Below, in pieces: positions 1 to 64,000 of a stretch of DNA of 64,000 bases. The position numbers and the translations under genes are program-made. This DNA is from Mobula hypostoma (taxonomy: Eukaryota): assembly GCF_963921235.1 (NCBI RefSeq), contig NC_086108.1, positions 84,508,001 through 84,572,000 on the forward strand, read 5' to 3'. Within the stretch, counting starts at the first letter, position 1; the number at the start of each line of letters is the position of its first letter. Below the pieces are notes generated by a model. It was given only the letters and a program-made list of their open reading frames with translations, did no database searches and was not told the DNA's origin.

Positions 1-3000
1 GGAAATTGATAAGAAATATGTTATAGCTCCTTCTGAGGAGTTATATAAACAAAGAACTGAACTTCAAATGGAACACAGTTTATTACTCTCGTCCTCGATT
101 GTAAACCAATTAAAGAAAACAAGAAGTGAATTTTATGTACACAGTGACAAAATTGGCAAACTGTTAGCTAATCAACTGAAGTCTAATTATGCTAAATCTC
201 AAATTAATCAGATTTATAACCAAAATGATCGACTGATTCTTGATCATGTGGGGATTAATCAAACCTTCTGTGATTTTTACTCTTCCTTATATCAATCAGA
301 GTCTCCTCGAGATTCTAAATATATGAATGACTTTTTAGATAATTTAGACTTCCCTGAGATTTCACAGGATATGTCTTCTATGTTAGATACTCCCATTACT
401 ATGGATGAGATTAAGAATGTTATTTTCTCTATGAATTTGGGGAAAGCTCCTGGCCCTGATGGGTTTACCGTAGAATTTTATAAATGTTTTGCTCCTTCAT
501 TAATCCCTTGGCTCTGTAGGGTTTTTGAGGCTTCATTAAAACTTGGTAAACTTCCTGAATCTTTAAATAGAGCATCAATTTCTCTAATATTAAAGAAGGA
601 TAAAGATCCTGCTCAATGTGCATCTTATAGACCAATATCTTTATTAAATGTTGATTCTAAAGTTTTTTCTAAGTTATTAGCAAATAGATTAGAAAAAGTA
701 CTTCCTTCTATTATTTCGGAAGACCAAACGGGTTTTATTAAAGGTCGTTACTCTTTTTATAATATTCGCACACTGTTAAATATCGTTTATACTCCCACAC
801 AAAATGTTCCTGAGTCTGTTATCTCTTTAGATGCTGAGAAAGCTTTTGATAGAGTAGAATGGCCTTATTTATTTAAGGTGCTTGAAATGTTTAATTTTAG
901 CTCGAAATTTATATCCTGGATTAAACTGTTATATCATTCTCCTGTGGCCTCGGTCCGTACTAACTCTTTAAGTTCACCTTTTTTCCCTCTTTTTCGAGGT
1001 ACTCGACAAGGTTGTCCTCTTAGTCCCTTATTATTTGATATTGCATTAGAACCTCTTGCAATTGCCATTCGAGAATCTCCAAATATTACTGGGATAACTC
1101 GGGGCTTAAAGTCCCATAAAATATCATTTTATGCTGATGATTTACTTTTATATATTTCTAATCCTCAAAAATCCATCCCAGCTGTTTTAGAGCTATTAGC
1201 ACAATTTGGTCTTTTTTCAGGTTATAAATTAAATCTTAGTAAGAGTGAACTCATTCCGATTAATAAACAACTTCTCTTATATTATAAATTTCCATTTAAA
1301 TTGATTAATAATTATTTTTCATATCTTGGGATTAAAATTACTTGTAAATACAAAGATTTATTTAAGACTAACTTTTTACCATTAATAGACCATATTATTC
1401 AACTTTCATCTAAATGGTTTCCTTTATATTTAACTTTGATTGGTCGTATTAATGCAGTTAAGATGTTTTTTTTGCCAAAATTTTTATATATATTTCAGGC
1501 ATTACCAATCTTTGTTCCAAAATCTTTTTTTGACAAAGTTGACTCTAAAATTTCTTCATTTATTTGGCAGAATAAAAACCCGAGACTGGGTAAAATACAT
1601 TTACAGAAAGCTAAGAGAGATGGAGGCTTAGCATTACTTAACTTTAGATTTTATTATTGGGCAATTAATATTCGACATATGAAATTCTGGTTACTTGACC
1701 AGGATATACTATCCATTCCTAAATGGGTAGCATTGGAATTACAATCTGTTCAGGGTTTTACACTTGGCTCTATTTTAGGTTCCTTTCTTCCTTTTGATTT
1801 GAAACGCCTTAAACAGGTATCTAACCCGATAGTTAAATATACCTTACGTATTTGGTTTCAATTCAGAAAATTTTTTGATCTTAATCAATTTGGGTTAGTG
1901 ATTCCTATTTTAGGTAACATATTTTTTCCTCCCTCTTTTACGGATCGTGCTTTTCAAATTTGGAAGACTAAGGGTATTTCACGGTTTTGGATTTATTTTT
2001 AGATGGTTCCCTTATGTCTTTTGAACAATTATCTAATAAATATAATTTATCAAGAATACATTTTTTTAGATATCTACAAGTTAGAAATTTCCTAAGTACT
2101 ATACTTTCTTCTTTTCCAATGCTTCCTCCTACATACATTTTAGATACTATAATTAACCTTAATCCATGTCAGAAAGGTACATCGGCTATGATTTATAATA
2201 TTATTATGAAACTTAGGAAAGCTCCATTTGATAAGATTAGGGTAGATTGGGAACAGGAATTGGGGTTTACCATTTCCGTGGATGACTGGGGGCAGATTTT
2301 ACAATTAGTCAATACTTCCTCTATCTGTGCTAAACATTCCCTAATTCAATTTAAAGTTGTTCATAGAGCACATATGTCCAAAGATAAGTTAGCGCGCTTT
2401 TATTCTCATATTAATCCTTTTTGTGATAGATGTCCGGGGCAGATAGCCTCTCTAACTCATATGTTTTGGTCTTGCCCTACTTTGGAAACTTTTTGGAGAG
2501 ACATTTTTAATATTATCTCCAAGGTATTGAATATAGATATCTCTCCTCACCCTATTACTGCTATCTTTGGACTACCTAAAATTTCCAGTAATCTTTCCCC
2601 TTCAGCCTGTAGAATGATTGCATTTCTTACTTTAATGGCGAAAAGATGTATCTTACAACATTGGAAAGAGCTTAATGCTCCAACTACCTTTTTTTGGTTT
2701 TCTCAGATGATATTATGCTTGAATTTGGAGAAAATTAGAAGCAATCTTTATGACTCCTCATTTAAATTTGAACAGACTTGGAGATCTTTTATTCAATATT
2801 TTCATTTAATGTAATATATACCCTTCTTGTTTTTTTTTTACTGTTTTTAATGGAGGTCGGGATTGAGGACGTGATTTTAAGTTTAACTCTGTTTGGTTTC
2901 AAGTTAGCCCATTGCTTTGCTTTGCTTTTAGTTAGTTGCACGGTGGGTTTTTTTTGGGGGGGGGTTTCCTTTTCTCTATTGATATATATATATAAAAATT

Positions 3001-3170
3001 AGTATACTATTATGTTACCTTGGTATGTTATGTTTAAATTACATTGTTGGTAGTATTTTTTTTGTATTAATATCTTCTGTAATTTTATTATATTCTAACA
3101 GTGTATTAGTGTCTATATGGCTTACCTTTTTGTATACTTATTCAATAAAAAGATTTAAAAAGAAAAGAAA
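1..3170 (+). mobile_element. L1-clade LINE, 3' part (ORF2 RT + C-terminal zinc knuckle, 3' UTR, A-rich tail); runs off the window start
   Basis: ORF 68..2002 has KAPGPDG, YRPISLLNVDSK, SLDAEKAFDRV, GTRQGCPLSPLLF and YADD. ORF 1987..2814 has CDRC...HMFWSC. AATAAA at 3144, A-rich tail to ~3170. Confidence 0.95.
2..2814 (+). pseudogene. L1-type ORF2 reverse transcriptase with one apparent frameshift near 1990
   Basis: The frame is open from base 2 (EIDKKY...) into the 644-aa ORF and continues in the overlapping 275-aa ORF. The shift lies at a T run (acggttttggatttattttt). Confidence 0.9.
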
Positions 3171-3485
3171 GACAAATTTTTCCACAGAAGAGGTTTGTCA
3201 TTATCTTTTTCTGCGCAGTGTCTTTACAAGACAAATGATCCCAGCCATTATCAATGTTCTTTAGAGATTGTCTGCCTGGCGTCAGTGGTTGCATAACCAG
3301 GACTTGTGATATGCACCAGCTGCTCATACGACCGTCCACCACCTGCTCCCATGGCTTCATGTGACCTTGTTCAGGGGTGGCTAAGAAGGTGCTACATCTT
3401 GCCCACAGGTGACCTACAGGCTAGCAAATGGAAGGAGCGTCTTACACCTTCTTTGGCAGAGACATAGCTCCACCCCGCCACCCAA
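3171..3485 (-). mobile_element. Short interspersed repeat with an RTE-5'-UTR-like head
   Basis: GC-richer block whose reverse strand (ggtcacctgtgggcaagatg) resembles the motif at ~63795 (gctcacccttggtggtaaggtc). No coding capacity. Confidence 0.4.
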
Positions 3486-4659
3486 TGAGGGAGTCTTCCA
3501 AACATTTCAGGATCTCTGAAAGGTATGATCTGAGAGCTGCTGCAATGTCTGGAGTAGTAATCCAAAGTCAGCAGTTCAAATCCCACCACAGAATCTAGGA
3601 AATTTAAATATAATTATTCACGTAACTCGGAATAAAAGGTTGGCATCTATGATTAATGGATTCATGTAATTCAAAGAAGGAAACTATTGGCTACTCTGGT
3701 GGTTAATTCATAACTGCCTTCTGAAATTGGATTGCAATCCACTCAGCTGTACCAAACCATTACAAAATATAAACAAAAGACAACAGATCACTTGGAGCCA
3801 TCCTGATAATAGACACATGCAGCCCAGCTAACTCTCCAAAGAATTCATTATGATCATCTTTGCAGTTGTCTGTATTAAGAGATTTATAACAGAGCCAACA
3901 AATAATAGCCTTCCAACTGTACACACACAAAATAAATCTTTTTGACTAATGTCCCAAATTCCTCTAATACAGTCCCTGAGTACACCTTGTCCCATAAGCA
4001 ATATTTTCTTTGTTATATGATATCGGAGGCTATCTCTAAACTTTGTAACTCAGAATCTCATGAAATCTCCAAGTGTCGAGGCAATATTCTGCATATTACT
4101 ATTTGTTCCCAACATTACAGTGCTAGACCATTAACAACAAGACAGCATTTGATGGGGTGCAACATCACATCAGCAGGGAAATTCTTTAATGGCCAGCATC
4201 AAACATCATATAGAGGAGTCAATTCTACAGGAAAAGGTGGGTGTGGTCACTGGAGGTCTTCGGTTCTACTCTAGCCATCACTGCAGAATCTTCACAGGGC
4301 AGTATCATGTGCTCAACAATCTTCAGCTGCTTCATCTCACATCAGCTACACCATCCTACCATCATCATATGAGAAGTGGGATGTTTAAAGTTGACTGCAT
4401 AATATGCAATATATTTGCATTTATAGAAAATGGTCCTTACCCCTGAGCAAAGTTTAAAGAAAATTGGTATATGGATAATAAGGTAGCATTGGATGGAATG
4501 CAGTAAAACTGAAGTCATTGGGAAACTCTCCAATACCTAGTATCAATCATCATTGGTGATTGTGGAACTTGTGGAATTTGTCTCCACAGGCAGCTGTGGA
4601 GGCCAGGTCATTGGGTGTATTTAAGGCAGAGCTTGATAGGGAGGGGTGGAGAAGATTGC

Positions 4660-5076
4660 AACATGATGCAGCATGCGCGGCCGCTCCGAAATGATGTTGT
4701 ATTTGTAAGTAGGAACCCATGCACAATCCTGATTTGATGGAGACAGCCATGAAAAGCACGGAGGAACATCTGGAGAAACTTCTGAAATGCCCGCTTCGCT
4801 GCCGCTGCTACTGTGCGATCGAGAATCTCTGGAGGGGAAGGCCCCAAGTCCTCGGCTTTACCTATTGCCTGTAGCCGGGGTCGAGGTTGAAGTGCTCAGC
4901 AGAGGTGGTGCTCGGTGTCGGAGGGCTAGTTGGAGGCTCAAAGTTTTCAGACATACTCAAGAGACGGACTGTGGTTGGTTGCTTCCAGGGTGCTGCATCG
5001 GCAAGTTTGCGACGCTGGAGGTTCATGGCAGGAAGAGTTTTTTTCCTTCCTTCTACCGTCTGCGTGAGACGATGGC
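4660..5076 (+). repeat. Non-coding interspersed repeat, family X (5' part)
   Basis: Homologous to the reverse complement of ~36040-36400 (ggaggaacatctggagaaacttctgaaatgcc...gctgccgctg). Confidence 0.85.
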
Positions 5077-5721
5077 ATAGACGCTCTTACAGAAGAGCCT
5101 TTCTTGCCTTGTGTGTCAAGGACAGTTCTAATTTCTATTAATGCAAATGTGAATCATTATTGCTCCGTTAAACAAATACATCAAGGAAACCAAAACTGTA
5201 AACAATGTTCTGGATTTGGTCTCACCAAGGCCTAATAATTGCAGTTGTTGGGTTGCATTCTGGAGCTATGGCATACAACATATACTAATTTTAACAGCAG
5301 CCAGTCTTCAGATCTGGGCATGGATTGTAGATTTCATTTAAAATGCAGCTCCGAACAGTTGCCTTCCATTTGACTGCACAAGCCTGCATTTGCATTAACA
5401 CAGCCTGAGGTCAATAGAATTCACATTCATTTTGGGTGTCTGGAGTGTGGGTATGAAGAAGGAGGTGTTTGAAAACTATATGTGATTCAAAGGAAACACT
5501 GTAGATACATTGTAACTATAGAATTGTCCTGATGTTACTTTTAGCATTTAAAAATATACGTATATTGCGTTGAGCAGCCCTTTTCTTCCAAGGGCATCTC
5601 AATATGATGCCAGTTGCTTATTTTTGCTGAACAAAACACTTCTATATCCATTAGCTTCAGTGTCTTTCCGGTGACTTTGTTCACACCATATCTATACACC
5701 TGTCTCACATATCGAACAGCA

Positions 5722-5960
5722 TTTAGTGCTGCTGTCTCACAGCTCGAGCAACCTGGGGTTTAATTCAGACCTCCCATGTGGTCCATGTGGAACTAGCATA
5801 TTCTCCTTGTGGCTGTGTGGGTCTGGGCTTCCTGTGGGTTCTCCAATCCCTTCTCACATCCCATAGATATGAGCTGTGGAATCAGCCAAAACTGATAGAT
5901 ATGAGAGTAATGTGTAACAGAAGAGCACATGGGAGGATGTGATCAATTAGGATGCTCTAA
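5722..5960 (+). mobile_element. Degenerate tRNA-derived SINE (V-SINE/HE1-like)
   Basis: Has a gctgctgtctcacagctc...ggtttaattc head and a tgtggaactagcatattctccttgtggctgtgtgggt core, similar to the SINE copies at 9465 and 37960. Confidence 0.5.
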
Positions 5961-6949
5961 AGCCACCCTAGGAGACCATTTCGTTTGTCAGGTCTATCAT
6001 GAGAATTCAGAGACCTTCTAATAATAAATGGCATCATATCACTTGGTTTCCTATCCACAGCTACACTTGCATGTTAGCTTTCAATGACTTCCATAACAAG
6101 AAAAAAAGTCCTTTAGGACATAAACACTTTCCAATCTGTCACTGTATATTAAATATTCTGCTTTTCTGTGTATCAAAGTGGATGGCTTCACATTTTTTCC
6201 AGTTTTATTAAATATCCACCTGCCATACTCATGCCCATTCACTAACCTTTTTAAATCCAGCTTCCTACTCATAATCCCAATTGGCCTTGTGTTTCCAGTA
6301 AGCTTAGAAATATAACTTTTAGCCCCCTTAGCCAAATCATCAATAATATTGATGAGCTGGGGTGAAAATATTGATCACTGTCTATCTAACAAAAAATACT
6401 TCTAATTTTTACTTTCAGTTTGGAAACCAGTTTTGAGTCCACGCCAGTGTATCACCCCTAAATTGTGTTCCAATCTTGCTGACTGACAGTAACCTTCCTA
6501 AAATATATTCTTGATTCCCCCTTCTCTATTTATTAATCGCACGCTCAAGGTAGTCCAACTGGATTAGTCAAATATGTTTTCTTTTCATGAATCTGTTTAA
6601 CTCTGTTCAATCCTATTTTTTTTATCTACGGAGAGAGGTATTTTGTTATCACATTCTTAATTATAGATTTTAGCCTACTTACGTTAGGTGTAGTCAGTCC
6701 CTTATTTCCTTTCTCCCTCCTTTCTTGAAAAGTAGGGTTGTACTTAATTTCAACCATTCTGCAGAAGCAATTCCAGAATCTATAGATAATAGCAAGTGTA
6801 TCTGTATCTCTGTAACCAGCTTTTTCAAAAAATGGTAAGTACATCAAACTGGGTTTTATTGACTGTCAGCCATACCAACATCTTTAATATTCATCAAAAA
6901 TACGGGTAATGGTTGGAATCAATCCTCAAACAAAGGAAGATTTTTTCAT

Positions 6950-8060
6950 TGTGCCCCTCAGCTATGTAGAGCACTTCGCCATGTATTCAACCTGAGCCTG
7001 AGGCTCCGGAGGGTTCCTGTACTGTGGAAGACGTCCTGCCTCGTCCCTGTGCCGAAGACGCCGCGCCGTAGCGGCCTCAATGACTGCAGACCGGTGGCAT
7101 TGACCTCCCACATCATGAAGACCCTGGAGAGACTTGTTCTGGAGCTGTTCTGGCCTATGGTCAGGCCACGCTTAGATCCCCTCCAGTTCGCCTACCAGCC
7201 CCGACTAGTAGTTGAGGATGCCATCGTCTTCCTACTGAACTGTGTCTATGCCCACCTGGACAAGCCAGCGAGCACTGTGAGGGTCATGTTTTTTGACTTC
7301 TCCAGTGCGTTCAACACCGTCCGCCCTGCTCTGCTGGGGGAGAAGCTGACAGCGATGCAGGTGGATGCTTCCCTGGTATCATGGATTATTGACTACCTGA
7401 CTGGCAGACCACAGTACGTGTGCTTGCAACACTGTGTGTCCGACAGAGTGATCAGCAGCACTGGGGCTCCACAGGGGACTGTCTTGTCTCCCTTTCTCTT
7501 CACCATTTACACCTCGGACTTCAACTACTGCACAGAGTCTTGTCATCTTCAGAAGTTTTCTGATGACTCTGCCATAGTTGGATGCATCAGCAAGGGAGAT
7601 GAGGCTGAGTACAGGGCTACGGCAGGAAACTTTGTCACATGGTGTGAGCAGAATTATCTGCAGCTTAATGTGAAAAAGACTAAGGAGCTGGTGGTAGACC
7701 TGAGGAGAACTAAGGTACCGGTGACCCCTGTTTCCATCCAGGGGGTCAGTGTGGACATGGTGGAGGATTACAAATACCTGGGGATACGAATTGACAATAA
7801 ACTGGACTGGTCAAAGAACACTGAGGCTGTCCACAAGAAGGGCCATTGCCGTCTCTATTTCCTGAGGAGACTGAGGTCCTTTAACATCTGCCAGACGATG
7901 CTGAGGATGTTCTACGAGTCTGCGGTGGCCAGTGCTATTATGTTTGCTGTTGCGTGCTGGGGCAGCAGGCTGAGGGTGGCAGACACTAACAGAATCAACA
8001 AACACATTTGTAAGGCCAGTGATGTTGTGGGGATGGAACTGGACTCTCTCACGGTGGTGT
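6950..8060 (+). mobile_element. Rex1/Babar-clade LINE RT fragment, truncated at both ends
   Basis: ORF 7049..8065 has RPVALTSHIMKTLERLV, DPLQFAYQ, FFDFSSAFNT, GAPQGTVLSPFLF and KFSDDS. Nearly identical to 38348-38770 over the overlap. Confidence 0.95.
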
Positions 8061-8140
8061 ATTAAAAGATTCCGGAAGTTTACCAAGTTTCAAAGAAGCC
8101 TCAAAAACCTTATAGAGCCAAGGAATCAATAAAGAAGGAA
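8061..8140 (-). mobile_element. ~80-bp inverted internal fragment of the L1 family found at 1-3170
   Basis: Its reverse complement (ccttctttattgattccttggctctataaggtttttgaggcttctttgaaacttggtaaacttccggaatcttttaat) aligns to 494-569. Confidence 0.9.
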
Positions 8141-8379
8141 ACCAGAGATCCACGAGCCAGTCCTCATCGCAAGATTAAGTTTTAAATTACTTGGTGTTCT
8201 CATTTTGGAGGATCTATCCTGGGCCCAGCACCTTTGTGCCATTATGAAGAAAGCATGGCAGCACCTTTATTACTAAGTAGTTTGCAAAGATATGGCATGA
8301 CATATAAAACTTTGATAAAGTTCTATACGTTGGTGGTATGGAGCAATCGTAGCCTAGTATGGAAACACCAATGCCCTTG

Positions 8380-8892
8380 AAAGGAAACTTCCCACCATTG
8401 AGCACATCTACACAGAGCGTTGTTGCAGGAAAGCATTATCCATCATGAAGTAACCTGACCATCCAGGTCATGTTCTCTTCTCACTGCTGCCAACAGGAAC
8501 AGGAACAGGAGACTCAGGACTTATACCACCAGTTATTACCCCTCAACCATCAGGCTCTTGAACTAAGTGAATAACTTTACTCAACTTCACTTGGCCCCAC
8601 ATTGAAATGTTCCCACAACCTATGGAGACACTTTTCAAGGAATCTTCATCTTATATTTTTGATATTTATTGTTTATTTATTTATTATTATTATTTCCCTT
8701 TTTTTTGCATTTGTAATTTGTTGCCTTTTGCAACCTGGATGAATGCCCAAGCAGGTGCAGATTTTCATTGATCCTATTGTGGTTATTAGTCTACTATGGA
8801 TTTATTGAGTATGCCCACAAAAAATGAATCTCAGGGCTATATACAGTGACATATATGTACTTTGATAATGAATTTACTTTGAACTTTGAACC
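8380..8892 (+). mobile_element. Rex1/Babar-type 3' end remnant
   Basis: Degenerate ...HPGHVLFSLLP... coding remnant, a T-rich UTR and a tttgaactttgaa tail shared with other copies. Confidence 0.75.
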
Positions 8893-9464
8893 ATCCAATG
8901 CATATTATTTGCTAAATCGCCTATCTGAAGCTGGCCAAAATCAACAAGTTGTATATTTTCTCACATACTGGTAATCTCTGGTCTAAGAGGTTTTCAAAAT
9001 GGTGCCAGCAACTGAATTAATTCAAGATTTTTCCTTATAAGTTATTTCCTAGGAACTAGGTGTCACTGGCAAAGTGAGAGTTTATTGTCCGACTTTGAAG
9101 AGGTGGTGGTGAGCTGCCTTTTTGAATGATCACATTCCTTCTGGTGTCGGTACTTCCACAGCACTGTTGGGTTGGGAGTTTAAGGATTGAGTCCCAGTTA
9201 AAATGAAGGTCTGGCACTATATTCTTAAGTCAGGATGATGGTGTCTTTCTTAGTGGTAGTTCACAGACTTGTGAGGTAGTATCTACACAGCATTTTATAA
9301 CAGTTACAGACTACAGCCACTCCATATGATATTAATGGTGTAGGACTTTATGATAGCAGTCACTTAATGTAAAGGGAGAGGTAGTTTTACTTTCTTGTTG
9401 GAGGAGGTCAATGCCTGACATTTTCTGATTCAATTGTTCATATTGATTTGGTCTTGCTATATTT

Positions 9465-9720
9465 ATTTATTGAAACACAGCGTGACCTTCAAACCATGCC
9501 ACCCAGCAATCCCCCGATTTAATCCTAACTTAATCACGGGATAATTTACAATGACCAATTAACCTGCCAACCGGTACATCTTTGGACAGCAGGAGGAAAC
9601 TGGAAGAAACCCACAGGGTCACAGGGAGAACATATAAGCTTCTGACAGGCAGCAGTAGGAACTGAACCCGGTTCAGCTGTACTGTAAAGCACTGTGCTAA
9701 CCACTGTGGTACTGTGCCAC
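9465..9720 (-). mobile_element. tRNA-derived SINE (V-SINE/HE1-like)
   Basis: The reverse strand begins gtggcacagtaccacagtggttagcacag...gggttcagttcc (A- and B-box-like). Homologous to 37960-38242. Confidence 0.8.
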
Positions 9721-10229
9721 TGGATGCAGGCAATGACAAAAAAAAGGCTACTTTATGTCAGGTGATAAAATGTCGCAAACATGCAGCAGAAATTCTGCTT
9801 GCAACATTTTTGTTTTCTTCCTCTACTTCTGCCATTCTTGCAGAATTCCTTAGAATTTCCTCCCTTCAATTTCATCACCAGCCCCTTCCCTGTTTAGCCT
9901 CCTGTTGCTTCCCTCTTGTTCCTGCAACTGCTCGGAAAGGCAGGCAGGTTTGAATCAATTGTTGCTACTAAGACATGGAATCTAAGGTTACGTGGCATAC
10001 GAGAATTTGTCAACTGGTAACTATGTAATTAGATGAAGGGTTGCCAACATCCCCAGACTGTACCCTTCAGAATCTAGCATAATTAAATGTCATTGGAGAA
10101 CTATTATCTTTGCAGCTCTCCTACCCCGCCCTGAGCTACAGATAAATGAAAAATAAACATTGCTAAATTACATGTTATTTCTTCAGAAAGCTTCTGAAAA
10201 TAACTGGCCCAGGAGGGAGCCTGTAAGAA

Positions 10230-10826
10230 TTTATTTTTAAAAATACATACAACATCGCACACTTTGCCAGCTGTGGTGCCTGCTTCATTAGGCCGTTGTA
10301 AAATTTCAAATAAAGCAAAATTAAAGATGTTTGCAAAAGCTGCATTTGAAAAAGAGGAGCAACACTAATCAACCATTTCAATCAATAAACTGGGAACAGA
10401 GGTGAGTGGAGAGAATGGTAACAAAGAGAGAGAACTCTGTGGACCAAGTAACTTTAAAGATTAGCTTTATTTGTCACTTGTACATTGAAACATCAAAACA
10501 TGCAGTGACATGCGTTGCTTGTGTGAACAGCCAACACAGTCCGAGGAATGTGTTGGGTCAGCCATAAGTGTCACCGTGCTACTGGCTCCAGCGTAAGGCC
10601 CACAACTTACAACCCGTACGTTTTTGGAACGTACGTGGGAAGAAACCAAGGCGCAGGGAGGAAGCCAACAAGGACACGGGGAGAACATACAAACTCCTGA
10701 CAGACAGTGCCAAGAAACTCAAATATCTTAAATTTTGCACAGGAATTCACAGTGCTGCAACAGCCAAATGAGGCAGGCTCCGCAGCTGGCAAAGCTTGCA
10801 AAGTTGGATGCACTTTTAAAAATAAA
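10230..10826. repeat. Diverged ~100-bp inverted repeat (arms 10230-10332 and 10720-10826)
   Basis: Left arm contains ctttgccagctgtggtgcctgcttcattagg. The reverse complement of the right arm contains ctttgccagctgcggagcctgcctcatttgg. Flanking matches are tttatttttaaaa and gcaaaatt.aagat.ttt. Confidence 0.85.
10455..10715 (-). mobile_element. SINE fragment (V-SINE core) lying between the inverted arms
   Basis: cacggggagaacatacaaactcctgacagacag matches the core of the SINEs at 9465 and 37960. Confidence 0.7.
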
Positions 10827-10899
10827 GCAATACACCAACTGCTATGCTATTCAGCTGCCCCTAGTAGTAACCAACCTTGGTGGAATAAGGATTAGACAT

Positions 10900-12866
10900 G
10901 CAACACACACAAAATGCTGGTGGAACACAGCAGGCCAGGCAGCATCTCTAGGAAGAGGTACAGTCGATGTTTCGGGCTGAGACCCTTCGTCAGGACTAAC
11001 TGAAAAAAGAGATAGTAAGAGATTTGAAAGTGGGAGGAGGAGGAGGGATGAAGCTAAGAGCTGGAAAGTTGATTGGCAAAAGGGATACAGAGCTGGAGAA
11101 GGGGGAGGATCATGGGATGGGAGGCCTAGGGAGAAAGAGGGAGGGGAGCCCAGAGGAAGATGGGGAGCAGGCAAGGAGTGATTGTGAGAGGGACAGAGAG
11201 AGAAAAAAGGGGGGTGATAATAAATAAATAAGGGGTGGGAGTAAGAAGGGGAGGAGGGGCATTAGCAGAAGTTAGAGAAATCAATGATCATGCCATCAGG
11301 TTGGCGGCTACACAGACGGGATATAAGATGTTGTTCCTTCAACCTGTGTGTGGCTTCATCTTGACAGTAGAGGAGGCCATGGATTGACATATCAGAATGG
11401 GAAAGGACGTGGAATTAAAATGTGTGGCCACTGGGAGATCCTGCTTTCTCTGGCGGACAGAGCATAGGTGTTCAGCAAAACGGACTCCCAGTCTGCGTCG
11501 GGTCTCACCAATATATAGAAGGCCACACCAGGAGCACCGGATGCAGTATATTACACCAGCCGACTCACAGGTGAAGTGTCGCCTCACCTGGAAGGACTGT
11601 CTGGGGCCCTGAATGGTGGTGAGGAAGGAAGTGTAAGGCCAGGTGTAGCACTTGTTCCGCTTACAAGGATAAGTGCTGGGAGGGAGATCGGTGCGAAGGG
11701 ATGGGGGGGATGAATGGACAAGGGAGTCGCGTAGGGAGCGATCCCTGTGGAAAGCAGAAAGGGGGGGGAGGGTAAGATGTACTTGGTGGTGGTATCCCGT
11801 TGGAGGTGGCGGAAGTTATATGTTGGATCCGGAGGCTGGTGGGGTGGTAGCTGAGGACAAGGGGAACCCTATCCCCAGTGGGGCGGTGGGAGGAAGGGGT
11901 GAGATCAGATGTGCGTGAAATGGGAGAGATGTGTTTGAGAGCAGAGTTGATGGTGGAGGAAGGAAAGCCTCTTTCTTTAAAAAAGGAAGACATCTCCTTC
12001 TTCCTGGAATGAAAAGCCTCATCCTGAGAGCAGATGTGGCGGAGATGGAGGAATTGCGAGAAGGGGGTGGCATTTTAGCAAGATACAGGGTGGGAAGAGG
12101 AATAGTCCAGGCAGTTGTGAGAGTCCGTAGGCTTATAATAGACATCAGTAGATAAGCTGTCTCCGGAGATAGAGACATAAAGATCAAGAAAGGGGAGGGA
12201 GGTGTCAGAAATGGACCAGATAAATTTGAGGGCAGGGTGAAAGTTAATGAAGTCAACAAGCTCAGCATGCATGCAGGAAGCAGCGCCAATGCAGTCGTCG
12301 ATGTAGCGAAGGAAAAGTGGGAGACGGATATCAGTATAGGCTTGGAACATGGACTGTTCCACAAAGCCAACAAAAAGGCAGGCATAGCTGGGACCCATAC
12401 GGTGCCCATGGCTACACCTTTAGTTTGGAGGAAGTGGGAGGAGCCAAAGGAGAAATTATTAAGAGTAAGGACTAATTCCGCTAGACAGAGAAGAGTGGTG
12501 GTAGAGGGGAACTGGTTAGGTCTGGAATCCAAAAAGAAGTGGAGAGCATTGAGATCTTCCTGGTGGGGGATGGAGGTATATAGGGACTGGACATCCATGA
12601 TGAAAATAAGGGGGTGGGGGCCAGGGAACTTAAAATCATTGAAAAAATTCAGAGCGTGAGAAGTGTCACGAACATAGGTGGGAAGGCATTGAACAAGGGG
12701 GGGATAAAACAGTGTCGAGGTATGCAGAAATGAGTTCGGTGGGGCAGGAGCAAGCTGAGACAATAGGTCTACCTGGACAGGCAGGTTTGTGGATCTTGGG
12801 TAGGAGGTAGAAATGGGAAGTGCGGGATGTGGGAACCATGAGGTAGATGGCAGTGGATGGGAGATC
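10900..12866 (-). mobile_element. Penelope-like element (RT + GIY-YIG endonuclease + terminal repeat), 5'-truncated and frameshifted
   Basis: Minus-strand ORFs give [38 protein letters not shown] and FLRYIDD (PLE RT), and VIYCIRC...LLYIGETRRRL...EH...VATHFN (GIY-YIG). Confidence 0.95.
10961..10998 (-). ncRNA. Minimal hammerhead ribozyme motif (AUC cleavage-site variant)
   Basis: Reverse strand reads UAGUC CUGACGA A GGG ucucag CCC GAAAC AUC GACUG. Confidence 0.7.
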
Positions 12867-13114
12867 AATTGGCAGTCAGCATTAAAGCAACACACATTGT
12901 TTGTAAATTACCATATAGTAAACCAATGCTAACAATTAACACCTGATTTCTTTATGCCCAACACAACATAAATGAAGCATATGGCCCTCAATCAAGCAAC
13001 AAGCCCATCTAATATTTTTACTTTTCAAATCCCAATATTAGTTCATGAACATAGTATCAATTACAAATCAAAACAAATTATTGGCTGTAGGTAAGAGTAC
13101 AAATAAGAAAACAC

Positions 13115-13440
13115 CTACTTCTTCCCTCAGGGAGAAGGCTCAGGAGCTTGAAGACTCGTATGGCCAGATTTGGGAACAGCTTCTTTCCAACTGTGATAAG
13201 ACTGCTGAACAGATCCTGACCCGGATCTGGGCTGTACCCTCCAAATATCCGGACCTGCCTCTCGGTTTTTTTGCACTACCTTACTTTCCCTTTTCTATTT
13301 TCTATTTATGATTTAAAATTTAAATTTTTAATATTTACTATTGATTTGTACTCCAGGGAGCGCGAAGCGCAGAATCAAATATCGCTATGATGATTGTACG
13401 TTCTAGTATCAACTGTTGCGACAATAAAGTATAAAGTATA
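13115..13440 (+). mobile_element. Rex1-type LINE 3' end/UTR
   Basis: Has a ...NSFFPTVIRLLN-like remnant and a caataaagtataaagtata tail. Homologous to 37030-37408. Confidence 0.75.
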
Positions 13441-15169
13441 CCCCTCTCAATATTTTCTCCACAGTACCTATATTTGGCAGTCATGCAACATCTTACAGTA
13501 AGAAAACATCATTTCCTTGGAGATTTCATCTAGCTGCCATCAGAAAGTTTCCAGATGTAATGCCTAGTTTGTACTGTAGTCTCACTGAGGCACTGGTACA
13601 ATGGTACAAAATGGCTTGCCAAGAAAAGAAAGAATCCTACATGATGGACAATACATACGTGTGGATACATGAGAACAAGGTCACAGTGAAGCTCTCCACA
13701 ATCAACGAGAACAATAGTAGCCAAATTCCCTCTAGAATAACGCCAGAGTGGCAGGTTATTTGATCAGCTGGCTGTTGACAAAACATAGCTAATACAAAGA
13801 CATGATTCAATCATTTCGGCGGTGGGGGGGCAGAAAAAATGGAAAAGCAATTTTCCAGTTCCAAAGTTACTTCCCTATACTGTATCTATACTACTGTGTA
13901 CTGCTCAAAAAAAATTTCAAATGTAATTATCGTTGATAAATTCACGAAAGGTGGCAATAAGAATCAAAACTCAGAAAAGGTCAACTGTTCATAAAGGGAC
14001 AAAAATAGCGATAAAAAGAAATTCCAGGACTGGCTCCGAGAACATAGAAAAGTACAGCACAGTACAGATCACCACGAGATACCAGCCTCCAAGCAGAATA
14101 TGCTTCATCTACCACCATTTTTTTTACTGTGGCCCAGCCAATTCTGAATCCATGCTGCCAAGTTTCCCCGGATCCCATGCATCATGACTTTCTGAACAAA
14201 TTTTCCATGGGGAACCTTTTCAAATGCCTTATTAAAATCCACATGCACCACATCTACCACTGCAGCTTCCTCAATATATTTTCTCGCTTTCTCAAAAAAA
14301 TTCAATTCATTGAAGTCCAACCCAACATGCTGATTTATATTTCACTTTCAGGAGCAATTAATATGAGACACATATATGGTTTTACTTCAGAAAGCTTTAT
14401 TTTGTGGTTTTACATTTGAAGTGTGCCTTCTCCCTGAAGGTTAAGGAAATTTGGCATGTCTGTATTGATCATCACCACTTTTTATAGATGCATTATTGAA
14501 AGTAACCTACCTGAATGCATCTCTGTTCCACTAAATGACTCTCTGTTCCTCGTCAATCCTGGTTAGGTACATGGTGCTTAGAAAAACAGAGGGCTATGGG
14601 TAAACCTAGGTAGTTCTAAAGTAAGGACATATTCGGCACAGCTTTGTGGGCCGAAGGGCCTGTATTGCGCTGTAGGTTTTCTAAGTTTCTATCACCGCAT
14701 GGTAATTACAACTGCTCTGACCAAAATTGCAGAGCTGTTTATGCAGCTCAGTCCATCATGAAATCCAGCCTCTCTTCCATTGACTCTCCCTACATTTCTC
14801 GCTGCCTTGGAAATGCAGCCAGCTTAGTCAGAGACCCCTCCCGTCTTGGACATTCTCTCTTCTTTCCAACCCCCTCCCCCAAAACCCTCATTCAGTCAGA
14901 AGAAATGAAAGCATGAAAACACGCATCACCAGGTTCAAGTACAGCTTCCCTCCGACCATCGCACAACTCTTGAAAGGAGAAACTGGACTCTTCACCTCAC
15001 AATCTACCCGGTATGACCCTGGCACCTTGTTGTCTACCTACACTGCACTACCTCAATAACTGTAACACTACCTTCTGCAGTCTGTTACTGCTTTGTTCTT
15101 GTTCTTCCTCGAAGTATTTATGCTTTTGAAATGATCAGTGTGGAGGGCTTGCAACACTGAGCTTCTTAT

Positions 15170-15505
15170 AAACAAGAGAAACTCTGCAGGTGCTGGAAAT
15201 CCAAGCAATAAACACAAAATGCTGCAGGAACTCAGCAGGCCAGACAGCACTACCAAAATACAGAGAGGACTCTATCAGAGTCCCCTTTTCCAGCCCTGTA
15301 CGTCTTTCACCAATCAACTTCCCAGCACTTCATCCCATCCCTTCCCAGTTTCACCTATCACTTTATGTTTCTCTCTCCCCTTCCCACCTTTTAAATCTAT
15401 TCCTCATCTTTTTTTTCCTCCAGTCCTGCCAAAGGGTCTTGGCCTGAAACGTACTTTTTTCCATAGATGCTGCCTTGCCTGCTGAATACCTCCAGAATTT
15501 TGCGA
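15170..15505. mobile_element. PLE terminal-repeat remnant with two pieces in inverted orientation
   Basis: 15170-15250 matches the PLE end on the minus strand. 15280-15505 matches it on the plus strand and includes a degenerate hammerhead (cagtcctgccaaagggtcttggcctgaaacgt). Confidence 0.75.
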
Positions 15506-16007
15506 GCTTTTTATTGTATCTTTGTACATGTGCCAATAAGAAACCAATACCAACAAATCCAGAATCTCATTTGTGGAGGTGTGCTAATCAAATGGTTGAA
15601 ATAACTTAATGGAGGCCCAGACTAATTTCGAAGAGTCCACTAAGTGCCTTCACACACTCCAGAACAGCCTGTTACCATGCTGAACACTAAAGAAATTCGA
15701 ACAATGTTCTAAAGAAGCTGCTGATAAAAGAACACACAGGAACCGAAACATTCCACTGAATGTGATGCCTAACATTATTAACAATTCCTGTAAACTGGAA
15801 TAGAGGTCACTGGTATTGTATAGTTAAAACATGACACAAAAGCAGCAGTTATTAGTTCAAAAAGTTGTTAGGTAACAGCTGTAAAAATAAAACAGAGTTT
15901 TTCATTTCTACACAAAATATGAATGTCCGATGAGTGAAATATAAACTGCAAAATGCAAATATTAAGCATTTTATATTTAAAGTGCATATACTGAAACATA
16001 AACAGAC

Positions 16008-16680
16008 CCACACTGTAAAGAGGAATCTCACCTGGTCCAGGAACACCACTGGGATTGCGAAACGGGCCCAGCAGAGATTGCACTTTCTGAGGAAGCTTAA
16101 ACAAGCATCACTCCCCACTAACATCTTAACTACATTCTACAGAGGCGTGGGTGAGAGTGTGCTGACCTTTTGCATCACAACCTGGTACTCCAGCTGCAGT
16201 GCTGTCGACAAAAAAGCCTTGCAGAGGGTGGTTAGGGGAGCAGAGAAGGTTATTGGGGTCTCCCTACCTTCTGTCCAAGACCTCTTTCAGAGTCGATGCC
16301 TCCAGAAGACACGGTACGTCATTAAAGACCCCTCACACCCTCTCCATGAACTGTTTGTTCTTCTGCCATCAGGCAAATGTTACAGGAGCATCAAAACTAA
16401 AACCACAAGGCTACTAAACAGCTTCCTCCCACAAGCAGTCAGACTGCTAAATAGCTGCTCCACCTGACTCTGCTTGGATACTTTTAACTTGCACTGGACA
16501 CTTATAACTTGATTTTAACTGACATGTGGCTGTTGTGTTTTACCATTTATTGTTATGTTTATTATTTAGTGTTGTGTTTGTTATGTTCTGATTACACTGC
16601 TCCTGAGAAACACTGTCTCATTCTGCCCTGCAGAGCTGATGTATGGTTAGAATGACAATAAAGTTTTTTGAATCTTGAAT
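16008..16680 (+). mobile_element. Rex1/Babar-clade LINE 3' fragment
   Basis: ORF 15934..16467 has LTWSRNT...KRAQQRLHFLRKL...DPSHPLHELFVLLPSG...NSFLPQAVRLLN. Tail is aataaag...gaatcttgaat. Confidence 0.9.
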
Positions 16681-18205
16681 AGAAATGGTGGATCATCTCA
16701 AAAAATTACAAACAAACCAGGATTCACTGTTCTCTTTTATTCGTCACGTACTGAATGTTTCCCACTGCATTTGTGTTTTACAAAACCATTTAAGGATACT
16801 GTATGCAAATGTATTTGGTAAAACAGCCAAAGACTATGACATATTTACGTGTATTTCAAAGTTTGCAGATTCAAGGGAATAGGACTGGTGCTGCTCTGTG
16901 GTGTGATATTTTTTCTTCATTCACTTTTAAGTAGTGTTCAAGTATAAAGCTTAATTTAGATTTATCTGCTACTCTCTCATTCCTCATTGTTAATTCTCAT
17001 GTTAACTATCTTGTTATCTCGTCCTTGTAGGGAGCTCAGACCTGAAAAGTCAACTGCAGTCTCTGAGTTAACATTCCGAAACCACAGCTGTAATTATGTG
17101 GTCAATTGTTGCAATGTTGTATTGAACCTGACCTGTATGCAAATGCCATCACTGTATCCACATCACTCAACCGCCTGCACTCTGCGATAATGAGGCAGTT
17201 GATTTTGCTTTTAGATACACATTCACCACAAACCAGCAACATGCAACACAAATGATAATCCTGTGATAATCCTAGGGTCTTCAACTGTGAAATTCCTTCA
17301 ACCATCCCCAAAGACGAAATTGCCAAATGGGATGAGGAGAAAGAGGGAGATAGGTGAGGAAAAAGCAGATAGGCAGAGGATTGAATACCACTGCTGCGCA
17401 ACGAATACTGGAGAGTTAATCACAGTTACCCCAAAGTAATTTGACAGTGAATCATACATATGATCAATATTTTGAGATAAAATCTTTTGTGCTTTCCTAT
17501 GACATGAATCCATTCAGCCCATCGAGTCTCTCAGAATATTCCCTTCATAGAACAATAGGACACTACAGCACAGAAAACAGGCCATTCGACCCTTCTAGTC
17601 TGTACCAAAACATTATTCCGCTAGTCCCATTGATCTTTATCCAGTCCATAACCCTCCAGACCTCTCCCATCCATGTATCTCTCCAATTTACTCTTAAAAC
17701 TTAAGAGTGAGCCCGCATTTACCACGTCAGATGGCAGCTCGTTCCACACTCCCACCACTCTCTGAGTGAAGAAGTTCCCCCTAAACCTTTCTCCTTTCAC
17801 CCTAAAGCCATGTCCTCTCGTATTTATCTCTCCTAATCTAAGTGGAAAGAGCCTATTCACATTTATTCTGTCTATACCCCTCATAATTTTGTAAGCCTCT
17901 ATCAAATCTCCCCTCGTTCTTCTCCACTCTAAGGAATAAAGTCCTAACCTGTTCAATCTTTCCCTGTAACTCAAGTCCTGAAGAGCCAGCAACATCCTAG
18001 TAAATTTTCTCTGCACTTTTTCAATTGACCAGAACTATACTCCAAATTTGGCCTCACCTATGTCTTATACAACCTCCCCATAACATCCCAACTCCTATAC
18101 TCAATACGCAAACATGAGGAAATCTGCAGGTGCTGGAAATTCAACCAAAACACACAAAATGCTGGTGGAACGCAGCAGGCAAGAAAGAATCTATAGGAAG
18201 AAGCA

Positions 18206-18243
18206 CAGTCGATGTTTCAGGCCAAGACCCTTCGTCAGGATTA
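18206..18243 (-). ncRNA. Minimal hammerhead motif, partly degenerate
   Basis: Reverse strand reads UAAUC CUGACGA AGG gucuugg CCU GAAAC AUC GACUG. Confidence 0.6.
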
Positions 18244-19302
18244 ACTGAAACAAGAGACAGTAAGAGATTTGAAAGTGGGAGGGGAAGATCCATAATGATA
18301 GGAGAAGACAGGAGGGTGGGGGATGAAGCTAAGAGCTGGAAAGTTGATTGGCAAAAGGGATACAAGGCTGGAGAAGGGAGGGGATCATGGGACGGGAGGC
18401 CTAGGGAGAAAAAGGGGGAGGGGAGCGCCAGAGGAAGATAGAGAGCAGGCAAGGAGTAATTGTGAGAGGGACAGAGAGAAAAAAGAGAGATAGGAAGAAA
18501 AGGAAAAAATAAAAAAACAATGAATAAATAAATAAATAAGGGATGGGGTAAGAATGGGAGGAGGGGCATTAACGGAAGTCAATGTTATGCCATCAGGTTG
18601 GAGGCTACTCAGACGGAATATAAGGTGTTGTTCCTCCAACCTGAGTGTGGCTTCATCTTGACAGTAGAGGAGGCCGTGGACTGACATGTCAGAATGGGAA
18701 TGGGACGTGGAATTAAAATGTGTGGCCACTGGGAGATCCTTCTTTCTCTGGTGGACAAAGCGTAGATGTTCAGCGAAACGGTCTCCCAGTCTGCGTCGGG
18801 TCTCGCCAATATATAGAAGTCCGCACTGGGAGCACCGGACGCAGTATATCACCCCAGCCAACTCACAGGTGAAGTGTCGCCTCACCTGGAAGAACTGTCT
18901 GGGGCCCTGAATGGTGGTGAGGGAGGAAGTGTAAGGGCATGTATAGCACTTGTTCCGCTTACAAGGGTAAGTGCCAGGAGGGAGATCGGTGGGAAGGGAT
19001 GGGGAGGGGGGGACAAATGGACAAGGGAGTCACGTAGGGAGCAATCCCTGCAGAAAGCAGAGAGAGGGGGAGGGAAAGATGTGCTTAGTGGTGGGATCCT
19101 GTTGGAGGTGGTGGAAGTTACGGAGAATTATATGTTGGACCCGGAGGCTGGTGGGGTGTAGGTGAGGACAAGGGGAACCCTATTCCTAGTGGGGTGGCGG
19201 GACGAAGGGGTGAGAGCAGATGTGCGTGAAATGGGAGAGATGCGTTTGAGAGCAGAGTCGATGGTGGAGGAAGGGAAGCCCCTTTCCTTAAGAAAGGAAG
19301 AC

Positions 19303-20629
19303 TTTTTTAGGTACCTTCAAATACGAAATTATGTTAACCAGAGTTGTAGATATACAGACCTATCAACAGTAGAATTAGAATTTTTCAAGATTCTGAATTC
19401 AGCTTGCAGTTTAATACCTAGTAAATCAGTTTCTCGCCTATATAATGCACTCTCCCATGCTAAAAATGTAAATACACTGTATATTAAAGAGAAGTGGGAG
19501 AAAGAAGCGGGGTTGGTACTTTCAGAGGAGGCTTGGGGGAAAATCTGCAGCTTTCAATGGTCCTCGACTAATTCTTTGACTTGGAGAGAACATTGTTGGA
19601 AAAACATTATAAGATACTTCAAGACCCCATATCAGGAAAAATATAAAGATACAAATGTGATGTGTTGGAGAAGGTGCGGCTCCAAGGAGGCAAATCATTT
19701 TCATATTTTCTGGGATTGCCCTAAATTAAGTCTATTTTGGGAAGGTATTCATAGAACATTAGTTAAGGTACTTAGGTCCCAGATACCTCTGAACTTTGAG
19801 ACGCTCTATTTGGGGCATGTATTGTTCCTTGAACAGAAGGAAGATATAAAGTTGCTGCAGGCCCTCTTAGCGGCAAGTAAGAAATCAATCACTAGAAAAT
19901 GGCTAAATCCAATACCACCTACATTAGAAGATTGGTACGAAATTATCTTGGAAATATTTAAAATGGAAAAGTTGACCTACTCCCTGAGAACTCAAAAAGA
20001 AACATTTTATCAAATCTGGAATAAATGGATTGAATATATAACCCCAATGCGAGCAGACTTTAGATGACTCTCCTAATGATTTATATTGCTCTTCTCATCA
20101 ACACAGTAATATTGCTAACGTAAGCACCCCTAGTCTAAATGTTTGTTGTTTTTTTTATGGAAAATAGAGAATTTTCACAAGTAAAGGGAAAGATTTGGGA
20201 AAGGGATAAAAAAAATGAAAAAATTAAGTAAATAAGTACATAGGGATTGGATAATTATGTCTGCGGGCAGGAACAAGCATGAACAAATTGGGATATAAAC
20301 ACCTACAATGGTTGGTATATAGGCTTGTATGCAACATTTTGGACCAGTGGAAATGGTCCAGAAGGGTTGTATGGAAACTATTATTACCATTTTTCTTAAC
20401 AACTAATTTCATTATTTAGCCTAATAGGTTAGATTTACCACAGTACATAATTATCTATTTAAATGTTTATTTTGCTTTTATATCATCTCAATGTGTACTT
20501 AAGAATGTATAAATAATTGTAGTTTTATACATATAAAAAAATGGAAAAGGTTATATGTGTGAAAAAAGTACATGATAATTGTGAACTCCTTATCCAAATA
20601 AAAATAAAATTTAAAAAAAAGAAAAAAAA
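19303..20629 (+). mobile_element. 5'-truncated L1-clade LINE (second family) with poly(A) tail and 13-bp TSD
   Basis: Encodes DFFRYLQIR...CWRRCGSKEANHFHIFWDC (ORF2 C-terminus). Ends in AATAAA plus an A tail. TSD aagaaaggaagac at 19290-19302 / 20630-20642, at a TT/AAGA site. Confidence 0.95.
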
Positions 20630-21302
20630 AAGAAAGGAAGACATTTCCTTGGTCCTGGAATGAAAGGCCTCATCCTGAGAGCAGATGCTATATACTCAAT
20701 ACTTTGATTTATGAATGCCAGGATGCCAAAAGCCTCCTTTACAACCCTATCTACCTGTGACGCCGCACTTCTCAGTGCCCTACCTCTTTCTCTACCCAAT
20801 TCATTCTCACAGATGCACCAAACTCCTCCTGACTCTACCACCACCTACCCATGACAGGAACAATCAACACAAACTAACCTACCTAGTGGCTCCACACTGG
20901 GATGTGTCAGGAAAACATAACACCCTGGGGCAAAACTCATGAGGTCGCAGGGATAAAGTGCATAGTCCACACAGGCAACACTCCATGAGCGATGTGGCAC
21001 CAGCGCTGACTGCTGCAGAGTGGTGCTGCAATCAATGCCACATCTTACTGCACAATATTAGCACCTGGTTATCTGACACAACACCACAGGGACCCAACCG
21101 TCTGAAAAAGCAGTAGCTGTGGATACTATCTGTAGCTGAGGAGAAAGGAAACAAAACACGCTCGGGAATACTCAACATGTCGGGGGGAGGGGGAGGGAGG
21201 GGGAGGGAGAGAGTAAAGAAAGAAAGAATGGGTTAACTTTTCAGATTAATAGCCCATTACCAGAACTGAAAAAGAAAGCAAAAAAACTTTTAAGTTACAA
21301 GG

Positions 21303-21546
21303 GGCACTTCTTTACTCAGAGAGTGGTAGCTGTGTGGAACGAGCTTCCAGCAGGTGGTTGAGGCAGGTTTGATGTTGTCGTTTAAAGTTAAATTGGATAG
21401 ATATATGGACAGGAAAGGTATGGAGGGTTATGGGCTGAGTGCAGGTCAGTGGGAATAGGATAGGGTAGGAATTCGGCACCGACTAGAAGGGCCGAGATGA
21501 CCTGTTTCCATGCTGTAATTGTTATATGGTCATATATGGTTATATG
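21303..21546 (+). mobile_element. CR1 3' end
   Basis: Has a ttctttactcagagagtggtagctgtgtggaacgagcttcca (FFTQRVVAVWNELP) remnant and a short tandem tail. Confidence 0.8.
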
Positions 21547-21685
21547 GGAAACAGAACAAATGGAAGTCTGCAATGGTTGGGAACCAAGTTTGCTTCAGCA
21601 ATTCTGAGCAAAAGGAGAACAAGCTATCTAACCAGACTGATCTCTGGAGAACCGTGAAATTGGAGGACAATGGAAGAGGGGAAAG

Positions 21686-21818
21686 CAAACACGAGAAAAT
21701 CTGCAGATGCTGAAAATTCAAGCAACACACACAAAAAAATACTGGTGAACGCAGCAGGCCAGGCAGCATCTATAGGAAGAGGTACAGTCAACATTTCGGG
21801 CCGGGATCCTCCGTCAGG
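21686..21818 (-). mobile_element. Solo PLE terminal-repeat fragment with a degenerate hammerhead
   Basis: gcaaacacgagaaaatctgcagatgctg...ggtacagtcaacatttcggg matches the other copies. Confidence 0.85.
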
Positions 21819-22389
21819 GGAAAGCAATACCAGATAGGAACTGTGAGGTGCAGAATCTCACTTTTCCAACATTGTGTGCTTTCCTTCTGTCTGCCTTCAT
21901 TTATCCATTTTCAGGGTGATCAGCGAAGAATACTTGCTGGTAGGCAGAGAGCTGATGATCTGAGAGGCTCTTTCTGTGCTCTATGATCCAGTTACTCTGA
22001 AAGCAAATGTGTCATTCGAATAATCTCGGTCTCTACTCCCAAGGACATCCTCTTCATTGTTTCCATTCCCTTCTCTCTCTCCTCCACCGCTCCCTCCCCA
22101 AATTAAATCAAACTTATTTTCTCATTTTTCTATCAGCCTGATGTGCTTACTCTAATCTCTTATTAGATGCTGCTTTACTTGCTGTGTATCCTCACCATCT
22201 TCTCTTTTCATTCCTGATCTCATGTCACGATAATTTCTATAGTTTCTGTTGAAACAATCCAGTCCAATTCAGTCATGGATTATGGAAACAAGTCCTTCAG
22301 CTCAATTCAGCCATGCCAACCAAGGTGATCATCTAAACTAACATTATTAGCCTGTGTTTGGCATGTATCCCTTTCAACCTTCCCTATTC

Positions 22390-22810
22390 AGGAACAGTAT
22401 ACTACTAATGGCAAGATCCTAAAAAGCGTTGATGTGCAGAGGGATCTTAGGGTCTATATCCACAGCTCCCTGAAAGTTAACATGGTGGGAATGATGGCAT
22501 ATGGATTACTTGCCTTATCAGTCCAAGCATTGAATTCTAAAGTCTGGAGCTTATGTTGCAGCTTCTTAAATCTTCAGTTAGGCTGCATCTGGAGTACTGC
22601 ATTCAAATCTGGTGGCCCAATTATAGGAAGGCCATGGATACTTGGCAAGGGTGAAGATGAGGTTTACAAGAATGTTGCCACAATGAGAGGTTCGACAAAC
22701 TTCACTTGTTTTATAAAATTCTGAGAGGCACTGATAGAGTAGATTGATAGCATATATTTTTTCCAGGATCAATATGTCTAATATTAGAGAGCATCCATTT
22801 AAGGTGCATC
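22390..22810 (+). mobile_element. Degenerate CR1 fragment
   Basis: QRDLRVYIHSSLKV and LEYCIQIW-like remnants. Confidence 0.7.
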
Positions 22811-23301
22811 TCAAATTACAAGGAATTGGAATTAAATTAATTTGGAAGGTGGATTGGAACCAGAGTGAGGATGATGCAGTGTTTAATGAGACTCTGAGGA
22901 AGAACAGGCAGATGATCGGTCAAAATTGTAGTCAGTGGGATGGATTGAAGTGTAAAACAGGCACAAAATCAAAAAGGGTGATGAATACATGACTGAAATT
23001 GTTATAAATGCATGCACACAGTACACAGAATAAGGTAGATACAGCACAGTCAGAGATTGGCAGGTACGACATTGTGGGCATCACTGGGTTGTGGCTGAAA
23101 AAAGATCATAGTTGGGAGCTAAACATCCAAGGATACACTTTGTATTGAAAGGACAGATGGGCAGGCAGAGAAGGTGGGATGACTTTATTGTTAAAAAATG
23201 AATTCTAATACTTAGGAAAAGGTGACATAGAATCGGAAGATGTAGAATCCTCATGGGTAGAGTTAGGAAAATGCAAGGATAAAATGCACTGAAGGGAGTT
23301 A

Positions 23302-26300
23302 CACGATGGTGCTAAAATGTTTGTGAACCCTGTAAAGTGTTCTCTATTTCTGCATGAATATGACCCAAAATGTGATCATATCTTCACGTGTCCTAAAACT
23401 AGATAAAGAGAACCAAATTAAATAAATAACACAAAAACATTATACTTGCTCTTTTTTTTTGAGAAAAATGATCCAATATTACATATATTTGTTGGAAAAA
23501 GTATATGAACTTTTGTTTTCAGTAACTGGTATGAGACCCCCTTGTACAGCAGTAACTTACACTAGATGTTTCCGGTAACCATTGACCAGTCCTGCACATC
23601 CGCTTGGAGGAATTTTAGACCATTCCTCCTTACAAAACTGCTTCAATTCCCGGATGTTGGTGGGCTTCCTTGGATGAACTTCTTGCTACAGGCCCTTCCA
23701 CAACATTTCTATAGGAGAAAGGTCAGATTTTGACTTGGCCATTCCAAAACATTAATTTTCTTCTTTTAAACCATTCTGTTGTTGATTTACTCGTCTTTCA
23801 GATCACTATCTTGTTGCATTATCCAACTTCTATTAAGCTTCAGATGACAGACTGCTACCCTGACTTTCTCCTGTAAAATGTCTTGTTAGAACTTCAAATT
23901 CGTTGTTCCCTCAACGATTGCAAACTGTCCAGGCCTTGAGGCAGCAAAGCAGCCCCAAATCATGATGCTCCTTCCACTATGTTTCAAGGGTGGGAAGAGG
24001 TTTTGGTGGTGGTGTGTAGTGTTATTTTTCCTCCAAAAAAATAGCAATGTTCATTTCTGTCAAAAAGTTCAACTTTTGTCTCATCTGCCCACAGAACATT
24101 GTCCCAGAAGCATTGTAGAACATCCAGGAGGACTTTTGCAAACTTGAGACGTGCAGCAATGTTTTTGTTTTGGAGAGCACTGTTTCCTCCATTGTATCTT
24201 TCCATGAACACCATTCTTGTTCAGTGTTTTTCTTATAGTGCACACATAAACAGAACAAGTTCCAGAAATTTCTGCAGGTCTTTTGCTGTTAACCTTGGGT
24301 ACTTTTTCAGCTCCTTGAGTATTGCACATCATGAGTGAGTGGGCCAGTGAAGGAGTGGAGCTTTGAGGTTTTGACTTGAGAGATTCTGGCAGTTTTGGCA
24401 GTTGGACTGTGCAATCAAGTCAATCCGAGAGGTGAAGGAGTGGAGCTTTGAGGCTTTGACTTGAGAGGAGGCGGAGAACGAGCTTGCTCCCAGTTAGGCT
24501 TTACAATGCCTCCTGAGACGGTGATGTGCCTCTCATGTGAGATGTGGCAGTCTTGGGGGAACTCCCCTCTCCTGCAGAGTCACATCTGCCAGAAGTCCAT
24601 GCAGCTGGGCAATCTGGAAGACCGTGTAAGGAAACTGGAGCAGCAGCTGAATGACCTTTGACTTGTAAGGGAGAATGAGGTAGTCATAGATGACAGCTAC
24701 AGGGAGGTAGTCACACCTAGGCTGCCGGAAGCAGGTTGTTGGGTGACAGTCAGAGGGGGGAAAGCAAACGTGAGTAGACAAGTAGTGCAGAGCACCCCTG
24801 TAGCCATTCCCCTGAATAATAAGTATAACGTCCTGGATACATTTGGTGGGGACGACCGACCAGGGGTGAGCCACGGTCACAGGGCCTCCGGCACTGAGTC
24901 TGACGCTGTGGTGCAGAAGGGTGGGATGAAGAAGAGGCGAGCTGTCGTCATTGGGGACTCTATAGTCAGGGGAGCAGACAGGAGATTTTGTGGATGTGAG
25001 AAGGACACACGCATGGTTTATTGCCTCCCGGGTGCACTACATCCTGGTACGAGAGGGAAAGCAACCAGATGTTGTGATACATGTTGGTACCAATGACATA
25101 GGCAGGAAGAAGGATGAGGTCCTGAAGTGTGAGTTTCAGGAACTAGGCAGAAGGCTGAAGAACAGGACCTCAAGGATGGCGTTCTCAGGATTGCTGCCAG
25201 TGCTACGTGATAGTGATGGTAAGAACTGGAGAAGGCAGTTGAATGCATGGCTGAGGAGTTGGTGCAGGGGGCAGGGTTTTAGATTTTTGGATCATTGGGA
25301 TCTCTTCTGGGGAAGGTGGGACTGTACAGATTGGATGGGTTGCACCTGAACTCGAGGGGGAGCAATATCCTTGCAGGTACGTTTGCTAACATGGTTCAGG
25401 AGGGTTTAAACTAATTTGCAAGCGGGATGGGACCCGGAGCGATAGAGCAGTGGAAGAATGTTCTGTCAACAGTACGTTGACTGGCCAACTAGGAGGGGAA
25501 ATGCCATACTAGATCTAGTATTAGGTAACGAACCAGCTCAGGTCACAGATCTTTCAGTGGGTGAGCATCTGGGGGATGGTGACCGATGCTCCCTGGCCTT
25601 TAGCATTATCATGGAAAAGGATAGAATCTGAGAGGACAGGAAAATCTTTAATTGGGGAAGGGCAAATTATGAGGCTATAAGACTAGAACTTGCGAGTGTG
25701 AATTGGGATGTTTTTGCAGGGAATTGTACTGTGGACATGTGGTCAATGTTTAGGGATCTCTTGCAGGATGTTAGGGATAAATTTGTCCCGGTGAGGGAGA
25801 TAAAGAATGGTAGGGTGAAGGAACCATGGATGACAAGTGAGGTGGAAAATGTAGTCAGGTGGAAGAAGGCAGCATACATGAGGTTTAGGAAGCAAGGATC
25901 AGATGGGTCTATTGAAGAATACAGGGTAGCAAGAAAGGAGCTTAAGAAGGGGATGAAAAGAGCAGGAAGGGGACATGAGTAGGCCTTGACGAGTAGGGCA
26001 AAGGAAAACCCCAAGGCATTCTTCAATTATGTGAAGAACAAAAGGATGACAGGAGTGAAGGTAGGACTGATTAGAGATAAAGGTGGGAAGATGTGCCTGA
26101 AGGCTGTGGAAGTGAGTGAGGTCCTCGACGAATACTTCTCTTTGGTATTCATCAATGAGAGGGAACTTGATGACAGTGAGGACAATGTGAGTGAGGTTGA
26201 TGTTCTGGAGCACATTGCTATTAAGGGAGAGGTGTTGGGAGTTGTTGAAATACATTGGGATGGATAAATCCCCAGGGCCTGACGGAATATTCCTTAGGCT

Positions 26301-28330
26301 GCTCCACGAGGTGAGGGAAGAGATTGCTGAGCCTCTGGCTAGGATCTTTATGCCCTCGTCATCCACGGGAACGGTACCGGAGGATTGGAGGGAGGCGAAT
26401 GTTGTCCCCTTGTTCAGAAAAGGTAGTAGGGATAGTCCGGGTAATTATAGACCAGTGAGCCTTGCGTCTATGGTGGGAAAGCTGTTGGAAAAGATTCTTA
26501 GAGATAGGATCTATGGGCATTTAGAAAATCATGGTCTGATCAGGGACAGTCAGCATGGCTTTGTGAAGGGTAGATCATGTCTAACAAGACTGATAGAGTT
26601 CTTTGAGGAGGTGACCAGGCATATAGATGAGGGTAGTGCAGTGGATGTGATCTACATGGATTTTAGTAAGGCATTTGACAGGGTTCCACATGGTAGGTTT
26701 ATTCAGGAAGTCAGAGGCATGGGATCCAGGGAAGTTTGGCCAGGTGGATTCAGAATTGGCTTGCCTGCAGAAGGCAGAGGGTGATGGTGGAGGGAGTACA
26801 TTCAGATTGGAGGATTGTGACTAGTGGTGTACCACAAGGATCTGTTCTGGGACCTCTACTTTTCGTGATTTTTATTAACGACCTGGATGTGGGGGTAGAA
26901 AGGTAGGTTGGCAAGTTTGCAGATGACACAAAGGTTGGTGGTGTTGTGGATAGTGTAGAGGATTGTCGAAGATTGCAGAGACATTGATAGGATGCAGAAG
27001 TGGGCTGAGAAGAGGCAGATAGAGTTAAACCCGGAGAAGTGTGAGGTGGTACACTTTGGAAGGACAAAACTCCAAGGCAGAGTACAAAGTAAATGGCAGG
27101 ATACCTGGCATTGTGGAGGAGCAGAGGGATCTTGGGGTACATGTGCACAGATCCCTGAAAGTTGCCTCACGGGTATAGAGGGTAGTTAAGAAAACTTATG
27201 GGGTGTTAGCTTTCATAAGTTGAGGGATAGAGTTTAAGAGTCACAAGGTAATGATGCAGCTCTATAAAACTCTGGTTAGACCACACTTGGGAGTACTGTG
27301 TCCAGTTCTGGTCACCTCACTATAGGAAGGATGTGGAAGCATTGGAAAGGGTACAGAGGAGATTTACCAGCATGCTGCCTAGTTTAGAGAGTATGCATTA
27401 TGATCAGAGATTAAGGGAGCTAGTGCTTTACTCTTTGGAGAGGAGGAGGATGAGAGGAGACATGATAGAGATATACAAGATATTAAGAGGAATAGATAGA
27501 GTGGCCATCCAGTGCCTCTTCCCCAGGACACCACTGCTCAATACAAGAGGACATAGCTTTAAGGTAAGGGGTGGGAAGTTCAATGGGGATATTAGAGGAA
27601 GGTTTTTTTTACTCAGAGAGTGATTGGTGCGTGGAATGCACTGCCTGAGTCAGTGGTGGAGGCAGATACACTAGTGAAGTTTAGGAGACTACTAGACAGG
27701 TATATGGAGGAATTTAAGGTGGGGCTTATATGGGAGGCAGGGTTTAAGGGTTGGCACAACATTGTGGGCCGAAGGGCCTGTACTGTGCTGTACTATTCTA
27801 TGTTCTATGTACTTTTGCTGTGATCTTTGCAGGATGCCCACTTTTAGGGAGAGTAGCAACAGTACTGAGTTTCCTCCATTTATAGACAATTTCTCTTATG
27901 GATACTCACATCCTTTTCCAGCTTGATGCATCTCTACAATTCTTCTAAGATCATCTGAAAGCTGTTTTGACCGAGGCATGGTGCACATAAACAGATCATT
28001 CTTGGGTAGAGGAGGCTCTGTCAGTAACCTCTGTCAGGCCCCTCTACAGCCCACACCTCCAATCTCAATTCATTGATTGGAACAGCTGACTCCAAATAGT
28101 TTTTATAAAAGGCAGTACCACAAAGGTTCACATACTTATTCCAACAAATACATGTAATATTGCATAATTTTTCCTCAATGAACAAATGTAATGTTTTTGT
28201 GTTATTTATTTAATTTGGTTCTTTTTATCCAGTTTTAGGTTGGACTTGAAGATCTGTTCTCATTTTGGGTCATATTTATGCAGAAATAGAGAAAATTTCT
28301 ACAGGGTTCACAAACTTTCTAGCATTCCTG
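23302..28330 (-). mobile_element. Tc1/mariner DNA transposon with ~200-bp TIRs, TA TSD and a decayed transposase; split by a CR1
   Basis: Ends are ta|cacgatggtgctaaaatgtttgtgaaccctgta and tacagggttcacaaactttctagcattcctg|ta. Minus-strand ORF has ARLKFAK...FWDNVLWADETKVELF. Confidence 0.95.
24331..27810 (+). mobile_element. Near-full-length CR1 LINE with an SGNH/GDSL-esterase ORF1 and an internally deleted ORF2
   Basis: ORF1 pieces: CLSCEMW..., VVIGDSIVRG, VVIHVGTNDIG, FLDHWDLFW. ORF2: KSPGPDG, NYRPVSL, QHGFVKGRSCLT, YMDFSKAFDRVPH. Tail is (ttctatg)n. Most of the endonuclease is missing at ~25460. Confidence 0.95.
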
Positions 28331-30289
28331 TAAATAGACCTCCAAACAGTAGACAGGAAATGGCATACAAATCACGATGGAAGAAAGAAAAGGCATATAA
28401 ATAGGGCAATATTACGATAGTCACGGGGAATTTCAATATGTAGCTGGATTGGCAACATCAGGTTGGTGCTGAATCCCAAGAGAGGGAATTTGTAGAATGC
28501 CTACAAGACACCTCTTTAAAGCAGCTTGTAGTTGAGCCCACTCAGGGAAAGGCAATTCTGGATTGTGTTGTGTAATGAATCATATTTAATTCAAGAGCTT
28601 AAAGTAAAGGAATCCTTTGGAGGCAGTGATCATATGATAGAATTCACCCTGTAGTTTAAGGAAAAACTAAAGTCAGGTACATCAGTAGTACAATGGAGTA
28701 AAGGGAATTACAGAGGCATGAGAGAGGAGCTGGCAAAGTTGATTGGAAGGGAACACTAGCAAGGATGACGGCAGAAAAGCAATGGCTGGAGTTTCTTGGA
28801 GCAATTTGGAGGACACAGGATCGATACATCCCAAACAAGAAGTAGTCTTCTAAAGGGAGGATGACACCACTGTGGCTGACCAGAAAAGTCAAAGACAGCA
28901 TAAAAGCAAAGCAGGAAGCATATAATATAGCAAAAATTACTGGGAAGTTAGAGGATTGAGAAGGTTTTACAAAACAATAAAAGGCAGGTAAGAAGTCATG
29001 AGTGAAAAGATGAAATATGAAGATAAACTAGCCAATAATATAAAATAGGACAAAAAAGGCTTTTTCAGACCGAGTGAAAGGGAGGAAAGGGTGGATATTG
29101 GACTGGTGGAGATGTAGTGAGGGGGGAAAATGGCAGGTAAACTTACTAAGTATTTTATGTCCATCTTCACTGTGGAAGACACTAGCAAAAAACACCACAA
29201 ATTCGAGAGTATCAGGGGGTAGGAATGAGTATAGCTGCTATTACTAAGGAAAATGTGCTCGGGAAGTTAAAAGGTCTGAAGTTTGTAAGTCACCTGGACC
29301 TGATGGTCTGCATCCCAGTGTTCTGAAGGAGGTAGCTGAAGAGATTGTGGAGACATTAGTAGTCACCTTTCTAGATTGGTTCCAGAGAACTGGAAAACTG
29401 CAAATGTCACCCCAAACTTTGAGAAGGGAGGGAGGTGGAATAAAAGAAATTATAGGCCAGTTAGCCTGACTTCTATGGTTGAGCAGATGCTAGAGCCTAT
29501 TATTAAGGATGAGGTTTCTATGCACTTGGTGGGAGATGATAAATAGGCAAAAGTCAGCCTGGTTTCCTTGAGGGGAAATCCTGCCTGACAAATTTGTTGA
29601 ATTGTTTGAGGAAATAACAGGTAAGATAGACAAATGAGGGTGAATGGATATTATTTACTTTGATTTTCAGAAGGCCTTTGACAAGGCACCACACATGAGG
29701 CTGCTAACAGGACTGGTTGATTGGTTGACTGGCAGGAAGGAAAGAGTGAAAATAAATGGGGCCTTCCAGGTTGACTGCCAGTGACTTGCAGTGTTCCACA
29801 GGGGTTAGTTCTAGGACTGCTGCTTTTTACTTAATATTGTCAATGATTTGGATGGCAGAACTGATGGCTTTGTGGCCAATTTTGCAGATGATATTAAGAC
29901 AGGTGAAGGGACAGGTAGTGTTGAGGAAGAAGGGAAGCTGCAGAAGGACAGATGAGGATAATGGACAAAGATGGAATATCATGCAGGGGTGTATATCGTC
30001 ATGCACTTTGGTAGAAAGAATAAAGGCATAGACTAATTTCTAACTAGGAAGAAAATTCAAAAACCAGAGGTGCAAAGAGACTTGGGAGTCCTCATGCAAA
30101 ATCCCCAAAAGGTTAACTTGCAGGTTAAGTCTGTGGTAAGAAAGTCAAATGCAATATTAGTATTAATTTCAAGATGACTAGAATATAAGAATGTAATGCT
30201 AAGGCTCAGGGAGGATGGGGGGGAGGTGGTTGTACCGTAAATACACCTGTTTACAGCAATAGTGCTTTGAGTTTGAGAGCTGCAAGTTC

Positions 30290-30915
30290 CAAGGAAGCTC
30301 ACCAATGCCTTTATTTCCTCAGGAGGCTAAAGAAATTTGCTATGTCCCCATTGACTTTTACTGATATTTATTGATGCACTGCAGGAAAGTTCCAACCTGA
30401 ATGGTTAACGGCTTGATATGGGCAACAGCTCTGCAAGTCACCACAAGAAACTGCAGACACTTGCAGACACAGTTCAACACATCATGGAAAAGACCCTCTG
30501 CTCTATGGGACTCTGCATGTCTCACTGCCCCAGTAAAGCAGCCAGCATAATCAAAGACCCCACCCACCCTGAACACTGTCTCTTCTCTCCTCTCTTATCC
30601 AGATAAAAGACAAAAGCCTGAAGGGACATACCAGCAGGGTCAAGGACAGTTTCATCCCACTGCTATAAAACTATTGAATGGATCTTTAATAAAATAAGAC
30701 TCTCGACCTTAACCTTCCTTCATAATGATCTTGCACTTAATTGTATACCCACAATGGATTTTCTCTGTAGCGTTACATTTTACTTTGCATCCGTTCATTG
30801 CTTCATCTTATTCTACCTCAATGCACTGTATAATGATATGATCTGTACAAGCAACAAGCAGAGACCATCTTCCTGTGAATCTCGGTATATGTGATAATAA
30901 TAAAACAATTCCAAT
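30290..30915 (+). mobile_element. Rex1-type 3' fragment
   Basis: ORF 30418..30606 has KAASIIKDPTHPEHCLFSPL. Tail is aataaaacaattccaattcc. Confidence 0.75.
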
Positions 30916-30919
30916 TCCA

Positions 30920-31165
30920 GAGATGAGAGGCGTAAGTTCAAAGGAGGAGTGTGCAGCAGGTTGTTTTAAACCCACAGAGTGGTGGATGCCTGGAATGTAT
31001 TGCCGGGGTTTGTGGAGGCAAATGAATGTGCACTGAATGGAGGGATATGAACATTACATCGGCAGCATGGATTAGTTTAGTTAGGATTTAAATGCTAGTT
31101 CAATTAATACAGTATAACATTCTGGGCCGAAGGGCCTGTAACAATGCTGTACTGATTTGTTCTAT
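30920..31165 (+). mobile_element. CR1 3' end remnant
   Basis: Contains cacagagtggtggatgcctggaatg and the gggccgaagggcctgt terminal motif. Confidence 0.65.
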
Positions 31166-31599
31166 CCATATACTTATTGAAATGTCTTTTCAACGTCACG
31201 ATTGTACTAGCTACAACTACTTTCTCCGATATTTCACTCCCGATACACATAACCTTCTATGTGAATAAGTTTTACTTCAGGTATCTTTTAAATTTTTCCC
31301 TTCTGACGTTCAAATGGTTCAATTTAATATCAGAGAATGTGTACAGTTTACAAGCTGAAATCCCTACTCTTCACAGACATCCACAAAACAAGAACCCCCA
31401 AGGAATAAATGATAGGAACATCAGAACCCCAAAGCCCCCTCCCCCACACAAGCAGCAGACACATTGTTGCCCCCCCGTCCCCACTTGAGCCAGAAGCACC
31501 AGCCCCCAATCCCACGCCTTCTAGAATTTTGATGCCTTTCCCTGTGAGAATGACTGTGTACATTCACCCAGTCTATGCCTGCATGCCCCCCGATTTTTA

Positions 31600-32110
31600 T
31601 TTTGAAACGTACCTCTAAGATCACCTCTCAGTTTGAAAGAAAGGAAGTCATAACTGCCCAAATTTTCCCTAACAACAGGCCCTTGAGTCCTGGCAACATA
31701 CTGGTATATCTTCTTTCCAATCTTTCCAGTTTTATTACATCTTTCCTACAAAAGATGGACCAAAACATATACGATACTCTAAGTACGGCCTCATCAATGT
31801 CTTATTCAACTGCAACATAACATCCCAACTTTTATATTCAAAGCCGTGGCTGAAAAAGGCCAACATGCCAAATGCCTTCTTCTTCACCCTATCAATCTGT
31901 GACACCACTTCGATCAATGTTCCTGTAACTGCTAACTACCTTGGCTCCACACACTCCCTAGGGCCTTAGCAGTCACTGTAGGATCCTACCCTATTTTGAC
32001 TCCCCAAAGTGCAACACCTCACACTTACTTGGATTGAAAACAATTTACCAGTTCTCCAGTCATTTACCAAGCAGATCAAGATTGCCCTGTAATTTTTGAT
32101 GACTTTCTTT
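31600..32110 (-). mobile_element. Degenerate CR1 fragment
   Basis: ORF 31735..31917 has KKAFGMLAF...EYKSWDVMLQL...RPYLEY. Confidence 0.75.
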
Positions 32111-32304
32111 ACTGACTAGGATACTACCAATATTAATAAAATGTTAATAGGAAACTTGTCAGATATGAACACCAGCGCATTTGGTCTGAAAAGCTTACAT
32201 ATTTGCTACATTTTTTTCTCTCTGTGGAAAATTCTACGTATACTTCCGAGCATATTCAGAGTTCTTAATTGTTCATTGGAAGCCCACTTAAGCATCACAT
32301 AGGG

Positions 32305-32594
32305 CAGTGGTCCCCAACCTCCGGGCTGCGAAGAATGCAGTGGTACAGCGGTAGCTGGAACACACCCAGCACATCTTTAAGAAAAAAGTTGAAATAAGCA
32401 AGGTAATTAATTAGGTGCCACCTGGCACGTAAATGTCGGCCCAGGTCAGAGGCTGCCGGGCAGCACCTAATTAATTAGCTTGCTTATTTCAACTTTTTTC
32501 TTAAAGATGTGCTGGGTGCGTTCCAGCTACCGCTGCACCGCTGCATTCTTCACGGCCCAGTATCAGTCCACAGCCTGGAGGTTGGGGACCACTG
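32305..32594. mobile_element. hAT (Charlie-type) MITE, almost fully palindromic
   Basis: TIRs are cagtggtccccaacctcc / ggaggttggggaccactg, with ~95-bp inner inverted arms. 8-bp TSD acataggg / acgtaggg. Confidence 0.95.
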
Positions 32595-33329
32595 ACGTAG
32601 GGAATAAGAAAAGAAGATGAAGGATCCAATGGCCACTCTCAGAATGGAAACATAGAAAATGCTGAATAGAAAAAAAAATCAATCATTGTGCTTTTGCTGT
32701 CTTGGTGGTGAGTAAATGCATTGTAAGGGTTTCCAAACAACCTATGCTTGCCAAATTCTCTGCATCAGATTACTTGTGTGATAAATCCTGTTGGCCAGAA
32801 GAAACAACAGTATACAATTAGTGGATTTGACGAATCAAGGACAGGGGAAGCAGACAATCCAGTTGTCTTTGTTTCCCCCCATTTTGTGAACTCTGAACTC
32901 TGGGACAATCTAATCAGAACAACTAAATGTGGGCACAGGAAGCTTCAGGTAATGACCTGCTAAATCTGAGACCATTATGTAAAATGTAAGACCTACCAAA
33001 GAAGCAATCTGTAATCTCGTTAGACTCTGTCTGGGTTGCCTCATTTTACACAAGGTTGGGGTGAGCAGAACCATGAAACAATGTTGGCTGTAGCCCTGTA
33101 CAATGACCAGTAAGGTGAGCCAGGTAGGTCAGGTGACCTTGAGCCAATGGGATGGAGATCCAGGAGTTCAATTGATGAGGAACAGAATAAGAATCAGGAG
33201 CTCCAAATACGCAGGGGCAATAACTCTCCAATAACCAACCATCACGGATAAGGAGGACCCCACGGACACGGGGAGATCGGGACTTGTTCAAGGACTCCAC
33301 AACTCATGTTTTCAGTATTATTTACATAA

Positions 33330-34815
33330 GGCTCTCCATTAGTCAGGGCCCACCATGAATCTTGCATCCTAACTGTCCATGTACAGTTAATACACAGCTA
33401 GTCTGCAACCCAGTATGATATGGAGAGAAAGCTGTTGCCCCTGCAGCTGATGAATCCAAAGGAAAGGCAGGGACCAACAGTTTGGCACCTGTGGCATCGC
33501 AGGAGTTGCCAGTCAGCGTTGAACTCAATGTCGGAATACCGTAGGGACTGCAGCTCCAGATTTTCCTTCGGGGTTTAGTGCCGAAGCCTTCCCCTTGAGG
33601 CAACAGACGTTTGAGATCAGAGTCTTCTTTCTCCTAGATGAGCTGCCAGCTATGGCTGACAAGAACTATCTACCTGAAGCAACAGTTTTTAAGGTGCCAC
33701 TAACCACATTTGCCCTTTCTCCTGTTTGTAGAAACAGTTCCACCAGTCGAGAGGAAAGTGACCTGGGCTGAGCTTTGGAAAGCCAAACTACACTGCATCC
33801 AATTTCTCATCCAGGCAGTGTACGATGTGCTTCCAAGCCCATCAAACCTGCACACATGGGGCAAGGCAGAGTCATCTGCGTGCCCACTGCGTTCCAAGTG
33901 AGGAACCCTGGAGAAGATCCTCAGCGGCTGCGTAAGGGCTCTTGGTGAGGGACGGTACCGATGGAGGCATGATCAGGTCCTGAAGAACATCGCTGAAGCC
34001 ATCAGCGCAGGAGTTGAGTGTGTGAAGCAGTCCCTACCCTTCAAGCAGACCATTGCCTTTGTCAGAGCTGGGGAGCAGTCAATACCCACCAAAAGAACAT
34101 CTGCAGACATCCTGACCTCTGCAAGGGACTGGCAGCTGTTGGTGAACCTCGAATGGCAGCTGAAGTTCCCCAACCATATCGCAGCCACCACCCTGCGACC
34201 AGACATTGTCCTTGTGTCTGAGTCTACCAAGCAAGTGGTGCTGCTGGAGCTGACAGTCCCATGGGAAGACAGCTTGGAAGAGGCCTTTGAAAGGAAGCTC
34301 TCCAAGTATGCAGGACTGGTCAGCAACTCTCAGCAGGCTGGATGGAGAGTGAGGTGTCTCCTAGTGAAGGCTGGTTGTAGGGGATTTGCAGCCTGTTCTT
34401 TACCTTGAGCATTCAGCAATTTGGGCATCGAGGGAGAGCCATCCACAGTACCACCGATGCGGCAGAGAGGGCCTCAAGATGGCTGTGGCTCAAAAGAGGG
34501 GAGCCATGGAGTCATAAGTAGCTAGCCATCTGGACACAAGCTGGAGTCTAATCGGCCCCGGCTAGGTCACCTGGAGGAGGATGTATGATGCTGAAAGACC
34601 CAAAACACCCGATGATTCCAGGAACCTCACTGAAGATGTGTCCAGAGGCATCAGTAGATGTATGTACACAGCAGTAGCTAATCCACATGTGAAGGCCAGG
34701 AGCTGGACTTGGTTGTCAGAGGCTATTTGAGATGCATGCCATTGGGAGCATTAATTGGTAGTGGGAGTTTATCTCCACTGTGCCCCCTACCCTGGCAATG
34801 ACAACCTTAAGGAAC
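33330..34815 (-). mobile_element. Non-coding interspersed repeat (RTE-associated SINE-like), interrupted by the Hero element
   Basis: GC-richer non-coding blocks at 33330-33745 and 34675-34815 flank the insertion. The whole sits inside a Rex1-type 3' UTR (33290-33325 / 34820-35037). Confidence 0.45.
33745..34670 (+). mobile_element. 5'-truncated non-LTR retrotransposon with a restriction-like endonuclease (Hero/R2 group)
   Basis: Encodes FLIQAVYDVLPSPSNLHTWG...ACPL...RYRWRHDQVL and RPDIVLVS...VVLLELTVPWE...ERKLSKY: a zinc knuckle followed by RHD and a PD-(D/E)xK-type nuclease. Confidence 0.9.
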
Positions 34816-35079
34816 CTCTGTATTATTATTTATTATCATTATTATTTGTTCTGCTTTTGTACTTGCATAGTTTTGTCTCCTCTTGCACACTGATTGCTCA
34901 TCAGTCTTTGTGTGTAATTTTTCACTGATTCTACTGCATTTGTTGTATTTCTTGGTTCTGTGAATGCCTGCAAGAAAATAAATCTCCGGGTAGTATATGG
35001 TGACATATACGTACTTTGATAATAATTACTTTGAACTTATCTCCCAGTGCTGATCTGCAGAAGCAACATCAACAATTGC

Positions 35080-35412
35080 TGCAACACACACAAAAAATGC
35101 TGGTGAACGCAGCAGGCCAGGCAGCATCTCTAGGAAGAGGTACAGTCGACCTTTCGGGCTGAGACCCTTCGTCAGGACTAACTGAGAGAAGAGATAGTAA
35201 GAGATTTGAAAGTGGGGGGGCGGGATCTGAAATGATAGGAGAAGGCAGGAGGGGAGGGGTGGATCTAAGAGCTGGAAAGTTGACTGGCAAAGGGGATACC
35301 AGACTTGCAGAAGGGAGAAGATCAAGGGATGGGAAGTCTGGGGAGAGAGAGAAGGGGGGAGGGGAGCCCGGAGGGTGGAGAGCAGGCAAGGAGTTATAGT
35401 GAGAGGGAAAAC
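35080..35412 (-). mobile_element. Solo PLE terminal repeat with a hammerhead motif at 35143-35180
   Basis: Near-identical to 10900-11190. Core reads CUGACGA...GAAAG GUC, so helix III is mismatched. Confidence 0.9.
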
Positions 35413-35764
35413 ACAAGTACCTGGGATCCTCAGAAGGTCCAAATTGAGAGGCTCGAAAACTAATCCTGAAGCCAACTGGAGTAAATTGGCAGCGGAGACA
35501 CATTCCAAGGAAGGATATATGGCTGTAATGTTTCTCCTGCAAATCAGCACTAAGCAGTTTCCCTGCTCATTTTCCACTCACCAACAAATCCTTTTGGCAC
35601 AGTTTCAACTTTGGTTTGATTTTTTGTTTGGACAAGGTATAAACATTTGTTGCAGTTTGCATCTCTTTTAGAATCCTATAGACAGCAATCCACCAAATTT
35701 CTTTTCAGTAGGAGCAAACTGTTTTACATTTTCGTTCTTTGTAATTAAATCACTCCATCCTTAA

Positions 35765-36410
35765 ATTAGATTAGATTATGAGGACACTCAGTCCTCGTTT
35801 ATTGTCATTTAGAAATGCATGCATTAAGAAATGCTACAATGTTCCTCCAGATTGGTATCACAAAAAAAAACAGGACAAACCAAAGACTAACACTGACAAG
35901 ACCACATAATTGTAACATATAGCTACAGCAGTGCAAAGTAATGCCATAATTTGATAAAGAGCAGACCATGGGAACGGTAAAAATAAAAGTCTCAAAGTTC
36001 CAATCGACTCCCAATAGTCCCTGATAGCAGGTGGCAGAAGGGAGAAACTCCCTCTGCCATAAACCTCCAGGCACTGACAACTGTCGATGTAGTGGAAGCA
36101 CCCGACCATAGTCGACTCTGAGTCCGTCCGAAAACTTCGAGCCTCCGACCAGCCCTTCGACACCGAGCACCATCTCTGCTGTGTGCTTCGACCCCGTCCC
36201 AGCCACCAAGCAACAAGCAAAACTGAGGATTCGGGGCCTTCCCCTCTGGAGATTCTGGATCACACAGGAACAGCGGCAGCGAAAAAGGCATTTCAGAAGT
36301 TTCTCCAGATGTTCCTCCATTCTCTCACATCTGTCTCCATCAGATCAGAATTGTGCACGGCACCCTACTTGACAGATTACAGATATCATTCACCGGAGTG
36401 GCTCCTTTCA
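35765..36410 (-). repeat. Family X interspersed repeat, apparently complete, with a 3' stem-loop and (tctaa)n tail
   Basis: Homologous to 4660-5076 and 37140-37275. The reverse strand ends aataaac-gaggac-tgagt-gtcctc-ataatctaatctaat. Confidence 0.85.
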
Positions 36411-37029
36411 AAAGCTGTAGTGTTTGATTTGTTCTCTGATAACATGAATTGTGCAATGTATGTTTAATAATGGTACAGCACTGATTCATAAAGAGACAAA
36501 TTGCCTCATTATTTAGTCTCAATGTGGATCAGTTGATTTGCTTTCATCTCGCTAGGCATTAGCGTAATAGTTTGTTGGTTGCCAGTCAGAACCACTTGTT
36601 CACTCCCCATCCATGGAAGTGGATTATTTATCACCATTCAGAGTAGTTTACATTTCTCTATAGATAATCTGCCAGGAGTTCTTTGCTAATATCATACATC
36701 TCTATATTTGATCTTTGAAATAGCCAAGATTTTTTTCAGTAGGTGGCTGAATAAGAATCAAACATTTTATTACTGAATAAAGTTTTCTCAGCTGCCAAGA
36801 TAACAGATGCTTTTGATATCTAATTAAGCAAGCTTATATCGAAAAGTTTTCTTTCTAAACAAGAAATATTTATATTTAAACATCCATGCAGTTTGAACAT
36901 TGTTTAAATATCAAACTCTTTTCTCAGATGACTGGATCTCTAACAGCCTGTTCCTTTAAATCAAACTAAGTTCAGGACAGAAAACACTTTATTGTCCAAT
37001 TTTATTCTCATTCTTATCCCTAACCCCTA

Positions 37030-37408
37030 AAGACTACTGAACGGATCCTGACCCAGACCTGGGCCGTACCCTCCAAATATTCAGACCTGCCTCTTGGTTT
37101 TTTTGCACTACCTTACTTTCCCTTTTCTATTTTCTATTTAGATTAGATTAGATTATGAGAACACTCAGTCCTCGTTTATTGTCATTTAGAAATGCATGCA
37201 TTAAGAAATTATACAATGTTCCTCCAGAGAGATATCACAGAAAAACAGGACAAACCAAAGACTAATGCTAATGAAGACTAATTTATGATTTATAATTTAA
37301 ATTTTTAATATTTACTATCGATTTGTGTACTCCAGGGAGCGCGAATCAAATATCGCTGTGATGATTGTATGTTCTAGTATCAATTGTTTGGCAGCAATAA
37401 AGTATAAA
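37030..37408 (+). mobile_element. Rex1-type 3' UTR carrying an inverted family-X tail insertion (37140-37275)
   Basis: Matches 13198-13435 except for an inserted block that matches 35765-35890. Confidence 0.85.
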
Positions 37409-37959
37409 ATATCCCCACCCTTCCCTGGAAGTTGCGAGTCATTTAGAAATATGTTCTGTACTTGTCAACAGCTGCCTGTAGGATACCCTGCCAAATACAC
37501 TATGATCACGAGGCAGTGAGTGGTACAGCTTCAGCACTGCTCTAATATTGATGATTGCCAGTACGGGGAGAAAATCCTGAATGACCTACTTTGTGAAGTA
37601 CAGTTTGAATAATCAAATTAGAATTACAACCAATCTAATTACTTCTTTATTTTATTCTTAGGTTTAAATTTTAATGACTTGATAAATTAAGTATGATGTA
37701 GATTGTCTGACCTTCGCCTGCTCACCCACAGTGCCTTTAGTCTGTTGCTTTCTTTGGCTTTACTGAATGTAATATCAAATCTCATTTGTTGATTGCCTTA
37801 TACCTCAAACTTTAGATTTTGTTAAAAATATAGAAGAAATGCTTGGCTTCCCCCACACACACACACTCAAAGATGTACAGTTAGGTTTAGTAACAAAGGC
37901 TGTTAAACAGTAGGTATCATTGAATAACTATCAAAGAGAACTGAACCAGACTTTATTTT

Positions 37960-38242
37960 ATTTTACTGAGATATAGTGCAGAGTAGGCCCTCCTGGTCCT
38001 TCAGGCCTCACCACTCAGCAACCCTCAATTTAACCCTACCCTAATCACAGGACAATTTACAATGACCAATTAACCTAAAAACAGGTAGGTCTGTGGACTG
38101 TGGGAGGAAACCGGAGCACCTGGAGGAAACCCACGCATTCACGGAGAGAACATAAAAATTTCTTACAGGCAGCGGCAGGAATTGAACCTGGGTCGCTGGT
38201 ACTGTAAAGTGTTGTGCTAACTACTACGCTGCCATGCCGCCT
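37960..38242 (-). mobile_element. tRNA-derived SINE (V-SINE/HE1-like)
   Basis: The reverse strand starts ggcggcatggcagcgtagtagttagcacaac...caggttcaattcc. Homologous to 9465-9720. Confidence 0.85.
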
Positions 38243-38347
38243 CACAGACTTCTTCCCTTGTGGCCTTTTCCATCAGAAAATGAATAGCCCAATTGCTGCT
38301 TGCACTAACAAGTTTCATGTGTTGACAAAGACCATCACACAAATATA

Positions 38348-39122
38348 ACACATGGTGTGAGCAGAATTATCTGTAGCTTAATGTGAAAAAGACTAAGGAG
38401 CTGGTGGTAGACCTGAGGAGAGCTAAGGTACCGGTGACCCCTGTTTCCATCCAGGGGTCAGTGTGGACATGGTGGAGGATTACCAATACCTGGTGATACG
38501 AATTGACAATAAACTGGACTGGTCAAAGAACACCGAGGCTGTCTACAAGAAGGGTTAGAGCCGTCTCTATTTCCTGAGGAGACTGAGGTCCTTTAACATC
38601 TGCCGGACGATGCTGAGAATGTTCTATGAGTCTGTGGTGGCCAGTGCAATCATGTTTGCTGTTGTGTGCTGGGGCAGCAGGCTGAGGGTAGCAGACACCA
38701 ACAGAATCAACAAACTCATTCGTAAGGCCAGTGATGTTGTGGGGATGGAACTGGACTCTCTCACGGTGGTGTCTGAAAAGAGGATGCTGTCTAAGTTGCA
38801 TGCCATCTTGGTTAATGTCTCCCATCCACTACATAATGTACTGGTTGGGCACAGGAGTACATTCAGTCAGAGACTCATTCCACCGAGATGCAACACAGAG
38901 CGTCATAGGAAGTCATTCCTGCCTGTGGCCATCAAACTTTACAACTCCTCCCTTGGAGGGTCAGACACCCTGAGCCAATAGGCTAGTCCTGGACTTATTT
39001 CCTGGCTTAATTTACATATTACTATTTAACTATTTATGGTTTTATTACTATTTATTATTTATGGTGCAACTGTAATGAAAACAAATTTCCCCCGGGATCA
39101 ATAAAGTATGACTATGACTATA
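38348..39122 (+). mobile_element. Rex1/Babar LINE 3' part, same subfamily as 6950-8060
   Basis: ORF 38610..38981 has ...SHPLH...RCNTERHRKSFLPVAIKLYN. Tail is aataaagtatgactatgactat. Confidence 0.95.
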
Positions 39123-39369
39123 ACGTGCTGTGTAGGACAATATACTTAGCAGTTGAGTATTCTCTAGCCTGCCACGTCTGGGATGAATTTAAAACAAAGC
39201 AGATCCTAGATTGTAACAGATCTCCTGGCTCTCTCATAGTATATTTCACATCTTTATTTGTTGTTGGTTTTTCATTTCCTTAGTTTTGTTACTATGTAAG
39301 TTTTCCTGAGACTTTCATAACCACAGTCCCAAGTTAGTCATCAGTAATGCTGAAGTTCAGTAAGTTTCC

Positions 39370-40630
39370 AAAGTTCAAAGTAAATTTATTATCTGGACCT
39401 GCTTTCTCCCTCGGCGTCTCAGGTAATGGCTCATTAGCCCTTGCTGGCAGTCTTCCAACTCAAACCTATGGTTCTCCAGCCTCTGTCTAGGGTATTGGTG
39501 TGAATGCTGTGCGATTTGCTGCCCTGTTACAGCCCGTTGGCAGGAAATAACAGATCACACACTGCGTACAATTAAAGGAAGTATATTTATGAATAATAAC
39601 TAAAAAGGGCCCATTTTAATTAATCAGTCAAATGTGCACAATCTTCCACAAGTCATATTCATTCATCCTCAGCAGGCTCCCGCACATTGCTCCATTGAAT
39701 CACGGTCCCCACCAGATTGAATCCTACGACCGGTTCCCTCCAGCGTCTCCTCTCTTTTTTCCTCACCAAACCAAGTATACACAGAACCAAGTCAGGCACA
39801 AAAAAAACTGCTCCCCCATCCTTCTTTTCTGATTGGATGGCCCACATTCCTAAGCACCCCTTATCGCTAACAATGATCCGAACACCGCATCTACTGAAAG
39901 ACCATTACATGAAATACACTATAATGTTAGCAGTGAAACCTTTACCAGGGTGTTACATATCTAAGCACAAATACGTCACCATATACAACCCTGAGATTTG
40001 TTTTCTTGCAGACATACCCAAATCCAAAAGACATAATAGAAACAATGAAAGACTGCATCCAACAGGATGAACAAACAACCAATGTGCATAGGACAACTGT
40101 GCAAACACAAAAGAGGGAAAAAAGTAAGCAATAAATATCAAGAACATGAGATGAAGAGACCTTGACAGTGAGTCCATTGGTTGTGAGAATGATTCAAGGA
40201 TGGGATGACTGAAGTTGACTGATGTTAACCCCTCTGATTCAAGAGCCTGATGGTTAAGGGGTAATAACTGTTCCTGAACCTGATGCGGTAGGTCCTGAGG
40301 CTCCTGTACCTTCTTCCTGATGGTTGCAGCAAAAAGAAGGCATGGCCTGGGTGGTGGGTGTCCTTGATTATGGATGCTACTTTCATAAGACAGCACTCCA
40401 TGTAGATGTGCTCACTGGTGCGGAGGGCTTTACCCATTAGGTACTGGGCCATATCTACCACTAATTGTAGCATTTTCCATTCAAGGGCATGGGTGTTTCC
40501 ACACCAGGCTGAGATCTAACCTGTCAATGTACACTCCGCCATATATCTATAGAAGTTTGTCAAAGTTTTAGATGTCACGCCAAATCTTTGCAAACTTCTA
40601 AGGAAGCAAAGGTGCTGCTGTGCTTTTGCG
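39370..40630 (-). mobile_element. Rex1-type 3' fragment, interrupted at 39394-39957
   Basis: ORF 40225..40473 has ASIIKDTHHPGHAFFLLQPSGRRYRSL. Reverse tail is aagttcaaagtaaatttattatc. Confidence 0.85.
39394..39957 (-). mobile_element. Probable solo LTR
   Basis: 564-bp insert with TG...CA ends and a 4-bp TATC duplication (39390-39393 / 39958-39961). The reverse strand begins tgtaacaccctgg. Confidence 0.55.
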
Positions 40631-41029
40631 GCAAGATAGTCCAGTACTCACATACTGGTTTGTGGCACAATCTGTCTAGCTAAGGAACCTACAAATACCG
40701 TTGCTGCAAGACAATCCCAAAGGAGCCACATACCAAAAGGGTTATTGAATTACTTCACAGTGTAACCAGTCAGAATGTAAACGGGTTGTGTTATGCTGCC
40801 TGAATGGATATGGATGTTGTGTGGAAGCATACCTGTGCTGTTGTTTCTTTTATATGGGAGATGGACAGTTGGTTTAATAGTAACCTGAAGAAATGCTATA
40901 GAACTGAGACAATGTAGAACAAGCAGCACAGCTATCTGAAAATGCAGTAACTACTAATGCAAGCATTTGCTTCTTTGTTATTTGGAAACCTTGCAAATGA
41001 AAAAGGATCTATTGCTTTCCTGGAGTACA

Positions 41030-41537
41030 TAACGAATAAACTCTTCCCGGGCTTCCAGCTGGGTACAGGTATCGATTTTAACCAGAATTTTGATGACAAA
41101 CTCAGCCATCTTAATCAGGGATGATGCCATTGTGAATGCAATGTTCTGCTACCACCAGTTTCTCCATTTGGGTTACTAATTCAGTGGTAGCAGAACATTG
41201 CATTTGCAATGGCCATAGGATTGACTTTGACAGCACAAGACTACTGTGCTGTGCTTTTGGGATCGCCTGGTGAAGGAAAGCACTGAAATGAAACTAGAGG
41301 AAAAGAATTTTAACAAAGACAAAGGTCTCGCTCTAAGTAAGAACTGAAATTCAATTGTATACAAGGTGGGACAACGGAAACCTGATTGGATGAGGACTAA
41401 CCAATGAGGAAGGACGGATGATGGGGGTATAAGTACCTCCGGACTAGACATGCCCAGTCATCATCCCTGATAAAGATGACAGAATTTGTCGTCGAAATGT
41501 CAGTTAAAATCGATACCTGTACCCAGCTTGAGCCAGA
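41030..41537 (+). mobile_element. Second Penelope-like family: GIY-YIG C-terminal remnant + terminal repeat, with an inverted partial copy at its 5' end
   Basis: Remnant reads GHRIDFDSTRLL...FWDRLVKESTEMKLEEKNFNKDKGLALSKN. 41057-41126 is the reverse complement of 41459-41528, and 41126-41155 is the reverse complement of 41184-41213. Confidence 0.85.
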
Positions 41538-41857
41538 CCAAAACAGTATGATGATGAAGTTGATGGATCAAGAAGTATGAACAATTGTGCATGAGATCAG
41601 AGATTTATATGGAGAATGGGGAGGGGATTGCTTATATGTAATATTGGAAGCATAAAAGCAACTGAATAGAGACTGTGATGTCAGTTTGCATCATATTGAT
41701 TTGATGGAACCAACAATATGTCTGTGTTATTGTTAATAGAGTAGATTATCCTTGCATGGGAGATAATGATAAACAGTAATTCAATTTCCACAAGGTACTG
41801 ACCTAGATGGAGTTAGTTTACCTGTGATATTCAATGGATGAAAAAATTTTGACCACT

Positions 41858-42925
41858 AGAACCAGAATCAGAATCAGGTTTATTACCACCGGCATGTGAC
41901 GTGAAATTTTTTAACTTAGCAGCAGCAGTTCAATACAATATATAATGTAGAAGAAAAAAACAAATATAATAAGTAAATCAATTAGAGTATATGTATATTG
42001 AAAAGATTAAAAATCATGCACAGAAACAGAAACCCTATATATTAAAAGTGAAGTAGTGTCCAAGGATTCAATGTCCATTTAGGAATCGGATGGCAGAGGG
42101 GAAGAAGCTGTTCCTGAATCGCTGAGTGTGTGCCTTCAGGCTTCTGTATCTCCTACCTGATGGTAACAGTGAGAAAAGGGCATGCTCTGGGTGCTGGTGG
42201 TCCTTAATAATAGACGCTGCCTTTCTGACACACCGCACCTCGAAGATGTCCTGGGTACTTTGTAGGCTAGTACCCAAGATGGAGCCGATTAAATTTAAGA
42301 CCCCCTCGGTCCTGTGCAGTAGCCCCCCCCCCATACCAGACAGTGATGCAGCCTGTCAGAATGCTCTCCAAGGTACATCTATATAAGTTTTTGAGTGTAT
42401 TTGTTGACATACCAAATTTCTTCAAACTCCTAATGAAGTATAGCCGCTGACTTGCCTTCTTTATAACTGCATCGATATGTTAGGACCAGGTTAGGTCCTC
42501 AGAGATCTTAACACTCAGGAACTTAAAACTGCTCACTCTCTCCATTTCTGATCCGTCAATGAGGATTGGTATGCGTTCCTTCATCTTACCTGTCCTGAAG
42601 TCTACAATCAGATCTTTTGTCTTACTGACGTTGAGTGCCAGGTTGTTGCTGCAGCACCACTCCACTAGTTGGCATATCTCACGCCTGTATGCCCTCACAT
42701 CACCTGAGATTCTACCGACAATGGTTGTATCATCAGCAAATTTACAGATGGCATTTGAGCTATGCCTAGCCACACAGTCTTGGGTATATAGAGAGTGTTG
42801 ATTGTCAGCGAGGAGATATTATCACCAATCTGCACAGATTGTGGTCTTCCAGTTAGGAAGTTGAGGATCCAATTGCAGAGGGAGGTACAGAGGCCCAGGT
42901 TCTGCAACTTCTCAATCAGGATTCA
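41858..42925 (-). mobile_element. Rex1/Babar LINE fragment
   Basis: ORFs 42480..42773 ([10 protein letters not shown]...LNVSKTK) and 42068..42334 (HALFSLLPSGRRYRSL...NSFFPSAIRFLN). Tail is (ttctga)n. Confidence 0.9.
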
Positions 42926-43329
42926 CTGATTCAATGCCCATTTAGGAATCGGATGGCAGACAGGTAGAAGCTGTTCCTGTACCTCTGAGTGTGTGCCTTC
43001 AGGCCAATGCATTCAAGACCATTTATTCACAATGAATGTGTTTCTTTCTTCTGAAGATTGAAGGATGAGTCTAAACACATGGATGACATTCACCTAGCCT
43101 TAGGAACCTCAGGGAAGTTATAGGAATAGGAAACATATAGGAAATAGTAGAACAGACTAATAACACAATCATCTATGTCAAGGATCACCAGAGCTCATGG
43201 ACTGTGATATACTCATCAACAAAAACCTGTTGTTAAATATAAAAATTCACTGTTAATAAATTCTTCATTTTTTTCCCCAAAAACTACTGCTTCCTATTCA
43301 CTTTGTACTGCCCTATTCTAGTCTTCATA

Positions 43330-44170
43330 ACAGTGGCTACCCTCATCAATATCAATGTTGAGTCGGCATACAGAGAGGAGGTAGAAAGGCTTGTCAAATG
43401 GTGTGAGAACAACTACCTGAGTCTCAACATGGACAAGACAAATGAGATGATTGTGGACTTCTGAAAGGCACAGGTTAACCACTTTCCATTGCACATTCAT
43501 GGCTCTACAGTAGAGAGAATGAAGGGCACAAAACAGGTGATCTAACATGAACCCACAACACCTCCTTAGTCATCAAGAAGGCACGGCAGAGTCTACATTT
43601 TCTGAGGAGACTAAGACAGGAAGGGCTCCCCACCTCCATTCTAACAACTTTCTACAAAAGCATCAATGAGTGTCCTGTCTGGCTCGATCACTGTATGGCA
43701 CAGCTGCTGCAAGACATCGGACTACAAGACCCTTTGGAAGACGGTAAAAACTGCCAAAAGGATCACCAGGGTCTCTCTCCCCACTAGGTACTTATTTGTG
43801 TCATTTACTAGGAGCACTGTCTACGAAGGGTCCAAAGCACTGTTGATGTCTCCCTCTTTCCAATCCCACAATCCCTTTGACCCACTACCATCAAGGAAGT
43901 TACAGGAGCAAGGACTTGGACTGCCAGACTGGTTAAAAGCTTCTTCCCTCAGATTGTGAGACTAATGAGTACCCTGCCACCACAAAGGTCTCATCACCTG
44001 GACAGCAAGCTGTTTACTGTTTAACTGTGCTTCACACTATATGCATTTGGAATTATCTTGTTTCATGTGCTCTGTGTGATGTATGTTTTATGGCTGCAGT
44101 GTGGTCCGGAGAGACGTTGTTTCATTTGGCTGCATAAGTGTGCAGTCAGATGACAATAAACTTGAACTTA
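43330..44170 (+). mobile_element. Degenerate Rex1/Babar fragment
   Basis: WCENNYLSLNMDKT and KKARQSLHFLRRL remnants. Tail is gacaataaacttgaactt. Confidence 0.8.
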
Positions 44171-44394
44171 CACTTCAGTCTGGATGATGTCAATTTTCTA
44201 GAACTGCACTTATCCGGGTAAAGAGTATTATGCCACACTCCCAAATCCTGCCTTGGAGATGGTGCAAGGGCTTTGAAGTGTTAGAATGTCAATCACTCAC
44301 CATTAGATATCCAATATCTGACCTGATTCTGTATCCACAGCGTTTTGAGGGCTGACTTCATTAAGTTTCTGGTAAATGACCTCCTCCCACCCCA

Positions 44395-44537
44395 TACAAC
44401 AGGAATTCTGCAGATGCTGGAAATTCAAGCAACACACATCAAAGTTGCTGGTGAACGCAGCAGGCCAGGCAGTATCTCTAGGAAGAGGTGCAGTCGACGT
44501 TTCAGGCCGAGACCCTTCGTCAGGACTAACTGAAGGA
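44395..44537 (-). mobile_element. Solo ~145-bp PLE terminal unit
   Basis: Essentially the reverse complement of 55859-55991. No PLE coding sequence is attached. Confidence 0.9.
44491..44528 (-). ncRNA. Minimal type-I hammerhead ribozyme motif, intact core
   Basis: Reverse strand reads UAGUC CUGACGA AGG gucucgg CCU GAAAC GUC GACUG, identical to 60754-60791. Confidence 0.8.
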
Positions 44538-45329
44538 AGGAAGAGGAATGTTAACGGTGGGGATAGTGATGATGTTATTGTGATTAAGTCAGTGCTTATT
44601 TGACATTGTACATAAAACATAAGGTACTCCATTCAACAACTGGATTTCTTTTGCTCCTAGAAGTTTCTACCTGCACAGTATCTGCTCTCCATGACTTACT
44701 GAGGCAGCAGCGGAGCACCCTTTGGAACAGGCTCATTCTGTAATGATCCTTGTGACAGCGGAACTGAAAATCTTTCCTACCAAATGCAATAAGCATACAC
44801 AAGTTCATCTCTGTGCAACAGAACACACATCATAGTACAATAATCTCCTTTATTATTCTGTACATTATTTTTGCACAGTATTGCACATGGGTAAATTAAT
44901 ATTGTGTATATTTCTATGCTGTACTTTACTATTAGTTAATATCATATTATCTATTATTGCCAAGTGTGTTGTTAAATGTTGTTGCCGTAACAAAATAACT
45001 TCCCACTCGGGATCAATAAAGTACTTATTATGATTATTAAAAGTCTACTGCCAGCATTAACTCCCATTAAGAGAAGTTGTCATTAAATGTTCAAGATGCA
45101 ACTTTAGACACTGGGAGCACCTCCATTTGATGTTTCTGTCTTACAGAACTGAAATATTCCTGTGGTAAGGTGGAACAAATCAAGACCACTGTTATCTTAC
45201 AACATCAAGTGACTATGTCTGTGAAATTTTAAACATGACAGTTACTGAGCTGCTGAAACATGAGAACAGAATTCAAGAAGGGCAAGTCAACCTACAACGT
45301 ATTTGCTAGTTGGTTTTGTATAAATGTAG

Positions 45330-45960
45330 CAATATTCAAAGTAAACTATCAAAATGCATATATGTCACCATATACTACCCTGAGATTCATTTTCTTGAGA
45401 GAATTCACAGTAGATACAAAGAACACAATAGAATCAATGAAAAACTGCTCACAAAGACGGACAGAAAACCAATGTGCAAAAGATGATCAGCTGTGCAAAG
45501 ACAAAAAAAAAAATCAATCAATCAATATTGAGAATGAGTTGCAGGGTCCTTGAAAGTGAGTTCATTAAGTTGTGGAATCAGTTCTGGTTCAGGAGCTGGA
45601 TGGTTGAAGAGCCATTGTTCCTGAACCCGGTACTGTGGGACCCAAGACTCCTCTACCTAATTCCCGATGGCAGAAGCAAGAAGAGAGCATGGCCTGTATT
45701 GTGGGGCCATGCATAGAACATAGAAAACCTACAGCACAATGCAGGCCTTTCAGCCCACAATGCACTTACTTTAGAAATTACCTTGGGTTACCCCTAGCCC
45801 TCTATTTTTCTAAGCTCCATGTACCTATCCAGGAGCCTCTTAAAAGACCTTATCGTATCCGCTTCCACCACAGTCGCCGGCATCCCATTCTCTGCGTAAA
45901 AAACTTACCCCTGACATCCCCTCTGTACCTACTTCCAAGCACCTTAAAACTGTGCCCTCG
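45330..45960 (-). mobile_element. Adjacent Rex1-type (45330-45710) and CR1 (45715-45960) 3' remnants
   Basis: Reverse tails match other copies (ttcaaagtaaac...; catagaacatagaa). Confidence 0.7.
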
Positions 45961-46402
45961 CACAGATCCATTTTGTTCCAAGATCCACTTCCAGGCTTAA
46001 GATAATATTTTCTTGACACTCCAACTTTAACTATTTATATTTACACTTCAGATTTGCATCCAGGACAATTTATTATTTTCTATCAGTGTAGAAGATGTCA
46101 AGATTTACATACTTTACTGTTGTCCTAGAACTTATGATGTTATCCTACACATACAGCACACTTCCTGTAAAGTGACTTGTTTTATTCTTACCTCACAGAC
46201 TGAACTATTATTGTGGAGACAGAGGTCACATATCCACCTTTAGATCCTAATTAACTCTAGGCAATAATTTGTTCTAATGCATTGAGTATAAACAGCTTTG
46301 ATTCAACCACCTCTTAGCTCCATTGATTGGTTTCTACCTTGATCTTTGTTGCTATCTGTATGGAGTTTGTACAGTCTTCCTGCGAATGCTCATTAATATG
46401 TG

Positions 46403-47743
46403 CAGACATCCCACCTCTCCCGGAAGATCCGGGAGTCTCCCACATATCCATAGTGGCTCCCTGACGCCCAGAAATTATATACAATATCCCCAAAATAGAT
46501 TTTTTTTTGAGAGGGAGAGCGAGCATCCTGATTGGTCTCTCTTTGTGCTAAGAGTGGTCCCCAACCACCGGGCCGTGAGGAAACAATATGAGTTGGTGAT
46601 ATGAAACAATATGAATCATTTGCACCTTTCCTCATTCCCTGTCACGCACTGTTGAACTTGAACGCACGCGAGGTCATTACCCGCGGGTCATCCATGTCAG
46701 CGCCGGAAAAAGATCAACTCCTCGAGCTTGTAAATGACGATGGGCTGAAAAGTATGTTTGATATTAACATCTCTGCCGGCATTCTGGATCAAAGTCAAGG
46801 CTAAATATCCTGAAATAGCCATGAAAGTACTGAAAACGTTGCTTCCATTTCCAACATCATATTTCTGCGAGGCAGAGCTTTCTGCAATGAATGCAACGAA
46901 AACTAAATTGCGGAATAGACTGGACATAAGGAACCCCCTTCGAGTATCGCTGTCTCCAATCACCCCTCGATGGGACCATCTTGTTGCAGGAAAACAAGCC
47001 CAGGGCTCACACTGATTCAGCGATATTGGTGTGTTGCAATGATTTTATATGCTCATACGGGGAAAATATGCGCTGTGTGTTTAATATCCAAACGTTACTT
47101 AAAATGTTATGATGCTATTGACTTATCACCTATATTCTGGTCGTAATTAACACCACCCCGCCCCCGCCCCCCCGCCGGTCGGCCGGCCGCAAGAATATTA
47201 TCAATATTAAACCGGTCTGCGGTGCAAAAAATGTTGGGGACCCCTGCTAAGTAGACCTATCAGTTTTCTCTGTGGGCAGGCTTTACAGTCGTTATCAAAA
47301 ATAATGACAGTGTTGCTCGCTGCACTGTTTGCAACAGTGACTTTTCTATTGCCCATGGTGGCCTAAAATGTAAAAGACATGTTGAAGGAGTTTAACAGGT
47401 GTCATTCGTTCATTAGCATAGCTAACGTTATTTAAACTAGCTGGCTAGCTGCTAAGGAGCTATGCTATTGATGTCCTACATGATGAGGCCAAACTCCCTG
47501 TAGACTTGCTTAAAGTTGTAATAGAATAAACATGATAATATAAGTACATATTTTAATGTCACATTTGCTGCATATACCCAACTTAGTTTACAGACTAGAC
47601 AAAATCACTAAACAAAGTATTACATACACCCTTGGAGGTCGACTGGGGGGGCGGGGGGGGGAATATGGTGTTGCGGGGGTGCTACCTCCCTGAAATGGTG
47701 GTGATACCTCCCTGAAATGAGTTTTTGCAGGGTGGGATGTCTG
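46403..47743 (+). mobile_element. Non-autonomous hAT-like element with a BED zinc-finger remnant
   Basis: 13-bp TIR cagacatcccacc / ggtgggatgtctg, flanked by tatgtg on both sides. 47291-47395 encodes VIKNNDSVARCTVCNSDFSIAHGGLKCKRHVEGV. Confidence 0.8.
46553..47246 (+). mobile_element. hAT-Charlie/Buster deletion derivative keeping the transposase C-terminal dimerisation segment
   Basis: TIRs are agtggtccccaac / gttggggacccctg. ORF 46758..47015 has FWIKVKAKYPEIA...LLPFPTSYFCE...KTKLRNRLD...LRVSLS...KQAQGSH. Confidence 0.92.
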
Positions 47744-49106
47744 TATGTGCTCTCTTCTTCCCCACCCCACCACCACTTCTGTACTAAAGATGTAAAGACT
47801 GGTAGTTTAACCAACTACAATGAATTGGCTTCAGTGTGTAAGGGAGCAGTAGAATCTGGGAGGAAGTGATGCAATGTGGACACTCTTGGGGGAAATTAGT
47901 GGATGAATGGGATTGTTCTGAGAGCTGCACAGACTCAAAGGGCCAAATGGTCTCCTCTTATGACATAAGACATGTAAAAATACCTGTCAGTTTCAGCCAA
48001 AACAAAAAGGGAATAAATAATCAAACTAGCACACTTTCTACAGGGGTTTAAACCTTTTCTTAAAGGGTTTAACTGAAAATTATATTTGTTTCCTTCTGAG
48101 ATTAATAGATAATTAAAATAACTCAACCACTGGCATTTCCAAGAAGACATTGATAAACACTGTAGCCTTTGGCAAAGTAAGAGAGTACTTCAAAAGTTGT
48201 AAAGCACATTGAAAATCCGAAGAACAGAAATAATTCCTCTTGCTTCAAAATTATTACTGAATAAGATGGCTTCAATAAAGCAAGTTCCATTGGTTAAACT
48301 GAATGAAATAATCCCTCTGGAAAGATAAACCTTTTCTCTATATTTCCTGTTATCTGCCAATTTGGCCATATTCTCAAAGAAATGTGGACAGTGACTTTTG
48401 CAGCACATCCCGAAATGTGAATTTTATTAAAAACTGGTTTGCTCCCATCATCAGGAAGTCTTCGACAAAACCTCTTTTTCTTTCATACAAAAGGCACAGC
48501 TTTTCATTGTTTTAGGAATTAAGCAACTATCTTCACTGAGTTTCCATGACAGCAACATTCAGCTTGTTTTTGTAAAAGTTCCAATTCTGTGCAGCAAGTC
48601 AGAATGTGCCATCAAATTCTATCTGATTCATCAATTAAAATAAATCAACCAAACTTTTACTATCGATCTCTTAGATCAAAACAGTGTCAAAGATATTGGC
48701 AAAACCATTTTCACTCACTTTTTCCTGAGCACTAGAGAACTAAATATGCAGCTATCAACTGGATGTCAGTTAGAAAGTTTAATCACGCACTTCTCTACTG
48801 TAACTGGCTTTGCTTCTTCAGAGCGATTTTGTTATCCACCCAAAAACCCATTTGCTTCAACACTGGAACTTGTGGGCAAGTTAGAGTTGGGTTCCAAAAT
48901 TTTGAAAAGTACAACCAAACTTCCTTTGACAACATTGAATTCAAAGCACGTTTTCAGTTGTGTAAACTGACCTTTCCCAGTGAAAGAACGAAATAATCTG
49001 GCATTGCATGTATTTTCTAAGATTTATCCACCTATTGAGCAATGAAATTAGTTTCTTATTGATGATACACTTATGGAAAAGCCAGGGAACAAAACTCCCA
49101 TCATTA

Positions 49107-49543
49107 GCACAAGAAAATCTGCAGATCCTGGAAATCTAAAACAACACACACAAAATGCCGGAGGAACTCAGCGGGTCAAGCAGCATCTATGCAAAACAGC
49201 AGTTGATGTTTCAGGCCGAGACTCTTCATCAGAACTGGAAAGGAAGGGGGGGGGGGGAGTCAGAAAAAGGTGGTTGGGTGGCGGGGTGAACAGAAGGAAG
49301 AAATATGTGGTTGGTGATAGACGAAACCGGGGGAACAGTGAAAGAGAGGAGAGGGAGCAATTACTAGAGGTTTGAGAAATCGATGTTCATGCCATCAGGT
49401 TGGAGGTTAACCAGACTGAATACAAGGTGTTGCTCCTCCAACCTAAACGTAGCCTCATCGCAGCAGTAGAGGAGGCCGTGGACTAAAATGTCAGAATGGG
49501 AATGGGAATGGGAATGGGATGTAGAATTGAAATGGGTGGCCAT
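49107..49543 (-). mobile_element. PLE 3' fragment (older subfamily)
   Basis: Encodes ATHFNSTSHSHSHSD...RLEEQHLVF...LQPDGMNIDFSN, followed by the terminal repeat. Confidence 0.9.
49200..49237 (-). ncRNA. Hammerhead motif variant with compensatory helix I
   Basis: Reverse strand reads CAGUU CUGAUGA AGA gucucgg CCU GAAAC AUC AACUG. Confidence 0.6.
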
Positions 49544-49546
49544 CAT

Positions 49547-50995
49547 AATGTTCATAATGAGAAGTCGGCCATTCAGCCCATCGAGTCTGCTCCGCAATTT
49601 TATCATGAGCTGGTCCATTCTCCCATTTAGTCCCACTCCCCCGCCTTCTCACCATAACTTTTGATGCCCTGGCTACTCAGATACCTATCAATCTCTGCCT
49701 TAAATACACTCAATGACTTGACCTCCACTGCCGCCCGTGGCAACAAATTTCATAGATTCACCACCCTCTGGCTAAAAAAATTTCTTCGCATTCCTGTTCT
49801 GAATGGGCGCCCTTCAATCCTTAGGTCATGCCCTCTCATACTAGACTCCCCCATCACGGGAAACAACTTTGCCACATCCACTCTGTCCATGCCTTTCAAC
49901 ATCCGAAATGTTTCTATGAGGTCTCCCCTCATTCTTCTAAACTCCAAGGAATACAGTCCAAGAGTGGACAAACGTTCCTCATATGTTAACCCTCTCATTC
50001 CCAGAATCATTCTAGTGAATCTTCTCTGTACCCTCTCCAACGTCAGCACATCCTTTCTTAAATAAGGAGACCAAAACTGCCCACAGTACTCCAAGTGAGG
50101 TCTCACCAGCACCTTATAGAGCCTCAACATCATATCCCTGGTCCTATACTCTATTCCTCTAGAAATGAATGCCAACATTGCATTTGCCTTCTTCACCACT
50201 GACTCAACCTGGAGGCTAACCTTAAGGGTACCCTGTACAAGGACTCCCAAGTCCCGTTGCATCTCAGAACTTTGAATTCTCTCCCCATTTAAATAATAGT
50301 CTGCCCTTCTGACAAGCCTTTTCTATTTCCTGTTGTAGTTTGTAGTCCACATCACTGCAGCTGTTTGGAGGCCTATAAATAACTACCATCAGTGTCCTTT
50401 TACCCCTGCGATTTCATAGCTCAACCCATAAAGATTCTGCACCTTCCGATCCTATATCACCTCTTTCTAATGATTTAATATCATTTCTTACCAATAAAGC
50501 CACACCTCCCCCTCTGCCTACCTTCCTATCCTTCCGATACACCGTGTATCCTTGGATGTTCAGCTCCCAGAGACATGCATCCTTTAGCCACGTCTCAGTG
50601 ATGGCCACGATATCATACCTGCCAATCTGTAGCTGTATGAAAAGATCATCCACCTTATTCCTTATGCTGCGTGCATTTAAGTATAATACCTTAAGACCAA
50701 TATTTGGTACTTTTCGCTTTGACTTCACTGCAACTTTATTGCACTGCAGCTCATCCCAATGGCTACAAATTTGCCCCATCACCTGCCTGTCTTTCCTGAC
50801 ATCTTTACTGCTCACTATCTTAGATTTATTTCTGTTTTCTCCTTCCTCCGCTCTATCATTCCGGTTCCCATCCCCCTGCCAAATAAGTTTAAACCCTCCC
50901 TAACAGCTCTATTAAACTTTCCCGCCAGGATATTGGTCCCCTTCGGTTCAGGTGTAACCTGTCATTTTTGAACAGGTCATACTTCCCCCAGAAGA
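49547..50995 (-). mobile_element. CR1 LINE with a large internal deletion (endonuclease N-terminus joined to the ORF2 C-terminus)
   Basis: ORF 50414..50815 has YLNARSIRNK...YDIVAITETWL...GGGVALLV. ORF 49750..50262 has VRPHLEYC...LEFRRMRGDLIETF. Confidence 0.93.
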
Positions 50996-51829
50996 TCAGG
51001 CAGCAGCAATGGAGTGGAATAAACAGTTTACATTTCGGGCTGAGAACAACTGCAATGGATTTCCAGCATCAGCAGAATCTCTTGTGTTTATCTCATTTTA
51101 AGCCTTCATTCAATCTCAAATAATTATTAAGTCCTTCAGCAATTAATTTAGTAATTTGTGCCAATTTACTTCAATTTGCACAAACAGAATTGGCAGCTAA
51201 ATGTTTCTGTTGCTTCTTTGAACATCAGCAACAGTAATGTCAGTGATGGATATTGAGTTTGTGTTCATGCCTCCGATTAGACAGAACTAGAGCCAATCCA
51301 GTTTTATAGCTGGAGAACACAGACTGTTCATGCTGTACCAAATTGGTGCCTTCCCTGTGAGAATGACACTCAATGTGGGGCACGCAGCTTCCTCTCCTCA
51401 CTGATATCCTCACTGCCTCAGTAAAGCAGTCAGTATAATCAGAAACCCTACCCACCCCAGACTTTCTCAAATTATTCAAAGTACATATACTGTATACCCT
51501 AAGATTTGTCCTCCTGCAGGCAACCAAGAAATGAAGAATCACCATGGTAACTGTCAAAGAAAACATTAAATAATTCTTCCTTCCATCGTTGGGCTTTAGA
51601 TACAAAACCCTGAAAGTATGCAAAACAAGCTTTTCACTGTACCTTGGTACATTTTACAATAATAAACCAATTCCAAAAATAGTACACAAGCCATTATAAA
51701 TTTCCTGGTGAGTCATAGAGCTGAGTTTGATGTAAAAGACATGCTGAAACCTATGACATGAAGTCCAGGACCCATTTCTGTTAAGCTACATCTAGGTTGT
51801 GTTTTGAGAAACTTGGAAACCTTGTGGAC

Positions 51830-52570
51830 ACTTGAAGGTAGATTTGAGGTACAAAGGGAATTGGGAGTCCTTATGCAAGATGCCGAAAAGCAGGGATTCC
51901 CAAGCTGGGGTCCACAGACCCCTTAGTTAATAGTAGGGGTCCATGGCATAAAAAAAGTTGGGAACCTCTGCTCTAAAGGTTGAATTACACGGTTGAGTCA
52001 GTGGTAAGGAAGGCAAATGCAATGTTGGCATTCATTTTGATAGGACTAGAATATAAGAGCAAAAATGTAATGGTGCAGCTTCATGAGACTGCACTCTGAG
52101 TACTGAAAACAGTTTTGGGCCCCTTATCTAAGAAAAGATGAACTGGCGTTAAAGAGGTGCTGGAGGAGATTCATGAGAATGATCCCAGGAATGAAAAGGT
52201 TAACATACTGTGTGAGGAGCATTTGATGGCTCTGAGCCTGTACTCACTGAAGTTTAGACAAATGAGGGGGGATCACATTGAAACCTATTGAACACTGAAA
52301 GACCTAGATAAACGTATATGTGGAAAAGATGTTTCCTATAGTGGAGGAGTCTAGGACCAGAGGGCACAGCTTCAGAATAGAGGGGCATCCATTTAGAACA
52401 GAGATGAGAAGAAATTTTTTTTAGCCAGAGGGTGCTGAATCTGTGGAATTCATTGCCGCAGATGGCTGTGGAGGCCAAGTTATTCAGTATATTTAAAGCA
52501 GAGGTTGATAGGTTCATTAGTCAGAGGGTCAAAAGTTATGGGGCTAGGCAGGGGAATGGGAATGAGAGGG
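51830..52570 (+). mobile_element. CR1 3' fragment
   Basis: VVRKANAMLAFI, SLYSLKFRQMRGDHIETY and FFSQRV remnants. Confidence 0.85.
51891..51970. mobile_element. 80-bp hAT-type MITE inserted in the CR1
   Basis: TIRs are cagggattcccaag / gttgggaacctctg, with imperfect 8-bp flanks ccgaaaag / ctctaaag. Confidence 0.7.
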
Positions 52571-52677
52571 AAAGCTTAATTCTGGTCTGATGAACCCACT
52601 GGTCTTCCAGCACACTCTGTGTGGGCATTCTGAAAACTCAGATTTTCCAGAACTACAGACTTCCTGACAGGACTCAC

Positions 52678-53280
52678 AAACACAAGAAAATCTGCAGATG
52701 TTGGAAATTCAAGCAACACACACACCCACAAGGAACTCAGCAGGCCAGGCAGCATCTATGGAAACAAGTACAGTCGATGTTTCAGGCCATGATCCTTCTT
52801 TGGGACTGGAGAAAAAAGATGAGAAGACAGTGTAAGAATGTGAGGGGAGAATGTGATAGGTGAAACTGGGACAGAGAGGGGGAGGAGTGAAGAAAGAGCT
52901 GGGAAGTCGATGGTGGAAGAGATACGGGGCTGGAGGAGGAGGAAGAATCAGATAGGGGAGGACAGAAGGCCATGGAAGAAAGAGAAGGGGGAGGTGATGG
53001 ACAGGTACAGAGACAAGGTGAGGGGGGGAAACAGGAATGGGGAATTGGGAATGGTGAGGGGGGGGGCATTACCAGAAGTTTGAGAAATCGATGTTCATGC
53101 CATCAGGTTGGTGGCCACCCAGATAGAATATAAAGTGCTGCTCCTCCAACCTGAGTGTGGCCTCATTGTAGCAGTAGAATCGGCCATAGACTGACATGTC
53201 AGACTAGGAATGAGAAGCAAAATTGAAATGGGTGGCCACTGGCAGATCCCACTTTTTCTGTCAGGCGGAGCGTAGGTGCT
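52678..53280 (-). mobile_element. PLE 3' fragment with a decayed hammerhead
   Basis: Homologous to 10900-11470 and 49107-49543. Confidence 0.88.
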
Positions 53281-54689
53281 AAGAGTTGCAGGGGGATGGG
53301 AACCAGAGCGCCAGAACAGATAGTGGAGAGGTTGTGAAGACAGGTGTTGGTAAGTCCTCATACAAAAGGTTGAGCATGGTGTGACTAGCATCCTGAGCTG
53401 CGTATATTTCAATGCAAGAAGTATCGTAGGAAAGGCAATGAGTTCAGGGCATGGATCAACACCTGGAATTATGACCTTGTGGCCATTAACGAAACTCGTT
53501 TCCAGGAGGGTGCACTGAATGCATTGCCGGGGTGATGGCAGAAGCAGAAACATTAGGGACATTTATGAGATTCTAAGATAACCACATGGATGAAAAAAAA
53601 TGGGAGGGTCATGTGGAAGGAAGCATTCGATTGATCTTGGAGTAGGTTAAAAGTTGACCACAACATCGTGGGCTGAGGGGTGTGTACTGGGCTGCACTGT
53701 TCTTTAACTTCATTTTCCAGGACCAACCAGTCCAGTAATGCTTTTGCCCTCACTGGCAGGAAATATTGATCATGGAAGTAACTCAAATAAACTTCATTGA
53801 TTGATCTTTTCCTTTGCCCTTAATATGATTATTGTTATTTTTGAAATGAGGTAAATTTAAAAAAAACTCTGCAGTCTTCAAATTATGTCATCTTTCCATT
53901 GGAACAGATTTCATCTGGGGATCTTCACTAATCTGGTCACTTCCTTAATTCTAGTGCAGCAACGTCCGCCTTTATAACACTTTCAATTGTTCTTTGCGTT
54001 TCTTTCCTCCCATAAATCTTTTCCCAGTACAGTCATTTAAGCTCCCCCATAGTTAAGCAGAGTCAATATGACTTTAGGGAAAAGGAACCCGTGTTTGATA
54101 AAGTCGCTAAATTTTGCTAGGTCCTAAAAAATTCATGCATCAAAAACTCCTATGTACTTCAATTTGTTCTTCTAAACTACAATAGAAATTAAATAACTTT
54201 AGCACTACCCATATGGAAAAGGAAGTCATGTGTGACACTTGCATCTAAGGAAAAACACTAGTTACACAAAGCTGGAGAATTTTTCTTGTTGGGACAAATG
54301 ATCAGAACAACACAAGAAATAAGGTCTCTTTGCCATTTAATAAATTTACAACTGATCTTTTACCATGCATTATTTTCTCCACTAACCCTGGATCGCTTTA
54401 TCCCTTTAGTATTTAAAAATCTAACTCTCTCAATGACTGTACAACCACAGCCTTTTGGAAACAAAACTTTAAAAGGTAAAAGCCCTGTGTATAATCCCAA
54501 AAGAATTTTGTATATCTCGATGACATTTCCTATCATTCTTTCAAAGTCACAGGAAACTGAAGATGATACCACCAAACAACGTGACCAAAGGTGACATCCT
54601 TCAGACAGTTCACAAAGCTACTTCTTTTACTACTTCATCTTCCTTCAAATATGATTCTGCTACTACTGGAACCTGTGATCTACATTTTT

Positions 54690-55335
54690 ATGGTATGCTT
54701 TTGGGCCGATTGAGCTTCGCTGTCTCTGAAGGAGTTTGGTGAGGTTTCGGGCAGAGTGCGTGCCCTGGAGGCCAAGAAGCCTAGAGGCCAAGTGCAAGCT
54801 GATGATCGACTCCATTTCTTGCTGATCTCACTGATTAAAGCATCACGCAAGGTTGAAATCAACAAGGGCGAGTGGGTGTTCAGTGCCGTCTGCAAGCGTT
54901 TGACCTGTCTCCCTCGATGCTGTTGGAGGATGGTCATGGGCAAGGTTTAATTGATGCAGTCTATGGACTGAACTCTGTAGTTCATGTTAAGAATGTGTTT
55001 CTGCTTTGTGGTTACTCCTTTTTTTTAAATTACTATTTTGTGCAATCTTGATTGGGGCGGACTGGCTCAGCAGCCTGCAGTCTACGAATGACACAGTGCT
55101 AAATTGAACTGAACTGAGTGAAACTGAACATTCCGAGACTGTTTTAATAACTGTGGTTTGATGTTTTATATTCTGTGTTTTTCACTAGTTTTTTGCTGCT
55201 TGCATGATTTGTTCTTTTTTTTTGCTCATTCTGTCTTAGCTGTTTTCTTCATACAGGTTCCACGGTGTTTCTTTGTTTCGTAGCTATTTGCAGGAAGACA
55301 AATCTCAGGCTGTATGCTGCATGCATACTTAGATA
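54690..55335 (+). repeat. Non-coding repeat with a Rex1-type 3' tail (family Y)
   Basis: GC-rich head, T-rich body and a gataataaatgtacttcaa tail. Weakly similar to 59950-60482 (ctgattaaagc...ggcgag). Confidence 0.5.
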
Positions 55336-55679
55336 ATAAATGTACTTCAAATTTTTGAGTTCAGTTTGTTTGATCTTTCCTGATTTGACAAAACAGTCCT
55401 TCTCAGAATTGTTTAGTGCACTTCCACAATCACAGATAGATCTTATTTAGGTAAGGAGGCTGGCAGAGTATCCAAGTGCTGCTCATGACAGCCCTATATA
55501 ATTGGAGAAAAGTTATCTCTACTTACACACTAAATCTTCATGCAATAATTTTCAGGGACATTCAGTTCCCTCTGAAAACCACTCTTAAATCCCACTCCAT
55601 TTAAAAGTGTTCTAATTTACTATTGGGTGTTCCATCAAAGAAGGCGAAGTCACATTTTTTCCCCATACGATATACTGTC

Positions 55680-57205
55680 AGAATCAGATTTAATATCATT
55701 GGGCTACATCGTGAGATTTGTTAACTTTACAGCAACAGTACAATGAAATACATGATAAATAAATACACAGAAAAAACTGAATTACATTAAGTATATCTAT
55801 GTCTATTAAATAATAAAAACCAGTAGTACAAAACAAAACAAATAAAAAAGTTGCAAATTAGTCCTGACGAAGGGTCTGGGCCTGAAACGTCAACTGTACC
55901 TCTTCCTAGAGATGCTGCCTGGCCTGCTGCGTTCACCAGCAACTTTGATGTGTGTTGCTTGAATTTCCAGCATCTGCAGAATTCCTGTTGTTTGCAAATT
56001 AGAGTTCATGGGTTCAATGTCCATTTTGAAATCAGATGGCAGAGGGGAAGAAGCTGTTCCTGAACCACTGAGTATGTACCTTCAGGCGTCTGTACCTCCT
56101 TTCTGATGGTAACAGTGTGAAGACAGCATGCCCTGGCTGCTGGTGAGCATTAATGATGGACGCCACCTTCCTAAGGCACCGCTCCTTGAAGATGTCTTGG
56201 ATACTATGGAGGCTGGTACCCATGATGGATGTGACTAATTTTACAAGTTTCTACAACTTGTACAGTAGCCCTCACCCCATACCAGACCGTGATGCAGCTA
56301 ATCAGAATGCTCTCCACAGTACACTTGTAGAAGTTTGAGTATTTTAGTTGACAATCCAAATCTCTGAATGAAATATAGCCACCATCTTGCCTTCTTTATA
56401 GCTGCATCAATACGTTGTGTCCAAGTTATTTCCTTAGAGATATTGATACCCTGGAACTTGAAATTGCTCACTCTCTCCACTTCTGATCCCTCTATGATTA
56501 TTGGTTTTTTGTTCCCTCGTCCTACCCTTCCTGAAGTCCACAATCAGCTGTTGGTCTTGCTGACACTGAGTATAAGGTTGTTGCCGTGACACCACTCACG
56601 AACTGATTTATCTCACTCCTGTATGCCCTTTCATCACCATCTAAAATTCTGCCAACAATGGTTGTCCAATCACCAAACTTATAGATGGCATTTGAGCTAT
56701 GCCTAGTCACCCAGTCATGGATGTAGGGAGTCAAGCAGTGGGCCAAGCACAGATCCCTGTGGTGGGTCAGTGTTGATTGTCAGTGAGGTGGAAACGTTAT
56801 TTCCAATCCATGCAAATTGTGGTTTTCTAGTGAGGAAGTCAAGGATCCAGTTGCAGAGGGAGGCACAGAGGCTTAGGTTCTGTAGCTTTTCGATCAGCAC
56901 TGTAGGAACGATAGTGATAAATGCTGAGCTATAGTCAATAAACAGCATCCTAACATAGATATCTGTATTGTCCAGGTGGTCCAAGGCCACATGGAGAGCC
57001 ATTCAGATTGTTGTTGACCTTTTGTGGCGATAGGCAAATAGCAGTGGGTCCAGGTCATTCCCGAAACAGGTGTTGTTTCTATCTATGACCAACCTCTCAA
57101 AGCACTGCATTGCCATAGATATGAGTGCTACTGGCTGATAGTCGTTAAGGTAGCTCACACTGATCTTCTTGGGCACTGGTGTAATTTTTGCCCTTTTGAA
57201 GCAGC
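55680..57205 (-). mobile_element. Rex1/Babar LINE fragment
   Basis: ORF 56715..57002 has LDHLDN...[13 protein letters not shown]...[13 protein letters not shown] 56032..56223 has LLPSERRYRRL...NSFFPSAI. Confidence 0.92.
55859..55896 (+). ncRNA. Minimal hammerhead motif heading a solo ~130-bp insert (55862-55991)
   Basis: Reads UAGUC CUGACGA AGG gucuggg CCU GAAAC GUC AACUG. The insert is flanked by ttgcaaattag at 55851-55861 and 55992-56002. Confidence 0.72.
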
Positions 57206-57619
57206 CACGCCTTTTCCCTTCACTTTACTTCTCATGGCCGCTCGGGTGACTTCTCCATTGCGAACCAGCATAGATTACACCTGGTACCCTATCCAAATAG
57301 TTGATGCAGATTAACCGTTTGGGTCACAGAACTGAAACCCATGGCATTCCACAAGTCATAGCCTCCTGACACAAAATAATCCATATATTCCAACCTGGGT
57401 TTATGTCAGTTTTAATTTTCCTCTTTAGGCAACTATCATAATCTATATTTCCTCTCTTACTTGTGCTTTTGTCCTCTTTTGCTAAATTCTGAAATTTCCC
57501 CAATCTTCAGGCCTTTGGTGCTTTTTTTTGGTGACATGATAATCTTTTCCTTTGATCTAATACTTCTCTTGATAGCCAGGACTGGACCACTTTTTCTTCC
57601 ACTTATTTTGCGAAGGATA

Positions 57620-59470
57620 TATGTCAAATCAAAAATCTAATAGAAGAAAGGAGACGGAAGAAAGCAAATCCTATAGAATACAAGTCCTTAGATAAAAAAG
57701 TTAAAAGCTTATATCAAAAAGCCAAAGAAGATTGGTTAAACCAGGAATGTGAGCAATTAGAAAGAATCCCTATTACTGATCCAAAAAGTTACACCAACAA
57801 ATCAAGAATATCACTGGTAAAAAGCTCCTCTGTTCTTCAGGTGAATGGTTGAAAGCAAAGGATGGTACCATTATCATGGAAAAAGATGAGATTATGAACA
57901 GATGGACTGAGTATGTTCAGGAATTGTTTGAAGACGATCGAGGCAAAAACCCAGAAATTAAGAAAAACACTGAAGGTCCAAGTATTTTAAAATCTGAAGT
58001 TCGTAATGCAATAAATAAGATGAAGAAAGGAAAGGCAGCAGGTCCTGATGAATTAGTAATAGAACCAATTATTGCCCTTGAAGATTATGGAATTGAAAAA
58101 CTTACTGATTTAATCAATGTCATTTATGAGACTGGAATAATACCAGAAGAGATGAAAAAAATCAGTAATTATCGCTCTTCCTAAGAAACCTGGAACAATA
58201 AAATGTGAATTACATAAGTTTAAAGAGTCATATCACTAAGCAACTTCTAAGAATTTTGATGACCTAAAAGTAAGATACAAGCTGAAACAGGTAAAAGACA
58301 ATGTGGTTTTGTGAAAGACAAAAGTACAAGAAATGCAATATTGATGTTAAGGATACTATCAGAACGAGCTATTCAAGTGCAAAAAGATTTGTTTGTTTTA
58401 TCGACTACACAAAAGCATTTGACAAGGTGAAGCACAATAAGCTATTTGACATATTACAGGAAACTTTAGATCTAGATTCGAAAGACCTCCGCCTAATCAG
58501 AAATCTGTACCGGGAACAAACTGCCGCTGTAAGAATAGATGGAGAAGTGAGTCAGTTTACGAAAATCAAGACAGGCGTTAGACAAGGGTGTGTTTTCTCC
58601 CCCGATTTGTTTAATGTGTACAGTGAAACAATATTACAAAAAATAAGAGACATCTTGGGAATCAAAGTTGGCGGTGAAAACATTAATAATTTTAGATATG
58701 CAGATGACACTGTTAATTGCAAGTACAGAGGAAGAACTACAAAACAATTGATATAATTGTTGAAGAAAGTGCAAAAATGGGTCTATCTATCAATTGCAAA
58801 AAGACAGAATGTATGGTGATATTCAAAAAGAAGGAGAATTCTATCTGCAGGTTGAGAATAAACGGGGAAGACATAAAACAAGTACAGAACTTTTGCTACT
58901 TAGGAAGCTGGGTGACATCAGATGGCAGGTGCGACATGGACATCAAAAGAAGAATAGGGATGGCAAAAGACACCTTTACAAGAATGAAGACTATACTGAC
59001 CAATACTAAACTAGGCATGACAACCCGCCTCAGAGTACTGAAATGTTATGTTTATCCAGTTATGTTATATGGCTCAGAACGTTGGACAATATCTAGTAAC
59101 ATGAGGAAATGAAATGAAGCAGCAGAGATGTGGTTTTTGAGGAGGACGCAAAGAATATCATGGATGAAATGAATATCTAATGAGGATGTCATGAACAGAG
59201 TAAGCACAAGAACAGAAATAATGCATGATCTCATGAAAAGACAACACAACTTCATTGGACATGTGATTAGGAAAGAGGTGTTAGAATCACAGTAATTATG
59301 GGAAAGATTGAAGGGAAGAAAGCAAGACGAAGACAAAGACAAATGATGATGAAGACAGCAGCCAGAGAACTGGAAATTAATACCAATGAATTGATCCACT
59401 TGACCCGAAACAGGAGTGTATGGGCCATGGCAGTCAAAGCTCAAACTGGGCATGGCACCTGATGATGATA
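57620..59470 (+). mobile_element. RTE-clade LINE, 5'-truncated and frameshifted
   Basis: Has RWTEYVQELF, GKAAGPDE, CFIDYTKAFDKVKH, GVRQGCVFSPDLFN, NNFRYADDT and YLGSWVTSDGRC...IKRRIGMAK. Tail is (tga)n. Confidence 0.95.
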
Positions 59471-59949
59471 TGGCATTTGTAAACCATGAATTAATTCTTT
59501 AAACTTTAACTCATGTTTATCAGTTGCATCTTTTAATTTAATAACCCAATCTGCCACAGCCAACACTTACCTCATGACTGGGTAGATGTCTCTATTCTGA
59601 ATGAACGACACTATTTTCAGCTGAGATTGCTGTTTCCTAAAGACCCTTCGAAGTCAGTTCTTCAATTACCCCTTTCATACTACACAATCTAACTTCAGTA
59701 CACATATTCTCACAGACTAAAGTACCATTGCAAAAATATTATTAGCCTATAACTGAAAGGATCTGAATACCATTACCTCTGGAATTCTCCAAGGGCCTAT
59801 CTTCATCATCCCTACCATACTCTGCCACTCAGCAATGTCAAAAGGTCAAGATAGCACCTGTGTACAACACTCCAACGGTCAATGTCTTTTATGTCTGTTT
59901 TCCATCTTGAATGTGTTTCTGGAACTGTTGGAGCCTGCAATTTGCAGTT

Positions 59950-60482
59950 TGAAGATCATTTGGGTGATCCAGCACTTTGCTGTCCCCAAGAGGATTCTGG
60001 GAGGCAGCGAGTGCGATCGTCGTGGCGAGGAGGCTATGGGGATGTTCAACTCTATTTTGCTGATTAAAGCTTCCATTGTTCACCAAATAAAGAGCCGAGG
60101 GAGACTGAAACATCGAGGTGAATGCTGAAGGCGAGCACTGGCTGCCTGCCTGCCTTTTAATCGCTCTGCTGCCAGAGAGGAGAGACTGTTGGAGACCAGA
60201 GGATGCTACCAAGGTTTTCTGCATTGTGTATATGGATATGGACTTGACTAGGGACTCTTCTTTTTTTTATATGTTCTGTGTTTTTTGCCCGATCTTACTC
60301 AGGGTTTTTTTTTGTGTGAGGGAAAGGAATTTGGTGGTCAATGTTCAGTTTTTGTTTGTTATTTTGTGTGGAGATCTGGGGGTTGATGATCATGTTGCTG
60401 TTCTTTTTTTTCTGAGTTTCGGGACTATCCGGAGATGAAGAATTTCAGAGTTGTATACTTTGATAATAAATGAACCTTTGAA
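59950..60482 (+). repeat. Non-coding repeat with a Rex1-type tail (family Y)
   Basis: Ends gaatttcagagttgtatactttgataataaatgaacctttgaa, like the Rex1 tails at ~8860 and ~35020. Confidence 0.55.
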
Positions 60483-60559
60483 TCCGATTTGAATTTTTAT
60501 TCATTCTATTTTCAATGAAAGGAAATTATCTGCAAATAAACACTACTAAGTCCAAAGCC

Positions 60560-60855
60560 TCTTCCGGTGATGCCTACACCGAAGAAGTTTAGATCCTCTC
60601 TTCGACGGGAGTTCAGTGAAACCAACTCTCACTGCTCCCCATCTGTAATTTCTTCGGCTCTTCAACTTTCCAACCACATTTTGACTCTCTTATCATTTTG
60701 GATCTCCCCCTCCCCCTCCCACTTTCAAATCTCTTACTAACTCTTCCTTCAGTTAGTCCTGACGAAGGGTCTCGGCCTGAAACGTCGACTGTACCTCTTC
60801 CTACAGATGCTGCCTGGCCTGCTGCACTCACCAGCAACTTTGATGTGTGTTGCTT
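60560..60855 (+). mobile_element. Chimeric insert: ~130 bp of unrelated sequence + PLE terminal repeat, bounded by a 13-bp direct repeat
   Basis: taagtccaaagcc occurs at 60547-60559 and 60856-60868. 60690-60855 matches the PLE terminal repeat. Confidence 0.85.
60754..60791 (+). ncRNA. Minimal type-I hammerhead ribozyme motif, intact core; predicted cleavage after C60786
   Basis: Helix I is UAGUC/GACUG, followed by CUGACGA, helix II AGG/CCU, GAAA, a loopless palindromic helix III (ACGU) and a GUC triplet. Confidence 0.8.
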
Positions 60856-60929
60856 TAAGTCCAAAGCCATCACCTTTTGTCCCTGCCATTAGATCTGTTC
60901 ATTAAACGCTGATTTCACACGGCGATTTG

Positions 60930-61370
60930 AGGCTGTATTAGAGTGCAGTGTCCCATTCAATCCTGAACTCATCTTCCAGCCTCACAACCTCTTCATCATG
61001 AAGACCACCTATTTCTGCTTCTATATATCACCAAATCCATCCTTCTCCTGGTCTGCCTGCTGTTGAAACCGTCATCCTTTCTTCTATTATTCTAAGCAAA
61101 TTTCCCAACATTTCACTGTTGGGACTCTAATCATCCACTCTGAATAAACACACTTATCCGAAGCTTTCCCGCCCACATCCTGATTTATACAATATCACAT
61201 TCACCTTTTTAACATTGTTGCCACTCATTTACATTGGATTCTTGTTTAACATTGCCTCAAGATTAAAGTAATTATATTTGCATTGAAATCCCTTGTAGCT
61301 GCACCTTTCCCTAGTTTCTCTCTATTCCCATAGACTGTAATGCTACAACCCTTGAGATCCATGTTCTTTA
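60930..61370 (+). mobile_element. Ancient L2-like LINE remnant
   Basis: Degenerate gaagaccacctatttc...gctgttgaaaccgtcatcc (KTAYF...AETLIH-like). Confidence 0.4.
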
Positions 61371-61449
61371 AAGTCTAGTTTTTTTGTATCTTATGTTGCC
61401 AGGGCCCTAAATAATAAAAATGTAAGTTGTTATTAACAAAAGTAAATCT

Positions 61450-63450
61450 GCTTAACAGAACAGTACAAGCACAGAAATACGCTCCTTGGTCCATGATGTC
61501 TCTGCCACTTAAGATGACAATTTTTTTTCCTGCCTTCACATATTCTACATTGCTCATTCTCCGCCTGTCTAAATGCCTGTTACATATTATTACTGTATCT
61601 TCTTTCACCACTTCCCTTTGAAGAGTCTTCCAGGCATCTACTTCTGTGTGGAAAAAATACTTGTCTCATAAATTGCCTTTAAGTGTTCCCTCCTCTCACT
61701 GTAAAACTATGCCCTCTCATATTCAACATTTCCACCCTGGGAAAAAAGACCATCTACCCTATCCATGCCTCTCATGGTTTTATACGCTTCAATCAGGTCA
61801 CTCCTTATACTCTGACGTTCCATAGAAAACAAATTAGGCTTGTCTCACACTGATTTGAGTGTACCCTATATTACATTGACTGTTCTATTGCACATTTAGA
61901 CAGATGCAACGTAAAGATTTTTACTCCTCATGTATGTGAAGGATGTAAGAAATAAGGTCAATTCAATCTCCTTATGCTTAATACTACCAAGGAAACATCC
62001 CTGTGAACTTCCTTTGCACTGCCTCAAAATCTTCCACATCCTACCTGAAAAGAACTGCACACAGTACTCCAATGATGACCTTATCTTTGATACAGCTGCA
62101 CAAGGCTTCCTGAATTTTATATTCAAAATCTTGACCAATGACAAGTATGCCATACACTTTAACACCTTATATACCCGTGTTGCCACTTTTAGTGAGCTAC
62201 GAACTTGCGTCCCAAGATTCATCTACACATCAATGCTTCTTAGCGCCCTATTGTATATTCTCCTCTTGTATTTGACCTTCCAAAGAGCAATAATGCATAC
62301 TTCTCCAGATTAAACTCCTGCCATTTTCTCTGCCCACAATTCCAATTGGTCTGTATCCTGCTGAATCTTAAAAACTTTCCTCTGTATCCAAAATTCATTC
62401 GTTTTTGCATGGTCTACAAATTTACTATCAGCCCATCTATAGTTTTATCTAAATCATACATTAAAAAAAATCAGAAATAACAGACACTGATCCTTGCAGA
62501 AAATCACCATTCAGTACCTCCAGTCAGAATAACATCCATCCACACTATCCTCTCTTCCATGGTCAAGCCAATTTTGAATCCATGGATCCCCTGTGCCTTA
62601 ATTTTCTGGATTAGCCTACCACTAGAGATCTTGTCAAATGCTTTACTCAAGTTCATATACACAATATCCACTGCCCTACCCTCAATCATCTTTGTCACTT
62701 GCTCAAAAAAGCTTACAATTAAATTTGTAAAACATGCCTTTCCCCACATAAAGCCATGTTGACTATCCCCAGCAAGTCTATGATTTTCCATACGCAAGTA
62801 AATCCAATAATTTCTCTACCACTGATTCAGGGTTTGTTGATCTACAACTTCCTATTTGTCTTCATTACCCTTCTTAAACAAACGAACATTGGCTATTCTC
62901 CAAACCTCGGGAAACTCACCTCTGGAAGAGGATATAAAAACCTCCGTTAAGGATTCAGCAATCTCTCATCTTTCCTCTCTCAATAACCTGGGCTAGATTC
63001 CATCAAGCCCTGGGAACATCCACCTCAATGTTCAAGAGCTCCAAAGCCACTCCCTTCTTGATAACAACAAGCTCTAGGATTTCAGCATACTCTCCCTGAT
63101 CTCACTATCCTCCACCTCCATCTCTGAATAGCAATGTGAAGTACTCCTTTTGTACCTTGCCCACTTCCACTGACAGAAAGGATACATTTGCCAGCCTTTA
63201 AACAGCTTCCACATGTCACATCTGGATTTACACAATAACATTTGCTCCCAATGAACTCTACCCAGCAACTTTCTAATACTGTTGTTATTACCGCTTCCCA
63301 ATTGGTGCATTCTTTCCCAAAGCAGCAGTCTTATCCTTATCCCTAACTTTTATGTTTTCAACAATTAGGATCACTTCTCCCACTCTCCCAGTGAAACACT
63401 AATTAGTTAGGCAGGCACAGTACTAATTGTAAGGTCTAACATGGCCTGCA
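61450..63450 (-). mobile_element. Degenerate CR1 LINE
   Basis: ORF 62504..62797 has DSQHGFMWGKACFTNLI...AVDIVYMNLSKAFDK. ORF 61896..62222 has LEYCVQF. Confidence 0.85.
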
Positions 63451-63729
63451 TCCCCTCTGCCACGAAGAGAGATGCAGTCAACATTGGGGAGTTTGAAGTC
63501 ACTCACTACAACCACCCTGTTTCAAATGCTGCGACAGATCTTTAACTCCGCTGAAGAAAATATGCAGAGACCTCCTGTACAGTTCCAAACTGGGCAAATT
63601 AGTTTCTAAATTACACCAGGGTCAAAAAGAGATACAGCATAGAAACAGGTTCATTGATCCAATAATTTTGCACTCACCACCACACACTAACACTAATCCT
63701 ATATTAATCCCAGACTTCTCTGAGGACTG

Positions 63730-64000
63730 TCACCTTGCTGTGGCGGAGAGGCTTGAGAGTTCCTGAAATCCTAAGAGCACTTTCGCTCCTGGTAGGCTCA
63801 CCCTTGGTGGTAAGGTCAAAGCAGAGGGTGCAGAGAAAGAACGATACAACCAAGACCTCAACAGTGGAGCTGGCAGAAGGAGATAGCACATTACAACAGC
63901 AGTGAAGGCAGAGGAATGCTGTAGCAGTGAAGGGTCCCCAGTCATCTTGCAAGCCATGGAACTGGAGCCTGACCCAAATCTGTCAAGGATTGTGTGCTGG
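63730..64000 (+). mobile_element. 5' head of an RTE-related element or RTE-derived SINE; runs off the window end
   Basis: The caccttgctgtggcggagaggcttg...gctcctggtaggctcacccttgg start resembles RTE-clade 5' UTRs. No ORF is visible. Confidence 0.45.

Follow-up and report, generated by a model that had tools for sequence, protein, structure and literature searches.

Dispersed motifs in a ray genome are probably minimal type-I hammerheads in the terminal repeats of a Neptune-type Penelope-like element

The 64,000-nucleotide stretch of the Mobula hypostoma genome analyzed here (the window) contains ten copies of a short motif that, very probably, is a minimal type-I hammerhead located in the pseudo-LTR (pLTR) of a highly amplified Neptune-type Penelope-like retroelement (PLE) of a ray. 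Judging from its sequence, the motif is the signature of a small hammerhead ribozyme (HHR) at the end of an abundant PLE, of the kind described since 2014. The copies are separate insertions, nearly all of them 5'-truncated (Table 1). The original prediction, a minimal type-I hammerhead with a loopless palindromic helix III in a PLE terminal repeat, is supported by both the anatomy of the motif and matches to PLE proteins, and all ten of its motifs, seven named and three decayed, were found where it had placed them.

Table 1. PLE-derived pieces and hammerhead motifs in the window (helix III is given as its four-nucleotide sequence)
Feature	Positions	Strand	Details
Longest PLE copy	10897-12866	-	5'-truncated, frameshifted RT, CX4CxxC linker, GIY-YIG ORF, ~270-nt pyrimidine-rich 3' UTR, HHR, short 3' end
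Inverted tail-only piece	15170-15249	-	Upstream of 15421 copy (inverted 5' arrangement)
Older-subfamily 3' UTR and dead HHR	15283-15510	+	
5'-truncated PLE	18100-19316	-	RT thumb, linker, GIY-YIG, 3' UTR, HHR, long tail
Isolated internal fragment of same PLE ORF	20630-20695	-	Without HHR
~133-nt insertion starting at HHR core	21686-21818	-	HHR dead; 12-bp target-site duplication (21816-21827 and 21677-21688)
PLE piece, ORF N-terminal region (about 35410-35560) fused directly to 3' UTR and HHR	35081-35560	-	E=8e-8 to P0021 residues 69-91
~148-nt insertion	44393-44540	-	End of pyrimidine tract, HHR, long tail
Older-subfamily copy	49104-49606	-	EN end, 3' UTR, decayed HHR, long tail
Decayed inverted scrap	50985-51092	.	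HHR 3' half on -, then tail on +; inverted 5' piece
Older-subfamily copy	52677-53280	-	EN end, donor-like site at ORF stop (53072), 3' UTR, dead HHR, long tail
~135-nt insertion starting at helix I	55858-55995	+	11-bp target-site duplication (55851-55861 and 55992-56002)
~170-nt insertion	60686-60855	+	Branch-point-like TACTAAC, pyrimidine tract, AG, HHR, short 3' end
Min-HHR unit, 38 nt	10961-10998	-	Core intact, G10.1-C11.1, ACAU (palindrome lost), C17 at 10966
Dead HHR motif	from 15421	+	Core changed, 7-nt deletion over cleavage site
Min-HHR unit, 38 nt	18206-18243	-	Core intact, helix I mismatch, ACAU, C17 at 18211
Dead HHR unit	21785-21822	-	A9 changed, helix I 5' strand absent
Min-HHR unit, 38 nt	35143-35180	-	Core intact, G10.1-C11.1, AGGU (palindrome lost), C17 at 35148
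Complete min-HHR, 38 nt	44491-44528	-	G10.1-U11.1, ACGU, C17 at 44496
Decayed HHR unit, 38 nt	49200-49237	-	U2.1-A1.1, helix II mismatch, ACAU
Dead HHR unit	52771-52808	-	Core changed
HHR unit, 38 nt	55859-55896	+	Core intact, ACGU, C2.1-A1.1 mismatch (first helix I pair), C17 at 55891
Complete min-HHR, 38 nt	60754-60791	+	Identical to 44491 unit, C17 at 60786

The hammerhead core (C3U4G5A6N7G8A9, G12A13A14A15.1, U16.1 and H17) is intact in seven of the ten copies. As predicted, the 44491 and 60754 units are identical over 38 nt with an intact core, and the cleavage nucleotide of the latter, C17, is the one that had been named. The anatomy of the motif agrees with all four features of the min-HHR consensus, namely, type I, an extra nucleotide between 9 and 10.1, G10.1-C11.1 and a palindromic 15.2-16.2 (PMC4209133). 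An unpaired A follows A9 in every copy, and the partner of G10.1 is C in three copies and U in seven. For helix II, the better reading leaves the A after A9 bulged and pairs G10.1 with C11.1 or U11.1. The AGG/CCU helix with a 7-nt loop proposed originally is the weaker reading. The G10.1 register pairs in 8 of 8 distinct aligned units, compared with 5 of 8 for the A-U register, although in the U11.1 copies the energies of the alternative registers are within 0.3 kcal/mol. More generally, the motif as first formulated (AGG-N7-CCU, ACGU) fits part of the copies, but three of the ten have C at 11.1, and only three of the seven ‘good' ones (44491, 55859 and 60754) keep ACGU, with ACAU in 10961, 18206 and 49200, and AGGU in 35143. 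The palindrome is lost in six window copies, and CpG-type change accounts for five of these losses. Sequencing data (four runs, contigs only, one run probably DNA) put U11.1 at 68-78% of the contig depth, a reference-biased measure, and G at position 16.2 at 68-74%, although the reference copy had A. The canonical G-C closing pair of helix II is, then, a minority form in this family.

An HMM built from the window copies detects the ten motifs at E<=2e-22, recovering its own inputs by construction, along with one tail-only piece (15171-15249, minus strand) and the inverted scrap (about 50987-51089); the best E in the reversed window is 1.2. When up to 3 mismatches are allowed, a 34-nt pattern matches at six places in the window and at none in 100 shuffles. 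The full minimal-hammerhead structure descriptor passes two of the ten copies, on opposite strands, with 0 in 100 shuffles (four copies pass once the palindrome requirement is dropped). An Rfam scan at E<=10 yielded no hammerhead family among 11 matches, all to unrelated families and under the gathering scores. The strand distribution of the motifs, seven minus and three plus, is not significantly skewed (p=0.34). Outside the ray, a DNA-pattern search picked out 41 loci, of which 1 is viral, 8 are from prokaryote genomes and 32 from metagenomes; all were rejected as chance matches, with similarity only around a 20-mer and none containing a hammerhead.

On the element strand, the order of features is RT, CX4CxxC linker, GIY-YIG, pyrimidine-rich UTR, hammerhead motif and tail. 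A tblastn search with ray PLE proteins and full-length relatives produced RT/EN matches at 11268-12866, 18568-19316, 49334-49606 and 53063-53278, and the similarity to the M. hypostoma PLE-type protein P0001 reaches 88% over 150 aa. The match at 12866-11268 to ray and full-length relatives is collinear and frameshifted, with RT followed by a C-terminal GIY-YIG in one ORF. Pfam GIY-YIG matches window ORFs under the cut-off (E=6-7e-4), and Pfam RVT_1 does not match the PLE RT pieces of the window; the relative P0021 matches both. The CCHH motif, a feature of the PLE endonuclease (PMC8557442), is present, with C-x2-C after VIY, H in FAEH and H in VATHF (translations 11342-11815 and 18388-19029; residues assigned by eye). 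The linker CKRNKCYTC, found in the 18206 copy and in P0001, conforms to CX2-5CxxC, the mark of Neptune/Nematis (PMC8557442) that is present in 97 of 103 relatives with a recognizable EN motif. The Neptune assignment is thus suggested by the linker motif, which is common to Nematis, and the C-terminal EN, rather than by an RT tree with named references. The 64-kb window contains no full-length or tandem PLE copy and no copy with two direct repeats, so that paired pLTRs and a master are not seen, and none of the tandem arrays in the window contains the motif. The 35081-35560 piece appears to be an internal-deletion derivative.

Clear target-site duplications flank two of the ten copies. The 3' ends lie at about +67 from C17 (three copies, short) or about +100 (six copies, long), one being shorter; these two points ~35 nt apart agree with the 30-40-bp tail, present in some insertions only, that two RT start sites delimit at the PLE 3' end (PMC11167929). 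Because every copy includes sequence upstream of C17, the templates of all ten were uncut, and a search of the window for copies beginning at the cleavage site found none. In the insertion of PAc, a Poseidon element of Anolis carolinensis, unprocessed RNA is the main substrate (Frangieh et al. 2024, PMC11167929). Three of the ten copies begin within ~15 nt of the hammerhead 5' edge, which could suggest that the short 135-170-nt copies (21785, 44491, 55859 and 60754) represent a non-autonomous unit, similar to a SINE or a retrozyme, that spreads on its own. Non-LTR retrozymes, considered PLE derivatives, share with the ray motif a type-I HHR related to pLTRs and occur in vertebrates, among them one chondrichthyan (Li et al., bioRxiv 10.64898/2026.07.22.740005). 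However, retrozymes are head-to-tail tandem units without an ORF, whereas the ray copies are non-tandem and five of the ten continue into the PLE ORF. Furthermore, the 5' ends of the short copies differ, two of them lying at 3-4 nt of microhomology with the target site, both end classes are represented among their 3' ends, and the same sequence extends into the UTR and ORF in six other copies, so that independent spread seems quite unlikely.

Under the favored reading, in which the copies are truncated PLE insertions, tandem master copies would be transcribed, as inferred from published PLE work. The element protein would nick DNA and start reverse transcription internally, ~67 or ~100 nt downstream of the cleavage site, and the cDNA would run back through the uncut hammerhead, mostly stopping early and leaving many short HHR-bearing ends. 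In the master transcript, the motif would cut after GUC only with the help of the element protein or as a double hammerhead, in which ACGU would pair with the ACGU of the next repeat and the helix I strands would be exchanged. The dispersed single copies in the window would then be passengers with no meaningful cleavage expected.

Most of the window copies are degraded remnants in which RNA cleavage is unlikely. The loopless palindromic helix III is of the kind thought to need dimers; no cleavage was found for a single min-HHR, and dimers cleave weakly in vitro (PMC4209133). The original prediction proposed pairing and cleavage between copies that share a transcript. For the dispersed copies, this would mean that two same-strand copies on one host pre-mRNA form a double hammerhead that cuts it. 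The best pair is 55859 and 60754, both on the plus strand, 4.9 kb apart and with the core and ACGU preserved; by inspection, in a strand-swapped dimer the enzyme half of 55859 could form the right pairs with the GUC site of 60754. Nevertheless, dimer cleavage on one transcript is unlikely because the copies are dispersed, not tandem: the complete ones are on opposite strands, same-strand neighbors are separated by 3.6-40 kb of unrelated DNA, and most palindromes are broken. In the nearest-neighbor model, which ignores tertiary core contacts, double-hammerhead folds are 10-12 kcal/mol worse than two misfolded monomers; for 55859/60754, the value is -9.0 kcal/mol, whereas two monomer rods reach -20.7 and a non-hammerhead duplex -31.3. 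With the native flanks included, the pyrimidine tract is predicted to pair with the core region, disrupting the fold. No transcript or host exon was found among the 204 of 252 listed ORFs scanned, where only retroelement families reached the Pfam cut-off (short exons would escape), and the PAc data cited from Frangieh et al. (PMC11167929) include no reads ending at the PAc site. Activity of dispersed copies in host transcripts is, accordingly, highly improbable.

Apart from the two complete ones, the copies are decaying mainly at CpG sites: outside the core, 26 of 97 CpG cells deviate from the majority, compared with 57 of 585 non-CpG cells. The core itself differs in 4 of 89 cells against the same 57 of 585 (Fisher p=0.12, window copies), so that the test of core conservation by which the original prediction proposed to be refuted is not significant in the window. 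Helix covariation amounts to one double change in 8 distinct units, and 125 of 500 shuffles score as high. The window copies belong to at least two subfamilies. Both retain the core and the two helices, with helix I ending in U.G or C-G. The CpG at 11.1-12 shows C-to-T in seven copies and G12-to-A in none, a one-sided change that would fit selection on G12 in master elements, although common ancestry means that the copies do not count as independent. Plain CpG decay was ruled out as the origin of U11.1: the change is one-sided (7 TG, 0 CA), and its frequency far exceeds that of decay at neighboring CpGs; therefore, a subfamily variant is more likely. Conceivably, the motif is a vestige unused even by the masters, its sequence being preserved because it overlaps signals for splicing, promoter function or the start of reverse transcription. 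The majority U11.1 form weakens helix II (-2.5 compared with -5.1 kcal/mol), the monomer is predicted to fold as a rod sequestering the core, and HHR mutants do not impair PAc insertion in vitro (PMC11167929), all in line with the vestige reading, as is the lack of significant core conservation in the window. Retention of the core and both helices across the subfamilies, and the pattern at G12, argue against a vestige, which is unlikely, albeit with a non-negligible probability.

A high genomic copy number of the motif family is plausible: 3,647-7,875 contigs per sequencing run align to one 671-nt copy. The family occupies about 9% of the window (5,869 of 64,000 nt, hand-set intervals). If the window is typical, ten motifs in 64 kb represent a density far higher than the 4,000-9,000 per genome given for coelacanth and Xenopus (PMC4209133). 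The metazoan PLE min-HHRs (Xena, Poseidon and Neptune; fishes, coelacanth and Xenopus; Cervera and De la Pena 2014, PMC4209133) resemble the ray motif in being type I, with a CUGANGA/GAAA/GUC core, an extra nucleotide between A9 and G10.1, a 5-bp helix I and a loopless palindromic helix III, as well as in the terminal-repeat position and mostly single dispersed copies. The ray family differs in its host and in its commonest form, G10.1-U11.1, and its helix II has 4 bp, compared with 7-8 bp in the Schistosoma motifs (PMC4209133). Two supplementary files of PMC4209133 contain no cartilaginous fish names, and no earlier report of a hammerhead-bearing PLE in sharks or rays was found in the literature searched, which excluded most subscription journals; in the text available, a whale-shark preprint only mentions PLE expansion. 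Rays would thus be added to the hosts of hammerhead-bearing PLEs. Similarly to the ray element, PAc has an HHR at the pLTR-ORF junction, two internal RT start sites defining an optional 30-40-bp tail and insertion from uncut RNA, but it belongs to Poseidon, lacks the CX2-5CxxC linker, and its ORF starts at stem II (PMC11167929); the PAc HHR activity was measured and is protein-assisted, whereas the ray HHR is known here from sequence. If the window density holds genome-wide, this family would be a good natural data set for the in vivo role of PLE hammerheads, with copies numerous enough to look for an excess of 5' ends at the cleavage site, a strand preference within genes and selection on the core in master lineages.

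An acceptor-like AG with a pyrimidine tract and a branch-like motif is located at the helix I 5' strand. The Drosophila virilis Penelope pLTR intron likewise ends at helix I, but it is a demonstrated 75-bp intron in the 5' UTR (PMC4209133, PMC8557442), whereas the ray candidate would span ~270 nt and start at the ORF stop codon, with no spliced product seen. The pyrimidine-rich UTR might be a retained spliceosomal intron, with the donor on the stop codon (after ...FSNFR) and the acceptor AG inside the helix I 5' strand, such that splicing would switch the ribozyme state and the protein form. Helix I would be shortened from 5 to 3 pairs, the stop would be removed, and the endonuclease frame would continue into PDEGSRPETST, so that the ‘pseudo-ORF' would be a genuine extension produced by splicing. 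In a vertebrate PLE, splicing would then be coupled to both ribozyme state and ORF read-through. We consider this doubtful. Of 15 proteins with the EN end, from rays or elsewhere, none joins FSNFR to PDEGS, and among 4 candidate gene models for the PDEGSRPETST peptide, the 1 match reads through the acceptor. Joints from 18240 to 18587/18590 (1 contig and 1-2 rows per run), at the expected spliced junction, were not counted as splicing because alignments end at 18240 anyway, owing to a private reference change at 18241, and the loose-end consensus is genomic. The peptide-like PDEGSRPETST string is also present in the ray gene model P0007; the hammerhead motif of the PLE explains this string.

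All ten hammerhead ribozyme (HHR) motifs that the original prediction had placed in the terminal repeats (pLTRs) of a Penelope-like element (PLE) are present at the predicted positions (see table), the copies at 44491 and 60754 do have identical 38-nt units, and the cleavage-site nucleotide C17 of the latter copy is at 60786, as foreseen. A 34-nt pattern with up to three mismatches finds six copies in the window, compared with none in 100 shuffles. A hidden Markov model built from the copies recovers the same ten in the window, with E-values from 1e-46 to 2e-22, along with a tail-only piece and an inverted scrap, the best match in the reversed window having E=1.2; the covariance-model check that had been proposed, an Rfam search of the window, gave no hammerhead match at E<=10. 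Judging by identity to the majority sequence over the HHR and the tail, two subfamilies are visible, with seven copies at 84–96% and three at 77–82%.

Coordinates of the hammerhead copies and of other features in the window
Position	Strand	Feature	3' end past C17
10961	-	HHR copy	~67 nt
15421	+	decayed HHR copy	earlier than both end classes
18206	-	HHR copy	~100 nt
21785	-	decayed HHR copy	~100 nt
35143	-	HHR copy	~67 nt
44491	-	HHR copy	~100 nt
49200	-	HHR copy	~100 nt
52771	-	decayed HHR copy	~100 nt
55859	+	HHR copy	~100 nt
60754	+	HHR copy	~67 nt
15171-15249		tail-only match	
near 51000		inverted scrap	
15170-15510; 50985-51092		two PLE insertions, each with an inverted segment adjoining the tail	
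35053-35560	-	35143 copy: ORF N-terminus fused directly to UTR and hammerhead	
19162-20064	+	301-aa LINE ORF2-like C-terminal frame, antisense to the PLE copy at 18206 and overlapping its 5' portion	
2-2811	+	LINE-type ORF2 pieces, 666 aa (RVT_1, E=7e-39) and 280 aa (zf-RVT)	
6863-8069; 15934-16467; 38349-38981; 42051-43004; 55997-56897		RT family with Pfam ALKBH8_N match, several copies	
38167-38233	-	tRNA-like match in a repeated 230-nt sequence, weak at 23 bits (under the gathering score)	
9486-9705; 37998-38225		related to 38167-38233	
41124-41215		near-perfect hairpin, ~28-bp stem; sub-threshold miRNA matches on both strands	
41054-41126 / 41459-41531		larger inverted repeat enclosing the hairpin	
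13198-13443; 35761-35890; 37030-37416		one repeat in three places, 85-92% identical	

Helix I is formed by U/C-AGUC paired with GACUG, the core consists of CUGANGA and GAAA, and helix III is a loopless ACGU. The helix II register first proposed (A-U, G-C, G-C and a 7-nt loop) does not fit the three copies in which 11.1 is C. All eight distinct units accommodate a helix in which an A bulges after A9 and G10.1 pairs with the C or U of 11.1. The bulged-A register is favoured by 4.2 kcal/mol in 10961 and 35143, and the two registers are nearly equal in energy in the U11.1 copies. The bulged-A form is the consensus of the published minimal type-I hammerheads (min-HHRs) (PMC4209133), and PMC3705267 describes an extra A at the bulge position of a viroid hammerhead as tolerated, with a moderate loss of rate. 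Plain CpG decay as the origin of U11.1 was rejected (seven TG versus no CA in the window). Among the positions listed (40 of 116), C at 11.1 accounts for only 22–32% of the contig depth in four runs, compared with 68–74% for G at 16.2, 88–90% for C at loop position 3 and >99% for G at 2.3, all these figures being depth-weighted and biased to the reference.

On these sequence features, the motifs are of an already known kind, the PLE min-HHR, and as candidate ribozymes would work like those described in metazoan PLEs in 2014 (PMC4209133). No report of the motif in sharks or rays was found in the literature searched, coverage of which is incomplete; retrozymes related to pLTRs occur in one chondrichthyan, according to a preprint (bioRxiv 10.64898/2026.07.22.740005). 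The core is kept in seven of the ten copies, core and palindrome together in three, and the full descriptor is passed by two, compared with none in 100 shuffles. Outside the core, changes are concentrated at CpG (26/97 cells versus 57/585 at non-CpG sites); core non-CpG cells are changed less often than the latter but not significantly so (4/89, p=0.12), a test that is weak either way given that the copies are related. Helix covariation among the copies is no better than in shuffles.

The identification of PLE hammerheads was correct; the suggestion that dispersed copies cleave one another is weak. The two complete copies lie on opposite strands, and same-strand neighbours are 3.6–40 kb apart, with unrelated DNA in between. 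The sole candidate dimer pair in the window is 55859 and 60754, separated by 4.9 kb. In a nearest-neighbour model, which ignores tertiary contacts and therefore understates the active fold, the double hammerhead of this pair has –9.0 kcal/mol, compared with –20.7 kcal/mol for two monomers folded as rods, with the core GACG paired with CGUC, and –31.3 kcal/mol for a non-hammerhead duplex. In folds that include the native flanks, the core region is drawn into pairing with the pyrimidine tract, and misfolding is predicted for the segment 60740-60810. A scan of 204 of the 252 ORFs in the window turned up no host exon, and published min-HHRs did not cleave as single units and cleaved weakly as dimers (PMC4209133). 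The dispersed copies are therefore read as passengers.

The copies at 55859 and 21785 are insertions of ~135 nt with target duplications of 11 and 12 bp, respectively; an automatic search found no clear target duplication for the other eight. The two 3' end points agree with what is reported for PAc, the Poseidon-clade PLE of Anolis carolinensis, in which reverse transcription starts internally at either of two sites with an optional tail of 30–40 bp between them (PMC11167929). Sequence upstream of C17 is included in all ten copies, which therefore were copied from uncut RNA; unprocessed RNA is likewise the main substrate for PAc, and in that paper, the PAc hammerhead is cleaved only with protein and no reads end at the site. 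The inverted segments of the two insertions in the table resemble twin-priming or the known inverted pLTRs of PLEs.

Read in the direction of the motif, the upstream sequence is a pyrimidine-rich UTR of ~270 nt, and four copies (10961, 18206, 49200 and 52771) also retain the last part of an RT/GIY-YIG ORF there. The ORF piece at 18206 shares 88% identity over 150 aa with a protein of Mobula hypostoma and 74–77% with Hypanus sabinus proteins, which makes the host a myliobatiform ray or one closely related. The element is classified as putatively Neptune-type on its linker CKRNKCYTC, which fits the CX2-5CxxC given for Neptune and Nematis (PMC8557442). Of 148 relatives examined, 103 show an identifiable EN motif, and 97 of these carry the CX2-5CxxC linker. 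The Pfam GIY-YIG scores of the PLE pieces in the window are under the cut-off, and RVT_1 does not match the broken PLE RT in the window. The 35143 copy is an internal deletion and could represent a non-autonomous subfamily of such deletions.

An intron with its donor at the ORF stop and its acceptor AG in helix I, which would make the UTR intronic, appears unlikely. In eight of the ten copies, an AG stands no more than 8 nt from C3, with 77–93% pyrimidines in the 30 nt before it and no further AG over ~45–135 nt; a branch-like motif occurs in seven copies and reads TACTAAC in 60754, a donor-like GTAAT overlaps the ORF stop of 52771 and of 49200, its counterparts in 10961 and 18206 being altered, and in D. 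virilis Penelope, an intron ends at helix I (PMC4209133). The H. sabinus models XP_059827357.1 and XP_059827355.1 are common up to FSNFR at the C-terminal end of the PLE ORF and then diverge, as would be expected from donor use, and four other gene models end at FSNFR; all of these are predictions rather than verified RNA. However, any terminal AG looks acceptor-like after a pyrimidine-rich UTR, and helix I requires the AG regardless; the only gene model with the peptide-like string PDEGSRPETST read from the motif (protein P0007) reads through the candidate acceptor, the FSNFR-to-PDEGS join is absent from the gene models examined, and contig joints at the candidate splice position are ambiguous.

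Five NCBI Mobula and Hypanus gene models (proteins P0007, P0002, P0008, P0005 and P0013), with host-gene names including STARD3NL, DIPK1C, CHID1 and ATP synthase C3, absorb the PLE ORF or terminal repeat, which probably reflects annotation contamination or exonisation. As for the other repeats, the LINE at the left end is apparently a fairly young non-LTR element continuing beyond the window, the hairpin is probably a small inverted-repeat element, the tRNA-like match probably represents a tRNA-derived SINE head, and the RT family with the ALKBH8_N match is presumably Rex/Babar-like.
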